In this document: piece by piece, positions 1 to 64,000 of the stretch | How positions within the stretch are numbered: the first letter of the stretch is position 1 | Layout of the letters: each line of letters opens with the position of its first letter | IMG/VR virus record: IMGVR_UViG_2876118799_000002 | Coordinates: 4,755-68,754 of that record | DNA length: 64,000 bases | Source of the DNA: a virus | Lineage: Duplodnaviria > Caudoviricetes | Direction: 5' to 3' (one strand) | The notes under the pieces: model-generated | The model's database searches: none | What the model was told of the DNA's origin: nothing | Seen by the model: the letters and a program-made list of their open reading frames with translations, nothing else | Made by a program: the position numbers and the translations under genes

Positions 1-79
1 TTTGTACATATTTTTTCTAGTGTAATAATTTGGTAAGATTTTGTAAGTATACTAATCCCATAAGAAAGGGGGAAACCGT

Positions 80-1114
80 ATGAATATTACATTCTGGGTA
101 ACCGAAAGATGCAATTTAGCTTGTAAATACTGCTATGTACATAAGCAGCCTAAAACAATGACATTGGAAACCGCAGAACAGACAATCAAATATTTTACTA
201 ATAAATTTGATGAAACTGTTGCAGCAGGAAAACGGATTAATGTAGCTTTACATGGTGGTGAGCCATTACTGAATTTTGATGTTATTCGGTATATTGTAGA
301 AACCTTAAAAGAGCGATATGATGGTCATATCATTTTTACAATGACAACAAATGGAACAGTGTTTGAAAAGGATATTTACGATTTTATAAAGGGTAAGGTA
401 CAGATTTCTGTAAGCATTGATGGAAATAGGAAAACAAATGATACAAACCGTATTTATCCAAATGGTGAATCTTCCTTTGATAAAGTAGTGAAAACCTTAA
501 AGTTTTTAAAAGAGCAAGGTGAATACATCCGGGTCAGAATGACTGTCAATAAGGAAACCCTTCCGGCTATGGCTGAAAATTATATTTATCTGGATCAGAT
601 GAATATGGGAGTAGTAACTTTTGCATTAGATGCCGGAGCTGCATGGAACCAACAAGATATGCAGATATATTATGAAAACTACGAAAAAATCATGGATTAC
701 ATGATAGAAAAAGATAAAAAAGCAGCGCAGTATTTATTATTTAATATTAAAGAGGCAACCTTCAGAAGACGTACTGGCTGTGACGGTGGAACAAATACAT
801 TCCATATATCTGCGGATGGTGGAATTTACCCATGCGCATTAGCTGCTGATAAAGTGGATTATTGGCTAGGAGATGTTTGGAAAGGATTACAGCCGGAAAA
901 ATTAGAGGCTCTCCATAAGATTAACGAAATTCCAGTGACAGGGTGCGGAGATTGTACATTTAAGCAGAATTGTTCCAGCCAGGTATGTAAACTGATTAAT
1001 AAAGCATATACCGGAGATTACTACACTGTTTCTGCTTTCCAGTGCAATGAAAGAGATATTGTTTATCGGATTTATAAAAAGTATAAATATATATTGGAGG
1101 GATTCCATGTATAG
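80..1114 (+). CDS. Radical SAM/SPASM peptide maturase 1 (no N-terminal extension)
   Basis: CNLACKYC (CxxxCxxC), GGEP motif, SPASM-type Cys pattern (GCDGG...IYPC...CGDC...C...C...C); RBS aaggggg upstream. Confidence 0.9.
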   Translation: MNITFWVTERCNLACKYCYVHKQPKTMTLETAEQTIKYFTNKFDETVAAGKRINVALHGGEPLLNFDVIRYIVETLKERYDGHIIFTMTTNGTVFEKDIYDFIKGKVQISVSIDGNRKTNDTNRIYPNGESSFDKVVKTLKFLKEQGEYIRVRMTVNKETLPAMAENYIYLDQMNMGVVTFALDAGAAWNQQDMQIYYENYEKIMDYMIEKDKKAAQYLLFNIKEATFRRRTGCDGGTNTFHISADGGIYPCALAADKVDYWLGDVWKGLQPEKLEALHKINEIPVTGCGDCTFKQNCSSQVCKLINKAYTGDYYTVSAFQCNERDIVYRIYKKYKYILEGFHV

Positions 1115-2150
1115 TCCTAAAGTGGCAGTTGTAGACTCCGGTGTAGATACACAAAATCAGGAAATCATGGAGCATGTAATTCAAGGATTTTCTTTTCAAA
1201 AGAGTGCAGAAGAAGATGGAGTTATTGAAGAGAAAAATTTTGATGATGTTTTTGGTCATGGAACCAACTGCATTGATTGTATCTTACAATTTGCAGAGCA
1301 GGCACAATTTTATCCTATAAAAATTGTAAATGAATTAGGAAAAACGACCAGTTCTTTACTGCTTGCTGCGCTGGAAAAGTGCAGGGAACTACCGGTAGAT
1401 CTTATCTGTTTAAGCCTTTCCGTAACACAAATGCTTAATTCTGCTATGGAAAAGGAATTGAGGGATATTTGTAATGACCTGGAAAAACAGGGAAAGATTA
1501 TCTGTGCTTCGGAATGTAATAATGCAAAGGATACCATACCGGCAATTTATAAAAGTGTGATTGGTGTTGGAGAATTATTACCAGATGCAAAGAAAAAAGT
1601 TCTTGTAGACAGGGCGGCAAGCGTTCAGGTTCTGGCGGATATTTCCCCGATATTTGTTGCAGGAAAATCCGGACGATATAATTTTTTTAAGGGAACTTCA
1701 AAGGGAAATGCTTATGTGGCAGGTATTCTGGCCAGAGCTATGCAAACAGCACCGAATATAAAAAGCATACAGGAGGCATTAAACATACTGGAAAAGACAG
1801 ATGATCCTTTAGAAGAAATTGATTTAGAGTATGTAGGAAAGCTCCAGACTGATGAAGTGGGACAGATGATTTTGGAAAAAGTACATAGGAGATTGTTAGA
1901 GTTTGGCTGCACATCTTCCCTTGATGAAATCAGCAGGTATCCATTTCTTTCCCAAATTACAGGAGTGAATTTCTTTAATTTTTACGATTTTATCAGCGGG
2001 ATATATAGGGAATTAAAAATCACGAAGTTGGAGTATCATACCATAAAAGTAGGTGATGTTTGTACCTTGTATAATCTGGTTGAACATTTAAGAAGGAATG
2101 TGTGTTATGAAGAAAAAGAATGTTGTTTTGGAGCAGATACGAAAGTATAA
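1107..2150 (+). CDS. S8 subtilisin-like peptidase, no signal peptide, with about 85-aa C-terminal extension (possibly acyl-carrier-like)
   Basis: Catalytic motifs VVDSG, GHGT, GTS; ATG at 1107 with ggagg RBS at 1096-1100, overlapping the rSAM stop. Confidence 0.85.
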   Translation: MYSPKVAVVDSGVDTQNQEIMEHVIQGFSFQKSAEEDGVIEEKNFDDVFGHGTNCIDCILQFAEQAQFYPIKIVNELGKTTSSLLLAALEKCRELPVDLICLSLSVTQMLNSAMEKELRDICNDLEKQGKIICASECNNAKDTIPAIYKSVIGVGELLPDAKKKVLVDRAASVQVLADISPIFVAGKSGRYNFFKGTSKGNAYVAGILARAMQTAPNIKSIQEALNILEKTDDPLEEIDLEYVGKLQTDEVGQMILEKVHRRLLEFGCTSSLDEISRYPFLSQITGVNFFNFYDFISGIYRELKITKLEYHTIKVGDVCTLYNLVEHLRRNVCYEEKECCFGADTKV

Positions 2151-3048
2151 ATGGGGTTATCTGTTTGGGATTATATTGGTAGCTATGGACGCTATAGTGA
2201 CCTATATTTATCCTCAGTTAATTACCAATATTCTGGATAAGGCGGTTCCGGCAAAAAATCCAGGAGCTGTGATTTCCAATGTTGCATATATGGCTATATG
2301 CCAGCTTGTATCTATTACAGTAGCATTGGCATTGAGCTATCTGTTTTGCAAAATGTCAAATGGTTTTATTGTTAAAATCAAGTTATTGTTGATACAAGCA
2401 ATGTTTCAGGTTGATGGGAAGGAAATAGAGAAGAAATCAAATCTGTTTATGACCAGCATGAATGCAGATGTTAATAATATAGAGATGCTCTCTTCCCGTA
2501 TGCTTTCTGATTTGCTGATACAAATTGTGACTGTGATTATTACAGCGGTAATCCTGATACAGATTAATCCGGTTATCTTTTGGTTTATGCTTTTGATTTA
2601 TCCGATTCTTATTGCTATTCAGATTTTCTTCAACAAAAAAATCATGAGCCAGTCCAGAAAAGTAATGGGAAAAATGGATGTTGGAAATGGTCTGATTAAG
2701 GAGTTTGTAAGCAACCTTTATGAGTATCTGGCGTTAAATGGAAGAAATTACTATATAGACAAATTTTGCAGGAACGAAACTTCTTTGCGAAATGAAATCC
2801 TAAAGCAAAATATGTTAATGGCCTATAACCGTTCAGTACCGCAGCTCATTAGTACCACTACTTTTTTGATTGTACTGGCAATCAGTGGTGTTATGGTGAT
2901 TAATGGACAGGTACAGTTTGGAGAGCTGACAGTGATTATTATGTACACACAAAGAATGTTTAATCCGCTGTCCTCAATCATGCTTGTAATTGGACAGTTC
3001 CAAAAGGCAAAAGTATCAATGGACCGAATTAATGAGATTGTGGGGTGA
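2107..3048 (+). CDS. ABC exporter transmembrane domain (stand-alone)
   Basis: About six hydrophobic segments, ABC_membrane-like end (FNPLSSI...KVSMDRINEI). Confidence 0.85.
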   Translation: MKKKNVVLEQIRKYKWGYLFGIILVAMDAIVTYIYPQLITNILDKAVPAKNPGAVISNVAYMAICQLVSITVALALSYLFCKMSNGFIVKIKLLLIQAMFQVDGKEIEKKSNLFMTSMNADVNNIEMLSSRMLSDLLIQIVTVIITAVILIQINPVIFWFMLLIYPILIAIQIFFNKKIMSQSRKVMGKMDVGNGLIKEFVSNLYEYLALNGRNYYIDKFCRNETSLRNEILKQNMLMAYNRSVPQLISTTTFLIVLAISGVMVINGQVQFGELTVIIMYTQRMFNPLSSIMLVIGQFQKAKVSMDRINEIVG

Positions 3049-3680
3049 AGCAAATGGATATATCAAAAATTGAAATAAAAGATGTAAATTTCAGTTATAA
3101 AGATGTAAAAGTATATAGAAAAAATTTGAATATGTATCTTGAGAAGGGCTCTATTTATCTGATTAAAGGGAAAAATGGTTCAGGAAAAAGTACACTGGCT
3201 GGTATCTTGTTAAAAATCTGGAATGACTTTTCAGGAACTATATTATTAGATGGGAAAAGCATTACTAATCTTTCCAGGGAAATACTTACAGAAACAATAG
3301 GAATTTGTTTTCAAAAGCCGCCGATTTTTCGTGACACTATAAGAAATAATATTGCTCTTAATGATTCTATTCCGGTAGAAAAATATATTTCTTTATTATC
3401 ATTTTATAAAGATTTGGAAGAAATGGGGCGTACATTAGAGTCGGAGCTTATTGATACTGGAAGCGTTTCAGGTGGGCAGGCACAGAAAATTGGTATTATC
3501 CGGACAGTATGTAGAGAACGTTCTGTATATATTTTTGATGAACCTACATCAAACCTGGATAGTGTTTCTAAAAAAGAATTTTATGATATTATAGAACACT
3601 TGAAACAGAATAGCATTGTTATTTTATTTTCGCATGAAGCGGATGCAGAAAAAAATGCAGACTTTATCATTGAGTTGTAA
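3045..3680 (+). CDS. ABC exporter ATP-binding subunit
   Basis: GKNGSGKST, SGGQ, IFDEPTS, H-loop SH; GTGA overlap with the TMD gene; ATG 3054 is an alternative start. Confidence 0.9.
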   Translation: MKQMDISKIEIKDVNFSYKDVKVYRKNLNMYLEKGSIYLIKGKNGSGKSTLAGILLKIWNDFSGTILLDGKSITNLSREILTETIGICFQKPPIFRDTIRNNIALNDSIPVEKYISLLSFYKDLEEMGRTLESELIDTGSVSGGQAQKIGIIRTVCRERSVYIFDEPTSNLDSVSKKEFYDIIEHLKQNSIVILFSHEADAEKNADFIIEL

Positions 3681-3695
3681 AGGAGGGAACCAGAT

Positions 3696-4901
3696 ATGTA
3701 TATGAGAAGTCCAAATGCAAAAGTTTTAGTACGTGAAGAAAGAGTTGTTTTGTGTAACACCAGAAACGGAGGATTTGTAAAAACCTCAGAGGCTTATTTT
3801 CAGTATCTTGAAAAATATCTGGAAGAGAACAATGGGGATTTTACCATTGAGGAAGAAGATACTGTGGTAAAGAAAAATGCCTATAAGTTATTTCAGAAAC
3901 TGTGCCGGATTCATTTTTATATTTCGCAAGAACAGATGAAAAATGAGATAACCTATCCGTATCAGATCGTATATCTTTCTTTGACCAATAGGTGTAATCT
4001 AAGATGTAAACATTGTGTGGCGTCTGCTTGTATAGAAGAAGTAGATCACATGAATACGGAAGACTGGAAAAAGGTGATTGTTCAGGTGTTGGTTTTAAAT
4101 CCAGAACAGATTAACCTGACAGGTGGGGAACCGTTAATCCGTCCTGATTTCTGCGAGATACTGGAATATTTAAGGGCAAATTATAAAGGTGCAATTACCT
4201 TGTCTACAAATGCGTTACTGCTGAATGACCGGCTTATGGAAATCATTAAAAAGAATGTTGATGGTGTTTCCGTCAGTCTTGATGGTTTTGATTCCTATAG
4301 CTGCACAAAAGTGCGAGGAGAAGGGATTTATGACCGGGTGATTGCTGGGATCAAAAAATTAAAAGAAGCTGGAATGGAAAAAGTATCTGTTTCCATGCTG
4401 GAAACAAAATATACCTATGGACATGATCAGGATTTTTATAAATTATGTGAAGAGTTAGATGTAAAACCATTGATCCGAAGATTTGCTCCTTCAGGAAGAG
4501 GAGAAGAGAACCAAAGAGAATTGCTTCCACCAATGGAATACATAGAAAAATTGGAAAAGCAGCATTTAAGATGTGCATTATGTCAGCCTGGTAAAAAGGA
4601 GTTAAATATCAGTGAAAACGGAGATGTATATCCTTGTGCTCCACTTAGCAATTTGGAAAATCTTTTTATGGGAAATCTGCTGGAAACACCAATTACAGAA
4701 ATTATTGAGAACCCGGCATGGAAAGAGGAATTGGAAAAGTTAAGACCTTGGAGAATGGAAAAATGTAAGGATTGTGATGTGAATCTGTTCTGTCATTCTT
4801 GTATCAATTTTACTCTGGGAATGCAGAGCGACGAGGAAATCTTCCAGAAGTTTTGTGAAAAACAAAAAGGACATTTAGAAAAATTATTATGGGGGAATTA
4901 G
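3696..4901 (+). CDS. Radical SAM/SPASM peptide maturase 2 with N-terminal extension (RRE-like)
   Basis: CNLRCKHC, TGGEP, SPASM Cys pattern (CQPG...VYPC...CKDC...FCHSC...C); about 90 aa precede the rSAM motif. Confidence 0.9.
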   Translation: MYMRSPNAKVLVREERVVLCNTRNGGFVKTSEAYFQYLEKYLEENNGDFTIEEEDTVVKKNAYKLFQKLCRIHFYISQEQMKNEITYPYQIVYLSLTNRCNLRCKHCVASACIEEVDHMNTEDWKKVIVQVLVLNPEQINLTGGEPLIRPDFCEILEYLRANYKGAITLSTNALLLNDRLMEIIKKNVDGVSVSLDGFDSYSCTKVRGEGIYDRVIAGIKKLKEAGMEKVSVSMLETKYTYGHDQDFYKLCEELDVKPLIRRFAPSGRGEENQRELLPPMEYIEKLEKQHLRCALCQPGKKELNISENGDVYPCAPLSNLENLFMGNLLETPITEIIENPAWKEELEKLRPWRMEKCKDCDVNLFCHSCINFTLGMQSDEEIFQKFCEKQKGHLEKLLWGN

Positions 4902-4903
4902 TT

Positions 4904-5605
4904 ATGAAGAATAGAAAAAGACTTTTAAAAACAGTAGGTTTATTAACAGCGGCTACAGTGATGACAGTATCTTTAAATGCAGAGAGTGTTCTTGCTTATT
5001 CAACAGGGGAAGAGGCTGCTATTGTGGCTTCTGAGGAAGATCCATACGATGTTACGAAAATCAATTTGAAGGATATGTTTAATCAGAACCAGGAGGATTA
5101 CTACGTTTATTTTTATATGGTTCAGTGCCCGTTTTGCAATCAGGTAAAAGATAAAATGCTGAATTTTGCGGCAGAAAATGATAATGTATATTTTGTAGAT
5201 TATGCTTTAAGAGAAAATCGTCCTTTACAAAAATATAACTGGACAGCAACACGCTCCAAATATAACAAAAAGATAGGATATGTGGACAGTGATGGAAACA
5301 AGGTATTTTTACCGGGCGAATCGGAAGAAAAATACCAAAATATGAAGAATGATTACGGAAAGCGAATGCGTTTTAATTTTGTGACCATTACCCCAGACGA
5401 TATTCCTGCTTTTCCTGGGTCACAGGTAGGAGATATTTATACAGATATTCAGACACCGGAAATTGACTATGCTTCTATTACAAATTATGAAGATATGCTG
5501 ATTGCAGGTGTTCCAGCATTATATCGAATTACGAATGGAAAAATTACAGAATTTTATTTTGACTCTGTAGAAATAGAGGAGTTTTTCAATAGCATAGGAA
5601 GGTGA
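4904..5605 (+). CDS. Secreted thioredoxin-like protein (CPFC)
   Basis: Basic N-terminus plus hydrophobic stretch ending VLA (signal peptide-like); YFYMVQCPFC; GVPAL cis-Pro-like motif. Confidence 0.7.
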   Translation: MKNRKRLLKTVGLLTAATVMTVSLNAESVLAYSTGEEAAIVASEEDPYDVTKINLKDMFNQNQEDYYVYFYMVQCPFCNQVKDKMLNFAAENDNVYFVDYALRENRPLQKYNWTATRSKYNKKIGYVDSDGNKVFLPGESEEKYQNMKNDYGKRMRFNFVTITPDDIPAFPGSQVGDIYTDIQTPEIDYASITNYEDMLIAGVPALYRITNGKITEFYFDSVEIEEFFNSIGR

Positions 5606-5690
5606 GATTATGGATATAAAGGAAATCTTAAACCCTATATGGTTATGGATTTATAAAAACTAAAAATTCTAGGATGGAGGAAGTAATAGC

Positions 5691-6359
5691 ATGACTATAC
5701 TTGAAACAAAGGAATTGAAAAAATATTATGATTCCGGTGAATATATTACAAAAGCTTTAGATGGGGTTTCTTTAGAGATAGAAGAAGGTGAATTTGTTGC
5801 TATTGTTGGCGCTTCAGGGAGTGGAAAATCTACATTATTAAATATGATTGGTGGATTAGACATACCAACTTCTGGGAGTGTTTTAGTAAAAGGCAAAAAA
5901 ATAGGACAATTAAATGAAGAAGAACTAACGGTTTTTCGCAGAAGGAACATTGGCTTTGTTTTTCAAAATTATAATTTAATTCCAACATTAAATGTTTATG
6001 AAAATATTGTCTTTCCAGTGGAATTAGACGGAAATGATATAGATAAAGATTTTTTGAACAAAATTGTTACAATTTTGGGCATTGATAAAAAATTGGAGAA
6101 TCTTCCTGGAAATCTATCAGGTGGGCAACAACAGAGGGTTGCAATTGCCAGAGCTTTGATTACAAAACCGGCTATCATCTTGGCTGACGAACCGACAGGA
6201 AATCTTGACACACAATCAAGTCTTGAAGTAATGGGCTTATTGAAACAAACAAGTCAGCGATTTTGTCAGACTATTGTTATGATTACGCATAATATGAATT
6301 TGGCTCAAATGGCGGATAGAATTATTAGAATTCAGGACGGGAAAATTATAGACGCATAA
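5691..6359 (+). CDS. ABC ATP-binding protein, LolD/MacB type
   Basis: [36 protein letters not shown]. Confidence 0.95.
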   Translation: MTILETKELKKYYDSGEYITKALDGVSLEIEEGEFVAIVGASGSGKSTLLNMIGGLDIPTSGSVLVKGKKIGQLNEEELTVFRRRNIGFVFQNYNLIPTLNVYENIVFPVELDGNDIDKDFLNKIVTILGIDKKLENLPGNLSGGQQQRVAIARALITKPAIILADEPTGNLDTQSSLEVMGLLKQTSQRFCQTIVMITHNMNLAQMADRIIRIQDGKIIDA

Positions 6360-8950
6360 TGGGAGGGAATGCGGTGTATTTGACTAGAATTAAAAAGTGT
6401 ATCTTTAATCTTGCAAAAAAGAATTTTGGAAAAAGTAAAACACGAAATATAATTACTATTTTGGCAATTATACTAACCACTATGCTATTTACTTCTATGT
6501 TAACAATCTGTACGGGAACATATCAATCAATACAGACTACTATGCAGATGCAAAAGGGAAGTAAAGCAGACGGAGATATAAGATATTTAACAAAAAATGA
6601 GTTTGAGCAGTTGCAGGAAAATAGCAACATAAAAGTTAGTGGTTGTCGAAGACCGATAGGATTTGCAAGTAATACAAAGAATCATAATGTTGAAATTGAT
6701 TATATGGATCAAATAGAGCAAGAATTAACTTTTAATAGGCCAACGCATGGGAAAGCACCGAAAAAGGCTAATGAAATTGCTACTACAGATAAAGCATTAG
6801 AAAGTTTAGGAGTAACACCCAAAGTAGGAGAAAAGGTCAGGATAGAATTTGATTTAAGAGAAGAGCATTATGTTTATGAAATGACAGTTTCCGGATGGTG
6901 GGAAGCTAGAAATTCACAAGTTAGTGTATTGCTAGTGTCAGAGGAGTTTATGAATAAAAATGAATCTTTGTTTCCCTATACATACGATGAGGACATGGAA
7001 TATGCTGGAACGTATTTCTCAGAGGTGATTTTTGAATCTAAAAAGAACGTGGAGCAACAAATAAATAAGATCATTGAAGGTTTTAACGAGCAAAAAGGAA
7101 AAGATGTTGTATCTGGTGCAGTGAATTCAATTACAAATCCACAATTGGATTTTTCTGTGATTGGCGCAGTGATTATCTTTATAGTTTTATTTATTTTGGC
7201 AGGCTACTTGCTTATTAATAATATTTATTCTATTTCAGCTATGCAGGATATAAAAAATTATGGACTACTTAAAACTATTGGTACGACACAATCTCAGATT
7301 GCATTACTTGTTAAAATCCAGACATTGTGGTTACTTGTGCTAGGAATACCAGTTGGTTTAGTTACAGGGTATTTTATCGGTAAATCTATTTTACCGTTTA
7401 CAGTGAATACTATTGCAAGTGAATATTTAAAAACAGAAATAGTAATAGCACCAAATCCGTTGATTTTTGTTGTGGCAACGATATTTACAATTGTAACGGT
7501 TAAAATAAGTATTGGTAAACCATTACGTACTATATCTAAAATTTCCCCATTGGTAGCTATAAAGGAAACGGGAATAAGAAAAAATAAGAAAAAGAAAAAA
7601 ACGCATAAATTTAGCATAATTAAAATGGCAAATGATAATTTTAGAAGAAACAAAAAAAGAAGTATTTTTATTGTTATATCTATTGCATTATGTTGTGTGT
7701 TTTTTAATTCAGTTTTTATTCTGGCAAATAGTATTAGTATAGAAAAAGGGGTTGGATTACAAAGTGCTGCGGATATTGAAATCGGAAGTGGTAATCTATT
7801 TAATAATTTAAAAGGTTATACACGACATAGTGATGGTTTAGAACCCCAAGTAATAGATAGCATTAAGGCAAACTTTAAAATTAATGCGGAAGGGATTATA
7901 TATAAAAATACATTAGATGATTTAAACGTTACATTTGATTATAATGCACCAATACAAGATGAAATTATATCTGAAAATGGAGTGAAGATGGTAGCTACAG
8001 AAAATGGGCGTGTAATACTGGGAAATAATAATTTTCCAATTTGTAATGTCTATGGAATAGATGAAAATGTTTACCAGAGAATGAATTTAGTAGACTCTAT
8101 TGCAGGTATAGAGCAGAATAGTATTTTTCATAAAATGGAGCAAGAGAATTTCTTGATAGAAGCATTGCCAGTTTCACGTACTTCAAAAGATACGAGAGAA
8201 TTTCAATGCAATTTAGGTGATAAAATAAAGGCTTTTGTTGATGGTGAGGAAAAACTTTATACGGTTATTGCACATGCGTATGTTAGCCCGACAGAATATG
8301 AGGCTCCTAATATGACGACAGGTATAAATATTGTTGGAGGAGATGCACCGATGTTCTACCTTTCCTCAAAATCATTTGTAGATTTATATCAAAATCCAAC
8401 AATCATGAATTATACATTCAATGTCGATGAAAAAAATATGAAACAAATTTCATCGGAGATTGAAGTATTCGTTGAAAATTTTGAAGGAAAAGTTGGATTT
8501 AATTCTGCTGAGTTGATAAAACAGGATATGGAAAGTATGAAAAATACAATTTATGCAGTGGGAATTGTTGTTAGTTGTATTATTGGAATTTCAGGTCTTA
8601 TCAATTTTTTGAATTTAACAATTGCAAATATTTTGAGTCGGAGAAGAGAATTTGCCATAATGGAAAGTGTGGGAATGAGCAAAAAACAGATTAAAGTTTT
8701 GATAACAGGAGAAAGTCTGCTATATTCTGTTTATGCAGCTCTTTTAGGCTTAGTGTGTTCGTTAGTATCGGGATTTTTATTGATTGGTCCGATTTGTAAA
8801 GATACATGGTTTATGCATTTTGATATGGTAATATGGCCAGCTATTCTTATAGGTGGAAATATTGTTATACTAACAATATTTTTACCTAAATTATTATATA
8901 AGGTATTTAGCAAAGGCAGTATTGTAGAAAAACTTAGAATTGAGGGATAG
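6359..8950 (+). CDS. FtsX/MacB-type ABC permease
   Basis: Two FtsX-like halves (YGLLKTIG; RRREFAIMESVGM) with large extracytoplasmic loops; GTG 6374 is an alternative start. Confidence 0.85.
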   Translation: MGGNAVYLTRIKKCIFNLAKKNFGKSKTRNIITILAIILTTMLFTSMLTICTGTYQSIQTTMQMQKGSKADGDIRYLTKNEFEQLQENSNIKVSGCRRPIGFASNTKNHNVEIDYMDQIEQELTFNRPTHGKAPKKANEIATTDKALESLGVTPKVGEKVRIEFDLREEHYVYEMTVSGWWEARNSQVSVLLVSEEFMNKNESLFPYTYDEDMEYAGTYFSEVIFESKKNVEQQINKIIEGFNEQKGKDVVSGAVNSITNPQLDFSVIGAVIIFIVLFILAGYLLINNIYSISAMQDIKNYGLLKTIGTTQSQIALLVKIQTLWLLVLGIPVGLVTGYFIGKSILPFTVNTIASEYLKTEIVIAPNPLIFVVATIFTIVTVKISIGKPLRTISKISPLVAIKETGIRKNKKKKKTHKFSIIKMANDNFRRNKKRSIFIVISIALCCVFFNSVFILANSISIEKGVGLQSAADIEIGSGNLFNNLKGYTRHSDGLEPQVIDSIKANFKINAEGIIYKNTLDDLNVTFDYNAPIQDEIISENGVKMVATENGRVILGNNNFPICNVYGIDENVYQRMNLVDSIAGIEQNSIFHKMEQENFLIEALPVSRTSKDTREFQCNLGDKIKAFVDGEEKLYTVIAHAYVSPTEYEAPNMTTGINIVGGDAPMFYLSSKSFVDLYQNPTIMNYTFNVDEKNMKQISSEIEVFVENFEGKVGFNSAELIKQDMESMKNTIYAVGIVVSCIIGISGLINFLNLTIANILSRRREFAIMESVGMSKKQIKVLITGESLLYSVYAALLGLVCSLVSGFLLIGPICKDTWFMHFDMVIWPAILIGGNIVILTIFLPKLLYKVFSKGSIVEKLRIEG

Positions 8951-9001
8951 GATATTTAAGTTTATTAAATATAAAATTACTTGGAAAGGAGGCGAAAGAG
9001 T

Positions 9002-9139
9002 ATGAGGATTTTAGAGCAAGTAATACAGGAAGAAACATTCGACATCGAAGTGCAGTATTGCGATCCAGACGAGTGCCTACATGATTGTATACACTCAGGA
9101 ACTAATAACTGCGATGCAATTATTACCGGTTGGAGGTAG
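9002..9139 (+). CDS. RiPP precursor A1, 45 aa: MRILEQVIQEETFDIEVQYCDPDECLHDCIHSGTNNCDAIITGWR
   Basis: Translated by hand; RBS aaaggagg upstream; acidic leader-like N-terminus and 4-Cys core; below the ORF-track length cut-off. Confidence 0.9.
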   Translation: MRILEQVIQEETFDIEVQYCDPDECLHDCIHSGTNNCDAIITGWR

Positions 9140-9151
9140 AAGGAGGCCATT

Positions 9152-9289
9152 ATGAAGGAAATGGAAAAAGTAGTACAGGAAGAAACATTTGAAATCGAAG
9201 TACAGTATTGTGATCCTAATGATTGTCTGCATGATTGCATACACTCAGGGGTCAATAACTGTGATGCAATTATTACCGGTTGGAGATAA
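9152..9289 (+). CDS. RiPP precursor A2, 45 aa: MKEMEKVVQEETFEIEVQYCDPNDCLHDCIHSGVNNCDAIITGWR
   Basis: Translated by hand; RBS aaggagg; paralog of A1. Confidence 0.9.
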   Translation: MKEMEKVVQEETFEIEVQYCDPNDCLHDCIHSGVNNCDAIITGWR

Positions 9290-9301
9290 AGGAGAGTCAT
9301 T

Positions 9302-9439
9302 ATGAAGGAATTAGAAAAAATGGTACAGGAAGAAACATTTGAAATTGAAGTACAGTATTGTGATCCTGATGATTGTCTGCATGATTGCATACACTCAGGG
9401 GTCAATAACTGTGATGCGATTATTACCGGTTGGAGATAG
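9302..9439 (+). CDS. RiPP precursor A3, 45 aa: MKELEKMVQEETFEIEVQYCDPDDCLHDCIHSGVNNCDAIITGWR
   Basis: Translated by hand; RBS aaaggag; paralog of A1/A2. Confidence 0.9.
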   Translation: MKELEKMVQEETFEIEVQYCDPDDCLHDCIHSGVNNCDAIITGWR

Positions 9440-9447
9440 GAGTTATT

Positions 9448-9585
9448 ATGGAGAAATTAAAAAGAACAGTACAGGAAGAAATATTTGAAATTGAAGTACA
9501 GTACTGTGATCCTGATGACTGTTTACACGATTGTATGGAGAGTGGATACAATAACTGTACAGCAGTAGTAACTAGCTGGTGGTAA
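9448..9585 (+). CDS. RiPP precursor A4 (divergent core), 45 aa: MEKLKRTVQEEIFEIEVQYCDPDDCLHDCMESGYNNCTAVVTSWW
   Basis: Translated by hand; RBS aggag; same Cys spacing as A1-A3. Confidence 0.88.
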   Translation: MEKLKRTVQEEIFEIEVQYCDPDDCLHDCMESGYNNCTAVVTSWW

Positions 9586-9615
9586 AACTTGCAAATACAG
9601 ACAAAGGCAGTTTAG

Positions 9616-9659
9616 AAAAAGGCACTAGGTAAGAATTTTCTGTTATCTAGTGCCTTTTT
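9616..9659 (+). terminator. Rho-independent terminator closing the precursor array
   Basis: aaaaaGGCACTAG...CTAGTGCCttttt inverted repeat. Confidence 0.8.
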
Positions 9660-9712
9660 AATACAAAGGGAGGTAAGCGCTTAATTTTTAGGTATGTTAG
9701 AAAAATCCCCGA

Positions 9713-11389
9713 CTACTTTTCAGTAGCCGGAGCACCTTGACAATTCACATATGATTGATTTGATTCGTTTGCACGACGTTCGATCTCAGCTTTGACAGTT
9801 TCATTCCATGGCGCCAGAAGTTCTAATTCATCATCACTCATCCTGTCATCAGGCAGTTTTTCCAGCAGATAAGTAAGATAGTGATAGACGTTTACTCCAT
9901 TGGCTTTTGCCATTTCTACCATTGTGTACACGATAGCGCTGGCCTGGGCTCCGTTTGGTGTGTCACAGAACAGCCAATTTTTACGGCCTACTGTAAACGG
10001 ACGAATCGCATTTTCACTGAGATTATTAGAAAAACTGCAGCGGCCGTCTTCCAGATAGGTGGACAGATAGGAGCGGCGGTTCTGAATGTAGGTGACAGCT
10101 TTATCCATTCTGCTTCCACGGATAGGGCTCTGCTGATCAAGCCACGACAAAAAGCCTTCTACTACCGGCTTTTCTTTTTCAAGACGAGCCTTTTTGATAG
10201 CATCGAAGGAAGAACACTTTGATCTGATCACATCTTCCAGGTGGAAGAGCTGGTTAATGTACAGCATTCCCTGTACGGATGGCTGGGTATAATCCAGAGC
10301 CTTTCCCTTGGGAATGGCATCTGTCAGATATCTTCTGATGTGTGCCCAGCAGGCTGTGCGTTTGGCATCTGGAACTTTATTGTATCCACTATAGCCATCA
10401 CACATCAGATAACCCTTGAAGCCGTGAAGAAAATCTACGGCATTATCCCCGGCCCGGGTCTCCGAGTATTTATAGAGGATAATAGATGGTCCTTCGTCTT
10501 CACCGCTGCGGAACAGCCACATATATGACTTGGTCTGTGCACGGCGTTCCGGTTCATGCAGAACCTGAAGTGGCGTTTCATCTGCCATCGCGAATCCCCG
10601 TTCCAGAAGTTTCCTGTGGAAGTATTCATACATAGGAAGAAAAAATGCTTCAGAATTTCGGATCACCCAGTTTGCCATAGTAGCTCTGGTGATCTCCACG
10701 CCATACTGTTTCCAGTCTTTTTCCTGACGGTAGTATGGAAGACCATTACAAAACTTCTGGTATATTACCCAGGCAACCGTTCCGGCAGAAGCCATTCCAT
10801 AAAGCATATGGGCTCTGCCATCTTTTCCTTTTTTGATGACCGGAATATCCTGAAGCCTGCACTGCGGGCACTCATAGCTCTTACTGTAGTATTCATATAC
10901 TTTCAGTTTTGCCGGTACAAAAACCAGTTCCCGGCGGACAAACTCTTCCCCGATTTCTTTCAGCGGGGTACCACAGACAGGGCAGAGTTTCTCTTCCCCA
11001 GAAAGCTTCAGATACTTTTTTTCAACAGGAACTCCCTTAAAACGCTCCGCATCTGTAGCTCTTGCTTTTCGCTTTTTTGCTGTTTTTTCCGGAAGAATTG
11101 TTTCAAGATCCTCTGCGTTTGCAGACTCCGGATCCTGTTCCAGTTCAGCCTCGTTGAAAAAGTTTAACTGTCCTGGAATATCGAGAGTTCTTTTTTCGCT
11201 GGAGATGCCAAACAGTTTTTTTCGGAGAAGGTCTATCTCTTCTTTCAGATTATCCCGTTCCTGGGTGAGAACCGCTTCCCGTTTATTGGCAGCATCGACA
11301 GTTGCCTGAAGTGTTTTTATCATCTTTTTGAGATCGTTTATCATGTCCTTCAGCTCACGGAGCTGGATATCTTTGGAACTGTCTGCCAC
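9713..11389 (-). CDS. tnpC: IS66 transposase
   Basis: Coiled-coil N-terminus, CPVC/CPQC zinc finger, ADET, CDGYSGY, NNLSENAIR, GRKNWLF motifs. Confidence 0.95.
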   Translation of the reverse strand: MADSSKDIQLRELKDMINDLKKMIKTLQATVDAANKREAVLTQERDNLKEEIDLLRKKLFGISSEKRTLDIPGQLNFFNEAELEQDPESANAEDLETILPEKTAKKRKARATDAERFKGVPVEKKYLKLSGEEKLCPVCGTPLKEIGEEFVRRELVFVPAKLKVYEYYSKSYECPQCRLQDIPVIKKGKDGRAHMLYGMASAGTVAWVIYQKFCNGLPYYRQEKDWKQYGVEITRATMANWVIRNSEAFFLPMYEYFHRKLLERGFAMADETPLQVLHEPERRAQTKSYMWLFRSGEDEGPSIILYKYSETRAGDNAVDFLHGFKGYLMCDGYSGYNKVPDAKRTACWAHIRRYLTDAIPKGKALDYTQPSVQGMLYINQLFHLEDVIRSKCSSFDAIKKARLEKEKPVVEGFLSWLDQQSPIRGSRMDKAVTYIQNRRSYLSTYLEDGRCSFSNNLSENAIRPFTVGRKNWLFCDTPNGAQASAIVYTMVEMAKANGVNVYHYLTYLLEKLPDDRMSDDELELLAPWNETVKAEIERRANESNQSYVNCQGAPATEK

Positions 11390-11522
11390 TGCTTTTTCCT
11401 CCTGTTTCTGATATTTCCATTATACCAGAAAACAGTGGCTTTTCCCAGCAAAACAGCGGATTTACCAGACCTTGAAAGTGCCGAAAATACAGCAAAAAGC
11501 AAGAGCTTTATGTGCATCTTTT

Positions 11523-11861
11523 TTACGTTGCCTTGATCGCTTTGGGCTGCTCAATATCAATGCCAGACATCAGCCAGTCGAACTCCCGCCATGTAAGATT
11601 CCGGACCTCAGATTTATTCCTGGGCCACCGGTAAGATCCCTGGGCGGTCAGTCTTTTGTAGATCATAACGATCCCGTCAGGTTCTTTTAAAATAGCTTTG
11701 ATACGGTCGCATTTACGACCGCAGAAAAGAAAAAGTGCATGGTCGATCTCCATCGAAAACTGTTCCTGGATGATCGCACATAATCCATCAATGGACTTGC
11801 GCATATCTGTTCTGCCACAGACGATATAGATCGCATCAACACTTGAGATGTCCGCTAACAT
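11523..11861 (-). CDS. tnpB: IS66 accessory protein TnpB
   Basis: GRTDMRKSIDGL, LFLFCGRK, YKRL, GSYRWP motifs. Confidence 0.95.
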   Translation of the reverse strand: MLADISSVDAIYIVCGRTDMRKSIDGLCAIIQEQFSMEIDHALFLFCGRKCDRIKAILKEPDGIVMIYKRLTAQGSYRWPRNKSEVRNLTWREFDWLMSGIDIEQPKAIKAT

Positions 11862-12271
11862 AACGACTCCTTAAGTGTATCCATAAGCATCTTCAGAAGT
11901 AACGGTTTGATCTCATTACTCATTCGTATAAGCAATCCGTCTGCTTCGATTTCAATCGTATGTGAATTGTCAAGGTGCATAGGTCTGTTTCCATTATCTG
12001 GGATCAGCCCTGCCGGAGAAGACTCCGGTTCTATAGCAATCTGGACTACATCCTGTTTATGGGATGTAAGGTCAAGAGTGCTGGCTTTGGGTGCTGGATC
12101 CGGTATCTGGCAGGCTTTTTTGCGGAGACGGGTAACTGCATTGTAAAAACAGCTGGGAGATATCCCATGCTCATTACACCATGCAGCATCTGTCAGGCCA
12201 CTTTGTCTGCATTCGGTTACCAGTTCCATCCATTCGTCCAGGGAACGCCCTGGAGCACGTTTCTTACTCAT
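11855..12271 (-). CDS. tnpA: IS66 accessory protein TnpA (HTH)
   Basis: EWMELVTECRQSGLTDAAWCNEHGIS HTH pattern; first gene of the element. Confidence 0.85.
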   Translation of the reverse strand: MSKKRAPGRSLDEWMELVTECRQSGLTDAAWCNEHGISPSCFYNAVTRLRKKACQIPDPAPKASTLDLTSHKQDVVQIAIEPESSPAGLIPDNGNRPMHLDNSHTIEIEADGLLIRMSNEIKPLLLKMLMDTLKESLC

Positions 12272-12410
12272 AATGAAACCTCCAAATGTAGTAAATTTCT
12301 ATCTCCTATCAAGCGGAGTGTAGTAAAAATCTATTTACTATCATTATGAGTTTAAAAACGTAGACAGTAAAGCTACCCAAGATCTAAGCGCTTACAAAGG
12401 GAGAGAAACT

Positions 12411-13067
12411 ATGTATCCATTTCTAGTTGAAAATATGGCAGATGAGGAAGCCCATATACAAAATTTAAACATTGAGGTAAATTCCAAAGAAGTTTGCTAT
12501 TTTATGTGTGGGGAAAATTTTGGACGGATACTTTTTGAAATCTTTTGCGGATATAAAAAACCAAAAACAGGAGAGATATTTGTATGTAATAAAGACTGGC
12601 TTGATTTGGACGAAAATAGTCGTTCTCTTTTAAACAGGCGCTTGTTTGGAATAGCGGCAGAAGAGTTTCCGCTGATTGAATTTATGACGGTTGAAGAAAA
12701 CATTTCTATGCCAAGTCTGTTAGATGGAGATAAATCCAATATAGAGGAATTGGTTAAGGCTTTTGACATAGGCCACTTATTACAAAAATATCCTTCGGAT
12801 CTTAATCATAGAGAAAAAATGAGATGTATCTGTGCGCGTGCCTTTTCTGGAGGCAGAAAGGTTGTTGTGATATTCGATTTATTCAAAAGAATGCAAGAGC
12901 AGAGTAAGGCAGATCTTGCAATACTTACTTATCATGCAGCAAAAAGTTTGGGGATAGCTGCTCTTTACATAAGTGAAGATTTAGACGAAAATTATGGCGC
13001 CTATGATCTTATATACAAATACCGACCTGAGAAAAAGGAATTTTCTATTATTGATTATCGCGCATGA
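12411..13067 (+). CDS. Degenerate ABC ATPase-like protein
   Basis: ABC-like layout (G.KKP.TGEI, FPLIEFMTVEENI, KYPSDL) but Walker A reads GENFGR and the signature reads LNHREKMR. Confidence 0.55.
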   Translation: MYPFLVENMADEEAHIQNLNIEVNSKEVCYFMCGENFGRILFEIFCGYKKPKTGEIFVCNKDWLDLDENSRSLLNRRLFGIAAEEFPLIEFMTVEENISMPSLLDGDKSNIEELVKAFDIGHLLQKYPSDLNHREKMRCICARAFSGGRKVVVIFDLFKRMQEQSKADLAILTYHAAKSLGIAALYISEDLDENYGAYDLIYKYRPEKKEFSIIDYRA

Positions 13068-13450
13068 ATGGAACTGTAGAAATGGAATGTGATAGAGAAT
13101 GTAGACTGCTGTTAAATGATTTGAATGGTATTCTTTCTGAACAATGTTTGGAACAAAGAGTTAGGTGCAGGTATTTGAATAATCCGGTGCAGGAGTTGGC
13201 AGAGTGTATCAATCAACTACTGGATATTTGTGAGAGGGCAGTAACAAGGACACTGGATATAGAAAATGATTATCGTACTATGCGGGCGGAACTGCAGAGC
13301 AATATCCGAAATCCGCTAAGCTGCATAAAAACAAGTTGTTTTCTGATCAATTCACTTGCAGAAAAGGAAAATATCCAGTCTGAAAAGCTCCGAGAGTATC
13401 TTCAAATTATGGAAAAGGCAGCGGAGGATATAGAGAGTGCATTAAAATAA
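13064..13450 (+). CDS. Small HisKA-like protein lacking the phospho-His and the ATPase domain
   Basis: LQSNIRNPLS resembles the H-box xSHDxRTPL with H replaced; preceded by a HAMP-like ELAECINQL. Confidence 0.5.
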   Translation: MNGTVEMECDRECRLLLNDLNGILSEQCLEQRVRCRYLNNPVQELAECINQLLDICERAVTRTLDIENDYRTMRAELQSNIRNPLSCIKTSCFLINSLAEKENIQSEKLREYLQIMEKAAEDIESALK

Positions 13451-13546
13451 CTGATAATTGAAGAAGTGCTGGGCGGGGAGTTTTCGTCCAGTATTTCTTT
13501 CTGGAATGAGAAAAGTTGAATTTACAAATCAAGAGGAGGCATACAC

Positions 13547-13876
13547 ATGAAGTATGTTTTTCCAGAATATAAAGAGAATGTAGTGTTGGGCAACGGGAAA
13601 TTACAGTTAAATCCAATGTCCTATCAGGTTATCTACGAAGGAAAGGAGATAGACCTGACACCCAGGGAATTTGAAGTTTTATATCTACTGGCTTTAAAGC
13701 CAAACTGGGTAATGCCAAAGACAAATATTTATCATTCTGTATGGGGTATTCATTATCATGATGATCAGATACCATACAGAACAGTAGAATATGTGATATG
13801 GAAGATAAGAAAAAAGATGGGACATGATATTATCGAAACGTTGGTCAATGTGGGGTATCGGTTGAAAAAGTTATAG
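13547..13876 (+). CDS. Stand-alone OmpR-type winged-helix DNA-binding protein (copy 1)
   Basis: LTPREFEVLYLLA, SVW, IWKIRKKM, IETLVNVGYRL; no receiver domain; gaggagg RBS. Confidence 0.85.
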   Translation: MKYVFPEYKENVVLGNGKLQLNPMSYQVIYEGKEIDLTPREFEVLYLLALKPNWVMPKTNIYHSVWGIHYHDDQIPYRTVEYVIWKIRKKMGHDIIETLVNVGYRLKKL

Positions 13877-13935
13877 TTTTTGGGAGATATAATTGAGATG
13901 AAATAGTATGTTATTATTAATGGAGGATTTATTAC

Positions 13936-14433
13936 ATGAACAGAAATAAGAAAAGTGCAAAACAGTATCACCAATCTGTAATTACTGCTTTAGAGAAAAA
14001 AGTAAATGACATGAAAGATTCCGCTTATTCAGGATTGTATAGTGAAATAGCATTTATCATTGGAATAGCAGTTATCATGATAGATACCTTTTTTCCACCA
14101 GAGGAAACGAAAGTTAATTGTGTATGGAAAATAATACTGATAGCTGTATCTATAGTCTGTATGCTTTATTTCGCCAAAAAAGTGAAAACAGTGAATGAAG
14201 TGGAAGAAGAGAAAAAGTTTTGGCCGAACTTTTTTATTCAATGGGCAACAAGTTTAGGATATATAAACATGCCTGTAGCTGTGATAGCTATTTTGGTAAC
14301 CTTTGATAAGGGCAAAGCATGGACATTATTTATGATGGGGGTTGCTGTAATTCTGACAGGTTTAACTTTAATAGAAGCACTTGTAAAAACTTCTAAAATT
14401 TTAAAAAAAGAAAATGTTGGTAAGCGGAAATAA
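13936..14433 (+). CDS. Hypothetical membrane protein (about 4 TM)
   Basis: ggagg RBS; four hydrophobic segments. Confidence 0.7.
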   Translation: MNRNKKSAKQYHQSVITALEKKVNDMKDSAYSGLYSEIAFIIGIAVIMIDTFFPPEETKVNCVWKIILIAVSIVCMLYFAKKVKTVNEVEEEKKFWPNFFIQWATSLGYINMPVAVIAILVTFDKGKAWTLFMMGVAVILTGLTLIEALVKTSKILKKENVGKRK

Positions 14434-14752
14434 GATTGATTAAAAAAATTGAGGTAAAAGGTAGACGGTGTATTTGATATTATTTACATCTTTTTGTTGA
14501 AATTTGATAATCATTTTTGGTGATGAATATTACATCATTATTATTCCAATCTGCTGGAAAATACAGATAAAAGGATTATGGATATTTATCTTGAATTCGG
14601 ATTTGAAAGCCAATGGACGTTTAACCAGGCGTTTCAGCAGAAGTATGGGAGGACACCTAGCAAATATCGAAAAATATGGTGGGATAATTGAATATTATGA
14701 GAGTTGCAGAGAATATATAGGGAAATATTATTTGCGGTTTGAAAGAATTTGG

Positions 14753-14786
14753 AGCGGATATGCGATTTAGCGCATATCCGCTTTTG
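14753..14786 (+). terminator. Hairpin / probable terminator
   Basis: agcggatatgcg...cgcatatccgct 12-bp stem followed by tttg. Confidence 0.6.
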
Positions 14787-14888
14787 ACATTGTAGAAAAG
14801 ATTTTTGTTTTGAACGGTTACGTTGGTAGACAGTAATATTTTTATATGGAAGATGTGAAAAAACAAAACTATTAATATTCTAACAAAA

Positions 14889-14949
14889 ATTACATAGACA
14901 GTCGATTTTATTACATGAATAAAATTTCAAGAAATAAAAGGTGTATTAT
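14889..14949 (+). promoter_or_regulatory. LytTR-type direct-repeat box and -10 element upstream of lanA
   Basis: TTACA at 14890 and 14911 (21-bp period), central TCG; TATTAT at 14944, 28 nt after the box. Confidence 0.75.
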
Positions 14950-15045
14950 CTAAAATGTAAGGAACAGAAGAAAATAATTCAACCATTTCAATTTAGAATT
15001 AGTATCTGTACTGTACAAAATTGATTTATGAAAGGAGAAATAATT

Positions 15046-15249
15046 ATGAGTGAAATGAGAAATCCTATTACAAGAGAAGAAAACTTTAGCAATCCAGCTG
15101 GTAACGTTATGATGGAGCTGCAGGAAGCAGATTTAAACAAATTTGTAGCAGGAGCTGGTGAAACCAGAAATTCCGGCGGAGTTTTATGTACAAGTACAGC
15201 AGAATGCTATTTTGGTACTTTGCTGAAACCTTGCTGCCCTAAGAAATAA
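15046..15249 (+). CDS. lanA: Class II lanthipeptide precursor, mersacidin/plantaricin C-like core
   Basis: Leader ELQEADL..VAGA (double-glycine type); core with CTSTAEC (CTxTxEC lipid II-binding motif) and terminal CC; aaaggag RBS before ATG 15046. Confidence 0.9.
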   Translation: MSEMRNPITREENFSNPAGNVMMELQEADLNKFVAGAGETRNSGGVLCTSTAECYFGTLLKPCCPKK

Positions 15250-15349
15250 ACACAGGTGTTGATAAAGAGGGTAAGCGTTAATTGAAGTTTGTGCAGTACA
15301 GATACGAATTGTGAGTTGAAATGGAAAGCAGAATGGGGTGTTTAAGAAC

Positions 15350-18300
15350 ATGAATACTGAGAGAGCATCATATTTTACAGAAAGAAGTTATACAACATCA
15401 GAAGCAGAAAATAAAAAAGATATATTTGAATATTGGAAAAAGATTTTAGGAGAAGATACATTAAGAGTTGCTGAGAAATGTTATGGTATTGATTTAGTAA
15501 AAGTTTTAAATTCTGAAAATTATGTATGTGAAAACAATCACGTGATGTCAGAAATGGAAAAGGTAAAAATAGAATTATTTGAAAAACCAATCAATTATAA
15601 CTATTCCGGATTCAAAGGAGAAAAATTGGCATTTGATAATTTTTTTATACCTTTAATCAATTACGGAATAGACATATTAAAAAATGGAACAAGTCTTTTT
15701 TTGACGGATTCTATTATAGATACATACGCAAATACCTTATTAGAGAGATTAGGGAAGATCAGTCTTGGAATATTAATGTTTGAAATGTATCTTTGTAAGA
15801 AGACGGGAAAACTGAATGGAAGAAATTCAGAGGAAGAATACGATTATTATAATAATAATTTTTTAAGTAAGAAATCGTATAAACAGGAGCTTTTCAATAT
15901 ATATCCATGTTTACTACGTTCAGTTACAGAAACCGTAGAAAACTTATCTTCTTATTATGTACTTTTATTAGAAAGACTTAATAAAGATAAAAATGAAATT
16001 GCGAATAAATTTTGTGGAGGTTTAGAATTTAAAAATGTAGTTGAAATAAGTTCTAATATCTCGGATTCTCATAAAAAAGGGAATGGGGTAAGTATTCTTA
16101 AGTTGGATAATGGCACTAAAATTGTGTATAAACCACGTTCATTAAAAATTGAAAAAGTGTATTTCGATTTTCTGGGAAAGATAAATGCTGGTTGTAAATA
16201 TGAGATGTATGAACCAAAAATATTAGATTGTCAGGAGTATGGTTGGGAGGAATTTGTATATTATAAAAGTTGTAAAACAGAGGATGAAATCAGACGGTAT
16301 TTTTATAGATTTGGAATATTGATTTTCGGTAGTTATATTCTTAATACAAATGATTTACATGAAGAAAATGTGATTGCCGCAGGAGAATATCCAATTATTA
16401 TAGATGCAGAAACTATACTAGATAACCGTAGAAGAGGGAGAACAAATTCTGCAAAGGAGGAAATAAATTATATCCTTCATGAGTCAGTATTATACTCAGG
16501 TTTATTGCCACACTATAGGTTTTCAAATTTGGGCCAAGGCGTAGATATGAGTGCAATTAAAGGTAGTGAGGGAAAGGAATATCCTATAGTTATTCCTAAA
16601 ATAGCGGATTTATGTACTTCAAATATGAGATTTGTATATGAACATCCTACAACTGGAGTAAATCAAAATCTTGTTAAATTAGATGGAGAAAATGTATCAG
16701 CATTTCATTATCTAAAAGAAATAAATGCAGGATTTGAAGATGCGTATAAATATGTTTTGGAGAACAAAGAAAAGTTTCTTGAATATGCCGATATGTTTGG
16801 TAATTTAAATATTCGCCATTTAGTTCAGGATACCCAAAGATATTCTATGTTATTACACACATCTTTTCATCCGGATTTTATGCAAGATGGAAGAGATAGA
16901 CAAATGTTTTTGTGTAGTTTATTTAAACAGTATGAAGCTACACAAGGAGATAAAGGTGTTGTGAAATGTGAGATAAAAGACATGTTAAACATGGACATTC
17001 CATATTTTTATCTCAATACATCAGGTAAATCTCTTTTCGGATCAGAAGGTGAGAAAATCGAAGACTATTTTGAATATACCAGTTTGGAACACTTAAAGAA
17101 AAAGATAGTATTGTTAGATGAAGATGATTTAAAAAGGCAATTAATGTTCATGAATATTATTCTGACAGAGATAAACGAATTTCAGGTTGAGGATAAAAAG
17201 ATAGAGCTTCAACAAATGAAAATGATTCCGCACAGAGAAAAAAATAAGGCTCATCTGTTAAAAGCTGTTCAGAAATTGGCTGATTCTCTTATAAAAACTG
17301 CTGTTTTTAATAAAGATAGAACAGAAGTTAATTGGATTGGTGTTACTCTAATAGGAAATGAAGATGACTGCTCATGGGATATAAGACCACTTGGTACCTA
17401 TTTATATGAAGGAATGTCTGGGCTAGCAATTTTCTTTAACGCATTGTATACTGTTGATCCCCAAAAGGAGTACCTTATTATATGCAATGCGATTGAAAAG
17501 GAATTATTTACATACACAGATGAGATGTGTGAACGAAATGAGGGAATAGAAAATGAAAGCAGTGGCGCCTTTGGTGGAGAAGCGTCTATAATGTACACTT
17601 ATGAGGTACTGTATAAAATTACAAATAAAGAAAAATATTTGGATTATGCAAAAAAGCACTATAAAATATTAAAGAAAGCGATTACCAGAGATAACAGTTT
17701 TGATCTTGTCTATGGTAATGCAGGCGCAGTTATTACATTGATCAATATGTATCAGCTAACCGGAAATAAAGAGTATATCGCTTCGGCAGAAATAGCAGGA
17801 GATATAATAGTAAATGCTCAGGAAAAGGAAGGCTCTATTAAAGGCGGATGGAATGGAGATGGAAGAACTTCGCCGTTAGCGGGATTTTCACATGGAGCAT
17901 CTGGAATAGTTTTAGCACTGGCAAAACTATGGCAGGTGACTCAGAAAGAGGAGTATTTATTATCACTGCTCGATGGCATTAAATTTGAAAATTCTTTATT
18001 TGTGAAAGAAAAAGGAAATTGGAAAGACGAAAGGGTATATGCAGGAGAAAAAGCATCTGATGGAGGAAGTTTTACCGTTGCTTGGTGTCATGGCGCTGCA
18101 GGCATATTGCTTAGCCGATCTAAAGTAAATGTCATATTGAATGGGCGGTATTCGGATTTGATAGAAAATGATATAAAAGTAGCAGTGAATACAATATTAA
18201 AAGAGGGAATTTTAGGAAACAATTGTCTATGTCATGGTAATTTAGGTAATACAGAAATTTTATTTGAATATTTAAAAGACCATTCAGATAAAAAGATAGA

Positions 18301-18487
18301 AAAATATTATGTAGATATTCGTGATATTATTGCTGAGAATGTATGTAATGGTGTATTTGATTGCGATAATGCGTATCTATATGGATATAAATTGCAAGGA
18401 TTTATGACAGGACTATGTGGCATGGGATATTCTTTGCTGCGAGATATAAAAAAAGATTTACCTTGTGTAATTGCTCTGGAAGTCTAA
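15350..18487 (+). CDS. lanM: Class II lanthipeptide synthetase
   Basis: Dehydratase motifs VYKPRS, DLHEEN, IDAET; LanC-like cyclase motifs GFSHG, WCHG, LCHG; GTG 15338 is an alternative start. Confidence 0.95.
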   Translation: MNTERASYFTERSYTTSEAENKKDIFEYWKKILGEDTLRVAEKCYGIDLVKVLNSENYVCENNHVMSEMEKVKIELFEKPINYNYSGFKGEKLAFDNFFIPLINYGIDILKNGTSLFLTDSIIDTYANTLLERLGKISLGILMFEMYLCKKTGKLNGRNSEEEYDYYNNNFLSKKSYKQELFNIYPCLLRSVTETVENLSSYYVLLLERLNKDKNEIANKFCGGLEFKNVVEISSNISDSHKKGNGVSILKLDNGTKIVYKPRSLKIEKVYFDFLGKINAGCKYEMYEPKILDCQEYGWEEFVYYKSCKTEDEIRRYFYRFGILIFGSYILNTNDLHEENVIAAGEYPIIIDAETILDNRRRGRTNSAKEEINYILHESVLYSGLLPHYRFSNLGQGVDMSAIKGSEGKEYPIVIPKIADLCTSNMRFVYEHPTTGVNQNLVKLDGENVSAFHYLKEINAGFEDAYKYVLENKEKFLEYADMFGNLNIRHLVQDTQRYSMLLHTSFHPDFMQDGRDRQMFLCSLFKQYEATQGDKGVVKCEIKDMLNMDIPYFYLNTSGKSLFGSEGEKIEDYFEYTSLEHLKKKIVLLDEDDLKRQLMFMNIILTEINEFQVEDKKIELQQMKMIPHREKNKAHLLKAVQKLADSLIKTAVFNKDRTEVNWIGVTLIGNEDDCSWDIRPLGTYLYEGMSGLAIFFNALYTVDPQKEYLIICNAIEKELFTYTDEMCERNEGIENESSGAFGGEASIMYTYEVLYKITNKEKYLDYAKKHYKILKKAITRDNSFDLVYGNAGAVITLINMYQLTGNKEYIASAEIAGDIIVNAQEKEGSIKGGWNGDGRTSPLAGFSHGASGIVLALAKLWQVTQKEEYLLSLLDGIKFENSLFVKEKGNWKDERVYAGEKASDGGSFTVAWCHGAAGILLSRSKVNVILNGRYSDLIENDIKVAVNTILKEGILGNNCLCHGNLGNTEILFEYLKDHSDKKIEKYYVDIRDIIAENVCNGVFDCDNAYLYGYKLQGFMTGLCGMGYSLLRDIKKDLPCVIALEV

Positions 18488-18557
18488 AATGATAGTATTG
18501 GAAATAATAGAATTTATTATTTCCAATACTAATTTATTATACTAGGGAGGTGTATTT

Positions 18558-20660
18558 ATGCACAAAAAAAGTGTGCCATTGATTCGCCAGATGGGGACAA
18601 CAGACTGTGGTATAGCAGCATTGACAATGATCTTCCAATATTATAAATATAAGATAGATATTAGTGAATTAAAAGCTACAACAAGTATTGGAAGAAATGG
18701 TATGTCTTTAGCAAAAATGAAAGAAATTACGGAAGAACATAATTTTTCATTCAAGGCGTATGGAAACTACGAAACCGAAGAAAATTTGATAAAATGTTTA
18801 CCGATTATCATGTGTTCAAAAGAAAATCATTATGTTGTAGTTGCGGAGAAAAAATATGGGAAATATATACTTTTAGATCCTTTAAAAGGAAAAGAAAAGG
18901 TTGATTATTCATCTATTAAAAAGAATTTTTTAGATGTACTTGTATGTGTTCGACCAACAGAAAAGAATTATAAACGTGAGAAACGTGAGTCTTTTCTTAT
19001 ACCTATAAATAAAAGCAAATTATTTCTGGCAAGTATTCTAACGTTGGTTACACAGGGAATTATATTGATTCCACCGCTCATTATAAAAAAAATAGTCAAT
19101 GAAATAACGTATGATACATTAGGCTTCAATTTTGTAAAATATGCGTTACTGATATTATCAGTGGCATTAAGTTATTTACTTGCAAATTTAGCTAAAAAAA
19201 GGGTAATACTTATTTTACAGAATAATATATACAAAGATACTATATTTTTAATGCTGAATAAAATATTTGATATTGATTTAAGTTATTTTGAAAGCCATTC
19301 ATCAGGAGATATTGAAAATCGCTTTAATAGTGTCAGTGATATATACGAATTTATATCAACAGCTCTAATTTCAACAGTGATAGATGTGGTTACTGCTGTT
19401 TTTTGCGGAATAATGATGATAACACAGTCAATACCATTGTTTGCAGTTATAATAGTAATGACTGTTATACAGATAACAATAGTAATGATTTTAAATCAAA
19501 AAGCTAGAATAAAGGTTAAAAATTATATTGCAGATCAGAGTGCATTACAGGCACGAATGGTAGAAACTTTGACTAATATCCAGCAAATAAGGTGCATGAG
19601 AATAGAGAATATGCTGAGTGATAGTCTGAAACAGGATTATAAGCATTTAATTAAGAGATTACGTGAGCGTGTACAAATAAGTGATATTATGGAGTCGGTG
19701 GTGGGGGCTTTTTCAATAGCTTCTTCATTGATACTTTACGTTATAGGAGGATACTTGGTTTGTGATAATAGGTTGGAATTAGGAACGTTAATAGCCTTTG
19801 TCACACTTGCCGGATATTTTACAGGTCCATTTCAAACTCTATCTTTGGTGGTACCTCAAATTAATGTTTTAAAGGAAACAATGATTCGTTTAAAAGAGTT
19901 AATGAATTATAAATCTAACCGTAAAAATGGTACTCAGCATATTAATTCATTTGAGTCTATGGAAATGCAGCAAGTAACATTTTCTTACTATGGAAGCACG
20001 AAGCCAGATGTAGAGAATGTTAGTATGATGCTAAAAAAGGGGGAGAAGATAGCATTTGTAGGAAGTTCAGGAAGTGGAAAGACTACAATTACAAAATTAT
20101 TATTGAACGTCTTTTCTCATTATCAAGGACAAATTTTAGTAAACGGGGAAGATATAAAACAAATATGCAAAGAGGATATAGATCGGATATTTGCCATAGT
20201 TACTCAGGTTCCAATGGCAATGAATGGAACAATTAGAGAAAACGTGGATATTACAAATACGTTGACAGATGAGGAAATATATCATTATTTAGATTTAGTA
20301 GAACTGAAAGATGATATAGAAAAATTCCCATTGGGACTTAATACATTTGTGGGAGAAAATGGACAGAACATTTCAGGAGGACAAAAACAGCGTATTGCTA
20401 TAGCAAGAGCATTGGCACTGAAACCGGAAGTTATTATTTTTGATGAAGCCACAAGCAACTTAGATCCTCTTACAGAACGAAGAATATGTAATAATTTGAA
20501 ACAACTACATATTACCCAGATTGTAGTTACACATAGACTGAATGCCATACAAGATGCTGATACAATATACGTAGTTGAAAAAGGAAAAATAATTGAATCC
20601 GGAACACATGTGGAACTACTTCAGTTAAAGGGCGCATATTATGATAGTGTAAATAATTAA
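18558..20660 (+). CDS. lanT: Peptidase-containing (C39) ABC exporter
   Basis: RQMGTTDCGIAAL C39 motif, HYVV, TMD, GSSGSGKT, SGGQKQR, FDEATS. Confidence 0.95.
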   Translation: MHKKSVPLIRQMGTTDCGIAALTMIFQYYKYKIDISELKATTSIGRNGMSLAKMKEITEEHNFSFKAYGNYETEENLIKCLPIIMCSKENHYVVVAEKKYGKYILLDPLKGKEKVDYSSIKKNFLDVLVCVRPTEKNYKREKRESFLIPINKSKLFLASILTLVTQGIILIPPLIIKKIVNEITYDTLGFNFVKYALLILSVALSYLLANLAKKRVILILQNNIYKDTIFLMLNKIFDIDLSYFESHSSGDIENRFNSVSDIYEFISTALISTVIDVVTAVFCGIMMITQSIPLFAVIIVMTVIQITIVMILNQKARIKVKNYIADQSALQARMVETLTNIQQIRCMRIENMLSDSLKQDYKHLIKRLRERVQISDIMESVVGAFSIASSLILYVIGGYLVCDNRLELGTLIAFVTLAGYFTGPFQTLSLVVPQINVLKETMIRLKELMNYKSNRKNGTQHINSFESMEMQQVTFSYYGSTKPDVENVSMMLKKGEKIAFVGSSGSGKTTITKLLLNVFSHYQGQILVNGEDIKQICKEDIDRIFAIVTQVPMAMNGTIRENVDITNTLTDEEIYHYLDLVELKDDIEKFPLGLNTFVGENGQNISGGQKQRIAIARALALKPEVIIFDEATSNLDPLTERRICNNLKQLHITQIVVTHRLNAIQDADTIYVVEKGKIIESGTHVELLQLKGAYYDSVNN

Positions 20661-20697
20661 GAACAGGTGAAAGTCAGATAATGGCTTTCACCTGTTC
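20661..20697. terminator. Bidirectional terminator between convergent lanT and kinase genes
   Basis: gaacaggtgaaag...ctttcacctgttc 13-bp stem. Confidence 0.8.
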
Positions 20698-20699
20698 TT

Positions 20700-22094
20700 T
20701 TAAGAGATCTTTTCTTCATACGGATCAATATGTTCAATAGGTATCTCTAATATGACCTTTAAGCCATGAGGAAGTATATTTTCATATTTGATATTTCCGT
20801 TATGGGCGGTTAATATTTGGTAAACCAATTTTAGACCAAATCCATGAACAGACTCCCCATTTGAATTGTACATATTATTAGGAAAAATACCACTATTCAT
20901 TTTTTCTATTTGTGTAGAAGTCATACCGCCACCATTATCAATGACGGAAATAATACAGGTATCATTTTCTTTTAAAATTTCAACTGTTATTTCACAACCA
21001 TGAGGATTATGATTAATACAATTTTGAATTAGATTGCTTAGCATTCTTGAAAAAAGTTCCGTATCTCCTTTGATCAATACTGGAATCGTATCAGATGATG
21101 AATGAAAGTCAAAAGAATATTTGTTGTCTATTGGTCCATTCATAAAGCCAATGATTACTTGGCGGGCAATTTCCACAGGAGAAAAACTGGTTTTTATTAA
21201 AGGCTGCATAGAGTATTCTAGTCTTGAAGTTAAATTTAAATCTGCGATTAGGCTACGGAGTTTTTCGCTTTGTTTACGAATTATACTTGCTTGTAGTTGT
21301 ACAGGTTGCGAAGCATCTTCATTTTTTTCGATTTCAGAAGCATATCCCAAAATAATAGAAAGAGGTGTCCGGACATCATGCGAAACACCATTAATCCATT
21401 CGGCACGCGCCTGTTCTTTTTGTAGAAGATGTTTTCCAGCCTTATTTAGTTCAGCATTTATACTTGAAAGTTCACCTGTTTCTGAAAGGGTAATGGGTTT
21501 TCCCTGAGCAATAGAGTCAATACCGTCAATGATTGGCACTATAGATTTTTCTATTTTATGTGTATTACGCCAGAATAATATAAATATCAGTAATATATTA
21601 AAACAAATCATTAAAAAGATACCGACTATTAGGCTGTGAATATAATTAATATCTATTGAAAAATTGTATTTTGTTATACTATTAGGTTCGCACCCGATAA
21701 CCAATAAGCCGGCAGAATGTTCTTGGATAAAAACAGGATATTCTTGTAAGTACCACCGACTAAACTTGGCTATTTGTAAATTTGAATAGGTTCTTGGCAA
21801 TTCTTCGGGTAAAAATTTTTCCCAAATGACATTTCCTTGTTCGTTTAAAATCATCGCCCAGGCACTTTTATTTTTTAGAATATTTTCTATATAATCAGTA
21901 GAAGAAATTGTTCCATCTACATTGAGCGTGATATTTTTGCTAATGGTTTGGACGGGTATATCTGGATCAGTAGAATTATTCCATGCCATGAGTAAAGTCC
22001 CACATATTAAAATAATATTTAGTACAAAAAATAAAATCAATATAATAAGGGTGGAAAGAAGATATTTTTTAAAAAAACGCTTGGCAAGCTTCAT
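20700..22094 (-). CDS. Sensor histidine kinase (SpaK/NisK-like position)
   Basis: Two TM segments, SHDVRTPL, NLIQN, DNGGG, GFGL. Confidence 0.9.
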   Translation of the reverse strand: MKLAKRFFKKYLLSTLIILILFFVLNIILICGTLLMAWNNSTDPDIPVQTISKNITLNVDGTISSTDYIENILKNKSAWAMILNEQGNVIWEKFLPEELPRTYSNLQIAKFSRWYLQEYPVFIQEHSAGLLVIGCEPNSITKYNFSIDINYIHSLIVGIFLMICFNILLIFILFWRNTHKIEKSIVPIIDGIDSIAQGKPITLSETGELSSINAELNKAGKHLLQKEQARAEWINGVSHDVRTPLSIILGYASEIEKNEDASQPVQLQASIIRKQSEKLRSLIADLNLTSRLEYSMQPLIKTSFSPVEIARQVIIGFMNGPIDNKYSFDFHSSSDTIPVLIKGDTELFSRMLSNLIQNCINHNPHGCEITVEILKENDTCIISVIDNGGGMTSTQIEKMNSGIFPNNMYNSNGESVHGFGLKLVYQILTAHNGNIKYENILPHGLKVILEIPIEHIDPYEEKIS

Positions 22095-22786
22095 TATTTT
22101 ACTCCTTTCACTAGCAATTTATATCCTAGCCCCTTAACTGTTAGCATTGAAACAGGAGAAGAAGGATTTTTTTCGATTTTTTCTCGAAGATGCCGAATGT
22201 GTGTCATGAGGGTAGTTTCATACCCTTGCCACATTTCACCACAAGCAGTTTGGCAAAGAGTTCCTATTGTTACAATGTGATTGGCATTATCTACAAGTTT
22301 TAATAATATATTGTATTCTTTAGCAGTCAAAGGAATAATTTTATTTTCACGATGTATTTCTGCCTTATCAATATCTATAAAAGAATTTTCTAATTCTATA
22401 ATTCGTTTCTCTGTAGGATAACTTCTTTTTAAAATAGCTTGAACACGTAACAATAGTTCTTTAGGCAAAAATGGTTTGATTAAATAATCATCTGCTCCCA
22501 ATTCAAAACCAGAAAAACGATCTTCGGCTGCATCTTTGGCGGTCAGCATAAGAACCGGAAGTTTACTGAGGGCTCTGATTTCTTGCAATACCTCAAATCC
22601 GTCCATACCAGGTAACATAACATCAAGAATAACCATGTCAGGTAGAGTTTCTCTTATTATTTGTAAAGCCATTTCTCCAGATGTTGCGGTCATTATTTTT
22701 GTATAGCCTGCTCTTTCAAATATTGTTTTAATAAGGGTGAGTAGTTCTTGTTCATCATCAACGATAAGTATAAATTTATCATACAT
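22094..22786 (-). CDS. OmpR-family response regulator
   Basis: ILIVDD, ILDVMLP, LTAK, GADDYLIKPF, wHTH C-terminus. Confidence 0.95.
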   Translation of the reverse strand: MYDKFILIVDDEQELLTLIKTIFERAGYTKIMTATSGEMALQIIRETLPDMVILDVMLPGMDGFEVLQEIRALSKLPVLMLTAKDAAEDRFSGFELGADDYLIKPFLPKELLLRVQAILKRSYPTEKRIIELENSFIDIDKAEIHRENKIIPLTAKEYNILLKLVDNANHIVTIGTLCQTACGEMWQGYETTLMTHIRHLREKIEKNPSSPVSMLTVKGLGYKLLVKGVK

Positions 22787-22865
22787 ATATTTTTATCTCC
22801 TAAAATTTTATAGTTTAAATTATTATACATCTTGTGGAAAAAGAAGTATAGAGAAAGAGGAAAAT

Positions 22866-22920
22866 CTCAAGGTTACCTCAAGGTTACTTCAAGGAAATCT
22901 CAATGTAGTTGGTATATAAT
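22866..22920 (+). promoter_or_regulatory. OmpR-type 11-bp-period direct repeats and -10 upstream of the immunity ABC operon
   Basis: ctcaaggttac, ctcaaggttac, ttcaaggaaat, ctcaatg at 22866/22877/22888/22899; TATAAT at 22915. Confidence 0.7.
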
Positions 22921-22949
22921 TACAGTATAAAAAAAGGAGGTATAAAAAA

Positions 22950-23873
22950 ATGAGTGAATATATTATTCAAACCAATAATTTAACAAAACAGTATGGAGAG
23001 CAAAAGAGTGTTTCTGCAATGAACTTGCATGTGAAAAAAGGAAGAATTTATGGACTGTTGGGACGTAATGGAGCAGGAAAAACGACTACAATGAAAATGC
23101 TGTTAGGATTAACAAAACCGACATCGGGAAACATAAAAATATTTGGGAAAAGTATGGAAACCAATAGTAAAGATATTTTACCGCATATAGGTAGTTTAAT
23201 AGAATCACCAGGATTTTATCCTAATTTGACTGGGACTGAAAATCTTCGTATTTTTGCGGAGCTTAGAGGATTAAATAAAAGTAAGTGTGTAAGAGATGCT
23301 TTGGAAGTTGTCGGTTTGCCCTATCGTGATAAAAAGTTATTTGCGGAATATTCACTTGGGATGAAACAACGACTGGCCATTGCATTGGCAGTTATGCACA
23401 ATCCCAATTTGCTGATATTAGATGAGCCTATTAATGGTTTGGATCCTATAGGTATTGCAGAGGTACGTTCGTTTATTAGAGAGTTATGTGATGTTCAGGG
23501 AAAAACTATTTTGATTTCTAGTCACATATTATCAGAGATAGAATTACTGGCAGATGATATAGGGATTATTGATAAGGGAATTTTACTTGAAGAAGAAAGT
23601 ATGAAAGAATTGGCGAAAAAAAATAGTCGCTATGTCAATTTTATGGTATCGGATAGCCAGCGCGCAGCGGAAATTTTAAGAAAAGAATTTGAATGTGATG
23701 ATTTTCAAATATGTGATAAAAATAGACTTCAATTATATAATACAACAATCCCTAGATCAGAAATTACTTATGTTTTTGTAAAGCAAGGATTGGAAATTAC
23801 AGAAGTTCATTTATGCGAAGAAACATTGGAAGATTATTTTAAAAGGGTGACCGGAGGTGAAGGAATTGCTTAA
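22950..23873 (+). CDS. Lantibiotic-protection type ABC ATP-binding subunit (LanF/BcrA-like)
   Basis: GRNGAGKTT, YSLGMKQRL, LDEPINGLDP, SSHILSE. Confidence 0.9.
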   Translation: MSEYIIQTNNLTKQYGEQKSVSAMNLHVKKGRIYGLLGRNGAGKTTTMKMLLGLTKPTSGNIKIFGKSMETNSKDILPHIGSLIESPGFYPNLTGTENLRIFAELRGLNKSKCVRDALEVVGLPYRDKKLFAEYSLGMKQRLAIALAVMHNPNLLILDEPINGLDPIGIAEVRSFIRELCDVQGKTILISSHILSEIELLADDIGIIDKGILLEEESMKELAKKNSRYVNFMVSDSQRAAEILRKEFECDDFQICDKNRLQLYNTTIPRSEITYVFVKQGLEITEVHLCEETLEDYFKRVTGGEGIA

Positions 23874-24651
23874 ATTAGTTAAGGTTGAATTTCAAAAACT
23901 GAAAAGAAAAAAGTTTATTCTTTTAGTAACTTTAGCTGCATTTATGTTTCCGCTTCCATTGGCTTATTTAATGACAACACCAGCTATGATGGAGCAATAT
24001 ATTGATAAAGCGGACGCATTTGACGGACTATTTAATATGGTATTGGGGTATGGAATCCAATTTTTATTACCCTGTATTATCGGAGTAGTAGCTGCTATGT
24101 TGTTTTTTATTGAACGTGATAATGATACATTTAAAAATATTAAAACAATCCCACTATCCAGTACGCAAGTAGTTACAGCAAAAATTATAGTGCTATTTAT
24201 TATAGGCGTTGTATTTTGCATAGCATCAACGGTAGCAACAGTTCTGGTTGGTATGTTTACGTTAGATGTATACGGTTTAGGATACAAAATATTTCTGGCG
24301 GTTGAAACAGGAATATTTATTACCGCAGGAACATTACCATTGATTGTTATAGTGGTATTTTTTAGTCGTACTTATGTTTTCTCTGTTTTATTATGTATTT
24401 TTTATAGCGTTTTAAATATGAGTGCAACAGCACTTTTCGATGCATTACCAAAGACAATATTATGGTTACTTCCTACGCCGCTTACAACATTTTGGAGTGC
24501 TGGAGATATGAAAAGACATGGAATTAATATGAACCTTGTACAAATGAATGGATTAATTCCTTCAACTTTTCAAGTAATATTAATTCTTGGGATTATGGCA
24601 GGAATTTCAATACTATTAATTGACTGTTTGTACAAGAAAAGGGGGGAATAA
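23857..24651 (+). CDS. ABC-2 permease (LanE/G-like)
   Basis: EFQKLKR N-terminus, ERDNDTFKNIKTIP motif, about 6 TM. Confidence 0.8.
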   Translation: MKELLKLVKVEFQKLKRKKFILLVTLAAFMFPLPLAYLMTTPAMMEQYIDKADAFDGLFNMVLGYGIQFLLPCIIGVVAAMLFFIERDNDTFKNIKTIPLSSTQVVTAKIIVLFIIGVVFCIASTVATVLVGMFTLDVYGLGYKIFLAVETGIFITAGTLPLIVIVVFFSRTYVFSVLLCIFYSVLNMSATALFDALPKTILWLLPTPLTTFWSAGDMKRHGINMNLVQMNGLIPSTFQVILILGIMAGISILLIDCLYKKRGE

Positions 24652-24653
24652 AA

Positions 24654-25436
24654 TTGAGGACTATTGTAAAAACAGAATTATTGAAATTAAAACGTTATCA
24701 TATTATATGGGCGGGGATAGCTCTTATGCTACTCTCTGTTCTATTGACACTTTTTACTTCTATGGCTAATGATGGATCTGTATGGGATTTTCGATACTTA
24801 ATAGAGCAGGTAATCAAAAATAATATGTCAATGATTTTCCCAATGTGCATAGCTTTGATTGCTGGATATATTATATCGCGGGAAGAAAAAGACGATGTTT
24901 TGAAGAATATTATTACCATTCCAATTTCATTTAAAAAGTTGTTGGTAGGAAAACTTATTGTATGTGCAATGTTATCAATATTATTTGGGCTTATTTGTAC
25001 GATATTTACGTTAATTGCAGAGTGTATAGTTGGTTTTCCTGGATTTACAGTAAATTTGGTAATCCAAGGGCTAGTACAAATAACATTGGAAAATTTACTT
25101 TTGTATCTAGCGGTATTACCAATTATTGTTATAACAAGCAGACTATCAGGCGGCTTTATGATAGGTGTCATTGTTGCTTTTGTGTATGGATATGGAGGTA
25201 TGTTTGCAGCAGGAAATATGACATTGGCTAATATATATCCTATTACTGCAAGTCTGGGATTAATTGGGTATAGAAGTTATGATACATCCGTACAATGGAG
25301 TTTTCCATTGTGTTTATGTAGCTTGATAATTATTGTCGCTATTTCTGTAATTTTAGTCGCAACAATGAAAGAAAAGGAGAACAAAAAAACTCGTACAAAA
25401 ACAAAAAAAGTCAAACCAAAGAAAGGGTGGTTATAA
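24654..25436 (+). CDS. ABC-2 permease (LanE/G-like)
   Basis: ELLKLKR N-terminus, REEKDDVLKNIITIP motif, about 6 TM; TTG start. Confidence 0.8.
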   Translation: MRTIVKTELLKLKRYHIIWAGIALMLLSVLLTLFTSMANDGSVWDFRYLIEQVIKNNMSMIFPMCIALIAGYIISREEKDDVLKNIITIPISFKKLLVGKLIVCAMLSILFGLICTIFTLIAECIVGFPGFTVNLVIQGLVQITLENLLLYLAVLPIIVITSRLSGGFMIGVIVAFVYGYGGMFAAGNMTLANIYPITASLGLIGYRSYDTSVQWSFPLCLCSLIIIVAISVILVATMKEKENKKTRTKTKKVKPKKGWL

Positions 25437-25889
25437 GTGAAAAAAAGTTGTTTCTTTATTCTAATGTTTTGCTTGTTATTGTCTGGGTGTTCAAAAGAGG
25501 AGGTGTTGGAAAAATATAATGCAGTAGTCGAAAAGGTGGGAGAAGTACAATTAACCAATGATATAAACCTGCAAGGGAAAAGAGATTATGGGGAAGATTA
25601 TTATACGGGGACATATCAAGCAGAGTACAAAAAATTTTCTGATACAGAATATCTTTTTGGAGGAACAACAATAGAAAGAGCGGCAGGGAAGCAGGTTGAA
25701 TTGTTTTGTAACCTAGAAATAACAAAAGGAGAAGCTGAAATATTCATTATTTCTGGTAGCAATGAACCTAAAACTTTAATAAAAACAACAGGTACTTATG
25801 AAAATACAATAACATTACCAGATGGCAGTAATTATATCGGGATTGTAGGTAATGATTTTTCAGGAACAGTAAAAATAGAAGTGAAATAA
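25437..25889 (+). CDS. Lipoprotein (candidate LanI-like immunity factor)
   Basis: MKK...LLLSGC lipobox; last gene of the FEG-type operon. Confidence 0.7.
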   Translation: MKKSCFFILMFCLLLSGCSKEEVLEKYNAVVEKVGEVQLTNDINLQGKRDYGEDYYTGTYQAEYKKFSDTEYLFGGTTIERAAGKQVELFCNLEITKGEAEIFIISGSNEPKTLIKTTGTYENTITLPDGSNYIGIVGNDFSGTVKIEVK

Positions 25890-26029
25890 AGATAGAAAAT
25901 GCTAAAAATGGGTAAATTTGGAAGATACAGGTTTGGTTGCATTTTACTGTGGTAAAAAGTATATGAAGAGTGGAATGGCGGTTGTTTAATACTGCCATTC
26001 TTTTTTTTGAAAATGCCTCTATGGGAATT

Positions 26030-26090
26030 ATTACACAGGGAATCGAAAAAATTACATGTAGATGGGATAGTACATTAAATATGGTAAAAT
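26030..26090 (+). promoter_or_regulatory. LytTR-type box and extended -10 upstream of the secreted protein gene
   Basis: TTACA at 26031 and 26052, central TCG; TGgTAAAAT with hexamer at 26085 (28 nt after the box). Confidence 0.75.
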
Positions 26091-26122
26091 ATAATCATAA
26101 TATGAGATCGGAGGTATATTCT

Positions 26123-26785
26123 ATGAAGAAACTATTTAAAGTATTCAGCCTAATGCTGGTGGTGATAATGGCTTTTCCATTCTCTGTTATGGCAAGCGAA
26201 AATGACCAGCAAAGAAGTGATTTGATTGGTGCAGAAGAAAGGGATTTTGAAAAATTGATTGCAGAAATCCAGAACATTAAGGCTACTCACCCAGATTATT
26301 CAGAAGAAATGCTCATGTCTTTTTTGGAAGCCAATCATCAAGATGTGGAAAGGGGGATTATAGATATTTGGAATGCGCTTACAGATTCAGAAAAGAAACT
26401 ATGTATTCGTTATCCTTTTGATGCCCTAAAGGTAAATAAAGCAAAAAATATTGCTACTTCGCAGACAGAGGCAAAATTTGGGACAAATGGTTTAGGAAAT
26501 AGAAGTGATGCTTTTCGTCATGGAATTTGGAATGCTGAAATGACTGTTTTAATAGGAAAAGAAAGAGCAGAGTTATTTGCAACTGCTCATGAAGACAAAG
26601 ATGTTACAGGAACAGAATCAGACGGATATCCAAAAACAGCACATAGAGATATGGACTTACATAACAATGAAGTGGGAAGAGAAATAGGAGAAAAAAATAA
26701 AGAAGCTTCTGAAAGTGAAATGGCGGATATTATTTATCAGGAAATATATTCCGCAACAACATCATTTATATGGCTACATGAATAA
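26123..26785 (+). CDS. Secreted protein with DUF6973-like domain
   Basis: Signal peptide MKKLFK...VMA; DAFRHGIWNA...HE...MDLHNNEVGR motif recalled as DUF6973; ggaggt RBS. Confidence 0.7.
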   Translation: MKKLFKVFSLMLVVIMAFPFSVMASENDQQRSDLIGAEERDFEKLIAEIQNIKATHPDYSEEMLMSFLEANHQDVERGIIDIWNALTDSEKKLCIRYPFDALKVNKAKNIATSQTEAKFGTNGLGNRSDAFRHGIWNAEMTVLIGKERAELFATAHEDKDVTGTESDGYPKTAHRDMDLHNNEVGREIGEKNKEASESEMADIIYQEIYSATTSFIWLHE

Positions 26786-26790
26786 GATTT

Positions 26791-26812
26791 GAGCAGTGCG
26801 ATTGCACTGCTC
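26791..26812 (+). terminator. Hairpin / probable terminator
   Basis: gagcagtgc...gcactgctc stem. Confidence 0.55.
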
Positions 26813-26920
26813 GTCTTCGTATTTTGCATATTTTGCGTAATTGATTACTTCTATTATTTGTATCGCTATGAATGAAATAGGGTAGCATGATAGTACAACA
26901 TGATTAAGAGGTAGGCAATT

Positions 26921-27295
26921 ATGGAAAGTCGTATTAAACAATTACGTGAGAAAAGAGGGTTAATACAGGAAATCCTTGCAGTAGAATTAGGGATAACACA
27001 GCAAATGTTGAGTAAGTACGAAAGAGATGTTACGTTAATAAAAGTAGATATTCTGAAAAAGATTGCTGCTTACTTCAATGTAACAACAGATTATTTGCTG
27101 GGAGTTTCAGATGTAAAAAGAGATTTGAATGGGCAGATGAAAATGAACGAAGTACTAGACGAATATTACGATTTAGTGGAAGTGTATAAAGAGTTAGATC
27201 CATGTGATCAGGAGATGATTTGGTCAATTATACAAATAGTAAAAAAAACGAGTGAGAAGAAAAAATCAGCAAACATGCAGAAGAGAGTGGAGTGA
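26921..27295 (+). CDS. XRE-family HTH regulator
   Basis: RIKQLREKRGLIQ...LGITQQMLSKYER...FNVTTDYLLG. Confidence 0.9.
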   Translation: MESRIKQLREKRGLIQEILAVELGITQQMLSKYERDVTLIKVDILKKIAAYFNVTTDYLLGVSDVKRDLNGQMKMNEVLDEYYDLVEVYKELDPCDQEMIWSIIQIVKKTSEKKKSANMQKRVE

Positions 27296-28024
27296 ATGTT
27301 AAATATAGCAATTTGTGATGATGATATTCAAATAACTGGAAAAATCGAAAGACTTCTCCAGGATATAGCTAAAAGAAATTTTGTTGATACTGAAATAGAA
27401 GTATTCTGGAATGGAAAGAGTTTAGCAGATGCTATCGCAGCAGGTGAGAGGTATGATGTTATTTATCTGGATATAGAAATGGATAAAGAAGATGGTATTT
27501 CGGCAGCTAGAAGAATTAGAACATACGATAAAAATGTGCGAATTATTTATGTTACGAGCCATGAAAGTTATATGAGGGAATCCTTTGAGGTAAGACCGTT
27601 TCAGTTTCTTGTAAAACCTGTAACAGATAAAATAATGGAAAAGTGCTTTAAGTCGGTATATGAAGACATTAATAGTGAAGATTTTTATTTTCGCTATAGT
27701 TATCAACGTATGAATCATAAAGTACCAATCAAGGATATTTTATATTTTGAAAGCAACAAACGAAAAATATTTATTGTAACGGAACAAGAAATCCTTGAAC
27801 TGTACGGAAAACTTAATGAGATTGAAGAAACCCTTAAAACATGTAAAATTTCTTTTTTGCGAGTTCATCAGTCTTTTCTGGTGAATTATAAACATATATC
27901 CGGACAATCTTATGATTCTGTAGTAATGGATAATGGACAAAAAATTTCAATCAGTGAAGACCGGAGAAAGATAATTAGTGAACAATATTGTTCTATGGAG
28001 GATACGTTTTATGTGGACGAATAG
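27296..28024 (+). CDS. LytTR-family response regulator (AgrA-like)
   Basis: IAICDDD, IYLDIEM, FLVKP; LytTR FLRVHQSFLVN. Confidence 0.95.
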   Translation: MLNIAICDDDIQITGKIERLLQDIAKRNFVDTEIEVFWNGKSLADAIAAGERYDVIYLDIEMDKEDGISAARRIRTYDKNVRIIYVTSHESYMRESFEVRPFQFLVKPVTDKIMEKCFKSVYEDINSEDFYFRYSYQRMNHKVPIKDILYFESNKRKIFIVTEQEILELYGKLNEIEETLKTCKISFLRVHQSFLVNYKHISGQSYDSVVMDNGQKISISEDRRKIISEQYCSMEDTFYVDE

Positions 28025-29321
28025 GGTATTAATGTGTGGGATAGATATATTGCTTTGCCTTTGGGCAGTATATTTATTCTTTTTTTATTTCGATATATTT
28101 TTTGCTCGTAAGAGAAAAAGGTATTTGTCGGTGATCGGTATAACGCTGTTCGTGATTTGGCAATTTGGAATAACAACGATTATTAGTTTTCCTGCCTACA
28201 TCAATATTGCTGTGACGATTATGTTTACGTTTTTGGCAGTTATGATGACTTATGAAGGTAGATGGTGGAACAAAGGTGTATTTGTAATTACCTTTAATGC
28301 GATTTGGATGTTGATGGAAACCCTGTGCAACTATATTTTGCTAACATACTGCCCTCAATATGCTGCAGTTCGCCAAGTAGGCTCTTTCGTTTCAAAAATA
28401 TTTTTTAATGCAGTAATTCTTGCATTAAAGAAAGTGTTCACAGATGATGATATTAAGGAATTGCCGGTCAGATACAGTATTTTACTTGTGTTGATCCCAA
28501 CAGGAAGCATTTATATCATGAACAATATATTTATGCTTGGATTTGCAAATAATAATGGACGTACTCGTATAAACTCTACATTTACTGTACTTATTTTACT
28601 TGGTATGAACATATTGATATTTTATGTCTATATGAAGTTGGCTGATGATTTGCGGTTAAGGAGAATGGCAGCAGTATATGAACAGCAACTGGAATTATGC
28701 GAACGTCATCAGCAAGAAAGAGAACTTTCAATGTTGCAGTTGCGGGATATAAAACACAATATGAAGAATAATCTTATTTCCATTCTTGCTTATGCAGAAA
28801 ATAAAGAATATGAAAAAATGACAGGTTTTATTGAAGAAATTATGGGAGAGGGCGGTATGGTGATTGCCTCAATATCGAATAGTGGGAATATTGTGATTGA
28901 TTCACTTATTGGATATTGGTATGTAACTGCCCAAAACAAAAGAATAATTTTTAAAACGGATATTTGTATTCCGATGATAATGCCTTTTAAAGGAGCTGAT
29001 CTGAGTCTGATATTGGGAAATTTACTGGAAAATGCAGTGGAAGCAGCAGAGAAGGTTGAAGAAAATAGATATATAAATGTCAAAATGAAATTTGATAAAA
29101 ATAATCTATTATTGTTCGTAGACAATAGTTATAAAGGGAAGCTGTTAAAAACAAGAGATAACCGCTTGAAATCTACAAAGTCAGATGCAGAAAATCATGG
29201 AGTAGGTTTAGCCTCTGTGTATCGGGCAGTAGCAAAATATCATGGATCAGTGGTAATAGAGGATTCAGAACCAGGAAAATTTAAAATTCGGATAGTCTTA
29301 TATAGTAATGTGCAGGAATAA
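28011..29321 (+). CDS. GHKL sensor kinase (AgrC-like)
   Basis: Multi-TM N-terminus, RDIKHNMKN, GNLLENAVEA, HGVGL; ggagg RBS before ATG 28011. Confidence 0.9.
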   Translation: MWTNRVLMCGIDILLCLWAVYLFFFYFDIFFARKRKRYLSVIGITLFVIWQFGITTIISFPAYINIAVTIMFTFLAVMMTYEGRWWNKGVFVITFNAIWMLMETLCNYILLTYCPQYAAVRQVGSFVSKIFFNAVILALKKVFTDDDIKELPVRYSILLVLIPTGSIYIMNNIFMLGFANNNGRTRINSTFTVLILLGMNILIFYVYMKLADDLRLRRMAAVYEQQLELCERHQQERELSMLQLRDIKHNMKNNLISILAYAENKEYEKMTGFIEEIMGEGGMVIASISNSGNIVIDSLIGYWYVTAQNKRIIFKTDICIPMIMPFKGADLSLILGNLLENAVEAAEKVEENRYINVKMKFDKNNLLLFVDNSYKGKLLKTRDNRLKSTKSDAENHGVGLASVYRAVAKYHGSVVIEDSEPGKFKIRIVLYSNVQE

Positions 29322-29381
29322 TTACATGAACACTCGAAATAATTACATAAAAAATAATGAGAAAGGAAAGAATGGTAAAAT
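29321..29381 (+). promoter_or_regulatory. LytTR-type box and extended -10 upstream of the pseudo-receiver gene
   Basis: TTACA at 29322 and 29343, central TCG; TGgTAAAAT with hexamer at 29376 (28 nt after the box). Confidence 0.75.
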
Positions 29382-29419
29382 GGAAAGATAAATTTGGTAT
29401 GCGGTATGGGGACTGATAT

Positions 29420-29833
29420 ATGGATAGCGTGAAAATATTGCTGTTTAGTGATGATGAGAAACTGTATAACAGTACTGAAAGGATTATTGGGAAAAAACAC
29501 CAATTAAAATGGTGTACTTATCAACAGTTGGAAAACAATAGATATCCAACGGCAGATGTTGTGATTTTCCATTTTACTAAAGAGATAATAGAGAGGGAAA
29601 GGGCATTTGCGGCTATTATAAAAATAAAAGGGAGTTTGGGGCATTTAACGCCTATTCTTGCTATTAGCGAAGGGGGATCAATACAGGATATTTTTTCTAT
29701 ACTGAAAGCAGGAGCTTACGATTATATAGAAACAATAGATAACACACGAAAATATAAGAAAAAGATAGAGAACCTGATTTTATGGAATTGGTATATAAAA
29801 AAACATACATCAGCAAAAAAGAGGCAATGTTGA
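29420..29833 (+). CDS. Stand-alone atypical receiver-domain protein
   Basis: KILLFSDDE, DVVIFH (His where the phospho-Asp is expected), TPILAIS, KAGAYDYI; no output domain. Confidence 0.65.
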   Translation: MDSVKILLFSDDEKLYNSTERIIGKKHQLKWCTYQQLENNRYPTADVVIFHFTKEIIERERAFAAIIKIKGSLGHLTPILAISEGGSIQDIFSILKAGAYDYIETIDNTRKYKKKIENLILWNWYIKKHTSAKKRQC

Positions 29834-29882
29834 GAAAGAACCGGAGAAACATTGCTTCTTTTTTGCTGCCTTTTTGGGAAAA

Positions 29883-29943
29883 ATTACATCAATACTCGGT
29901 TTTTTTACAAGAGAACCGAATGGGAGATTTTTTGTAGTAATGT
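29883..29943 (+). promoter_or_regulatory. LytTR-type box upstream of agrD-agrB
   Basis: TTACA at 29884 and 29905, central TCG; weak TAnnnT hexamer at 29938. Confidence 0.7.
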
Positions 29944-29974
29944 ATTGGTAAACAAATGAAAGGAGATTTTAATT

Positions 29975-30124
29975 ATGAAATCTAAAAATTTAAAAAATCA
30001 GCCAGCAAAAGTATTAGCAAATTTATCTCTGAAACTTGGTAAAATGTCAGCGGACAGTGCTTGCTGTTATATTTATCATCAGCCAAAGATGCCAGAAGCA
30101 TTGAAAAAAATGAAGAAACTTTAA
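29975..30124 (+). CDS. agrD: Cyclic (thio)lactone autoinducer precursor, 49 aa: MKSKNLKNQPAKVLANLSLKLGKMSADSACCYIYHQPKMPEALKKMKKL
   Basis: Translated by hand; aaaggag RBS; clostridial AgrD pattern SAC-x4-HQP-x-xP; directly upstream of agrB; not in the ORF track. Confidence 0.9.
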   Translation: MKSKNLKNQPAKVLANLSLKLGKMSADSACCYIYHQPKMPEALKKMKKL

Positions 30125-30128
30125 TTTC

Positions 30129-30710
30129 ATGGGAAGATTATCGGAAAAAATAACAAGATACGTTATTGATGCCGGTGCAGTTTCAGAGGAATTGTATGCA
30201 GTATATCAATATGGATTTCAGATTGGATTAGAGATGTTAATTTGCCTATTCGTCTGTATGAGTATAGCGATATACTTGCATACAATCCCAGAATTCCTTG
30301 TGTCTACAGGTGTTTTTATGTTTTTAAGAACCTATGCTGGTGGTGTACATCTGAATAGCTTTAAGGCTTGTTTTATATGCTCTGTTACTGTTCAAGTTAT
30401 GATTTTGCAAATTAATAACAAATATCCATTAGAGCTGTTTGTGGCTTGGGGGATTATTTTGGTCAGTTCCATTTGTATATGGAAACTTTCTCCTGTAGAA
30501 AACATTAACCATGAGTTGAAAAAAGAAGAAAAGGAACATTGCCGAAAAGTAACAGGTAAAATACTAGGAGCTATTTTCATTGCTGCTGGCTGTTGTACAG
30601 CTTTAGGTATGAAAAAATATTTATCCTTGATTGCGTTGACAGCGTTGACCGTTTTTATATCACAATGTATCGGCATCATAAAGTATAAAGTTGAAAAAGA
30701 GAAAAATTAG
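30129..30710 (+). CDS. agrB: Accessory gene regulator B peptidase
   Basis: YQYG, LRTYAGGVH (catalytic His), C-x-x-x-S, SPVE motif. Confidence 0.9.
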   Translation: MGRLSEKITRYVIDAGAVSEELYAVYQYGFQIGLEMLICLFVCMSIAIYLHTIPEFLVSTGVFMFLRTYAGGVHLNSFKACFICSVTVQVMILQINNKYPLELFVAWGIILVSSICIWKLSPVENINHELKKEEKEHCRKVTGKILGAIFIAAGCCTALGMKKYLSLIALTALTVFISQCIGIIKYKVEKEKN

Positions 30711-30933
30711 CGGGAATGATAAAATATTATTGTTTCCGCGTTTTTTATTTAAAATGGTAAAACTGTACAGAAATATAGAAAAGACTGTTGTGGGAGGAAA
30801 AGATGCAGAATATTTTTTCGGAATACAAAGATACCATAATTGTTGTTGACCTCATGAATCATCAAACAACTGATTTACTTGCCTGTCTCTGAATTAACCT
30901 GTATACTGCCATCAGCATACAAAAGGAAAGCGT

Positions 30934-31176
30934 GTGAAGAAACAGTTAGTCATCCGTCAACGCATCGATATGCACTGTACAGGATGTAAGCAAGAGATAT
31001 TTACAACCAAGGCATTGGATGAGATCCATAAGGCATCTGCAGGAATCCCACGGATGATCAACCGTGTCTGTGAAAAAGCTTTGATGTATGCGTTTCAAAA
31101 TCAGAAACGATTGATCGATGATTATATGATCAAGTTCGTTGTGGAACACGAGATGCTTAGGATGGTAACTTCATAA
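30934..31176 (+). pseudogene. 3' remnant of an ExeA/AAA ATPase from a transposable element
   Basis: QRID...FT.KALDEIHKASAGIPRMINRVC matches the C-terminus of such ATPases; no Walker motifs; followed by hairpin at about 31180-31210. Confidence 0.6.
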
Positions 31177-31361
31177 AGCAGGTACCGCCTGGAAACAGGC
31201 GGTATTGCCTAACTGACTGGTGACAGAAAGTTAACCAAACGAGCGTCAACTGATGTGAGCAATCTTGTGACATCTCATGAAATCACTAACACATAATATT
31301 GAGAAAAGAAAGGGAAAACTTTAGCTTGCTTTTATACCTTTTAGCTTAAAAATCAATTTTA

Positions 31362-31510
31362 GAAGGATGCCGCGGCTGACAGTCAGCATAAAATTGCTTT
31401 GAAAGATAATGGACATGGGATAACAAGATAGAGAAAAAATTATAGAGGAAATTAAGATAGATGTTGACTTGTACAAAAAACATCTGGTAAGTAATAGAGC
31501 TTTATATAAC
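31362..31510 (+). pseudogene. Decayed copy of the 41896-42115 leader and nuclease start
   Basis: gaaggatgccgcggctgacagtcagcataaaa vs gaaggatgtcgcggctgacagccagcataaaa; QDREKIIEEIKIDVDLYKKHLV vs QDREKIVQEIKVAADLYRKHLV. Confidence 0.75.
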
Positions 31511-31582
31511 GATATCAAGAATTCTTAATAGGATTATAATTAAATAGCACGAAAAGGCAGAAGTGTTTGTATATATAAAAGT

Positions 31583-31600
31583 TCTTATGAAAATCTTAAT
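31583..31600 (+). promoter_or_regulatory. OmpR-type direct repeat upstream of the VanR-like regulator
   Basis: tcttatg-N4-tcttaat (11-bp period); a similar pair lies at 33988. Confidence 0.5.
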
Positions 31601-31678
31601 AGTTTTTAATGAAAATCATAATGAATAAATAAAGGAAATTTGTTATAATTCAAATTATGGAAAGAGGGTGATGATGGT

Positions 31679-32374
31679 ATGTGCGAAAAAATATTAGTTA
31701 TAGATGATGAGAAGGATATAGCAAATTTACTGGAAGTTTATTTGCAAAATGAAAATTACATTGTTTATAAATATTACTGTGCTAAAGATGCAATACCTTG
31801 TATTGAAAAGGGCGATATAGATCTTGCTATTCTTGATATTATGCTCCCGGATATAAATGGTTTTTCCTTATGTCAGCGTATTCGTGAAAAATATACTTAC
31901 CCCATTATTATGCTAACTGCCAAAATTGAGGAAACAGATAAAATTACTGGACTTACATTAGGTGCCGATGATTATGTGACAAAGCCATTTCGTCCTTTGG
32001 AAGTGGTTGCCAGAGTAAAAGCCCAGCTACGACGCTACAAAAAATATTCATCCGTTACAAGTGAAGAAGGAATAAAGCCAGAACTTTCATACAATAAATT
32101 ACGATTGAACGTGCAGACACATGAATGTCTATTGGATGGTGAGAATGTGTCGCTGACTCCGACCGAGTTTTCAATTCTTAATGTTTTGTTGGAAAATGCC
32201 GGGACGGTTGTAAGCATTGAATATTTATTTCATGCAGTATGGAAAGAGGAATATTATTCAAAAAATAGCAGCACTATCACAGTGCATATCCGACATTTGC
32301 GTGAAAAATTAAAAGATACTTCTGATACCCCGAAATATATCAAAACAATTTGGGGAGTAGGTTATAAAATCTGA
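31679..32374 (+). CDS. OmpR-family response regulator (VanR-like)
   Basis: ILVIDDE, ILDIMLP, GADDYVTKPF, TVHIRHLREK, KTIWGVGYK. Confidence 0.95.
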   Translation: MCEKILVIDDEKDIANLLEVYLQNENYIVYKYYCAKDAIPCIEKGDIDLAILDIMLPDINGFSLCQRIREKYTYPIIMLTAKIEETDKITGLTLGADDYVTKPFRPLEVVARVKAQLRRYKKYSSVTSEEGIKPELSYNKLRLNVQTHECLLDGENVSLTPTEFSILNVLLENAGTVVSIEYLFHAVWKEEYYSKNSSTITVHIRHLREKLKDTSDTPKYIKTIWGVGYKI

Positions 32375-32385
32375 AAGGAGAACCC

Positions 32386-32892
32386 ATGAAAAGAAAGCGA
32401 AAATTTGGGGTGTCAGTTCTTTTTTTGATTTATCTGGCACTTTTGGTTTGGATAATATTATTTAAGCTGCAATTCAATATCAATGATTTAGACACTGTAA
32501 GAAAGATAAATATTATTCCATTTTATTACGATAAAGAGATTGGAGTAGATTTTCACATAAAAGAAGTTCTTGAAAATTTATTGATTTTTGTCCCAATGGG
32601 CATATATCTGCAAATGCTTTTGTTTAAGAGCAAATCCTATTTGAAATTATTGATAATTGCTGGAATAAGTCTATTGCTGGAAATTACACAGTATATACTT
32701 GCTATTGGTAGTTCTGATATTACCGACCTGATTACTAACACAGCAGGCGGTCTTTTGGGTATTGCTTTATATTCTATTGTGGCTCGATTGCTAAAAAGTC
32801 GAGAAAAAGCAGATAAATTATTTTTGGTTATTGCTGTAATTGTGAGCACCTTCATAATCGGTCTGTTGGCACTTCTTTTATTTTTAAATTGA
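32386..32892 (+). CDS. VanZ-family membrane protein
   Basis: INIIPF, ENLLIFVPMG, EITQY, DITDLITNTAGG. Confidence 0.85.
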   Translation: MKRKRKFGVSVLFLIYLALLVWIILFKLQFNINDLDTVRKINIIPFYYDKEIGVDFHIKEVLENLLIFVPMGIYLQMLLFKSKSYLKLLIIAGISLLLEITQYILAIGSSDITDLITNTAGGLLGIALYSIVARLLKSREKADKLFLVIAVIVSTFIIGLLALLLFLN

Positions 32893-32906
32893 TTGGAGGC
32901 GTGCTT

Positions 32907-33971
32907 ATGAAAAAAAAGCAACTTACTACGGAAAAGCGGCTTGGAGTACAATTATATTTAGTACTATTTTTATATACTGTAACTGGTATAGGACTGGAAA
33001 TTTTGGCACAATTCATTTTTCCGAAATTCGATAGCAAAATTTTATCATGGCTATACTGGCGTATAGATATGATTTTTATTTTCTATCTAATCATTGGTTT
33101 TGTATGTATATTTAATTACTTCTGGAAAAAACCATGGGGATATTTGGATGAAGTTATTTCCGCAACACAGACAGTTTATGAGCAGAATGATCATCCTGTA
33201 GCATTGTCTGATCCCCTTAAAGAATTAGAGGAACAACTTAACCAGATTAAACGGTCTGTGTTGTTAAGCAAACAGGTAGCAAAAGAAGCTGAGGATAGGA
33301 AAAATGAAATTGTTATGTATCTGGCCCACGATATACGCACTCCCCTAACAACAGTGATTGGATATTTAAGTTTACTCCACGAAGCACCGGATATGCCTGA
33401 AAAACAGAAAGAAAAATATGTTCAAATTGCATTAAGTAAGGCTGAACGACTTGAAAAGCTTATCAATGAATTGTTTGAAATTACAAAATATAATGCACAC
33501 ACTGTCTCGTTAAAGAAAGAAAAGGTAGACTTACAGTGTTTGTTGGCACAGGTAGTTGATGAAATATATCCCTCTTTATCTGCAAAAGGCAATTCGGCTG
33601 CTTTTACGGTTGATGATGATTTAGTTGTATATGCTGATCCGGAAAAGCTGGCAAGGGTTTTTAGTAATCTTTTGAAAAATGCAGCGGCATACAGCTATCC
33701 TAATACAGAGATTATTATAACTGCAAAGCGTTGTGGTAATAGCGTTCAAATAAACTTTGAAAATCATGGACGGACTATTGAACCTGAACAAATTTCTGGC
33801 ATATTTGAAAAATTCAATCGCTTGGATGAAGCCCGCCTTTCTGATACAGGCGGTGCAGGATTAGGACTGTCGATTGCAGAGGAAATTATACGATTACATG
33901 GTGGAACCATTACTGCGTTTAGCGAAAATGAGATGGTGTCTTTTGTGATTATGCTTCCCATTTCTGATTAG
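32907..33971 (+). CDS. Sensor histidine kinase (VanS-like, short sensor)
   Basis: Two TM, AHDIRTPL, NLLKNA, GAGLGL; ggagg RBS before ATG 32907. Confidence 0.9.
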   Translation: MKKKQLTTEKRLGVQLYLVLFLYTVTGIGLEILAQFIFPKFDSKILSWLYWRIDMIFIFYLIIGFVCIFNYFWKKPWGYLDEVISATQTVYEQNDHPVALSDPLKELEEQLNQIKRSVLLSKQVAKEAEDRKNEIVMYLAHDIRTPLTTVIGYLSLLHEAPDMPEKQKEKYVQIALSKAERLEKLINELFEITKYNAHTVSLKKEKVDLQCLLAQVVDEIYPSLSAKGNSAAFTVDDDLVVYADPEKLARVFSNLLKNAAAYSYPNTEIIITAKRCGNSVQINFENHGRTIEPEQISGIFEKFNRLDEARLSDTGGAGLGLSIAEEIIRLHGGTITAFSENEMVSFVIMLPISD

Positions 33972-33987
33972 GCATTTAGAAGTAAAA

Positions 33988-34005
33988 TCTTAGGAATTTC
34001 TTAGG
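33988..34005 (+). promoter_or_regulatory. OmpR-type direct repeat upstream of the ABC-2 operon
   Basis: tcttagg-N4-tcttagg. Confidence 0.6.
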
Positions 34006-34102
34006 AGATTTTGTTCCATATCTTTGAGATTAAACTGTTTTTGTTCGGTACAATAGTTACTGAACAAGGACAGTTTTTTGTTTAAGAGAAAGGAGTACAC
34101 CT

Positions 34103-34990
34103 ATGGAATTAAAGATTGAACACATCAGCAAACAGTTCAAAGATAAAACTGCAGTCGATGATGTCAGCCTTACATTAACAACTGGCGTATGGGGATTATT
34201 GGGGGCAAATGGGGCTGGAAAAACCACTCTCATGCGAATACTTGCAGACATTATGACACCTAGTAGTGGTCGTATATCTTTGGATGGGAAAGACATTCAT
34301 AAAATGGGAGCAGATTATCGCAATATCTTTGGCTTTTTGCCACAAGATTTTGGCTATTCCCGCGATTTTACGGTCAAAGACTATCTGGAATATGTTGCTG
34401 CACTAAAGGATGTGCCGCTCAGAGAAACCACAAAGAAAATCAACTATCTGTTGGATATTCTTACCCTTTCTGATGTGAAGCGAAAAAAAATTGCACAACT
34501 ATCTGGTGGTATGAAACGTCGTGTAGGAATTGCACAGGCCATGCTGAATGACCCTAAAATTCTTGTTATGGATGAGCCAACAGCAGGACTTGACCCTGGA
34601 GAAAGAGTACGGTTTAGAAACTTCATTTCGGAATTTTCCCATGACCGTATTGTGTTGATTTCTACGCATATTGTTTCTGATATTGAATATATTGCAACTC
34701 GTAATGCGATTATGAAAGCTGGAAAGATTATTGATGTGGGAACAACAAGCGATTTGGTAAAACAGATTGAGGGGAAAGTATGGAGCTGTGCGATTCCTGC
34801 TCATAAGATGATGGACTATGAAATGCGTCTGAGGATTATCAATCAGCGAGGCGAGGACAATAATCAAATATCTATTCGTTATCTTGCAGAGCACTCCGAA
34901 GTAGAGGGTTCCATTCTTGCGGAGCCGCGTTTGGAAGATTTGTATTTATGGTTGTTTCCACAAGAAGATGTCGAAAGGGAGGAAAAATAA
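34103..34990 (+). CDS. ABC ATP-binding protein
   Basis: GANGAGKTT, LSGGMKRR, MDEPTAGLDP, STH. Confidence 0.95.
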   Translation: MELKIEHISKQFKDKTAVDDVSLTLTTGVWGLLGANGAGKTTLMRILADIMTPSSGRISLDGKDIHKMGADYRNIFGFLPQDFGYSRDFTVKDYLEYVAALKDVPLRETTKKINYLLDILTLSDVKRKKIAQLSGGMKRRVGIAQAMLNDPKILVMDEPTAGLDPGERVRFRNFISEFSHDRIVLISTHIVSDIEYIATRNAIMKAGKIIDVGTTSDLVKQIEGKVWSCAIPAHKMMDYEMRLRIINQRGEDNNQISIRYLAEHSEVEGSILAEPRLEDLYLWLFPQEDVEREEK

Positions 34991-34991
34991 T

Positions 34992-36230
34992 ATGCGTTTA
35001 TTTTGTTTAGAAGTAAAGCGTGTCCTGAAATCACGACGCACACTTATCTTAATTGCTGTGGCTCTGGTTATGTCTGTTGTTATGGCATATCTGCCGATTG
35101 CTTTTGAGTCCATAAATCGTCCAAACCCAGATGGAACAAAAACAGAACTTGATGGTATGGAGGCAATCGAATTTAAGCGTGATTTATATTCTGCTATAAA
35201 TGGCGAAGTTACTCCAGAAAAAGTGAGTGAGGCTTTGAGAATTTATCAAAGTTTGATAAACGAATATGGTCCTATGGAAAGTGACACATTTCCGCTTTCT
35301 GTCAGTATTAAACAGATTGTACCTATTCGTCCATTGCTTAAAGCGTTGCCAGAACTATATGCTGATCCGTTAACTGGAATAGGACCTGATCTTATGGATA
35401 TTGATCCAGAAGATGTTGCACAAAATTATTATCAGAAATGTGAAACTCATCTGGCAGATGTTATGAGGAATGAGCAACGCAATCATCCGGCCGCACAACA
35501 ACAAGCCTTAGAACAATATAAAAAAGTCGATATGCCATTTCAACTTTATGCAGGATATTCCAAAGACGCGTTTGACTATGTTGAGCTTTATATTATGATT
35601 TTGGCAATTTTATGTGTTTCCATTATCACGCCTATTTTTTCTGGTGAATATCAATCAGGCGCGGATAGTATTTTGCGTTGTGCAAAGCATGGTCGTACCA
35701 GATTAGCTATTACAAAGATATTGGCTTCCAGTATGATTGTGATGGTTGTGTATACTATGTGTATTACACTGCACTTAGCAATTTCAGATATCACATTTGG
35801 AACAAATTGTTTACAATCTTCTGTTCAAATGTTGTTTTCTATTATTAACTTGCCAAACTGGGACTTAGCACAGATGCAGATTGTTATTTCGTTAGTAGGG
35901 TTGATATCTGTTTTAGCTTGTGTTTACTGTACTTTTTTTTTATCAGCAAAATGCAAAGATACATTGACGGTATTGTTGATTGCTATTGGCATAGTCCTTA
36001 TTCCGACTTTTGCTTACACAGCATTAGGGGTAAATTGGATTTCAGCTATTTTTCCATCTGCGGGACTTGGTATGCAAAATAATTTTCTGTATCAACTTAT
36101 CAATTTTAATTACCTACATATTGGGGGAATGAGTTTTTGGACACCGTATACTATATTAATTTCCGCATTGATTGAGATTCCTGTTTTCTTATTTCTTACA
36201 GTTCGAACTTATTGTAGGCACCAGATGTAA
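34992..36230 (+). CDS. ABC-2 type permease
   Basis: EVKRVLK N-terminus, FSGEYQSG..ILRC.KHGR motif, multi-TM; ggagga RBS before ATG 34992. Confidence 0.8.
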   Translation: MRLFCLEVKRVLKSRRTLILIAVALVMSVVMAYLPIAFESINRPNPDGTKTELDGMEAIEFKRDLYSAINGEVTPEKVSEALRIYQSLINEYGPMESDTFPLSVSIKQIVPIRPLLKALPELYADPLTGIGPDLMDIDPEDVAQNYYQKCETHLADVMRNEQRNHPAAQQQALEQYKKVDMPFQLYAGYSKDAFDYVELYIMILAILCVSIITPIFSGEYQSGADSILRCAKHGRTRLAITKILASSMIVMVVYTMCITLHLAISDITFGTNCLQSSVQMLFSIINLPNWDLAQMQIVISLVGLISVLACVYCTFFLSAKCKDTLTVLLIAIGIVLIPTFAYTALGVNWISAIFPSAGLGMQNNFLYQLINFNYLHIGGMSFWTPYTILISALIEIPVFLFLTVRTYCRHQM

Positions 36231-36272
36231 ATATAAGGAAAAAGGGCTATATTCATAAAGTATAGAGGATTT

Positions 36273-36333
36273 ATTACATCAAGTATCGAAATTGTTACAT
36301 CAAAATATATTTTGGGGGATTTATTGATATAAT
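36273..36333 (+). promoter_or_regulatory. LytTR-type box and extended -10 upstream of the third rSAM gene
   Basis: TTACA at 36274 and 36295, central TCG; TGaTATAAT with hexamer at 36328 (28 nt after the box). Confidence 0.8.
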
Positions 36334-36373
36334 CGGTTCATAATAAAAAATCCAAATGAAAGGAGTGTTTAGA

Positions 36374-37927
36374 GTGAAAGAGCAGAAAAAAATATCTTTA
36401 GAATCGCTGGTATCTGAAATCGAAAAAAATGGAAGAATTGGGCGCTTGGGTAAAGTTTTTAAGACAGAAAAAAATTATTATTTTTATGATACAGGAACTG
36501 GAAAAGTTGCCAAATTAAATTCGAACGTTTACATTGTACTGAAAAGTTTATTGGAGGGAATGCCAGTCGAAGATATTAAAAATCTTCAATTAAGTAAAAG
36601 TGAGTTTGAGGATGCAATTTCAGAAATTAAGTCGGCAATGGAAAATGAACATATTTTACAAGCTCCACCATTAAAAACGCTGACAGGTGATGCAGTAACA
36701 GAGTTAGATGATATTCTTGAAAATAAGGTTGAGAATGTTACTCTTGAAGTTACTGAAAAATGTAATTTACGTTGCAAATATTGTATTTATCATCCTTCTC
36801 ATCCAGAATACAGGGCGTTCGGACATGAAAACATGAAATGGGATGTTGCAAAAAAAGCTATTGATTTTTTAAAAGAGCATTCCCAAAATGCAGAAAATAG
36901 GCACATTGGATTTTATGGTGGAGAACCTTTACTAAATTTTGAACTTATTGAAAGAGCAGTTGAATATGCTAAAAAATTATTTGGCGAGGATATGTCCTTT
37001 GCAATCACTACAAATGCAACATTGGTAAATGATAAGATCGCAGAGTATTTTGCCAAAAATAATTTCAATATTATTATTAGCTTGGATGGTCCTCAGGAAA
37101 TGCACGATGCAAATCGGCTTATGGTTAATGGGACAGGTAGCTTTGAAAAAACAGTTATGGGAGCAAAAAAACTATTTGAAGCATTCCATAAGGAAGGAAA
37201 GAGTTCTAAGATTGGATTTAATATGGTTGTATCGGGACCAGGTTATCTTGAACAGTATACAAAAATTCAGGAGTTTATCGAAAAAAGTGAATGGATTCCC
37301 AAAGACGTTATGATTTTGACTGCAACGGTAGATCATGGACCGTCAGAGAGTGATTACTTTTTACCGCAAGGAAAAGAAGATAGATGGTTTATGGAAGAGT
37401 TTTATGAACCTTTAATGAAATGGGAAGAAGTGTATAAATCAAATCCAGATAATACAGAAAAAACTTTGTTTACGGATGGTTATATGGATAAGGGAATGAT
37501 GATTATACACAAACGCTTGTTGACAGAAACACCTATTCAACAGTATGGAATGAATGGATGCTGCGTGCCGGGACAAAGAAGGATTTATGTCACTACAAAA
37601 GGTGAATTTTTACATTGTGAAAAAGTAGGAAATATACCTTGTTTAGGCAATGTGAATGAGGGATTTGATAAAGAAAAAATTAAGAAACTTTATGTTGAAG
37701 ACTTTATAGAAGAAGCAAAAGAGTATTGTAAAGAATGTTGGGCAGTTAATTTATGTACATTATGTTATGTTAATTGCTACGATGCTAATGGATTACATCT
37801 TTCATATCGACATAATTCATGTCGAAACGAAAGAAAGTATTTGGAAGACAATTTAAGACGATATCATGCATTAATGGAGGCAAATCCAAGCGAATTGGAA
37901 CAATATAATGAAATGGAAATTCATTAA
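36374..37927 (+). CDS. Radical SAM/SPASM Cys-rich peptide maturase (CcpM-like)
   Basis: N-terminal YFYDTGTG RRE-like region, CNLRCKYC, GGEP, GCCVPG...HCEKV...CKECW...CTLCYVNC; GTG 36374 with aaggag RBS (track start 36356). Confidence 0.9.
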   Translation: MKEQKKISLESLVSEIEKNGRIGRLGKVFKTEKNYYFYDTGTGKVAKLNSNVYIVLKSLLEGMPVEDIKNLQLSKSEFEDAISEIKSAMENEHILQAPPLKTLTGDAVTELDDILENKVENVTLEVTEKCNLRCKYCIYHPSHPEYRAFGHENMKWDVAKKAIDFLKEHSQNAENRHIGFYGGEPLLNFELIERAVEYAKKLFGEDMSFAITTNATLVNDKIAEYFAKNNFNIIISLDGPQEMHDANRLMVNGTGSFEKTVMGAKKLFEAFHKEGKSSKIGFNMVVSGPGYLEQYTKIQEFIEKSEWIPKDVMILTATVDHGPSESDYFLPQGKEDRWFMEEFYEPLMKWEEVYKSNPDNTEKTLFTDGYMDKGMMIIHKRLLTETPIQQYGMNGCCVPGQRRIYVTTKGEFLHCEKVGNIPCLGNVNEGFDKEKIKKLYVEDFIEEAKEYCKECWAVNLCTLCYVNCYDANGLHLSYRHNSCRNERKYLEDNLRRYHALMEANPSELEQYNEMEIH

Positions 37928-37990
37928 CAAAGGTAAATACGTTTATATTTACATAGATGTATTTAAATTACAAAGAAAGGAGGAATCGTT

Positions 37991-38191
37991 ATGAAGTTTG
38001 TAAATCCAATTGGAAGAACACCTGGATCAGGAGTGCAGCCGAGAGCATGCATGTGTACTGATGGATATGCAGGTTACAGAGGCAATGATGATGGTTGTGT
38101 TCATTGTGGCTGTGGCTGTGGTGGCGAAGGAGAGTATCGTACAGGTAACAGAGTAAATGCTGTTGCTACATTCCGTTCTAGTACTCTCTAA
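37991..38191 (+). CDS. Six-Cys RiPP precursor (sacti/ranthipeptide type)
   Basis: aaaggagg RBS; QPRA-CMC...CVHCGCGC; lies between rSAM and ABC exporter. Confidence 0.85.
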   Translation: MKFVNPIGRTPGSGVQPRACMCTDGYAGYRGNDDGCVHCGCGCGGEGEYRTGNRVNAVATFRSSTL

Positions 38192-38255
38192 GAGGTAGTA
38201 AAAACGAAGGCGTAGTACTATATGTGCTACGCCTTCACTATATAGGAGAAAAATC

Positions 38256-40031
38256 ATGCTAAAAAAAATAAAAAGGAATATTTTTTTGATTTATTATACG
38301 ATAAGATTAATTTGTAAAATATGTAAAGCAAAATTTATTCTGGCATTTATTTTGTCTATAATAAATGGAATTCTTCCTGTTTCGTCCTTATTGGTAATGC
38401 AACAGTTGTTAAATGAAATACAAAACAAGACACAATCATATCAATATGTGGTGTATCTTTTGATTTTATATTTCGGGCTAATTATCTCGGAATCGCTTTT
38501 ACAGAATTTAGCAAGCTATAATTTAAACAATTTAAACAATCATTTAGTTTATGGAATAAATTACATTCTTATGAAAAAATGTGGGGATTTATCATTGGAA
38601 ATGTTAGAGAGAACAGAAACATATGATATGATAAATCGTTTAGAACAAGAAATTGGAAATAAACCATATCAGACCATGCAAGGGGTATTAGGCTTAGCAT
38701 CTAATTTAGTTTCGTTATTTTCAGCCGCAATGATACTACTTTCATGGAATCCAATTCTTGTGATTATAATGATTGCTGTGTCAATATTAATGTTTATAGG
38801 ACAAATTTATGTTGGTAATAAAGAATTTCTAATGAGATATGAGCGCAGTGGAAAAGAAAGAAAAGCGTGGTATTATACATATTTACTTACACATGATACA
38901 GCATTTAAAGAGGTAAAAGCATATGGATTAAAAAAATATTTGCTGGATAAATATTGTAGCTTAGTCAAAACTTTCATAAAACAAGCCAATGAAATTGAAA
39001 AAACCAGAGCTGTTTTAAATATGATTATTTCGTTTATACAAGATATAGTTTGTATAATTATAATGATTATTGCAATATATTTGGCTTACGTAGGGAAAAA
39101 AATGATAGGAACCACTATGTCATATTTAAATGCTGTGTCCATGATGCAAAATGCTACAAATAGCATTGCCTCTAATGTTTATTCTATTTATAACGCAAAT
39201 TTATATATACAATTACTAAAAGATTTTTTAGAAATAAAAGAAGGGGAGAATGCGTTAGGTGGTACAAAAGTAGATAATATAAAGACAATTGAACTAAGAA
39301 ACGTATCTTTCGATTATCCTCAATGTAAAATGGCACTATCTACCATTAATTTAAAAATTAAATCAAACGAACAGATTGCAATTGTAGGAAAAAATGGATC
39401 TGGGAAAAGCACTTTATTTAAAATTTTATGTGGGTTATATAAACCTACTAGTGGGAAGCTATTTGTTAATAATCTTGATTTGGAGAATATTGATGTAAAG
39501 AGTTACAGGAATTGTATATCTGTTCTTTTTCAAGATTTTTTAAAGTATGAAGGTACATTGGAAGAGAACGTTTATATAGGAGATATTAGTACAGAAGTCG
39601 ATGAAAATAAAATTAAAAATTCATTGTGCAAAGCAAACGTTGATTTTTTAAAAACCGAAAGAGGATACGAACTAAAAAGAGGATTAGGAAATTGGTTTGA
39701 TGAAGGAGGTCAATTATCAGGTGGTCAATGGCAGAAAATAGCGTTAGCAAGAACCTATTATAAAAATGCAGATTTATATTTGTTGGATGAGCCTAGTTCC
39801 GCATTAGATGTAACAGCAGAAACCAAAATTTTTAAGAGTTTTTTTGAGGTGAGTAAAAATAAGATAGCAATATATATAACCCATAGAGTAAAAATTGCAC
39901 AGGATGCTAATAAAATAATTGTATTAGATGGGGGTAAAATAGTAGGTATAGGAACACATGCAGAGTTATTGAAAAATTGTAGTGTATATCAAGATTTATA
40001 TAATCAAGAGAACCTAAAAAATAAAGGGTAA
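38256..40031 (+). CDS. Fused ABC exporter (no peptidase domain)
   Basis: TMD plus GKNGSGKST, LSGGQWQK, LDEPSS, ITHR. Confidence 0.9.
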   Translation: MLKKIKRNIFLIYYTIRLICKICKAKFILAFILSIINGILPVSSLLVMQQLLNEIQNKTQSYQYVVYLLILYFGLIISESLLQNLASYNLNNLNNHLVYGINYILMKKCGDLSLEMLERTETYDMINRLEQEIGNKPYQTMQGVLGLASNLVSLFSAAMILLSWNPILVIIMIAVSILMFIGQIYVGNKEFLMRYERSGKERKAWYYTYLLTHDTAFKEVKAYGLKKYLLDKYCSLVKTFIKQANEIEKTRAVLNMIISFIQDIVCIIIMIIAIYLAYVGKKMIGTTMSYLNAVSMMQNATNSIASNVYSIYNANLYIQLLKDFLEIKEGENALGGTKVDNIKTIELRNVSFDYPQCKMALSTINLKIKSNEQIAIVGKNGSGKSTLFKILCGLYKPTSGKLFVNNLDLENIDVKSYRNCISVLFQDFLKYEGTLEENVYIGDISTEVDENKIKNSLCKANVDFLKTERGYELKRGLGNWFDEGGQLSGGQWQKIALARTYYKNADLYLLDEPSSALDVTAETKIFKSFFEVSKNKIAIYITHRVKIAQDANKIIVLDGGKIVGIGTHAELLKNCSVYQDLYNQENLKNKG

Positions 40032-40524
40032 TGCATGATGCCTACTCTCCTTTTGGAAATAGAGAGAAATGCTGCTGTTCTAACATTTCCCAACAATTAT
40101 TTATAGGATGAATATTCGGTGGATATGCACAACTTTAAAATTAGGCGCTTGCATAAAACGGAACATATCTAATCTGAAAAGTAAGAAGCATATTCATATT
40201 ATTGTGAACTTCTGTGAAAATTAACGCTCGATTGAAACAACTGAGTGTTTTCAATGTTTCCATCGGATTTAAAGTAAAATTCTGAGAGTTAATTAACTCT
40301 ACGAGGAATTTATAAAATTCACTGTAAACGGCTGAAATAAACTATTTTTAGAAAATGAGAGTTAATTTTTCAGGAAGTTCACAATTATAGAAAAGATGGC
40401 AGAGATAGAAATTATGTAAAAAGTAAAAATAACTAAAAAAGTGCCGGATGTTGGATATTTCGTTCGGTATTTCTTTCTGGAATGGGAACAGTTAGAAATT
40501 TATAAATCAAGAGGAGGCATACAG

Positions 40525-40854
40525 ATGAAGTATGTTTTTCCAGAATATAAAGAGAATGTAGTTTTGGGCGATGGAAAACTGCAGTTAAATCCAATGTCCT
40601 ATCAGGTTATTTACGAAGGAAAGGAAATAGATTTAACGCCCAGGGAATTTGAAGTTCTGTATCTTTTAGCCCAAAGGCCAAATTGGGTTATTCCAAAGAA
40701 GAATATCTATTGTTCGGTCTGGGAGAGTAATTATTATGATGATCAGATTCCGTACAAAACAGTGGAACACGTAGTATGGAAGATACGAAAAAAGATGGGG
40801 CATGATATTATAGAAACATTGATCAATGTAGGGTATAGACTAAAAAAGATGTAA
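40525..40854 (+). CDS. Stand-alone OmpR-type winged-helix protein (copy 2)
   Basis: 109 aa, about 15 substitutions relative to 13547-13876 by manual alignment; same gaggagg RBS. Confidence 0.85.
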   Translation: MKYVFPEYKENVVLGDGKLQLNPMSYQVIYEGKEIDLTPREFEVLYLLAQRPNWVIPKKNIYCSVWESNYYDDQIPYKTVEHVVWKIRKKMGHDIIETLINVGYRLKKM

Positions 40855-41041
40855 AGGCAGGATAGTGTGAGTAAAAGTTTTTATATTCTGATTGAATTTT
40901 TGGGAGATACGCCATATAATATTGGCAACTATAAGAAAGCGCGTACATACGTCATTTGACTAAATATCACGTTGTAACTAGAAATTGAGATAAACTCTTA
41001 CAGAGCTTTTGTGGACTATCCAAAGAAAAAGGAGGCTGACT

Positions 41042-41650
41042 ATGAACGTATATGAAGAAATAGATCAGGAAACAATGATGTTGCTTTTAGATTCCTTGTG
41101 TAAACGGACAGTGGAGGGAAAACAGATATGGGAAAATATGGAGTATAATCCTATTTCCTTTTTACAGAAAGATATTTATGAAAAAGAAGGTACCTGTATA
41201 TCACAAATGTTTGAAGCAACGACAGTGTTCAATAACATTGAATATAAATTAGAGCTTTCAGAGTCAATCGAACTTCCGTCTGGCAAGGGAGATATTTTTG
41301 GAACAATTTCTTATGAAACAGAAGACGGAAAAGAGAATACGTATGATTTCTCTTTGTCTTTTGATGTAGAGAAATATGATGATGCGAATGCGGAAGAATT
41401 GCAGGGGATTTTTGGGAGCTCAATCATTGTACAGTTTACAGATGCAATAGTGGGAATATTTGAAAATTCAGATGCGGTAGCTGAGGGATTTGCTTATGCA
41501 AGATACTATCATCAAACAGGAATTGATTCGGAATGGGAAACCAATCCTCTTGTGAAACTTGGTGAGAAACTGATGCAAGAGCACGCAATGCTGGATTTTC
41601 ATAAAATAGTATTGGATACAGCTTCTAGGGAGCGTTTATTGAAACGGTAA
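41042..41650 (+). CDS. Hypothetical acidic cytoplasmic protein
   Basis: aggagg RBS, long open frame; no family recognised. Confidence 0.7.
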   Translation: MNVYEEIDQETMMLLLDSLCKRTVEGKQIWENMEYNPISFLQKDIYEKEGTCISQMFEATTVFNNIEYKLELSESIELPSGKGDIFGTISYETEDGKENTYDFSLSFDVEKYDDANAEELQGIFGSSIIVQFTDAIVGIFENSDAVAEGFAYARYYHQTGIDSEWETNPLVKLGEKLMQEHAMLDFHKIVLDTASRERLLKR

Positions 41651-41698
41651 GTAACGGGTTATAATAAGATACAACCAATCAATTTTTTGTGGAAACTA

Positions 41699-41727
41699 TT
41701 GATATTTCTTAGGGTATCGCATATAAT
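41699..41727 (+). promoter_or_regulatory. Sigma-A-type promoter
   Basis: TTGATA (41699) - 17 bp - TATAAT (41722). Confidence 0.75.
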
Positions 41728-41733
41728 ATAATT

Positions 41734-41987
41734 AAGCCAAAAGGTTTCGTGTAGCGGCACGTAAAAGCTGTACTGTGCCCGGGCAGGGTAATTACTGGGA
41801 CTATTTGATACTCGGAAGGGTATTACGCCCACACCAGGGAGATACGGTGAGTCCGCGCCGGGGACTCAATGATACCGGCGACATTTTAGACATTCGGAAG
41901 GATGTCGCGGCTGACAGCCAGCATAAAACCGCTTTTTAAGATTATGGGCACTGGATAACAAAAAAGTTGTCCAGTGCTGTTTTTTTA
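41734..41987 (+). ncRNA. Candidate structured RNA (about 250 nt) ending in an intrinsic terminator
   Basis: GC-rich patch in AT-rich DNA, no plus-strand ORF with RBS, several stems (tgagtcc/ggactca; gcgacat/atgtcgc; cgtg/cacg), bounded by a promoter and a terminator. Confidence 0.5.
41948..41987 (+). terminator. Intrinsic terminator directly upstream of the nuclease gene
   Basis: gcactggataac-aaaaaa-gttgtccagtgc then T-tract. Confidence 0.8.
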
Positions 41988-42015
41988 TACTATAGTGATG
42001 ATTGGGAAAAGATAG

Positions 42016-42648
42016 ATGGGAAAACAACAGGATAGAGAGAAAATTGTACAGGAGATTAAAGTAGCTGCTGATCTGTATAGGAAGCATTTAGTAGGTAAAA
42101 GATTTCTATATGTATTTGAAGGCAGATATATTGAGGTGCTTTATAAAGCTGCCAATTTTAGGCACTTGACAGGTGTGGCCACGAACCTTTCAGCAAAAAA
42201 GTTTTATAGTTATGCAGCAAAAAAAATGCTTCAGGCTTCGCAGATATTTTTTACACCGCAGCACCCTTTTTCATTGTGTAAGCGTAAGATTAAGCATATC
42301 GGACAGATTGCAATGCTGGCTGGCTCAGAAGGATTTATGCTGGAAGAGATTGTCACAGACACGAGAACTTATAAGTTTGGCACAACAGATCTTAATTTTA
42401 CTCTATGCTTAAATAAAGAGTATGATGATAAGGGGCAGCAAAAGGGCGATTGCTTTGTAGTAGAATCGCTGCGAGATGAAGATTGCTTTTCTAAAAGTAG
42501 AACAGCATATACAGTAACTCATATTTTTTCAGCGCCGAATGATGCGAAAAAATATACAAATTTACTGTTTTTAGATGAAAATGCAACGGTAGACGGTCTT
42601 CCAGATGAAATTAAAAACATGCTGGATCAAACTTTACTACATAAATAA
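42016..42648 (+). CDS. PBECR4-like (RelE/Barnase-fold) nuclease domain protein
   Basis: Recalled family pattern A..Y...L......Y.F...IEV.....NF.HLTG; not verified by HMM. Confidence 0.55.
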   Translation: MGKQQDREKIVQEIKVAADLYRKHLVGKRFLYVFEGRYIEVLYKAANFRHLTGVATNLSAKKFYSYAAKKMLQASQIFFTPQHPFSLCKRKIKHIGQIAMLAGSEGFMLEEIVTDTRTYKFGTTDLNFTLCLNKEYDDKGQQKGDCFVVESLRDEDCFSKSRTAYTVTHIFSAPNDAKKYTNLLFLDENATVDGLPDEIKNMLDQTLLHK

Positions 42649-42743
42649 AAATGGAGAGTACAGGTCTTGGCGTATAGAAAATACTGCAGGATCTTCTTAC
42701 GAAAGAATTTTTTAAGATATGAGAGAAAAGAGGTGCTTTCTAT

Positions 42744-42947
42744 ATGGCTACATCAAGTATCCTTACAGAGCTTGTGATTGAAGACCCCAAAAAGGCAGAA
42801 GCATTTATTAATGCACTGGAACTGTCCAGTCAAGATCCAGTATGCAGCCCGTCTGCCCCGTTCATTCCCATATTAGATAGTGTGGAAGAGATACGGAGGT
42901 TCCTGGAAAGAAAAAAAAGTAAGCCTATGTATTGGCAAATATCTTAG
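42744..42947 (+). CDS. Small hypothetical protein (antitoxin-like MATSSI...F.NALE pattern)
   Basis: gaggtg RBS; 67 aa; family assignment weak. Confidence 0.5.
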   Translation: MATSSILTELVIEDPKKAEAFINALELSSQDPVCSPSAPFIPILDSVEEIRRFLERKKSKPMYWQIS

Positions 42948-43200
42948 ATGAATAGAAGCTATTGGAGAGGAGTCGATATGTGACGTTCTCTCCTTTTTTA
43001 TGCCTAATTGAAGAGATAATGCAGTGCTTTTTCGTAAATGGTGCAAAAATCGTTTTCAACTCGTTCAGATATAATAAATCTCTAAAACCAAAAAAGGAAA
43101 GAAATGGTAATGAAACTGGGAAATCTTGCCTCCATAGTCCATTACCAGGGAAAGGATTTGTAATTATAATAGAGCCTGTAATCAACGAGGAGATAAAAGA

Positions 43201-43557
43201 ATGCAGAATGAACTTTATATTGTAGCAGATGCCATAAAAGCCTTGCGGGAATCCAGGGGACTGACTCAGGAGCAGCTTGCAGAGAAAGCAGATATTTCCG
43301 TATCACATCTGGCGAAGATTGAAACACATGCCAGACTTATGGGAATGAAAACTTATATCCGGCTGTTGGAAGCTATGGATATTCCCATAAAAGAACACTT
43401 TATACACATGGGTACAGCGAAAAAAGATATGATGTTGAAGGAAAAAATCTGGTATCTGGTACAGGATTGTGATGAAAGAGAAACTAGCCTTTTGATCTAT
43501 TCCATAGAGGGAATTAAGAAAGGGCTAAAGAAATATCAGCAAGACAGCAGGAAGTGA
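43201..43557 (+). CDS. XRE-family HTH regulator
   Basis: IKALRESRGLTQEQLAEKADISVSHLAKIE. Confidence 0.9.
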   Translation: MQNELYIVADAIKALRESRGLTQEQLAEKADISVSHLAKIETHARLMGMKTYIRLLEAMDIPIKEHFIHMGTAKKDMMLKEKIWYLVQDCDERETSLLIYSIEGIKKGLKKYQQDSRK

Positions 43558-44039
43558 GAATACAGATAGGGAGGAAAAGGGAAATGTTATCAAGAGAAAA
43601 GGTGGAAGCAGTATTATTTAAAATGGGAATGCCTGCCAATGTAAAAGGATTTGGCTATATTGTAGACAGTGTTTTGCTTCTGGAAGAAGACAGCAAGATT
43701 AAAACGACATATCTGTATTTTAAGGTGGCCCAGCAACATGGCACGACAGGGCAGCGGGTAGAACGGGCAATCCGCCATGCGTTTGATATTGTCCGAAGCT
43801 GCAGAGGTGATTATGATGTGGTGAACCATTATATCGGTTTTATCAACTGTGCCAATTCCCCTTCCTTATCCATGCTCACAATGAAGATACGGGAGGAAGC
43901 ACTGGAAGTACCGGAACCAAAACCGGAAAAGAAAGAAGAGAACGTGATTACGGGAATTACCGAAGACCGGCTTTTGGAGTTGATGCGGCAGGCATGTACG
44001 GAATTTTGGGCAGATATGATTATCCGGTTAAAAAAATAA
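43554..44039 (+). CDS. Spo0A C-terminal DNA-binding domain protein (no receiver)
   Basis: GMPANVKGFGYI...LY..VA..HGTT..RVERAIRHA matches the Spo0A output domain. Confidence 0.85.
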   Translation: MRIQIGRKREMLSREKVEAVLFKMGMPANVKGFGYIVDSVLLLEEDSKIKTTYLYFKVAQQHGTTGQRVERAIRHAFDIVRSCRGDYDVVNHYIGFINCANSPSLSMLTMKIREEALEVPEPKPEKKEENVITGITEDRLLELMRQACTEFWADMIIRLKK

Positions 44040-44674
44040 AGAGAAATGCAGACCGAAAACAGTCTGCCAAAACACATCAGGGTTATGGTGTCTTTTGGCA
44101 GGCTGATGTTTTCAGCCGGGAAGAACCTTGAAAACTGAATATCAGTATGGTGATATTTTTTTAAAACAAACGTGTCATTTCTGACGCTAATCTATAGAAA
44201 TATCTTAAAGGACACAAAACATTTCGGCACATTCTATTTTGTATGATGCAGGGTCATGAGCTGTGCGAAGATACACTTGTCCGCAGTGGCAGCAGGTAAG
44301 GCAGAAAAGAAGCGGATCAAACAAGGAATCGTAGAAGATGAAGGGAAAGTGTGAGCAGCGCCCGGACATAGGCTGTGGGTGGCAGGCAGTCTGAAAGCCG
44401 AATGATAATGATACCTTTGCATAAAACACTGCAACCAGGGTAGCGTCTGGGACATGCTGCAGCGGGAAAGGGTGCTGCAGGGTGTCAGGCGGCCAGCCGG
44501 GCCGGTCCTACATGCTCCCGTTCACACCGGGGTGAGAAAATAAAAAACATGCTGGCAGGGAAAGCCCTGCCAGTATGGTGTGTAAAATGGGTTCATTTTA
44601 GGGCTATGGGGAAACGCCGGTTTCTTTATAGCCCTGGAATGAAAACAGGAGCCAAAGAAAGAGGAGGCAGAGCA

Positions 44675-45220
44675 ATGAATAGAGAGATGTTACAAAAACT
44701 GTTTTCAGAAGATAAAGAGATCTTTCAGGGAGGAATGTTATTCCCTGCATGGATCTGCAAAGGAAAAAAAGAGATAGAAAATAGGAACAGTCCCCAGCGG
44801 GCGGCAGTGTATCTGGATATTCCCATTCCATGTGCCGGGCTTTTGTATTATGAAAAAGAAAAAAGCCTGCATTACTGTGAACAGCAGACATACCATGTGG
44901 TTACTTTACTGGAAGGTGTAGGGTGTGGTAATTCCATAGAAAAAGAAAACTGGCAGAGGCTGGCAGTGCTTGCAGGAAAAGGCATGATTGATGTGATTGT
45001 GGTATCCGGGCTTAGCAGGTTATCCTATTGTCCGGAAGAAATTTTACAGACTATGGAACTGCTCCAGTCTTTTCAGGTGCAGATAGACTGTATCGGTTAT
45101 GGGATTTTAGATTATGCCAGACTGAAACAGTATTTAATGCACACCTGGGAGAAACAGGAACAATTTGAGCAGGACTTAGATGCGTATCTGTGCAGTTGCT
45201 GTACCAGGGAAGGGATATAA
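44675..45220 (+). CDS. Hypothetical protein with degenerate resolvase-like domain
   Basis: AAVY without RxS; WQRL...G.IDVIVVSGLSRL resembles the resolvase DxxxVxxLSR motif; gaggagg RBS before ATG 44675. Confidence 0.55.
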   Translation: MNREMLQKLFSEDKEIFQGGMLFPAWICKGKKEIENRNSPQRAAVYLDIPIPCAGLLYYEKEKSLHYCEQQTYHVVTLLEGVGCGNSIEKENWQRLAVLAGKGMIDVIVVSGLSRLSYCPEEILQTMELLQSFQVQIDCIGYGILDYARLKQYLMHTWEKQEQFEQDLDAYLCSCCTREGI

Positions 45221-45474
45221 TGCTCTCGCGGGAAGAACTGCTGAAGATGCGGGAAATGACGTTTGAGGACATTGACCCGAAAGAGATACAAGATGTAGAG
45301 AAACTGAAGATTGATGTAAAAAAGAGCAAACCGGAGAAGGTCCGGGAAATCCTGGAGTCCGGAAAGAACCCTTATTTTCTGAAATATAAGGGGATCACCA
45401 TAAAGATTGGGTTTGCTTCTACCAACCGTACCATAGAGGAAGCCATGCAAAGCCTTGTGCAGATGAAATGGTAA
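45220..45474 (+). CDS. DUF6870-like small protein
   Basis: IDP.E..DV..LKID.....K..NPYF.K......IGF pattern recalled from genes preceding recombinase triplets. Confidence 0.6.
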   Translation: MLSREELLKMREMTFEDIDPKEIQDVEKLKIDVKKSKPEKVREILESGKNPYFLKYKGITIKIGFASTNRTIEEAMQSLVQMKW

Positions 45475-45624
45475 AGCCACGACAGGGATAGGGAAGAAAG
45501 CGGATTGTTGGCAGATTACAGGGTGGACAAACCTTCTGGACTATGGTAGGATGATGGCAAGGACCCAGTAGCCTCTATCATTTAGGGAATCGGCTGACGA
45601 ATCTAAATGATAGGAGCGAATACA

Positions 45625-47292
45625 ATGAAAAATCAAATACTTAAAAAAATCTATCGTGCGGTTGTTTACCTGCGCCTTTCTGACGAAGATGGTGATAACA
45701 GGGAAAGCGACAGCATATCAAACCAGAGGATACTAATCCATAGCTTTTTAAAGAGCCACCCTGAAATTCAGGTGGTAAAAGAATGTGTAGATGATGGATA
45801 TACCGGCACAAACTTTAACCGCCCCGGTTTTCAGGAAATGCTGCGTATGCTGGAAGAGGGGGAAGCAGACTGTATTATTGTCAAAGACCTTTCCCGTTAT
45901 GGAAGGGACTTTTCCGGTGTTTTACAGTATGTGGAACGTATCCTGCCGAAAATGGGTGTGCGCCTGATCCTTGTCAATGACAATTATGACAGCCTCACGC
46001 CAAATCGTGATTTCCTTACCCTGAGATTTAAAAGTTTAATCAATGACCTTTACCCTGCGGATACTTCCAAAAGTGTGCGTTCCCATTTGTATGTCAAAAT
46101 GACAGCCGGGCAGTGTGTAGCGCCTTTTGCTTTTTATGGTTATCTGAAATCCGAAGAGGATAAACATAAGCTGGTCATGGACGAAGTGGCAGCTTCTGTT
46201 GTACGGGATATTTACCACATGAAAATGCAGGGCTACAGCCTGACGGATATATCCGAAGAATTAAACCGGCGTGGGATCTTGACGCCTCTTCGGTATAAGC
46301 AGGTATATTTAAAACAGAAATTAAAGACAGGGTTCCGTCTGACGGAAAAACCGGTCTGGATGCCAACTATGGTGCGTCGTATCCTTCTTGATGAACGCTA
46401 CACCGGAGTGCTGATACAGGGAAAAACCACAACGCCAAACCATAAAGTAAAGGTTGTGATCCACAAAGAGGAAGCTGAGTGGATACGGTATGAAAATGCT
46501 TTTGAGCCGGTTATCAATAGACACCAATATGAAGTGGTGGGCAACCTGATGAAAATGGATACCATGAGAGGTGCAAAGGGGCTAGCGCTTCTTTCAGGCC
46601 TGGTAAAATGTGGGGACTGTAAAGAAAGCATGGTACTGAAAAGCCCAGATAAAGTCCACCACTATTATGTATGTTCGACGTCCCTTTATGAAAAGCAGTG
46701 CAGTTCCCATAGTATCAGTGAGAAAAAACTGGTAGGGGCTGTGACAGAAGCAATCCTGCATTATATTTCTGTTCTGGTGGAGTTGAAGGAGATACTGGCG
46801 TATGTAAAAACTGCCTCAATCCCAAGACAGCGGCTTTTGGAAGAAGACAAAAAACTGGAGATGCTGGAAAAGGAGAGCCAGAGAATTTTAAACATTAAAG
46901 TAAAACTGTATGACAGTTTTGCAGAAGAAATCCTGGACCGGACAGAATTTGAAACCTTCAAAGCAAAGTATGACCAGTCTTTAGAGGAAATCCGGCAGGC
47001 AATGGAGTGCCAGCAAAGGGAAATCCGAAACTTGCAGGAAACCCTTGAAAAACAGCAGGAGTGGCTGGAATATTTTCTGGAATACCGGGACCGGACGGAA
47101 GTGGACCGCTTAATGCTGGTAAATCTGGTCAAACGGATTGAGGTATATGAGCAGAAGCGCATTATCATTCATTTTTGGTTTGAAGATGAATTTGAAAAGG
47201 TATTGGGACTGCTGGAAACAGTAAACAGGACAAAGCCGGATCAGCGTGTGGAAGCCTTCCTGAAAGGAAAGGGGGCGGAAGCAAGTGCCTAA
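45625..47292 (+). CDS. Large serine recombinase 1 of triplet
   Basis: YLRLS catalytic motif, DDGYTG, KDLSRYGR, recombinase domain, CGDC...C...C zinc ribbon, coiled coil. Confidence 0.95.
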   Translation: MKNQILKKIYRAVVYLRLSDEDGDNRESDSISNQRILIHSFLKSHPEIQVVKECVDDGYTGTNFNRPGFQEMLRMLEEGEADCIIVKDLSRYGRDFSGVLQYVERILPKMGVRLILVNDNYDSLTPNRDFLTLRFKSLINDLYPADTSKSVRSHLYVKMTAGQCVAPFAFYGYLKSEEDKHKLVMDEVAASVVRDIYHMKMQGYSLTDISEELNRRGILTPLRYKQVYLKQKLKTGFRLTEKPVWMPTMVRRILLDERYTGVLIQGKTTTPNHKVKVVIHKEEAEWIRYENAFEPVINRHQYEVVGNLMKMDTMRGAKGLALLSGLVKCGDCKESMVLKSPDKVHHYYVCSTSLYEKQCSSHSISEKKLVGAVTEAILHYISVLVELKEILAYVKTASIPRQRLLEEDKKLEMLEKESQRILNIKVKLYDSFAEEILDRTEFETFKAKYDQSLEEIRQAMECQQREIRNLQETLEKQQEWLEYFLEYRDRTEVDRLMLVNLVKRIEVYEQKRIIIHFWFEDEFEKVLGLLETVNRTKPDQRVEAFLKGKGAEASA

Positions 47293-48976
47293 GGTAAGCA
47301 AAAGAGGACAGAAAAGACAAAACAGTAAGCCGGAAGTTAAGTATCTGAGAACCTATATTTATGTAAGGCTTTCCGAAAAGGACGGAGGGCATGGCAGAAG
47401 AGATTCCATTTATATCCAAAAACAGATCTGTGAAGACTACGCAAAGAAACACCCGGAAATGCTGGTGGTAAAAGTCTATGCGGATAATGGTGTGACAGGT
47501 ACAACGTTCCAAAGGGACGCATTTGAAGAGTTGATGGAAGATGTGGCAAATAAAAAGGTTGACTGCATCATTGTAAAGGATTTTGCCCGGTTTGGAAGGG
47601 ACGCCTTAGATGCTGTAGATTTGATTGATGTGATTTTCCCAACCTTAAATATCCGGTTTATTTCCGTTATGGACGAATATGACAGCGCAAACCCAGCTTG
47701 TGTAGAAAACAGGACCACCAATATTTTGAAACACTTTATGAATGATTATTATGCCAGGGAAGTTTCAGAGAAACTGGTACAGGCGCACCGGCTGTCCAGG
47801 GAACGGGGAGAGTTTTGGGGTTCCAGACCTCCTTATGGATACCAAAGAGCAGAGGAAAACAGTAAGAAGCTGGTGCCGGAACCAGAGGAAGCAGAAATAA
47901 TCCGGCAGATTTTTTACTGGTATGTGTTTGAAGAAATGTCAAGCTATGATATAGCAAGGGAACTGAATGGTAAAAAGGTATTAGGACCGGAGGACAGCTA
48001 CCAGAAAAGGAAACAGGGAAAGGAGCCGGAAAAAAGGCGGTTATGGAGATCAGACGGTATCAGGAAGATTTTACAGAACCCCGTTTATATAGGTGCTGCT
48101 GTTTATGGGAAAACAAAACAGATGCTTGCGCAGAATATTCCCCTTCAGATGATACCAAAAGAGCAGTGGGAAGTGTGTGAAAATGCCTGGGAAGCAGTTG
48201 TGGAACGGGCGATTTATGAGAAAGCACAGGAAATTGCAAAGGAACGCTGGAAAGATACGTTGGATAACTGGGCTGCAAACCCAAAAGAAAAACAGGGGGC
48301 AGATGGCCCTTTTAAGGGAAGGATTTTCTGCGGGCATTGCGGAAGACGTCTTGGAAGAAGCAGGAGCGGAGGTAATGAGAAACACAAATATATGGTTTAT
48401 AAATGCCCTTCCTTTTCCCTTACAGATCATACGGAATGTTTCCGGACGGTGAATGAAATTTACATCAATCAGGCAGTCAAGGCAGCACTCCGCTACCAGA
48501 TCCAGCTTGCTGTAGAAAGTAAGAAAACCTATGGTGCAGAGTTTTATCAAAAGCTGGAGCAGGAGGTAGCAGAAAAAATAAAAAATGCCAGACAGAAGTA
48601 TGAGAAATATGGAAGAAAACTGGAAACCTTGTTTGAGCATTATGCTACCGGGCTGTTGGACTGCAAGGAATATCAGGAGATTAAATCAATCTATCAGGAA
48701 GAACAGCAAGCAGCCAGGCAGAATATGAAGCAGATACAGCTTCGTGGACAGCACCTGTTAGATCAGGTGAAGGCAAGAATGGATTGGACAGAGGAACTTC
48801 TAAAGTACCAAAGATTTCAGAAGATAGAGAAAGGAATTGCGGACCGCTTTATTGAAAAGATTACGGTATATTCCAAAGACTATGTGGAAATCGTGTTCTG
48901 GTTTGGGGATTTATTTGAAAAGGAGCTGGAAAAAGAACTAGACAATATGGAAGGAGGTCTTCCGTATGCAGTGTGA
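47285..48976 (+). CDS. Large serine recombinase 2 of triplet
   Basis: YVRLS, DNGVTG, KDFARFGR, CGHC zinc ribbon. Confidence 0.95.
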   Translation: MPKVSKRGQKRQNSKPEVKYLRTYIYVRLSEKDGGHGRRDSIYIQKQICEDYAKKHPEMLVVKVYADNGVTGTTFQRDAFEELMEDVANKKVDCIIVKDFARFGRDALDAVDLIDVIFPTLNIRFISVMDEYDSANPACVENRTTNILKHFMNDYYAREVSEKLVQAHRLSRERGEFWGSRPPYGYQRAEENSKKLVPEPEEAEIIRQIFYWYVFEEMSSYDIARELNGKKVLGPEDSYQKRKQGKEPEKRRLWRSDGIRKILQNPVYIGAAVYGKTKQMLAQNIPLQMIPKEQWEVCENAWEAVVERAIYEKAQEIAKERWKDTLDNWAANPKEKQGADGPFKGRIFCGHCGRRLGRSRSGGNEKHKYMVYKCPSFSLTDHTECFRTVNEIYINQAVKAALRYQIQLAVESKKTYGAEFYQKLEQEVAEKIKNARQKYEKYGRKLETLFEHYATGLLDCKEYQEIKSIYQEEQQAARQNMKQIQLRGQHLLDQVKARMDWTEELLKYQRFQKIEKGIADRFIEKITVYSKDYVEIVFWFGDLFEKELEKELDNMEGGLPYAV

Positions 48977-50540
48977 TTTTGTTTTTGCTTATCTGCGTCT
49001 TTCCAGAGATGATAAAGAAAAAATGGAGGAAAGCAACAGCATTAAAAATCAAAGGCTTTTAATTCAGCACTTTGTAGAAAACCAGCCGGAGTTTGCAGGG
49101 GCAAAGTTTTTCTTCTTTGTAGATGACGGTTACAGCGGTACAACGTTTGACCGCCCGGAATTTAAGCGCATGATGGGGCTGATTACCAGGAGAAAACGAA
49201 TCTGTATCATTGTCAAAGATTTGAGCCGCCTGGGAAGGGATACCATAGAAACACAAAACTATATCGAAAAAATATTTCCGTTCCTTGGGGTGCGTTTCAT
49301 TTCAATCAATGATTTTTATGACAGCAGCCAGAAACCTTCCGAAAGAAAGGATACGGAGATTAAATTTAAGAACCTGATCAATGGGATTTATCCCCAGATT
49401 TGTTCCAACAATATCAAAAAAGTTATGAGGAAACAGGCTGAAATGGGACAATATCATGGTTCAATCCCAACATACGGATATTGCTTCCATGACGGTGTTC
49501 ATACAAAACTTCATCTGGATATGGAGGCAGCTTCCGTTGTAAGGGGGATTTTCGACCAAAGGTTGGAAGGAAAGACCTATGCAGACATTGCCAGGGACCT
49601 GAATAAAAAAGAAGTTGAAACACCTACCGTATACCTTCAAAGGAAAGGCTGGGCGCCGGAAGCAAAGAAATCTGTGAAATTCTGGGACGGAAATTTAGTA
49701 AAGCTGATTTTGTTTAATCCGGTTTATGCAGGACTGACGGTAAGAGGGAAAACAGAAACCAGGGTTCCGTCAAAAAGAGAGTACCGATATATTTCAAGAG
49801 AGGATTGGATTTGCGTAAAAGGAGGACACGAAGCGATTGTAACGGAGCAGGAGCTTCAGAAGATCCAGGACATGGTACAGAAGGACAGAAAATATTATGG
49901 GCGGACACCGTCTTCTGAGAATATTTTTTCAGGTTTGATCCGTTGCGGACATTGTGGTCGGAAAATGCGGATACGGACAGAATACAAAGAAAAGCCGATT
50001 TATTGTAAAAGTGTTACGACAGCCCCCAATGCTTCCTGTTATCCAAAGAAATATAAGCAGAAAGAGTTGGAAGAACTGGTGCTAATTATGATAAGACAGC
50101 AGGTAACCCTTGCAGAGGATACCATAAAGCAGTTAAAGAAAGCCAATCAGACTTTGAATATTCCGAAACTCCGATATCGAAAAAAGCAATATGAAAAGAA
50201 GCTGGCGCTTCGTAAACAGGAGAAAATGGAACTGTATGAACAATATGCAGAAGAACAGATTTCTTTGAAAGATTACCTGGCACGAAAACAAACCTGTATG
50301 GAGAAGACAGCAGTTTATCAGCAAAAGATACAGGAGATAGAAGCAAGAATTTTAAAAGGGGAGGAGAAAAAACAAAAGGAGAAATCAGAGGGACTGCAAC
50401 TTTTTGTAAAATATAAGGGATTGGAAGAGCTGTCTTATGAAGTTCTGCATGAGCTGATTGAAGTCATAAATTTTTATGATCCGGAACATATTGAAATTGT
50501 ATGGAAATACAGGGACGAATTTCTGGAAGCAATAGGATAA
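48966..50540 (+). CDS. Large serine recombinase 3 of triplet
   Basis: YLRLS, DDGYSG, KDLSRLGR, CGHC zinc ribbon. Confidence 0.95.
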   Translation: MQCDFVFAYLRLSRDDKEKMEESNSIKNQRLLIQHFVENQPEFAGAKFFFFVDDGYSGTTFDRPEFKRMMGLITRRKRICIIVKDLSRLGRDTIETQNYIEKIFPFLGVRFISINDFYDSSQKPSERKDTEIKFKNLINGIYPQICSNNIKKVMRKQAEMGQYHGSIPTYGYCFHDGVHTKLHLDMEAASVVRGIFDQRLEGKTYADIARDLNKKEVETPTVYLQRKGWAPEAKKSVKFWDGNLVKLILFNPVYAGLTVRGKTETRVPSKREYRYISREDWICVKGGHEAIVTEQELQKIQDMVQKDRKYYGRTPSSENIFSGLIRCGHCGRKMRIRTEYKEKPIYCKSVTTAPNASCYPKKYKQKELEELVLIMIRQQVTLAEDTIKQLKKANQTLNIPKLRYRKKQYEKKLALRKQEKMELYEQYAEEQISLKDYLARKQTCMEKTAVYQQKIQEIEARILKGEEKKQKEKSEGLQLFVKYKGLEELSYEVLHELIEVINFYDPEHIEIVWKYRDEFLEAIG

Positions 50541-50674
50541 GAAAGAACCGGGAGAGCTTATTGTCTTGGATTCCAGTAGAGAAGAAGATTTCATAAAAGA
50601 GGAGGAAAACGCTACGGTGTCTTCCTCTTCTTTGTATTAGGAGAAAATTTGGCAAAGAAGATGGGGGAAGAGCC

Positions 50675-51145
50675 ATGTATCTTGAAACATATTCTATGGA
50701 AGAACTGATGGAACTGATAGAAGAGAAAGGATATTGTTCTGTGGAAGCAGTAGAAATTCTGAAAGAAATGGAACAGGCAAAAAAAGAGTATGATTTTTTA
50801 CTCCGGGATTGTAAGGAAAAAGCGTGGAAAACAGACCAGGTGGTAGTTGATTATTACAGGTATCTCTTGGAAGAATTGCGGAAAGCGTTGCCCTATGATG
50901 CTATGGGAGGTCAGCACACGATTCCGATTCTGGTATTGCAAGAGTTCCGGAAACAGGATATTGTAGAAAAAATCAGGAATTTTATAGGCTGTCAGGCTGG
51001 GTTTTCTGATCATGATCTGTTACAGGAAATACAGAAATTTATTACCGTACATCTGGACCCGCAGGGAATTATCCTCTATATGGATGTACTGGGGAATCAG
51101 CCAGTGGCAAGGAATGCTTACAAACAGGGAGGACAAATGTGGTAA
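50675..51145 (+). CDS. Hypothetical protein
   Basis: Open frame with RBS-like ggggaag; overlaps the next gene. Confidence 0.65.
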   Translation: MYLETYSMEELMELIEEKGYCSVEAVEILKEMEQAKKEYDFLLRDCKEKAWKTDQVVVDYYRYLLEELRKALPYDAMGGQHTIPILVLQEFRKQDIVEKIRNFIGCQAGFSDHDLLQEIQKFITVHLDPQGIILYMDVLGNQPVARNAYKQGGQMW

Positions 51146-51885
51146 AAGAAAGAGTATTGGCGGTTCCGGATACAAGCATTTTTATTGCAGAACTGCCGGA
51201 AGCGACCAGAAACATCATAAGAAAAGACTTAGAAGAACACGCAAGAGAACATCATTACCGGCTGGAGTGGGATTTGAAAAATAAAGACTATGTAGCAATG
51301 AGCCGGAGATTTTGCGATATGGAAGACATTTATATGGATACCCATCTGCATTTTTGTGAGGCAGGGGAGGATATAGAGCCCTATGAAAAAAGCCTGCAGC
51401 GGACCATTTCTATCAGGTTATATCAAGACGAAGTAGAAGAACTCTGTAGGAAGTCTGGAAAAGTTGGGCTGTCAATCGGTGAACTGTTTGAAAACTTTGT
51501 TGCAGATTTGATTTATGGTACACATACCAATGGTTCTGATGAACGCATGTATATTGAGCAATGGTTTGACCGGTGCTATTTCAGTATTATGCCAGAGGAA
51601 ACATTTTTATCTTATCTGCTTGAAATGCGGGAGATAGACAGTGTTTTGGAATGCTGGGAAATCTTGCAGGAGTTGAAGGATCTGGAAGAGCCGGATTGTT
51701 ATGATAAAGAGGAACTGGAGATACAGCAGAACACCTTGGAAGAATATTTTCAGGAATATAGAACCTATACAAGAGAACCGACAGAAGACCAATTGGAAGC
51801 TGCTATGGAAAAGGTGCTGGAATGGAATAAAGAAAGAGAGTATTTGTTGGAGGGAAATGTTCCAGAGAAGTCTTTGGGACGGTAG
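51139..51885 (+). CDS. Hypothetical acidic protein (mobile-element associated)
   Basis: ggagg RBS; FVADL..GT.TNGSDERM motif; no function assignable. Confidence 0.7.
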   Translation: MVKERVLAVPDTSIFIAELPEATRNIIRKDLEEHAREHHYRLEWDLKNKDYVAMSRRFCDMEDIYMDTHLHFCEAGEDIEPYEKSLQRTISIRLYQDEVEELCRKSGKVGLSIGELFENFVADLIYGTHTNGSDERMYIEQWFDRCYFSIMPEETFLSYLLEMREIDSVLECWEILQELKDLEEPDCYDKEELEIQQNTLEEYFQEYRTYTREPTEDQLEAAMEKVLEWNKEREYLLEGNVPEKSLGR

Positions 51886-51910
51886 CCGGATTGGAGAAAG
51901 GAAGAAAACA

Positions 51911-52435
51911 GTGATAAGTAATGCGGAAAGAATTGTGTTAAGAAATATGTACCCACCGGGGTGTCGGGTAGAGTTGGAAGATATGGAAGCTGATCCGTAT
52001 GTAAAACTGAGCCCCGGTGATTTAGGAACTGTACAGTTTGTAGATGATGGCGGACAGATACATGTATCCTGGGATTGTGGATACAGCCTTGCTATGGTGT
52101 TTGGTGTAGATCATTGCAAATGTGTTATGAGAGAGGAACGTTTGCAGGAGATATTACAAAGGATACAGGCTATGCCATTTGAGAGCTTGGAAAAAATGGA
52201 ACGGTATGTTATGGAAAAATTATCAGGGGTTTTTCCTAAAATCAGTTTTCAGAAGAAAGAAGGGCAGGAGGTTTTTGTAGATATGGGAGTTGCCGCATTT
52301 ATGAAGAAGGGTCTTGGTGTGGCAATTCAATATGAAACTGACAGCCAGCAGCACATCTTTATAAAAAAGATGGAAATGCAGGGACAGGATATTAAAGGAA
52401 AATTTGTCTTTCAAATGCAACAGAAACAGCGGTAG
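51911..52435 (+). CDS. DUF4314 domain protein
   Basis: YPPGCRVEL..M..DPY....GDLGTV..VDD.GQIHVSWD.G.SL; GTG 51911 after aaagga RBS. Confidence 0.75.
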   Translation: MISNAERIVLRNMYPPGCRVELEDMEADPYVKLSPGDLGTVQFVDDGGQIHVSWDCGYSLAMVFGVDHCKCVMREERLQEILQRIQAMPFESLEKMERYVMEKLSGVFPKISFQKKEGQEVFVDMGVAAFMKKGLGVAIQYETDSQQHIFIKKMEMQGQDIKGKFVFQMQQKQR

Positions 52436-52531
52436 ATTGAGAACAAGGATAGTAGAAATAAATAAGATTGTGATGATTAGTAATATTTGATAAGATATAA
52501 ATAAAATTTATAAGAATATCGGGGGAACGAT

Positions 52532-53806
52532 ATGAGGTATTGCTGTGAAAAATGTTTTTCTAATAAGTATTTAAAAGAATATATCTTATCGGAGAGGAAT
52601 GTAGGAAAATGTGATTATTGTAATTCCAATGGAGTAAATATTATTTCTACAGGAGAAATAGGAGCCTATATCCGAGAGTGTTTAAAAAAAGCGTATGAAG
52701 ATATAGAAAATGGTACAGGGGCGTATTGGGACTCAGAAGAGAAACAATATTGCAATCGGACAGGAAGGAGTGTAGCTCCTTATTCAATCAGAGATATTTT
52801 AGTAGAAGAAGAAAATGTTTTAAACGAGGCTGTTATAGATACGACTATATTGGAAGATATATTTTCAGATTCAGGGTTAAGTTTTGAAGAAAAAAAGCAA
52901 GGGGAATCAGATGTATTTGAAGATATAGATAATTGTAATTTGGTACTTAAAGATGATTTATATGGCCTTGAGGCAACAAAAATGTATTATACATGGGAAT
53001 TTTTCAAGTATATTACAAAATACTATAATAGATTCTTTGATATAGATAAGGATTGCCAGAGAAGAGATTATTTAAAAGAATTAGTACCATATATTTTAGA
53101 ATATGATACTGTTATAAAAGCAGGAACGATTTATTATCGAGCAAGGAAATTGAACGATGAGAAATTACATGATCTGGATTATGCAGGGGTTTACAAAGAA
53201 ATGGCTCCTGCACCCCCTAAATATGCAACAACAAATAGAATGAGTCCAGCAGGTATTTCATATCTATATGTTGCATCAGATAGAGAAACGGCATATAAAG
53301 AATGTCGATATAAAGATGCAACAGTAATGGTTGCTGAATATGTATTAAAAGAAGAATTGACAATTATTGATTTTTCTCAAGTTGCTTTTGTTACTACCAA
53401 AAGTATATTCAGCGAAGAATATGATCATGATTTACGTTGGATAAATAATTTTCTTGATGCATTTATTAAAGAGATAACCTCTCCAGTGGATGATAAAAAA
53501 GAGGATCATTCCTATGAATATGTAGCAACTCAGGTTATAGCAGAATATATAAGAAGCCTAGGATATGACGGAATATGTTTTAATAGCAGTGTAGGGAGAG
53601 GAAAAAGTTATGTATTTTTTTGTGGGCCAAACATGGAGTACAGTTCTGATGGATATGATTATATAGATGAATATTTATGGGATACTTATCCTAAATTGAC
53701 ATATTTTACGGACTGGTTTGATATTCAGAAGCTGGAATACAATTATGTTTTTCAAGATGGGGTTAAATATCGAGTGGAGAAGAAAATTGTTTTAAAAGAC
53801 GAGTAA
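52532..53806 (+). CDS. RES-domain protein with Cys-rich (HEPN/RES-associated) N-terminus
   Basis: YYRAR, NRMSPAGISYLY, AYKE, GYDGICFNSS; CxxC...CxxC N-terminus; very AT-rich. Confidence 0.8.
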   Translation: MRYCCEKCFSNKYLKEYILSERNVGKCDYCNSNGVNIISTGEIGAYIRECLKKAYEDIENGTGAYWDSEEKQYCNRTGRSVAPYSIRDILVEEENVLNEAVIDTTILEDIFSDSGLSFEEKKQGESDVFEDIDNCNLVLKDDLYGLEATKMYYTWEFFKYITKYYNRFFDIDKDCQRRDYLKELVPYILEYDTVIKAGTIYYRARKLNDEKLHDLDYAGVYKEMAPAPPKYATTNRMSPAGISYLYVASDRETAYKECRYKDATVMVAEYVLKEELTIIDFSQVAFVTTKSIFSEEYDHDLRWINNFLDAFIKEITSPVDDKKEDHSYEYVATQVIAEYIRSLGYDGICFNSSVGRGKSYVFFCGPNMEYSSDGYDYIDEYLWDTYPKLTYFTDWFDIQKLEYNYVFQDGVKYRVEKKIVLKDE

Positions 53807-53829
53807 TTCTGATTAACTCAAACTATTAT

Positions 53830-53862
53830 GAAAGATTGCTGAAATAGGCAGTCTTTCTTTTT
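53830..53862 (+). terminator. Intrinsic terminator after the RES gene
   Basis: gaaagattgc...gcagtctttc then T-tract. Confidence 0.75.
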
Positions 53863-53905
53863 GTGTAAATTCAATATTTTTTTTGGATATTACTTGACAG
53901 GATAG

Positions 53906-54439
53906 GGTAAATCCACGCTGCTGAACATGATCGGCGGATTGGATGTGCCCACCTCCGGCCAGGTGGTCGTGGATGGCAAGGAGCTGTCCAAACTCAAAGA
54001 CGAGGAACTGACCGTTTTCCGCAGAAGAAAGATCGGCTTTATCTTCCAGAATTACAATCTGGTACCGGTGCTGAATGTCTTTGAAAATATTGTGTTGCCT
54101 GTGGAGCTGGACGGAAACAAGGTAGACAAGAAGTTTATGAACGAAGTAGTGCAGATGCTGGGGCTTGAGGATAAGCTGAACAATATGCCCAATAACCTCT
54201 CCGGCGGCCAGCAGCAGCGCGTAGCCATTGCCCGCGCCTTGGTGTCAAAGCCCGCTATTGTCTTGGCTGATGAACCCACCGGCAACCTGGACAGCAAGAC
54301 CAGCGCCGATGTGCTGGGGCTTCTGAAAACTACCAGCCAGAAATTCCACCAGACCCTCGTAATGATTACCCATAACAGTGAGATCGCCCAGCTTGCCGAC
54401 CGCATTATTCGGATCGAGGATGGTAAGATCGTGCAGTAA
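53906..54439 (+). pseudogene. 5'-truncated LolD/MacB-type ABC ATPase
   Basis: Frame starts mid-Walker A (GKSTLLNM) right after an in-frame TAG at 53903; about 40 N-terminal codons missing relative to paralogs at 5691 and 63326. Confidence 0.85.
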
Positions 54440-54454
54440 AGGGGGGGCGGGACT

Positions 54455-57088
54455 ATGAATGACATTCTATTTGGCAACAATAATTCCAAAGTAATTACCA
54501 AGCTATCCAAACGCTATTTCAAGAAGAATAAGGTACGCAATCTGGCTGCACTGCTGGCAATTATCCTGACTGCTTTCCTGTTTACCTCTATCACTTCCCT
54601 GGCGTTCAATATGGCGTCCTCCATCCAACTCTCTCTGCAAATGCAGAAAGGCAGCAAGGCGGATGGCACTTTGGGGTATATGACGGAGAAACAGTACGAG
54701 CAGCTTGTAAACAGCGATTTTGTGGACCAGGCAGGACACCGGCGTATCATTGGCTATGCAAGCAACACTTCCAGCCATTCCATTGAAATCAATTATGAAG
54801 ATAGTGTGCAGCAGGAACTGACCTTCTGTGTGCCTACCCACGGAGCTGCACCGGAGAAAGCGAATGAGATCGCCACTACGGATTTGGCGCTGAAGGCGCT
54901 GGGTGTAGAACCTGAGATCGGCGCAGAGGTTCCGTTAGAATTTGAACTGCGGGGGAAAACTTATCATTACGATATGGTGCTTTCCGGCTGGTGGGAAGCA
55001 AGCAATGACTCTGTGAGCGTTGCGACTGTTTCAGAGCAGTTTATAAAAGAAAATCCCGATGTGGTTCAGAACACTTATGCGGTAGACCATGTAATGTCCG
55101 GCGTTACTTTTTCCGATGTCGTGCTGAAGAATAAAGCAAATGTTCAGCAGCAGTTGAATGAGTTCGTTTACTCCATTGGCGGCAATCCAGAGGATATGGG
55201 CGCAGACAATTTCATTCTCGCCTCCGAAAATCAAATGTCCCAGGGATTGACTTCATCAGAGTCCATCGTGCCTGCTGTTGTATTTATCCTGATGTTTGTC
55301 GTGTGCGGATACCTGCTGATCTACAATATCTTTGATATTTCCGTGATGCAGGATGTTCGTCAATACGGTCTGCTGCGGACGATTGGAACTTCCACACGGC
55401 AGATCAAGAGCATTGTGAACCGTCAGGCGGTCTGGCTCACGCTGATCGGACTGCCTATTGGTCTGATTGCCGGTTTCTTTGCCGGTTGGGTGCTGCTTCC
55501 TATCGTGACAGAGATCATTAACCTTGAATACTCTATGGTGGGTACATCCGTATCGACCTCGCCCCTGATCTTTGTTATTGCCGCTCTCTTTACAATTTTG
55601 ACCGTGCTTATCAGCACCCGGAAGCCTGCAAAAAAGGCGGCAAAGATTTCTCCTCTGGAGGCGATCCGCTACACCGAGCAGAACGCCTATAAAAAGAGCA
55701 GTGCCAAGCGTACCAATAGAGTAAAGCTGTCCCGCATGGCCTTTTCCAACCTGGGGCGCAATCGTCGGCGTTCAGCGTTTATCATTATTTCCCTGCTTCT
55801 GTGCATCGTCCTGTTTAACTCTATCATCATTGTGACGCAAAGCCTTGATGAAGAAAAGTGGGTAAACCGTGTTACCAGAACAGATTTTAATGTCTATAAC
55901 TCCGCCGCATTTAATGTAATGGAGGGCGTTCAGCACCATGAAGATACGCTCTCACAACAGGCAGTGGATCTGATTGCCGGACAGCCCGGAGTTGAGGATG
56001 AACGCTATCTTTACCGAAATACAAAGGACGATAGAAATGTGCTGGTTGACTATGGGTTTGAAGATTTAAGCGGTATAGAGCTATTCCATGAGGAAGAAGG
56101 CGTTGTAAATCAAAGCTATCAGGGATATAGCCTGTACACAAGTTCTGATACCGAAAGGCGCTATTTTGGTAATGTGATGGGAGCCTCCGAGAATTTCTGG
56201 GCGGATATGCGTATTTTTGAAGGCGAAAAAGATGCCGAAACCTTAACGCAGAAAATGGCTACCGGAGAATATGTCATTATTGGTTGCCCCATCGACAAAT
56301 TGACAGAGGAACCAAATAACACTCCGCTGACCGATCAGTTACAGGTCGGGGAGAGCATTTCCTTCTACAAGGATGGGGAACTGGTCAAAACCAGCACCAT
56401 CCTTGCAAAAGCGATTCTCGTGGGAACAGAAACAGAAACGCCCACAGGCACTACCGCTCAGGCACACATCGCCGGTGATGCTCCTTTTGTATATCTGCCG
56501 GACACTGTATTCAAGGAAATCTATGACGCTCCCACGCTTCTGACTTATGGATTCAATGTGGAGGAAGCCTTGCAGCCGCAGATGGAAGAATTCTTGAGCA
56601 GCTATGTGAGCGAAAATACTTCGGTTGCCTATACTTCCACCAAGCTGTTGAAAGAGCAACTTGATTCGGTCCGCAGCATGATTCTGGTTATCGGCGGTTT
56701 GATTGGCTGCATCATGGCCTTTGCGGGACTGATCAACTTTACCAACATGATTATTACCAACATCATCACCCGCCGCCATGAGTTCGCTACCATGCAAAGC
56801 ATCGGTATGACCGGCAAGCAGCTTCGCCGCCTGATGGTCTATGAGGGCATCTATTATGCCGCCGGCGCAGACATTATTGGCGGAGCAGCCGCAGCGGTCC
56901 TGGCAGTCACGGTGCTAAAGAGCGCATTAAATGGCCCCTCCATGTGGTTCTTTACCCTGAACATTACATTGGTTCCTGTTCTGGTCATTGGTGTGCTTTA
57001 TCTGCTGCTGGCTGCGGTCATTCCGCTGATTGTTCTCCACTTCTTTAACAAGGGAACTGTGGTGGAACGGCTGAGGACTTCGGAGTAA
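54455..57088 (+). CDS. FtsX/MacB-type ABC permease (paralog of 6359-8950)
   Basis: Shared segments QMQKGSKADG, QELTF..PTHG.AP.KANEIATTD, GDAP.., RR.EFA.M.S.GM. Confidence 0.9.
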   Translation: MNDILFGNNNSKVITKLSKRYFKKNKVRNLAALLAIILTAFLFTSITSLAFNMASSIQLSLQMQKGSKADGTLGYMTEKQYEQLVNSDFVDQAGHRRIIGYASNTSSHSIEINYEDSVQQELTFCVPTHGAAPEKANEIATTDLALKALGVEPEIGAEVPLEFELRGKTYHYDMVLSGWWEASNDSVSVATVSEQFIKENPDVVQNTYAVDHVMSGVTFSDVVLKNKANVQQQLNEFVYSIGGNPEDMGADNFILASENQMSQGLTSSESIVPAVVFILMFVVCGYLLIYNIFDISVMQDVRQYGLLRTIGTSTRQIKSIVNRQAVWLTLIGLPIGLIAGFFAGWVLLPIVTEIINLEYSMVGTSVSTSPLIFVIAALFTILTVLISTRKPAKKAAKISPLEAIRYTEQNAYKKSSAKRTNRVKLSRMAFSNLGRNRRRSAFIIISLLLCIVLFNSIIIVTQSLDEEKWVNRVTRTDFNVYNSAAFNVMEGVQHHEDTLSQQAVDLIAGQPGVEDERYLYRNTKDDRNVLVDYGFEDLSGIELFHEEEGVVNQSYQGYSLYTSSDTERRYFGNVMGASENFWADMRIFEGEKDAETLTQKMATGEYVIIGCPIDKLTEEPNNTPLTDQLQVGESISFYKDGELVKTSTILAKAILVGTETETPTGTTAQAHIAGDAPFVYLPDTVFKEIYDAPTLLTYGFNVEEALQPQMEEFLSSYVSENTSVAYTSTKLLKEQLDSVRSMILVIGGLIGCIMAFAGLINFTNMIITNIITRRHEFATMQSIGMTGKQLRRLMVYEGIYYAAGADIIGGAAAAVLAVTVLKSALNGPSMWFFTLNITLVPVLVIGVLYLLLAAVIPLIVLHFFNKGTVVERLRTSE

Positions 57089-57725
57089 CGGCAGAGATTG
57101 CTACAATAAATAATCATAAACCTATTGAAAGCCGGGAGGAGGCATTTCCTCTCGGCTTTCCTCAAAAAAATTGAAATCTCACAGATTGGTGAGATTTCAG
57201 CTTGTTATTTTGTCGAAATGGCGTATGCCCGTGACATTTCTGTGAGGATTGCCTGTTAAAATAAAAGAAAAGTGAAAAAGTTGCCGCACGATGGCAAAAG
57301 AAAAAAAGCCATCGTACAGCGACTATATTGTTATGCACTTTGCAACGGTGGCTTTGAAAAAATCAGAGCCGCCGTTTCCTTTCGTCTATCTAAAATGAAC
57401 GACGACCCTACACCCTGCAATCTGGTACGGCGGCACATAGGAGGATGCCGCCATGTCAATTTTCGTCATTCACAATAGCCATGAGTTACACCAGCTAAAA
57501 AAAGTCTTGCCCCTCCTCCGGGGGAGTATGACTATCTATCAGTATTATCGTTCCATCTAAATCAGCAGAATAGTAGGTATTTTTGTCGCGCCAATTTCCC
57601 ATTACGGGGAGTTGGCGTTTTTTGCTTTCGATTTTTCGGGAAAGCGTCCGAAGTATGTCGCTGCCGATCCCCGCCTCCTTTCGATTCACTCGTCAACCGC
57701 CCGTGAATCGAAATGGAGGTACATA

Positions 57726-58139
57726 ATGAAGAAAGTCAATCTTAGGGACTTATATCCCGATGTTTATAAAAACGATCATTTTGTAGAAGTAACAGAAGAT
57801 GTGCTGGAGACGATCCGTGCCGCTGAGCGTGCAGAAGCTGCTTATGACCGGAGGATGTATCGCTATAAAGCGCATTACTCTCTGGACTGTGATAACGGCA
57901 TTGAAAATGCGATCCTGATGAAGCCCCAGACGCCGGAAATGCTCCTGGAGGAAAAGCAGCTGCGGGAGCAGCTCTACGCCGCAGTGATGGCTCTGCCGGA
58001 GAAGCAGGCCAAGCGGATCTATGCTCGGTATTACCTGGGTATGCGTGTGAGCGAGATAGCAGTAGCGGAGGATGTAGACCCAAGCCGTGTCCGTGACAGC
58101 ATCCGGCGTGGTCTGAAGCAGCTGGCAAAGTATTTTTGA
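57726..58139 (+). CDS. Sigma-70 region 4 / ECF-like regulator of conjugative-element type
   Basis: KKVNLRDLYP...HYSLD...LPEKQAKRIYARYYLGM..SEIA..E; ggagg RBS before ATG 57726. Confidence 0.85.
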   Translation: MKKVNLRDLYPDVYKNDHFVEVTEDVLETIRAAERAEAAYDRRMYRYKAHYSLDCDNGIENAILMKPQTPEMLLEEKQLREQLYAAVMALPEKQAKRIYARYYLGMRVSEIAVAEDVDPSRVRDSIRRGLKQLAKYF

Positions 58140-58217
58140 AAAAGTTTCGTTTGGTGCGCTCGTTTTTTGCTCTTTTTGTCAGAGTTAATAAGAAGGACAA
58201 GTTTTCCCCCTTCAACA

Positions 58218-58605
58218 GCACTTTGACAATTTCATAGACAGCATAACAGGTACATAACCCGTGTACGAGCGAGTGTGGAACGCCGCGAAGATAGAGCAGT
58301 CAGGGAGGTGATGAACAAAGCTGCTTTGGAGCGATCTACGATTCCACAAAACGGATGGTGGCAGATTCGGCGCGAGGACTGCACGGGGGCTTAAAGATAC
58401 TTCCTCACGGCCTCCTAAAGACTTGGGGGGAACCCTGCGGCGCACGAGTAAAACGACGCTGCGGAGTTATGACAACCGCGCCAGCGGAGACCTGCTATGT
58501 TCCCAGCGTTAGGGGGCGTGGCAAATATGACGAGTAATCCGAACAGAATAACAGTAGCCGCACCAGGTTTTTATCCGAAGATTTTTTTCAGACTGGTGCG
58601 GCTGT
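58218..58605 (+). other. GC-rich non-coding region, possibly structured, ending in an 11-bp hairpin
   Basis: No convincing ORF; agccgcaccag (58556) pairs with ctggtgcggct (58593). Confidence 0.4.
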
Positions 58606-58634
58606 TTAAGTATTAAGATATTAAGGAGGCGAGA

Positions 58635-58988
58635 GTGATGTTTGAAAAATTCCATCGAGGTGACATATATTCGGCTGATTTAAGTCCTGGTATTGGCTCC
58701 GAACAAAGTGGCTCTCGTCCTGTACTCATTCTTCAAAACAATGTGGGAAATTGTTTCAGTCCTACGATTATTATTGCAGCAATTACCAGTGTAAGTAAAA
58801 AATGCAGAAAATTCCCCACGCATTACCACTTAAACGACAGATGCGGTTTGATGAAACCATCTGTTGTTATGCTGGAACAGATCAGAACAATCGACAAGTC
58901 GAGGTTAAAAAACTATATTGGTCATCTAAACAAGGATGACATGGAAAACATAAACAAGACGCTCTTGTGTAGTCTGGGGATTACATAA
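58635..58988 (+). CDS. mazF: PemK/MazF-family endoribonuclease toxin, no adjacent antitoxin
   Basis: RGDIYSADL.PG.GSEQ.G.RPVLILQN..GN..SPT.IIAAIT, LEQIRTIDK.RL. Confidence 0.9.
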   Translation: MMFEKFHRGDIYSADLSPGIGSEQSGSRPVLILQNNVGNCFSPTIIIAAITSVSKKCRKFPTHYHLNDRCGLMKPSVVMLEQIRTIDKSRLKNYIGHLNKDDMENINKTLLCSLGIT

Positions 58989-59067
58989 AAGTGCCGAAAG
59001 GCCGTACCATTTTCAGGCTGTGCAAGTAGAGTTATAATTTCGTTAGGAATTGCGGAGGTGATTCTGA

Positions 59068-59229
59068 ATGGAGAATATCCAGAATAAAAGCGCATTGATT
59101 CCTTCAGATGAAATCCGGTCAGAAGAACTTCTGGCGGAACAAAAATTTGAAGCGTTTATCACTTCGCTGGCACATATTATCGAGAAATATGGTATGAGAG
59201 TGCTGGGCGAGGTTGACGGAGCTGCGTGA
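59068..59229 (+). CDS. Small 53-aa protein upstream of the recombinase: MENIQNKSALIPSDEIRSEELLAEQKFEAFITSLAHIIEKYGMRVLGEVDGAA
   Basis: Translated by hand; perfect ggaggtga RBS; not in the ORF track. Confidence 0.65.
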   Translation: MENIQNKSALIPSDEIRSEELLAEQKFEAFITSLAHIIEKYGMRVLGEVDGAA

Positions 59230-59284
59230 GAATCGCAGCTTTACATAGGATATTTTCCAAAAGTAAATTTTGGAGGTATGAATT

Positions 59285-60982
59285 ATGAACCGATATGGAA
59301 AACGCTGTGTTTTGTATCCGAGGGTCAGCACAGAGATGCAAGTGGACGGATACAGCCTGGAAGGTCAAAAAAATATGCTGACACGATTTGCGGATCGTGA
59401 GGAAATGATCGTTGTTGATACTTATGAAGATGCCGGTAAATCCGGTAAATCCATTGAGGGACGACCTGCCTTTCAAAAAATGCTCAGAGATATTGAGGAT
59501 GGCTTGGACATTGACTATATTTTAGTGTATAAGCTGTCACGGTTTGGCCGTAATGCAGCAGATATACTTAACTCTTTGGAGTTGGTTCAATCTTATGGTG
59601 TAAATCTGATTTGCATAGAAGAAGGGATTGATTCCTCTCAGACAAGCGGAAAACTTTTGATTTCTGTACTATCTGCTGTGGCTGAGATTGAGCGTGAGAA
59701 TATTATCGAGCAGACGATGAACGGGCGGCGCGAAAAGGCACGGCAGGGTGGATGGAATGGTGGCTTTGCTCCCTACGGATATACACTGGAAGATAACAAG
59801 CTGATGATTGAAGAAACAGAGGCTGTGGCAATACGGAAGATTTTTGAATTATATACTTCATCGGAAATCGGTTTGGGTGGTATTGCGAATCAGTTGAACT
59901 TACAAGGTATACGGAAAATTCCGAGGCAGAATGGCACATTAGAGGATTGGACAGGACATTTTATTAAACTGATATTGGATAACCCGGTTTATTGCGGTAA
60001 AATTGCCTATGGACGGAGAACGAAGGAAAAAGTCAAAGGCACAAAAAACGATTACCAGATGAAAAGAAATGACGATTACATTCTGACAGAGGGACAGCAT
60101 AAAGGAATCGTTAGTGAGGAGGTATGGGAAAAGGCTCATGCCAAGCGTCTTAGAACCGGAGTAAAGCAACCGTCAAAAATTGGGCGGGATCGAGTTCATT
60201 TGTTATCAGGTCTGCTGAAATGCCCGGTTTGTGGAAGTCCCATGTATACGAATAAACACGCATGGACAAATAAAGATGGCACTTACAAAGAAATTTACTA
60301 TTATGTATGTAGTCGGAATAGGATGGTCCGGGGTAAGCATTGTGAATATAAGGCGATGCTGAAAAAGACCGATATTGAACCGATGGTCATTGAGGCAATT
60401 CGTGAGATCGTAAGGAATGAGGAATATGCCCAAGCCATTAAAAAACGGATTGGCGTTCAGATTGACACGAAAGCAGTGGATAAAGAACTGGAGGGCTATC
60501 AGGCAAAGCTGAAGGAAGTTGATCTGAATAAAACAAGATTGGAACGGGAAATTGACAGTCTCCCTGCTGATGCAAAATACCGGGAACGAAAGCTCCATGA
60601 TATGACCTTGCGGTTAGATTCCCTATATGATGTCATTGTTGAGCTGGAGGAAAAAATCGAAGATGCCAGACTTCGGCGAGATGCAATTAAGCAGCAGGCA
60701 ATTACTCTTGAGAATATTTACAAAATCATGGTGAATTTCGACTGCGTTTATAATATAATAAATGACGAAGAAAAGAGAAATGTGGTCACAGCCTTGATTA
60801 AGGAAATTGAAATTTACAGGAATGACGAGTCTGAATATCCGCTAAAGCGGATTGGTTTGAATTTTCCGGTGTTCAAGGATGGCGGGGAAGTTACGGAGCT
60901 TTTGTGGGACAAAGGGAATACCGTTGAGACGGTTGTTCTTTTGTCCCAACTGAAACAAAAGCCGGATGTATCTCACAGGTAA
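59285..60982 (+). CDS. Large serine recombinase (site-specific integrase)
   Basis: YPRVSTEMQ, YKLSRFGRN, ERENI, CPVC...C zinc ribbon, coiled coil; ggaggt RBS. Confidence 0.95.
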   Translation: MNRYGKRCVLYPRVSTEMQVDGYSLEGQKNMLTRFADREEMIVVDTYEDAGKSGKSIEGRPAFQKMLRDIEDGLDIDYILVYKLSRFGRNAADILNSLELVQSYGVNLICIEEGIDSSQTSGKLLISVLSAVAEIERENIIEQTMNGRREKARQGGWNGGFAPYGYTLEDNKLMIEETEAVAIRKIFELYTSSEIGLGGIANQLNLQGIRKIPRQNGTLEDWTGHFIKLILDNPVYCGKIAYGRRTKEKVKGTKNDYQMKRNDDYILTEGQHKGIVSEEVWEKAHAKRLRTGVKQPSKIGRDRVHLLSGLLKCPVCGSPMYTNKHAWTNKDGTYKEIYYYVCSRNRMVRGKHCEYKAMLKKTDIEPMVIEAIREIVRNEEYAQAIKKRIGVQIDTKAVDKELEGYQAKLKEVDLNKTRLEREIDSLPADAKYRERKLHDMTLRLDSLYDVIVELEEKIEDARLRRDAIKQQAITLENIYKIMVNFDCVYNIINDEEKRNVVTALIKEIEIYRNDESEYPLKRIGLNFPVFKDGGEVTELLWDKGNTVETVVLLSQLKQKPDVSHR

Positions 60983-61197
60983 AGAGAAAATGCGGAATTG
61001 AGGTTGGAAGGAATTTGCGCGTTGCAACGAGGAGAATGGACTGCTTGCAGGGCAATTCGACGACTGCCGCGACAGACTTGGAACTTGTTCCAAGTCCTAA
61101 TTTACCTAAAAATGAAGATAGCAGGCAACCGCAGTGTCCAGAAGATAAAGAGAGTGCAATTGTGGAGGCATTGAAGCATTTTAAGATGAATAGTTAA
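60923..61197 (+). pseudogene. Attachment-site junction and rearranged 3' remnant of an rlmD/rumA-like gene
   Basis: VETVVLLSQLKQKPD, ISQVKRKCGIEVG and NLPKNEDSRQPQCPEDKESAIVEALKHFKM match the RlmD C-terminus as I recall it for Clostridia. Confidence 0.65.
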
Positions 61198-61217
61198 TAA
61201 AGAGAGGTGCAGATGCT

Positions 61218-61907
61218 ATGCCAGGTATACTCGTGGTTGAAGATGATGAAAATTTAAATCGTGGAATTACATTTTCACTGAAAAAATCCGGATATGAGGT
61301 TTTTTCAGCAGAATCAGTGAAAAAAGCGAAAAGAATTGCAAGTGATCATAATGTGGATGTTACCATTTGTGATGTGAATCTTCCGGATGGGAATGGACTG
61401 GAATTTGTAAGGTGGATGAGATGCAATTATAATACATACATTATCTGTCTTACAGCACTAGATCAGGAGATGGATCAGGTCATGGGATATGAAGCAGGGG
61501 CAGATGATTATATTACAAAGCCGTTTAGTCTTTCGGTACTTCTTTTGAAAATAGAAGCACATTTCCGCCGCAGACAGGAGAAAACGGAAGCCGGAAAGAT
61601 GATTTCGGGAGATATCGTATTTATCGCAGGAGAAATGAAAGTCCTGATAAAGAGTCGTGAAATCAGTCTGACAAAAACGGAGTTGAAAATGCTGACTTTT
61701 TTTCTTCAGAATCCGAAACAGATTCTTTCAAAAACACAAATATTGGAAAATGTGTTTGATCTGGAAGGGGATTTTGTGGATGAAAATACAATCGCTGTCA
61801 ATATCAGAAGACTCCGTGAGAAAATCGAAGACAATCCGGCTGCACCGGTCTATATCAAGAATATCAGAGGTCTTGGGTATATATGGAATCAGGAGGTAAG
61901 GCAGTGA
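61218..61907 (+). CDS. OmpR-family response regulator
   Basis: ILVVEDD, ICDVNLP, GADDYITKPF, AVNIRRLREK. Confidence 0.95.
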   Translation: MPGILVVEDDENLNRGITFSLKKSGYEVFSAESVKKAKRIASDHNVDVTICDVNLPDGNGLEFVRWMRCNYNTYIICLTALDQEMDQVMGYEAGADDYITKPFSLSVLLLKIEAHFRRRQEKTEAGKMISGDIVFIAGEMKVLIKSREISLTKTELKMLTFFLQNPKQILSKTQILENVFDLEGDFVDENTIAVNIRRLREKIEDNPAAPVYIKNIRGLGYIWNQEVRQ

Positions 61908-63148
61908 CAAAGAGATATCGCAAGAAGATTACAGTAGTGTTCTCCTTGGTATTACCTGTCATATTATTGTTTGCAATATTAAATTGCTTTACCACGTATG
62001 TGTTTTATGAAGATTACAAATATAAAATGAATCTTATGACAGAGATTGCTGCAAAGGAAGAATTTTCCGGGCTGGATGCTGTTTCGGAATTGCTTAAGGA
62101 TAAGGATATTGAAACCAACGAACAGGGAAAGCAATTATTGGAGCAATATGGATACTGGGGAAATAAAGGGAATGCATTTTATTCGCAATTCCAGCATCAG
62201 GTTATGGTGATCGGTGCTGTAAGCACTGTGATATGCGTGTTTTTTTTGACTTTTTTACTTTATTGGAAGAAAAAAGAAGATGCGTGTCATCAGAAAATAT
62301 TAGACCAGTTGGAAGAAATTCTGATCAGATTCCGTGAAAATAAATTTGATGATTTACTGAAAACGGAAAATTACGCAGAACTGGAAAAATTGAATGACCA
62401 GCTTGAAGCAATCGGACATCATATTCAGTTGCTAAAGGAAGAAGCACGGACAGAAAAAGAGAGCACGAAAGAAATGGTTTCTGACATCTCACACCAGTTA
62501 AAGACACCGGTTGCAGCTTTGGATATATGTTTTAGTGTGCTGATGCAGAATGACTTAAGTGCCACAGAACAGGAGGAGTTTCGTATCCGTTGTCGGAGTG
62601 CTCTGGATGGACTGGAGACATTATTGCAGTCGCTTCTTGAAATATCCAAGATGGAAACTGGACTGATTCAGATGAATAAGAAAAAACTTCCACTTATAGA
62701 TACTGTCATATCTGCTGTGAATCGTACATATCCAAAAGCGGATGAGAAAGAAATTGAATTCGTTTTTGACTATGAAAAAGAGCTGGAAACATGCACGATT
62801 ATGCAGGATAAAAGGTGGCTTGGCGAAGCTGTGATCAACGTTCTGGATAATGCGGTCAAGTACAGTCCGGGTGGTTCAAAAATATTTATCCGGTTACAAA
62901 AAAGAAACGATCTTGTAAGAATGGAAATTGAGGATCAGGGAATTGGTATTCCGCAGAATGAGTATCACAAAATTTTTCAACGATTTTACAGAGGAAGTTC
63001 CAGGGAGGTCATGGAAAAGAGTGGTACAGGAATCGGACTTTTTCTATCGAGAGAAATTATCGAAAAGCACGCAGGTATGATTACGGTAACCTCCGGCAAA
63101 AAGAAAAAAGGAAGCACGTTTGTGATTCAATTACCATATGTTAGTTAA
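61904..63148 (+). CDS. Sensor histidine kinase
   Basis: Two TM, SHQLKTP, NVLDNAVKYS, DQGIGI, GTGIGL; GTG 61904 after ggaggt RBS. Confidence 0.9.
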   Translation: MTKRYRKKITVVFSLVLPVILLFAILNCFTTYVFYEDYKYKMNLMTEIAAKEEFSGLDAVSELLKDKDIETNEQGKQLLEQYGYWGNKGNAFYSQFQHQVMVIGAVSTVICVFFLTFLLYWKKKEDACHQKILDQLEEILIRFRENKFDDLLKTENYAELEKLNDQLEAIGHHIQLLKEEARTEKESTKEMVSDISHQLKTPVAALDICFSVLMQNDLSATEQEEFRIRCRSALDGLETLLQSLLEISKMETGLIQMNKKKLPLIDTVISAVNRTYPKADEKEIEFVFDYEKELETCTIMQDKRWLGEAVINVLDNAVKYSPGGSKIFIRLQKRNDLVRMEIEDQGIGIPQNEYHKIFQRFYRGSSREVMEKSGTGIGLFLSREIIEKHAGMITVTSGKKKKGSTFVIQLPYVS

Positions 63149-63166
63149 ATTTTAAATGAGCAGAAA

Positions 63167-63184
63167 TCTTACAATTCTGTAAGA
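63167..63184. promoter_or_regulatory. Inverted-repeat operator upstream of the ABC gene
   Basis: TCTTACA-attc-TGTAAGA perfect 7-4-7 inverted repeat. Confidence 0.6.
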
Positions 63185-63325
63185 CTTCTGCTCGTTTTTG
63201 AAAGTGAAATGAAAGATTATCCTGATACAATTTGGATGTAGGTTGAAAAATGACCAAATATATAAACAGGCAAAGAAAGCGTGTTGAAAAGGTACGTTTT
63301 ACAGAATTGAAAAGGAGGTAGCACA

Positions 63326-64000
63326 TTGAGTGTGATATTAGAAACCAAGCAGCTTTGTAAGTTTTATGGCGCAGGTGAGAATCAGGTCAAAGCGGTCAAT
63401 CAGGTGGACATTCAGATTGAGCAGGGAGAATTTGTCGCAATTGTTGGAAAGTCAGGTTCCGGTAAAAGTACATTACTTCATATGCTTGGAGGGCTGGACA
63501 CCCCGACAAAAGGCAGTGTTACTTTAGCAGGGAAAGATTTATACAGGATGAAGGAAGATGCCCTTGCTGTTTTCCGCAGAAGAAAAATCGGATTTGTTTT
63601 TCAGGCATTTAATCTGGTTTCATCTGTTAATGTCTGGGAAAATATTGTACTGCCACTGGGGCTGGATGGAAGAAAAGTGGATGAAGCGTATGTAAATGAT
63701 ATTATTGCAACTCTGGGGATTGAAAACCGGATTTATAATCTGCCAAATCAGTTATCCGGAGGACAGCAGCAGAGAGTAGCAATTGCAAGAGCACTGGTGA
63801 ATCGTCCGGAAATTATATTTGCAGATGAGCCGACAGGCAATCTTGATTCTAAGACCAGTGATGAGGTAATCGCCCTGCTTAAGATGACAGCAAAAAAATA
63901 TGGACAGACAATTGTAATGATTACCCATGATGACGAAATTGCACAGGTCGCTGACCGTATTCTGGTGATTGAGGACGGACAGGTGGTGGATTTCAGATGA
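63326..64000 (+). CDS. LolD/MacB-type ABC ATP-binding protein
   Basis: [26 protein letters not shown]; TTG start, TGA at 63998-64000. Confidence 0.95.

Follow-up and report, generated by a model that had tools for sequence, protein, structure and literature searches.

Several characterised systems cross-link peptides with radical SAM (rSAM) enzymes in ways that bear on the locus described here. PapB, which matures freyrasin in Paenibacillus polymyxa, joins Cys to Asp or Glu across spacings of 0–6 residues (PMC9413430), provided that the acceptor carboxylate lies C-terminal to the Cys (PMC9413430, PMC12373016), and it carries an RRE at residues 1–86 (PMC12715619). The Qhp triad consists of the rSAM enzyme QhpD, which makes Cys-to-Asp/Glu thioethers, the cytoplasmic subtilisin QhpE, which removes the leader after cross-linking, and the ABC efflux protein QhpF, which acts next (PMC7876137). 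The CLI_3235/CcpM systems, such as SacP23 of P. polymyxa, combine a Cys-rich peptide with an rSAM enzyme, a protease of the subtilisin type and an accessory protein related to acyl carriers (PMC10731318). Finally, ruminococcin C (RumC1–5 of Mediterraneibacter gnavus, with the maturases RumMc1/2) is reported to comprise thioether-cross-linked bacteriocins (PMC6760926).

We analysed a 64,000-nucleotide stretch of DNA (the window), in which a sequence-only reading had placed a peptide-modifying cluster at positions 80–9659. All elements of that cluster are present at the positions given, and all of its genes lie on the + strand. A direct repeat of the GTAATAATTTG / GTAAGATTTTG type (22..38) lies in the promoter region upstream of rSAM1, and an intrinsic terminator (9616..9660; UUUUU after a 17-bp stem, −24.1 kcal/mol, z = −5.62) ends the operon; the 3′ boundary of the cluster is an IS66 insertion at 9713–12271. 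The repeat has one exact site within the window, and contig alignment finds the motif, together with a TATnaT box, also ahead of the upstream ABC pair and of a relic ATPase. Because a two-component system adjoins the cluster in a Blautia locus (L002), the repeat may be the site of an OmpR-type regulator. On the 5′ side the cluster continues beyond the window, where 4.7 kb of contig hold another ABC/FtsX pair and six further precursor paralogues; the four precursors counted originally are thus an underestimate, with at least ten on the contig (four in the window and six upstream).

Both rSAM proteins are ordinary SPASM peptide maturases, and every enzyme HMM match given here scores under its curated cut-off. 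rSAM1 (80..1114, 344 residues) contains CxxxCxxC at residues 11–18 and a SPASM tail of seven Cys, and it matches Pfam Radical_SAM. Its top NCBIfam match is PapB (NF047865; 210.5 bits, cut-off 340), ahead of weaker matches to the CXXX-repeat maturase, the SCIFF maturase, QhpD and CcpM, and its top PDB match is CteB (5wgg), in an alignment that starts at CteB residue 102. rSAM2 (3696..4901, 401 residues) matches Pfam Radical_SAM and SPASM; its top NCBIfam matches are MftC, WgkB and StsB, none of which comes near its cut-off, and CteB is the closest solved structure for both enzymes. The N-terminal extension of rSAM2, of about 90 residues, is kept among orthologues and is modelled by AF2 as three strands followed by three helices at pLDDT 35–50, so that we would call it RRE-like only with low confidence. 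The lack of an N-terminal recognition domain in rSAM1, unlike PapB (PMC12715619), counts against the pathway favoured below, as do the sub-threshold HMM scores.

The S8 (subtilisin-like) protease (1107..2150) could begin at ATG 1047 or 1107, and comparison with homologues indicates that the true start is probably 1107. The protein is cytoplasmic, with neither signal peptide nor pro-domain, and its Asp, His, Ser catalytic triad is invariant. QhpE is its top NCBIfam match (NF049966; 102 bits, cut-off 165), and the AF2 model (pLDDT 89.5) shows a subtilisin fold followed by a conserved helical C-terminal domain (helices at 250–338). The ABC exporter is split between a transmembrane subunit without a C39 peptidase domain (2098..3048; Pfam ABC_membrane, 96 bits), the gene for which follows the S8 gene in all related loci, and an ATPase subunit (3045..3680; Pfam ABC_tran, 91 bits). 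The secreted thioredoxin-like protein (4889..5605) has a hydrophobic, signal-peptide-like N-terminus, a CPFC motif and weak matches to TrbB and PedC/BrcD; its orthologues keep the CxxC and a G-x-P (cis-Pro) loop, and the gene in the same place in P. polymyxa is Pfam PedC-like. These genes are followed by a transporter-precursor cassette, in which a MacB/LolD-type ATPase (5691..6359; NCBIfam LolD, MacB and DarD at around 210–223 bits, all below cut-offs) is paired with a duplicated FtsX/MacB-type permease of 863 residues (6359..8950; two FtsX domains and MacB_PCD).

The four 45-residue ORFs that follow (9002–9585), each behind a GGAG-type RBS, are real genes under purifying selection that is strongest on the Cys block. 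These are A1 (9002..9139), A2 (9152..9289), A3 (9302..9439) and A4 (9448..9585), the last with a divergent tail. Together with the six upstream paralogues they have 11 invariant columns in common. Among the nine paralogues compared, synonymous sites are near saturation (pS 0.7–0.9), and pN/pS is lowest in the Cys block (0.13), intermediate in the leader (0.35) and highest in the tail (0.57). Public data hold 289 clusters of such peptides at 90% identity and 88 representatives at 50% identity. Family members are 44–45 residues long, with a conserved leader (F-D/E-V/I-E-V/I-Q) and the pattern Q-x(1-3)-C-x4-C-x2-D-C, then a fourth Cys with exactly eight residues after it; C-x4-C-x2-D-C is seen in 135 of 136 members and the eight-residue tail in 136/136, and the loop before the fourth Cys is hypervariable. 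Precursor genes had been expected to escape gene callers, which is incorrect, as they are annotated in RefSeq and in many assemblies (e.g., WP_021653101.1), where public sources label them only "hypothetical protein". No Pfam or NCBIfam model matches them in profile searches, and we found no paper on the family, the motif strings being absent from the literature searched. As far as searched, the family is uncharacterised, which bears out the view that this core is not a described RiPP. In contigs from RNA-labelled runs the precursor region is 10–25× deeper than the enzyme genes, compared with 1–1.8× in a DNA run, a weak hint of expression, since contig depth cannot rank genes and such libraries may contain DNA.

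The cluster is common in gut Blautia and relatives. The peptides always occur with one block comprising rSAM1 (~345 residues), the S8 protease and the split exporter and with a second comprising rSAM2 and the secreted CxxC protein; this set and the ABC-ATPase/duplicated-FtsX pairs stay together in at least six gene orders, from Lachnospiraceae to P. polymyxa. The same genes are found in a complete Blautia genome, in Blautia sp. Marseille-P3201T and in Lachnospiraceae MAGs; rSAM1 orthologues are present in all related clusters at 44–98% identity, the lowest value being that of P. polymyxa, where three homologous precursors occur. Since the peptides accompany the same enzymes in every biosynthetic locus examined, through rearrangements and down to 33–45% enzyme identity, it is very probable that these enzymes act on the products of the small ORFs, in support of the original assignment. 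That the ORFs might instead have arisen by chance, act as attenuator leaders or be left over next to an unrelated rSAM operon is suggested by their small size and the lack of a curated family, and by nothing else. This is highly improbable and effectively refuted by selection (pN/pS of 0.13–0.57 at saturated synonymous sites), by a family of this size with invariant Cys spacing, and by co-occurrence that survives rearrangement from Clostridia to Bacilli.

What the enzymes do to these peptides can be proposed by analogy. An analogy to PapB had been drawn at the outset, and PapB and Qhp indeed turn out to be the best HMM leads. The CxxxD/E register at Cys1 noted then holds in 115 of 135 members, but it is not invariant: about 15% of members have Asn, Gln, His or Ser in place of the Asp at Cys1 +4, and the acidic residue kept throughout is the C-x-x-D-C Asp at Cys2/Cys3. 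We consider it probable that the cluster makes ribosomal, cross-linked four-cysteine peptides that act as narrow-spectrum bacteriocins of gut Lachnospiraceae, the products most likely bearing both thioethers and a disulfide and being encoded in variable precursor-plus-transporter cassettes. In such a pathway, the leader would be bound, probably by the RRE-like rSAM2 N-terminus, by the helical domain at the C-terminus of the S8 protease, or by both. rSAM1, as a PapB/CteB-like SPASM enzyme, would join Cys through one or two thioethers to the carbon adjacent to an Asp carboxylate, most likely Cys2 to the invariant Asp and, where present, Cys1 to Asp+4; rSAM2 would place one more cross-link within the C-terminal half. 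Both the residues linked and the enzyme responsible are inferred. The S8 protease would then cut in the cytoplasm, either at the invariant Gln or immediately behind it, in the manner of QhpE acting on QhpC, the split exporter would secrete the peptide, and the thioredoxin-like protein would close a disulfide between the remaining cysteines.

A different chemistry, in which the four Cys form two disulfides through the thioredoxin-like protein and the rSAM enzymes introduce other modifications, such as C-C or C-O cross-links to conserved aromatics (the C-terminal Trp/Phe among them) or epimerisation, is rather improbable. It would account for the dedicated secreted CxxC protein kept in the cluster, for the conserved aromatic positions (Tyr before Cys1, His/Tyr before the invariant Asp) and the fixed-length tail that mostly ends in Trp, Phe or Leu, and for the presence among the top rSAM2 matches of two enzymes that form no thioethers, WgkB and MftC. 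However, rSAM1 is nearest to the thioether-forming PapB, CXXX-repeat maturase, SCIFF maturase and CteB, and StsB, which is MftC-like in sequence, has been proven to be a sactisynthase (PMC10288494). Moreover, the most invariant non-Cys residue of the core is an Asp C-terminal to Cys, as PapB and QhpD require (PMC9413430, PMC7876137).

The bacteriocin assignment turns on the ABC/FtsX cassettes. Between the window and another locus (L006), the enzymes are 95–99% identical, whereas the FtsX permease in the same position is only 48% identical and the adjoining precursors differ. Across nine modules, FtsX identity follows precursor-core identity (Spearman 0.73, Mantel p 0.008), a correlation that may come from linkage alone. 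Precursor and ABC/FtsX cassettes also occur as orphans without enzymes. We propose that each ABC-ATPase/FtsX pair, with its own 2–4 precursor genes, would provide self-protection (or dedicated efflux) and diversify with the peptides; hence, the products are most likely narrow-spectrum bacteriocins. The same cluster and substrates could instead yield signalling peptides of the quorum-sensing type, with the ABC/FtsX proteins serving in export or in sensor-coupled transport instead of in immunity. Genes for AgrB, a LytTR regulator and a HATPase_c_5 kinase stand beside the cluster in several relatives, in addition to the two-component system in Blautia, and the mature peptides are predicted from sequence to be acidic. 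Set against this are the up to ten hypervariable paralogues per locus, each set with its own divergent permease, the orphan cassettes, and the window itself, a bacteriocin island that also holds a lanthipeptide cluster and another rSAM cluster; this pattern is usual for bacteriocins with immunity genes, and bacteriocin loci are commonly under agr control. We regard a signalling role as unlikely. Acidity is unusual for bacteriocins, and it and the agr-type genes, which also fit signalling, count against the bacteriocin reading.

Compared with freyrasin, for which PapB is the curated family closest to rSAM1, the substrates share repeated, in-line pairs of Cys and a downstream Asp at short spacing (C-x3-D, then C-x2-D). 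Unlike freyrasin with its six CX3D repeats, they contain four Cys and one invariant Asp; rSAM1 lacks an RRE and stays under the PapB cut-off (210 versus 340), and the cluster additionally encodes rSAM2, the secreted thioredoxin-like protein and the ABC/FtsX cassettes. QhpC maturation, for quinohemoprotein amine dehydrogenase, has the same adjacent rSAM, cytoplasmic subtilisin-like protease and ABC export genes, with QhpE the top match of the S8 protease and QhpD a weak match of rSAM1. Both scores are below cut-off (102 versus 165 and 95 versus 453), the cluster lacks QHNDH subunit genes and qhpG, and its substrate is a 45-residue, multi-copy Gram-positive peptide rather than a proteobacterial enzyme subunit. 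SCIFF/thermocellin (CteA/CteB) shares Cys-rich precursors of ~45 residues in Clostridia. Nevertheless, rSAM1 scores 139 against the SCIFF maturase cut-off of 425 and lacks the RRE of CteB, the SCIFF model does not match the precursors in an HMM search, and SCIFF loci have one precursor and one enzyme, without protease or immunity cassettes. The CLI_3235/CcpM systems likewise unite a Cys-rich peptide, an rSAM enzyme weakly matched by rSAM1 and a subtilisin-like protease, but with a CcpM score of 129 versus 500 and unrelated precursors; their accessory protein could have a fused counterpart in the helical S8 domain, although that domain has no NCBIfam match, TIGR04069 included, even at E = 10. 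Ruminococcin C differs in its maturases (RumMC family score 82 versus 720) and in its unrelated precursor sequences; it is not known to have a Qhp-like S8/ABC block, and its leader is taken off by a different route. Its arrangement is nonetheless comparable, in that a locus of a gut Lachnospiraceae member is reported to encode two rSAM maturases together with several paralogous precursors of four Cys each (PMC6760926). The sequence-only reading had proposed a new RiPP class; because the likely chemistry is thioethers plus a disulfide, made by ordinary SPASM maturases, the products would instead fit among known ranthi- and sactipeptide-type RiPPs, and this apparently unstudied cluster seems to add a new branch to an established type of peptide natural product rather than a new type.

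The sequence-only reading had described a same-strand cluster at the start of the window, and its genes are found there as described, both as open reading frames and by family assignment. On the plus strand, the radical SAM/SPASM gene rSAM1 (80–1114) is followed by an S8 protease, which has a long open reading frame from 1047 and a start at 1107 that fits its homologues, where the protease gene overlaps the rSAM stop by 8–11 nt. Next come the TMD (2098–3048) and NBD (3045–3680) of a split ABC exporter, the second radical SAM/SPASM gene rSAM2 (3696–4901), a gene for a 238-residue thioredoxin (Trx)-like protein (4889–5605), a MacB/LolD-type ATPase (5691–6359), and a permease (6359–8950; 863 residues) containing two FtsX domains as well as the MacB periplasmic core domain. 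The series ends in four 45-residue precursor ORFs, also on the plus strand (starts at 9002, 9152, 9302, and 9448), each preceded by a GGAG-type ribosome-binding site, and in a strong hairpin with a U-run (9616–9660). Just past this terminator the cluster is bounded by an IS66 element on the minus strand (9713–12271; a 558-residue transposase, IS66 Orf2, and a third ORF), which accounts for the jump to higher G+C. Contigs of other samples do not match the window sequence right after 9672, where they diverge, and the IS66 element is therefore a strain-specific insertion.

The count of four precursors proved too low. The contig totals 68.8 kb and the window begins at its base 4755; the 4.7 kb upstream (L001) hold six further paralogues, which makes ten in all. 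Two lie at the start of the contig (L001:1–135 and 152–277), one (649–783) follows a relic ABC-ATPase gene, and three (4253–4387, 4403–4540, and 4558–4695) follow a second ABC-ATPase/865-residue FtsX pair of the same cluster (932–1594 and 1591–4188). After these three come a terminator and then the promoter region of rSAM1. Because the contig opens right on the ATG of a precursor, the cluster may continue past that edge. The relic (L001:451–540) is broken by in-frame stops, shares its N-terminal sequence with the intact ATPase at 932, and is preceded by the shared promoter motif; its sequence suggests a remnant left when a transporter cassette (an ABC-ATPase and duplicated FtsX permease with their own precursor genes) was deleted. 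The shared motif, a direct repeat with a −10-like box, stands before the relic ATPase, before the upstream ABC pair, and before rSAM1; the internal ABC pair lacks it. This arrangement suggests two or more putative co-regulated operons, each with its precursor genes last. In the complete Blautia genome (L002), the cluster is preceded by genes of a two-component system and by a Zn_dep_PLPC gene.

In an alignment of the ten peptides, 11 columns are invariant. When nine paralogues are compared, synonymous sites approach saturation (pS 0.69–0.92) and non-synonymous change stays low, with a pN/pS of 0.13 for the Cys block, 0.35 for the leader, and 0.57 for the C-terminal part. A search with a profile built from all ten matched 289 clusters at 90% identity (5.8 billion proteins) and 88 representatives at 50% identity (1.8 billion proteins). 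Sources that name these proteins use "hypothetical protein" and assign them to Blautia, Lachnospiraceae, [Ruminococcus] torques, or "Bacillota" (e.g., WP_021653101.1). Because such precursors are present as named database proteins, gene callers do find them, and the earlier expectation that they would be missed was wrong. Single family members occur on 325 to at least 1000 contigs each, and one is indexed in 646 blocks of the collection. Gut metagenomes are thus rich in these peptides, whose hosts, Blautia and other Lachnospiraceae, are taxa linked to colonisation resistance.

We fetched 197 short proteins and counted invariants on the 136 with the full pattern. C-x4-C-x2-D-C is present in 135 of these, the Cys3–Cys4 loop measures 6–8 residues, and the tail past Cys4 is exactly eight residues long in 136/136. 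The Asp directly before Cys3 is invariant (C-x2-D in 135/135). The CxxxD/E register noted earlier at Cys1 is common, with Asp or Glu four residues after Cys1 in 115/135, but not invariant. The fixed tail and the invariant Asp-Cys make for sharp, testable predictions. As to transcription, word depth in Logan contigs of three RNA-labelled wastewater runs is 10–750 over 9106–9610 versus 2–32 over the enzyme genes, and in a mouse-gut DNA run 15–26 versus 15; as contig depth cannot rank genes and RNA-labelled libraries may contain DNA, these depths hint weakly at abundant precursor mRNA.

The strongest evidence that the small ORFs encode substrates of the cluster enzymes, as had been proposed, is comparative: across loci the same genes accompany the peptides, which are thus very probable substrates. 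The set is found with the peptides in the complete Blautia genome, in Blautia sp. Marseille-P3201T (L006; enzymes 95–99% identical to those of the window), and in a Lachnospiraceae MAG (L007; 64–85% identity). It also stands beside precursors among the most distant profile matches, where its order varies: Trx-like, rSAM2, two precursors, rSAM1, S8, TMD, NBD in L010; rSAM1, S8, TMD, NBD, rSAM2, Trx-like, two precursors, ABC, FtsX in L011–L013; and rSAM1, S8, TMD, NBD, precursor, FtsX, rSAM2, Trx-like, ATPase in L020. In one genome, an insertion sequence interrupts the set. Two units are contiguous in all compared loci, rSAM1-S8-TMD-NBD (Block I) and rSAM2 with the Trx-like gene (Block II).

Farther afield, a Paenibacillus polymyxa cluster encodes an rSAM1 homologue (44% identical), a 410-residue rSAM, an S8 protease, a split ABC exporter, a PedC-like thioredoxin, an ABC/FtsX pair, an agr-type regulator pair, and three peptides with the same Cys/Asp pattern. 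More distant clusters in Metaclostridioides mangenotii and another metagenome retain two rSAMs, one short (∼340 residues) and one longer, along with an S8 protease and an ABC exporter; their peptides resemble the family in the leader, (D/E)-V/M-E-V-x-Q, and in having x-x-D-C units. A scan of viral contigs returned no rSAM1 relative. We also considered L009 as a three-rSAM variant of the family and rejected it; its three rSAM genes belong to a separate neighbouring system. That system, with enzymes of ∼371–386, 357, and 425 residues, adjoins the cluster in relatives (L009:1393–4865; L016:4268–7778), and its own small peptides share a D-V-K-T-Q leader motif and have different cores.

The transporter–precursor cassettes are modular. 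In the Blautia loci, a unit of ATPase, FtsX, and two to three precursors is present one to three times upstream of rSAM1, and a further copy follows the Trx-like gene. Comparison of the window with L006 gives 95–99% identity for the enzymes and 90% for the last ATPase but only 48% for the last FtsX, and different precursors follow it. In another relative (L008), FtsX is 92% identical and a single truncated precursor resembles A1, the first of the four in the window. Across nine modules, FtsX identity correlates with precursor-core identity (Spearman 0.73, Mantel p 0.008), a correlation that linkage alone could give. Orphan cassettes, each one precursor with an ABC-ATPase and an 864-residue FtsX, adjoin transposase fragments in the NCBI-sourced assemblies GCA_001481575.1 and GCA_052921365.1 (L017:10001–14358; L018:10001–14358), and no rSAM, S8, or Trx-like genes lie within 10 kb of them. 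This pattern is the usual one of bacteriocin immunity; dedicated efflux and signalling are the alternatives. If immunity is its basis, the repeated cassettes offer a natural experiment in the co-diversification of bacteriocin specificity and self-protection, and, should the products be narrow-spectrum antibacterials, they would bear on strain competition in the gut.

A further 877-residue duplicated FtsX permease (window 54455–57088, plus strand) is 38% identical to the cluster permease over its full length. Profile search found no precursor near it, and genes for a response regulator and a histidine kinase form a pair downstream of it (61218–63148); the permease is a candidate orphan transporter of that class, serving immunity or resistance. 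The window also holds another rSAM cluster on the plus strand (36356–40031), with a 523-residue rSAM enzyme and a fused ABC exporter, and a lanthipeptide locus at ∼15–21 kb, making it a multi-bacteriocin island. On the same strand are three tandem large serine recombinases (45607–50540) with a fourth further on (59285–60982), and a RES-domain protein (52532–53806). The record is catalogued as a virus; judging by its gene content, the stretch resembles an integrative mobile island rich in bacteriocin clusters.

Every cluster enzyme scores under every curated cut-off. The best curated matches of rSAM1 are, in order, PapB, the CXXX-repeat maturase, the SCIFF maturase, and CcpM. The PapB model NF047865 gives 210.5 bits (E 3.7e-62) over profile positions 5–328 of 330, under its cut-off of 340. 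rSAM1 ends in a seven-Cys SPASM tail, and its CxxxCxxC motif lies at residues 11–18, which leaves no N-terminal recognition element. rSAM2 has a full SPASM domain and matches MftC, WgkB, and StsB, all far under cut-off. Its ∼90 extra N-terminal residues are kept among orthologues and match no NCBIfam model at E ≤ 10. The AF2 model of rSAM2 is poor (pLDDT 60.7) because its alignment held six sequences only; the N-terminus is modelled as three strands then three helices, an order that is that of RiPP recognition elements (RREs) and that we treat as a lead only.

The S8 protease carries neither a signal peptide nor a pro-domain, and its triad (D10, H51, and S198, numbered from the 1107 start) is invariant. 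In the model (pLDDT 89.5), a subtilisin domain is followed by a helical domain at residues 250–338. This domain is kept in all orthologues, with G286 and N291 invariant in a T-G-x-x-F-F-N-F motif before the second long helix. Its modelled helix order resembles that of an acyl carrier protein minus the serine. The domain has no NCBIfam match at E ≤ 10, and so none to TIGR04069, the acyl-carrier-related partner of CcpM. The protein atlas gave sub-threshold leads only, such as a cluster with PP-binding on 23% of members (score 0.89), which are not evidence. Foldseek with the whole S8 model returned only subtilisins and did not place the fold of the C-terminal domain. The Trx-like protein combines a signal-like N-terminus with a CPFC motif, and its orthologues keep the CxxC and a G-x-P loop (G-V-P in the window). 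The PedC/BrcD-type model scores it at 15.8 bits (curated cut-off 120), and BLASTP pairs its two motifs with those of the PedC-like protein from the Paenibacillus cluster at E values (0.12–0.29) short of significance. The simplest reading of the protein is a secreted thiol-disulfide oxidoreductase, in which case not all four Cys would become thioethers.

The protease finds its best match in the QhpE model (102.4 bits, cut-off 165), and rSAM1 scores 94.6 bits with the QhpD model (cut-off 453). In the Qhp system, QhpD joins Cys to the carboxylate-adjacent carbon of QhpC, as PapB does, the cytoplasmic subtilisin QhpE cuts the leader off, and the ABC transporter QhpF then exports the product (PMC7876137). 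Open reading frames and family searches over window positions 1–14433 and contig positions 1–4900 gave no QHNDH subunit genes (qhpA, qhpB, and qhpC) and no qhpG. Since the three activities of QhpD/E/F, namely, rSAM, cytoplasmic subtilisin, and ABC export, also stand side by side in Block I, we propose a five-step maturation pathway. PapB abstracts H at the carbon next to the carboxylate and joins it to a Cys 1–7 residues N-terminal (PMC9413430, PMC12373016). In the putative pathway, rSAM1 would form a link between Cys2 and the invariant Asp and, in peptides that have Asp+4, another between this residue and Cys1; rSAM2 would install a further link in the C-terminal half; the S8 protease would cleave at or next to the invariant Gln; the peptide would leave through the split ABC exporter; and the secreted CxxC protein would close a disulfide. 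These steps do not account for the eight-residue tail, for which a cross-link that engages the C-terminal residue may be responsible. PapB is reportedly able in vitro to link to a C-terminal residue or its carboxylate-adjacent carbon.

Taken further, the product could be a new compact scaffold with two in-line Cys-Asp thioether rings in C-x4-C-x2-D-C, a different cross-link by the second rSAM that fixes the eight-residue tail (possibly to the C-terminal residue or the carboxylate-adjacent carbon), and a disulfide, all made by an rSAM free of an RRE and diversified by swappable cassettes of precursor and immunity transporter. Substrate delivery would then fall to the protease-fused, acyl-carrier-like helical domain or to an RRE of the partner rSAM. 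As one joint claim, we think this unlikely to hold in full.

The precursors match no NCBIfam model at E ≤ 0.01 and no curated family. Searches of the open literature for the motif strings and for Blautia/Lachnospiraceae rSAM RiPPs returned no description of the family, though earlier work in subscription-only papers is possible, and no product, structure, or activity is on record for these four-Cys peptides. The part of the earlier "new RiPP class" claim that stands is thus the precursor family; a class is not demonstrated, as the parts and likely chemistry are those of known rSAM-modified Cys-rich RiPPs. What is new is this family together with an unusual gene combination: a PapB-like rSAM that lacks an RRE and a second rSAM, a Qhp-like cytoplasmic S8/ABC block, a helical domain fused to the protease, a secreted oxidoreductase, and modular transporter–precursor cassettes. 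Enzyme similarity and substrate motifs point to putative thioethers, which would make the products ranthipeptides if an rSAM/SPASM enzyme joins Cys sulfur to a carbon other than the alpha carbon, or sactipeptides if the alpha carbon is the partner.

Among the known systems, the SCIFF maturase model gives 139 bits against a cut-off of 425, and the precursors have no SCIFF model match. CcpM of the CLI_3235 system gives 129 bits against 500; SacP23 of P. polymyxa, which we considered as the same system and rejected, belongs to CLI_3235/CcpM. To the sactisynthases, rSAM2 is weakly similar (StsB, 97.6 bits against 625; AlbA, 66 against 850). PapB has an N-terminal RRE at residues 1–86 (PMC12715619), whereas rSAM1 has none, and its closest structure, CteB, aligns with it from CteB residue 102. 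The locus could show the natural role of a PapB-like enzyme without a recognition domain, acting on precursors that share with PapB substrates a Cys followed at short spacing by Asp or Glu.

Follow-up and report, generated by a model that had tools for sequence, protein, structure and literature searches.

A paired TTACA box is the probable operator of an agr-like LytTR regulator serving lanthipeptide and radical-SAM peptide operons in gut Lachnospiraceae

A lanthipeptide operon, a radical-SAM peptide operon and a set of agr-like signalling genes lie on one stretch of DNA, and the same short box precedes five of their transcription units. Which protein reads this box, and what would follow from its binding? 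The stretch (the window) is 64,000 nucleotides long and was taken from a 68.7-kb contig. It belongs to a mobile island in a Lachnospiraceae bacterium from the gut.

An earlier note on this DNA had described five TTACA pairs with a period of 21 bp and a TCG at the same offset in each, and had assigned them to a LytTR regulator encoded between them. The pairs proved exact: those on the + strand at 14890, 26031, 29322, 29884 and 36274 all carry the TCG at one shared offset (5/5), and the strict form TTACA-N7-TCG-N6-TTACA, with zero mismatches, occurs exactly five times in the contig and nowhere besides. All five boxes are intergenic, and all five are on the + strand. The plain pair, TTACA-N16-TTACA, was found seven times in the window against 0.24 expected, and none of 100 shuffles reached seven or more matches. 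When the contig was scanned on both strands with a weight matrix built from the window's five sites, these scored 35-40 bits, and the runner-up position scored 11 bits.

The box is more complex than a pair of equal repeats. The TCG follows the first unit only, so that a simple symmetric tandem-dimer model is incomplete. The core had been given as ATTACA; its TTACA part stands, while the leading A is not fixed, being A or G in relatives. Among 59 sites, the conserved element reaches about 7 nt further upstream, as GGAA-w-A (G at -6 in 48 of the 59, A at -4 in 57 and A at -3 in 57), and these positions lie outside the matrix with which the 59 sites were found. The half-site consensus found here matches AAAAGTTACA. 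To our knowledge, the half-site TTACAT is unlike the published LytTR consensus sequences.

In each case, a predicted -10 hexamer of the form TAnnnT starts exactly 28 nt past the second TTACA (5/5), as had been claimed, including the TAATGT of agrD. The same distance is the mode among relatives (28 nt at 30 of 59 sites, 27-29 nt at 40 of 59). No -35 hexamer was found at the five window boxes, and none is conserved among the relatives' sites. A fixed spacing to a -10 that has no -35 is a hallmark of activator-dependent promoters, which these sites would thus appear to be. The sequences between box and -10 and those flanking the sites are unrelated among the five, so the sites are not copies of one duplicated promoter.

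The gene identities, those given in the earlier note included, all agree with Pfam and NCBIfam profiles, from LanM, LanT and LanA through DUF6973, the REC-LytTR protein, the kinase, AgrB and AgrD to the radical-SAM enzyme and its six-Cys peptide; that of the pseudo-receiver agrees with fold evidence. Box 1 (14889-14915, 40.2 bits; this and all features below are on the + strand unless stated otherwise) lies upstream of lanA, with the predicted -10 TATTAT at 14944-14949. It heads a class II lanthipeptide operon (15028-20660; Pfam, NCBIfam) that encodes all the proteins expected of this class. These are a LanA precursor (15028/15046-15249) of the plantaricin C family of lantibiotics (NF000539, 50.3 bits, cut-off 29), a LanM with DUF4135 and LANC_like domains (15338-18487), and a LanT with a C39 peptidase domain (18558-20660; Pfam Peptidase_C39 and ABC). 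The Faecalimonas umbilicata genome has an identical lanA on a separate contig, with an identical box before it, and the lanA orthologues of two further loci (L005 and L059) are also preceded by a box (2/2).

Box 5 (36273-36299, 37.5 bits; predicted -10 TATAAT, 36328-36333) precedes the radical-SAM operon (36356-40031; Pfam, NCBIfam). This operon encodes a radical-SAM maturase (36356/36374-37927; Pfam Radical_SAM), a precursor with six cysteines (37991-38191; TIGR04067, 105 bits, cut-off 45) and an ABC exporter (38256-40031). The best NCBIfam matches of the maturase are RumMC (475 bits, cut-off 720) and CcpM (317 bits, cut-off 500), both below their cut-offs, and it has no Pfam match to SPASM. 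The enzyme is RumMC-like, and the operon is putatively sactipeptide-like. Box 5 is kept in metagenome copies that are 94-100% identical and is absent before homologues of 47-49% identity. As it is carried by near-identical copies only, it lacks independent phylogenetic support.

The remaining three boxes belong to a cassette with this order: box-[cargo]-DUF6973, then HTH-regulator-kinase, then box-pseudo-receiver, and finally box-agrD-agrB. Box 2 (26030-26056, 34.8 bits; predicted -10 TAAAAT, 26085-26090) is insulated from upstream immunity genes by a terminator-like hairpin (25972-26001). It precedes a gene for a secreted DUF6973 protein with an N-terminal hydrophobic leader (26120-26785; PF22322, E 1e-28). 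A further hairpin, with the same sequence in orthologous loci, lies between this gene and the HTH promoter (26790-26813). Of 13 orthologous loci, 8 have a box before DUF6973; in the remaining five the gene has no box of its own and trails another operon, which in L005, L006 and L013 is a box-driven RiPP operon. The DUF6973 gene is conserved as part of the signalling cassette and is not cargo in its own right.

Box 3 (29321-29347, 39.1 bits; predicted -10 TAAAAT, 29376-29381) begins at the stop codon of the kinase gene, and a box is found at this place in all 20 orthologous loci. Downstream lies a gene for a stand-alone protein of 137 aa (29420-29833), which shows a profile match to REC domains (E 1.8e-4), and whose AF2 model (pLDDT 88) matches REC/CheY chains in Foldseek at TM 0.6-0.8. 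Aligned to 1nxo, it has His, Ile and Thr at the positions of the phosphoacceptor Asp, the Thr/Ser and the Lys; since these three residues are missing from its CheY fold, we regard it as a pseudo-receiver. The gene is followed by a terminator-like hairpin with a T-run (29820-29865; 12-bp stem, -16 kcal/mol, z only -1.45), and an equivalent stem and T-run is found in orthologues.

Box 4 (29883-29909, 34.8 bits; predicted -10 TAATGT, 29938-29943) precedes agrD (29975-30124; TIGR04223, 54.6 bits, cut-off 19) and agrB (30129-30710; PF04647, E 3.5e-35, 121.5 bits, cut-off 23), and the signal genes are headed by a box in 20 of 21 orthologous loci, as expected of autoinduction. In an alignment of 16 loci anchored on the agrD start, the TTAC, the TCG and the second repeat are invariant, as are the T, the A and the final T of the -10, while the flanks do not align. 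Box 4 thus appears as an invariant island within otherwise diverged intergenic DNA. AgrD has a Cys five residues before its cleavage site, and neither this Cys nor the HQPK-x-P after it varies among 16 orthologues. A ring of C-(C/A)-(Y/F)-I-(Y/F) is predicted, and the signal peptide is near-invariant across genera. A terminator after agrB (30710-30739) marks the right-hand end of the cassette, and contigs of three studies part from the window sequence at 30721.

Between boxes 2 and 3 lies the gene for the proposed box binder, a response regulator with REC and LytTR domains (27296-28024; PF00072, 56 bits, cut-off 30.2; PF04397, 65.4 bits, cut-off 22.6). A six-frame search, in which the LytTR domain scored 68.3 bits, identified it as the sole LytTR gene in the contig. 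Its acidic pocket (D8-D10) and Asp59 are invariant in 11 orthologues, and its closest solved structure is ComE (4cbv, E 3e-12). It adjoins an HPK10-type kinase and AgrBD, and scores 37.9 bits against the AgrA equivalog NF046049, far below the cut-off of 400; it is thus AgrA-like by context and not an AgrA orthologue. The AgrC-like membrane histidine kinase (28011-29321; PF14501 HATPase_c_5, E 4e-24, 84.8 bits, cut-off 22) likely starts at 28011, a start inferred from orthologues that overlaps the stop codon of the regulator. Several hydrophobic segments in residues 15-224 give it the multi-pass N-terminus of the AgrC/ComD (HPK10) kinases. Ahead of the regulator lies a gene for an XRE-type HTH_3 protein (26921-27295; PF01381, E 1e-15).

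The LytTR regulator and the boxes go together across genomes. Around LytTR orthologues with 64% identity or more, 490 kb of sequence contained 70 box matches, and 470 kb around homologues with 45% identity or less contained one. Orthologous promoters have retained this box across 50-80% protein divergence. In the 3.1-Mb genome of F. umbilicata the strict box occurs four times, each time at a predicted target: the cassette has three copies, and the fourth lies before lanA on a different contig. The matches in other genomes lie at the cassette and at RiPP operons, apart from a few chance-like ones, and in other Lachnospiraceae the box heads different RiPP or bacteriocin operons. Matches in whole genomes thus fall essentially at predicted targets. 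Among public sequencing runs, those labelled as RNA contained long contigs only.

On these grounds, we consider it likely that the island's own AgrA/ComE-like regulator uses the five boxes as its operators. AgrB would process AgrD to a cyclic peptide, the AgrC-like kinase would sense this peptide and phosphorylate the regulator, and a regulator dimer would occupy the two TTACAT units, which are 21 bp, or two helical turns, apart. The TCG between the units may form part of the recognized surface. Relative to the predicted transcription starts, binding would be centred at about -43 and -64, where it could replace the missing -35 and recruit RNA polymerase to five otherwise weak promoters. The outcome would be positive feedback on signal production from agrD-agrB, and co-induction of the lanthipeptide, the sactipeptide-like radical-SAM operon, the secreted DUF6973 protein and the pseudo-receiver at high cell density; the pseudo-receiver probably modulates the circuit. 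The link between LytTR regulator and box made in the earlier note is thus upheld by orthologue co-occurrence, orthologous promoters and whole-genome confinement. No box was found at the regulator and kinase genes, which have a conserved promoter of their own; its palindrome occurs together with the HTH gene. Autoactivation therefore covers agrD-agrB and not the receptor genes directly.

This palindrome, GTAAT-N2-ATTAC (26837-26848; the single exact match in the window), is a candidate operator of the XRE-type HTH protein and lies about 460 nt before the LytTR start. It also bears on whether the HTH protein (26921-27295), rather than the LytTR regulator, binds the boxes, given that its half-site ATTAC shares five bases with the box half-site ATTACA and that most cassettes have kept the HTH gene, which is co-transcribed with the regulator. 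The palindrome is confined to loci with the HTH gene, however, whereas four loci without an adjacent HTH gene (L007, L008, L009 and L026) have kept strong boxes ahead of the pseudo-receiver and also, as far as their contigs extend, ahead of agrD and RiPP operons. A direct repeat with a 21-bp period also suits LytTR dimers better than an XRE dimer, and we regard binding by the HTH protein as quite improbable. The same holds, more strongly, for the lanthipeptide cluster's OmpR-type regulator (22094-22786, minus strand). OmpR-family regulators do bind direct repeats, and so do LanR proteins; a LanRK-like pair is encoded next to lanFEG-like genes. OmpR-family half-sites, however, are spaced about one helical turn apart, not two. 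The boxes moreover persist in many loci without a lanthipeptide cluster or LanRK pair, which makes this regulator a highly implausible candidate.

A factor encoded elsewhere in the host could also bind the boxes, of whose genome 68.7 kb only is covered here, or the LytTR regulator could act as a repressor or roadblock, as the sign and direction of binding are not readable from sequence. Against this, box and cassette move together on mobile DNA between genera, and the box is lost where the regulator is no longer orthologous. A site upstream of a -10 that has no -35 also argues for activation, since a repressor would be expected to bind over the core promoter. We therefore think a host factor or a repressing role unlikely. 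Hardly any weight can be given to the idea that the five sites arose by chance, or by duplication or recombination of a single promoter module, and form no shared regulon. Promoter segments are frequently duplicated on mobile islands, and box 5 is found in near-identical copies only, but the unrelated spacers and flanks, a chance expectation of about 0.2, and the retention of the box through the protein divergence described above all speak against it.

With the boxes read as operators of the LytTR regulator, the basic wiring is of a familiar kind, that of classical LytTR bacteriocin control. In Staphylococcus aureus, AgrA binds paired direct repeats upstream of P2 and P3, whose core promoter elements are suboptimal (PMC4227749). 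The system described here shares with agr the AgrB/AgrD signal, the HPK10-type kinase and the REC-LytTR regulator, as well as a repeat spacing of two helical turns, weak core promoters and signal genes under positive feedback (PMC4227749). It differs in half-site sequence, in a promoter-proximal repeat that lies nearer to the -10 than the roughly -60 of AgrA (PMC4227749), with no -35, and in how distant its regulator is from the AgrA equivalog. Its genes are split into four transcription units, and the regulator and kinase genes, unlike the P2 operon, have no box and lie behind an XRE-HTH gene with its own palindrome. The cassette also adds a conserved pseudo-receiver and DUF6973, and its signal is near-invariant across genera rather than hypervariable.

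ComE/BlpR of streptococci and PlnC/PlnD of Lactiplantibacillus plantarum likewise combine a pheromone, a kinase and a LytTR regulator with one repeated box at several bacteriocin operons, and among solved structures ComE is closest to the window's regulator. Their pheromones, however, belong to the linear double-glycine peptides and leave the cell through a C39 ABC transporter, in contrast to the AgrD/AgrB-type signal here, and their cargo consists mostly of unmodified class II bacteriocins, whereas here it comprises a lanthipeptide and radical-SAM RiPPs. Closer in cargo is the paenibacillin cluster of Paenibacillus polymyxa OSY-DF, in which agrABCD is embedded, and where agr and lanthipeptide expression rise together (PMC13700820). 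In both cases a lanthipeptide cluster is accompanied by an agr-like gene set. The authors of that study state that the regulatory link was not validated, and define no operator (PMC13700820); here, from sequence alone, a specific operator is predicted, and it recurs at several unlinked operons and in many genomes.

What goes beyond the familiar wiring is the near-invariant signal peptide across genera, the cargo slot and the box-less receptor genes. As a tentative extension, which we hold to be possible but doubtful, the cassette might be a portable expression platform common to many Lachnospiraceae genera. Its near-invariant cyclic peptide would then act as a public cross-genus signal, co-inducing differing RiPP cargo placed in one promoter slot, with the quorum-sensing-induced pseudo-receiver as a brake and the XRE-HTH protein gating receptor expression.

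If the operator reading is right, the operator, the regulator and a predictable signal peptide together would offer a means of activating peptide-antibiotic clusters that are silent in gut Lachnospiraceae, and four of the five targets are present in a culturable strain, F. umbilicata DSM 103426. Genome mining for new RiPP operons could also use the operator as a marker; the box points to several unclassified precursor families rich in cysteine or in alanine and proline. With a signal this close to invariant, interspecies quorum sensing among gut commensals would become directly testable.

The window held 7 matches to the direct repeat TTACA-N16-TTACA, where 0.24 were expected. The five on the plus strand (14890, 26031, 29322, 29884, and 36274) all carried a TCG at one shared offset, and they were the only zero-mismatch matches in the window to the strict pattern ATTACA-N7-TCG-N6-TTACA, referred to here as the box. 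The claim of an earlier note that five such elements with a 21-bp period and a TCG are present was thus borne out. A weight matrix derived from the five sites scored them at 35 to 40 bits, and the runner-up on either strand of the 68.7-kb contig reached 11 bits. Each box was intergenic and oriented towards the downstream gene, and in 5 of 5 a TAnnnT hexamer started exactly 28 nt after the second TTACA, in agreement with the −10 hexamer that the note had placed at this distance. The DNA between box and hexamer showed no relatedness among the five copies, which are therefore not duplicates of a single promoter. None of the five box promoters had a −35 element, which explains why a generic scan for two-hexamer sigma-70 promoters did not flag them; that outcome counts neither for nor against them. 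The minus-strand repeats, at 21–46 and 3083–3108, lacked the TCG, scored at most 7 bits, had no −10 partner, and were treated as chance matches.

Pfam and NCBIfam searches upheld the gene calls that had been made from the sequence alone. The first box precedes genes for a plantaricin-C-family LanA, a LanM, and a C39-ABC LanT; the second, a gene for a secreted DUF6973 protein (26120–26785); the third, a gene for a 137-residue protein without a family hit; the fourth, agrD (29975–30124; TIGR04223) and agrB (PF04647); and the fifth, genes for a radical-SAM enzyme, a six-cysteine precursor (TIGR04067), and an ABC exporter. The best matches of this radical-SAM enzyme were the sactipeptide maturases RumMC and CcpM, both under their cut-offs. 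Between the second and third boxes lie genes for an XRE-type HTH protein (26921–27295), a REC-LytTR response regulator (27296–28024), and an AgrC-like membrane kinase with a HATPase_c_5 domain (28011–29321). No other LytTR protein is encoded in the contig, and the nearest solved relative of the regulator is ComE. Terminator-like hairpins before the second box, after the DUF6973 gene, after the 137-residue protein gene, and after agrB are predicted to split this cassette into separate units. A weak AgrB-like six-frame match at 9057–9245 was interrupted by stop codons and was set aside.

Related loci were gathered by protein searches with the regulator. Orthologues with 64–99% identity occurred in about 30 Lachnospiraceae records, including those titled Faecalimonas umbilicata DSM 103426, Sporofaciens musculi, Blautia ammoniilytica, and Coprococcus catus, as well as metagenome-assembled genomes labelled Eubacterium, Roseburia, Mediterraneibacter, and Eisenbergiella; a second tier of homologues had at most 45% identity. 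Gene order was kept across the loci (DUF6973, HTH, regulator, kinase, 137-residue protein, agrD, agrB). At a threshold of at least 16 bits, the matrix gave 70 hits in the 490 kb of DNA flanking the close orthologues versus 1 in 470 kb around the distant homologues, and this sole hit adjoined the closest of that set. A box within 260 nt upstream was found for the 137-residue protein gene in 20 of 20 loci, for agrD in 20 of 21, for lanA in 2 of 2, and for the DUF6973 gene in 8 of 13, and never directly before the HTH, regulator, or kinase genes in the loci compared. When 16 agrD upstream regions were aligned with the start codon, not the box, as anchor, the box, the TCG, the −10 T-A-N3-T, and the ribosome-binding site stood out as invariant islands in DNA that was otherwise barely alignable. 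Among 59 distinct sites, the distance from box to −10 was 28 nt in 30 and 27–29 nt in 40, and a GGAA-w-A just upstream of the box, at positions outside the search matrix, was conserved as well. The half-site form AAAAGTTACA agrees with the half-site consensus found here.

The fifth box gained no independent footprint from homologues of its radical-SAM enzyme: a box was present only before 94–100% identical copies of the gene and absent before homologues of 47–49% identity, and no relative was found in viral contigs. In one metagenome contig (L087), the box at 1233 and the radical-SAM match at 3001 are about 1.7 kb apart instead of about 100 nt, pointing to extra DNA inserted between promoter and gene. 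Farther afield, TTACA-N16-TTACA without a TCG occurs on the minus strand about 90 nt from the starts of distant LytTR genes (28–31% identity) from Enterococcus and a Lachnospiraceae metagenome-assembled genome (L045:9903, L046:9910, and L051:9910), facing a divergent small gene. A broader subfamily of regulators may use this repeat as a related half-site.

Whole-genome scans showed that the motif is not frequent in non-promoter DNA, so this condition for refuting the note's reading did not hold. The 3.1-Mb F. umbilicata genome contained four strict matches, three of them in the cassette and the fourth on a separate contig before a lanA-lanM pair identical to that of the window; the reversed-pattern control gave one match. 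Relaxing the T of the TCG added no matches in this genome, and in four other genomes the gains lay mainly before RiPP operons, together with a few GC-rich, chance-like matches within genes.

The obvious rival to the LytTR regulator as the box-binding protein is the adjacent XRE-type HTH protein. A separate, strongly conserved promoter region (26814–26920) precedes the HTH-regulator-kinase operon and contains a perfect palindrome, GTAAT-N2-ATTAC (26837–26848), which has five bases in common with the box. However, the palindrome occurs only in loci with an HTH gene, while four loci with no adjacent HTH gene (L007, L008, L009, and L026) retain strong boxes, so the direct repeat goes with the LytTR regulator and the palindrome with the HTH protein. 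This distribution also makes the palindrome a likely autorepressor operator gating expression of the receptor; in many loci a second copy lies over the ribosome-binding site. An OmpR-type regulator and kinase pair beside lanFEG-like genes, another potential binder, can be set aside as it lies outside the conserved cassette.

With the LytTR regulator as the binder, the best reading of the boxes is classical activation. The phosphorylated regulator would bind two TTACAT units with a 21-bp spacing, their centres at about −43 and −64 relative to the predicted start, and would thereby substitute for the missing −35 element. Since the receptor genes lie behind the HTH promoter and not behind a box, feedback would act on the signal, the 137-residue protein and, by read-through at most, the receptor genes. 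Of six public runs labelled as RNA, available as assembled contigs, the four examined gave contigs of 18–48 kb spanning many genes, and are silent on starts, strands, and expression.

The 137-residue protein was called a pseudo-receiver in the earlier note, and this call held. A profile of 11 orthologues matched receiver domains end to end, the predicted structure (pLDDT 88) has a CheY fold, and His, Ile, and Thr replace the phosphoacceptor Asp, the Thr/Ser, and the Lys, respectively; by profile and model, this is a genuine pseudo-receiver. Its promoter often has a weaker third repeat unit 21 bp further upstream (L005:12003, L006:12012, L007:12003, L015:12000, L020:12012, and about 29299 in the window), the conservation of which may be partly due to coding, as it overlaps the 3′ end of the kinase gene.

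The DUF6973 protein had 88 invariant columns among 8 orthologues and an all-helical model (pLDDT 83). This model matched the C-terminal portion of BteO, a type VI secretion effector of Bacteroides fragilis (9uu0_B; Z 12.3, rmsd 3.8, 130 aligned, 24% identity) and the Wnt N-terminal domain (7kc4_D: Z 10.8, rmsd 2.8, 120 aligned, 26% identity; 4krr: Z 8.3, rmsd 3.3, 109 aligned), with the next unrelated row at Z 6.2; as Z below about 13 can reflect a common arrangement in helical models, these matches are a lead only. Given that BteO is a non-enzymatic antibacterial effector (PMC12541434), the DUF6973 protein may serve, under quorum control, as a secreted antibacterial or envelope-binding protein.

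A variety of other cargo was headed by a box in related loci: an ABC exporter with two or three small cysteine-containing peptides and a radical-SAM enzyme (L006, L013, and L026), three cysteine-rich peptides with a radical-SAM enzyme (L009), a set of Ala/Pro-rich precursors (L003 and the Blautia genome), a secreted protein paired with a lipoprotein (L022 and L023), and lanA (L005 and L059). In five loci the DUF6973 gene had no box of its own and came after another operon. Three of the loci had an entire RiPP operon between the box promoter and the DUF6973 gene (L005:3026–9488, L006:3184–9488, and L013:3169–9492); the interval therefore behaves as a cargo slot, and the cassette appears to have an insertion site for cargo. 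Contigs from three studies track the window (14700–30721) up to 30721, just past the agrB terminator, and then diverge, so that the cassette behaves like a module whose right-hand end is fixed. In one of these contigs, the sequence from 26357 on is preceded by unrelated DNA.

The record, classed as a provirus with a CheckV completeness of 62%, has the look of an integrative island and not of a phage. It encodes four large serine recombinases (three in tandem at 45607–50540 and a fourth at 59285–60982), a minus-strand IS66 transposase (9713–11389), a RES-domain protein, a MazF-like protein, and a PBECR4 nuclease, and no phage structural genes were seen among the larger ORFs scanned in 40441–64000. 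The region at 20700–25889 contains the lanthipeptide cluster's own OmpR-type pair on the minus strand. On the plus strand, the sequence alone pointed to an ABC ATPase gene (22950–23873) followed by two ORFs resembling membrane proteins and a lipoprotein-like ORF. The matrix, run over the whole contig, found no LytTR box before these likely immunity genes, which suggests that lanthipeptide production and immunity are under different regulators.

Coordination of several bacteriocin operons by LytTR boxes is textbook knowledge (com, blp, and pln). As in the Staphylococcus aureus agr system, where AgrA binds pairs of repeats in front of promoters whose core elements are suboptimal (PMC4227749), the boxes here are paired repeats upstream of a weak core promoter; unlike in that system, the receptor genes have no box and lie behind the HTH promoter. 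The paenibacillin lanthipeptide cluster has an embedded agr set without a defined operator (PMC13700820), whereas a predicted one is defined here, and in Clostridium acetobutylicum Agr has been linked to a LanM-like protein (PMC10301443). No description of the box operator or of the Lachnospiraceae cassette was found in the literature, which is no proof of novelty as most subscription journals lay outside the search. The AgrD core had a mean identity of 0.70 across genera, and its predicted ring and the HQPK after it showed no variation, while identity fell to 42–74% for AgrB, the kinase, and the pseudo-receiver, the opposite of staphylococcal pherotypes. Across loci L003–L029, labelled as several Lachnospiraceae genera, AgrB identity was 51–63% and kinase identity 47–74% beside an almost invariant AgrD core. 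The basic wiring, as proposed, is the known LytTR paradigm, and what goes beyond it is the near-invariance of AgrD, the cargo slot, the pseudo-receiver, and the separately controlled receptor genes.
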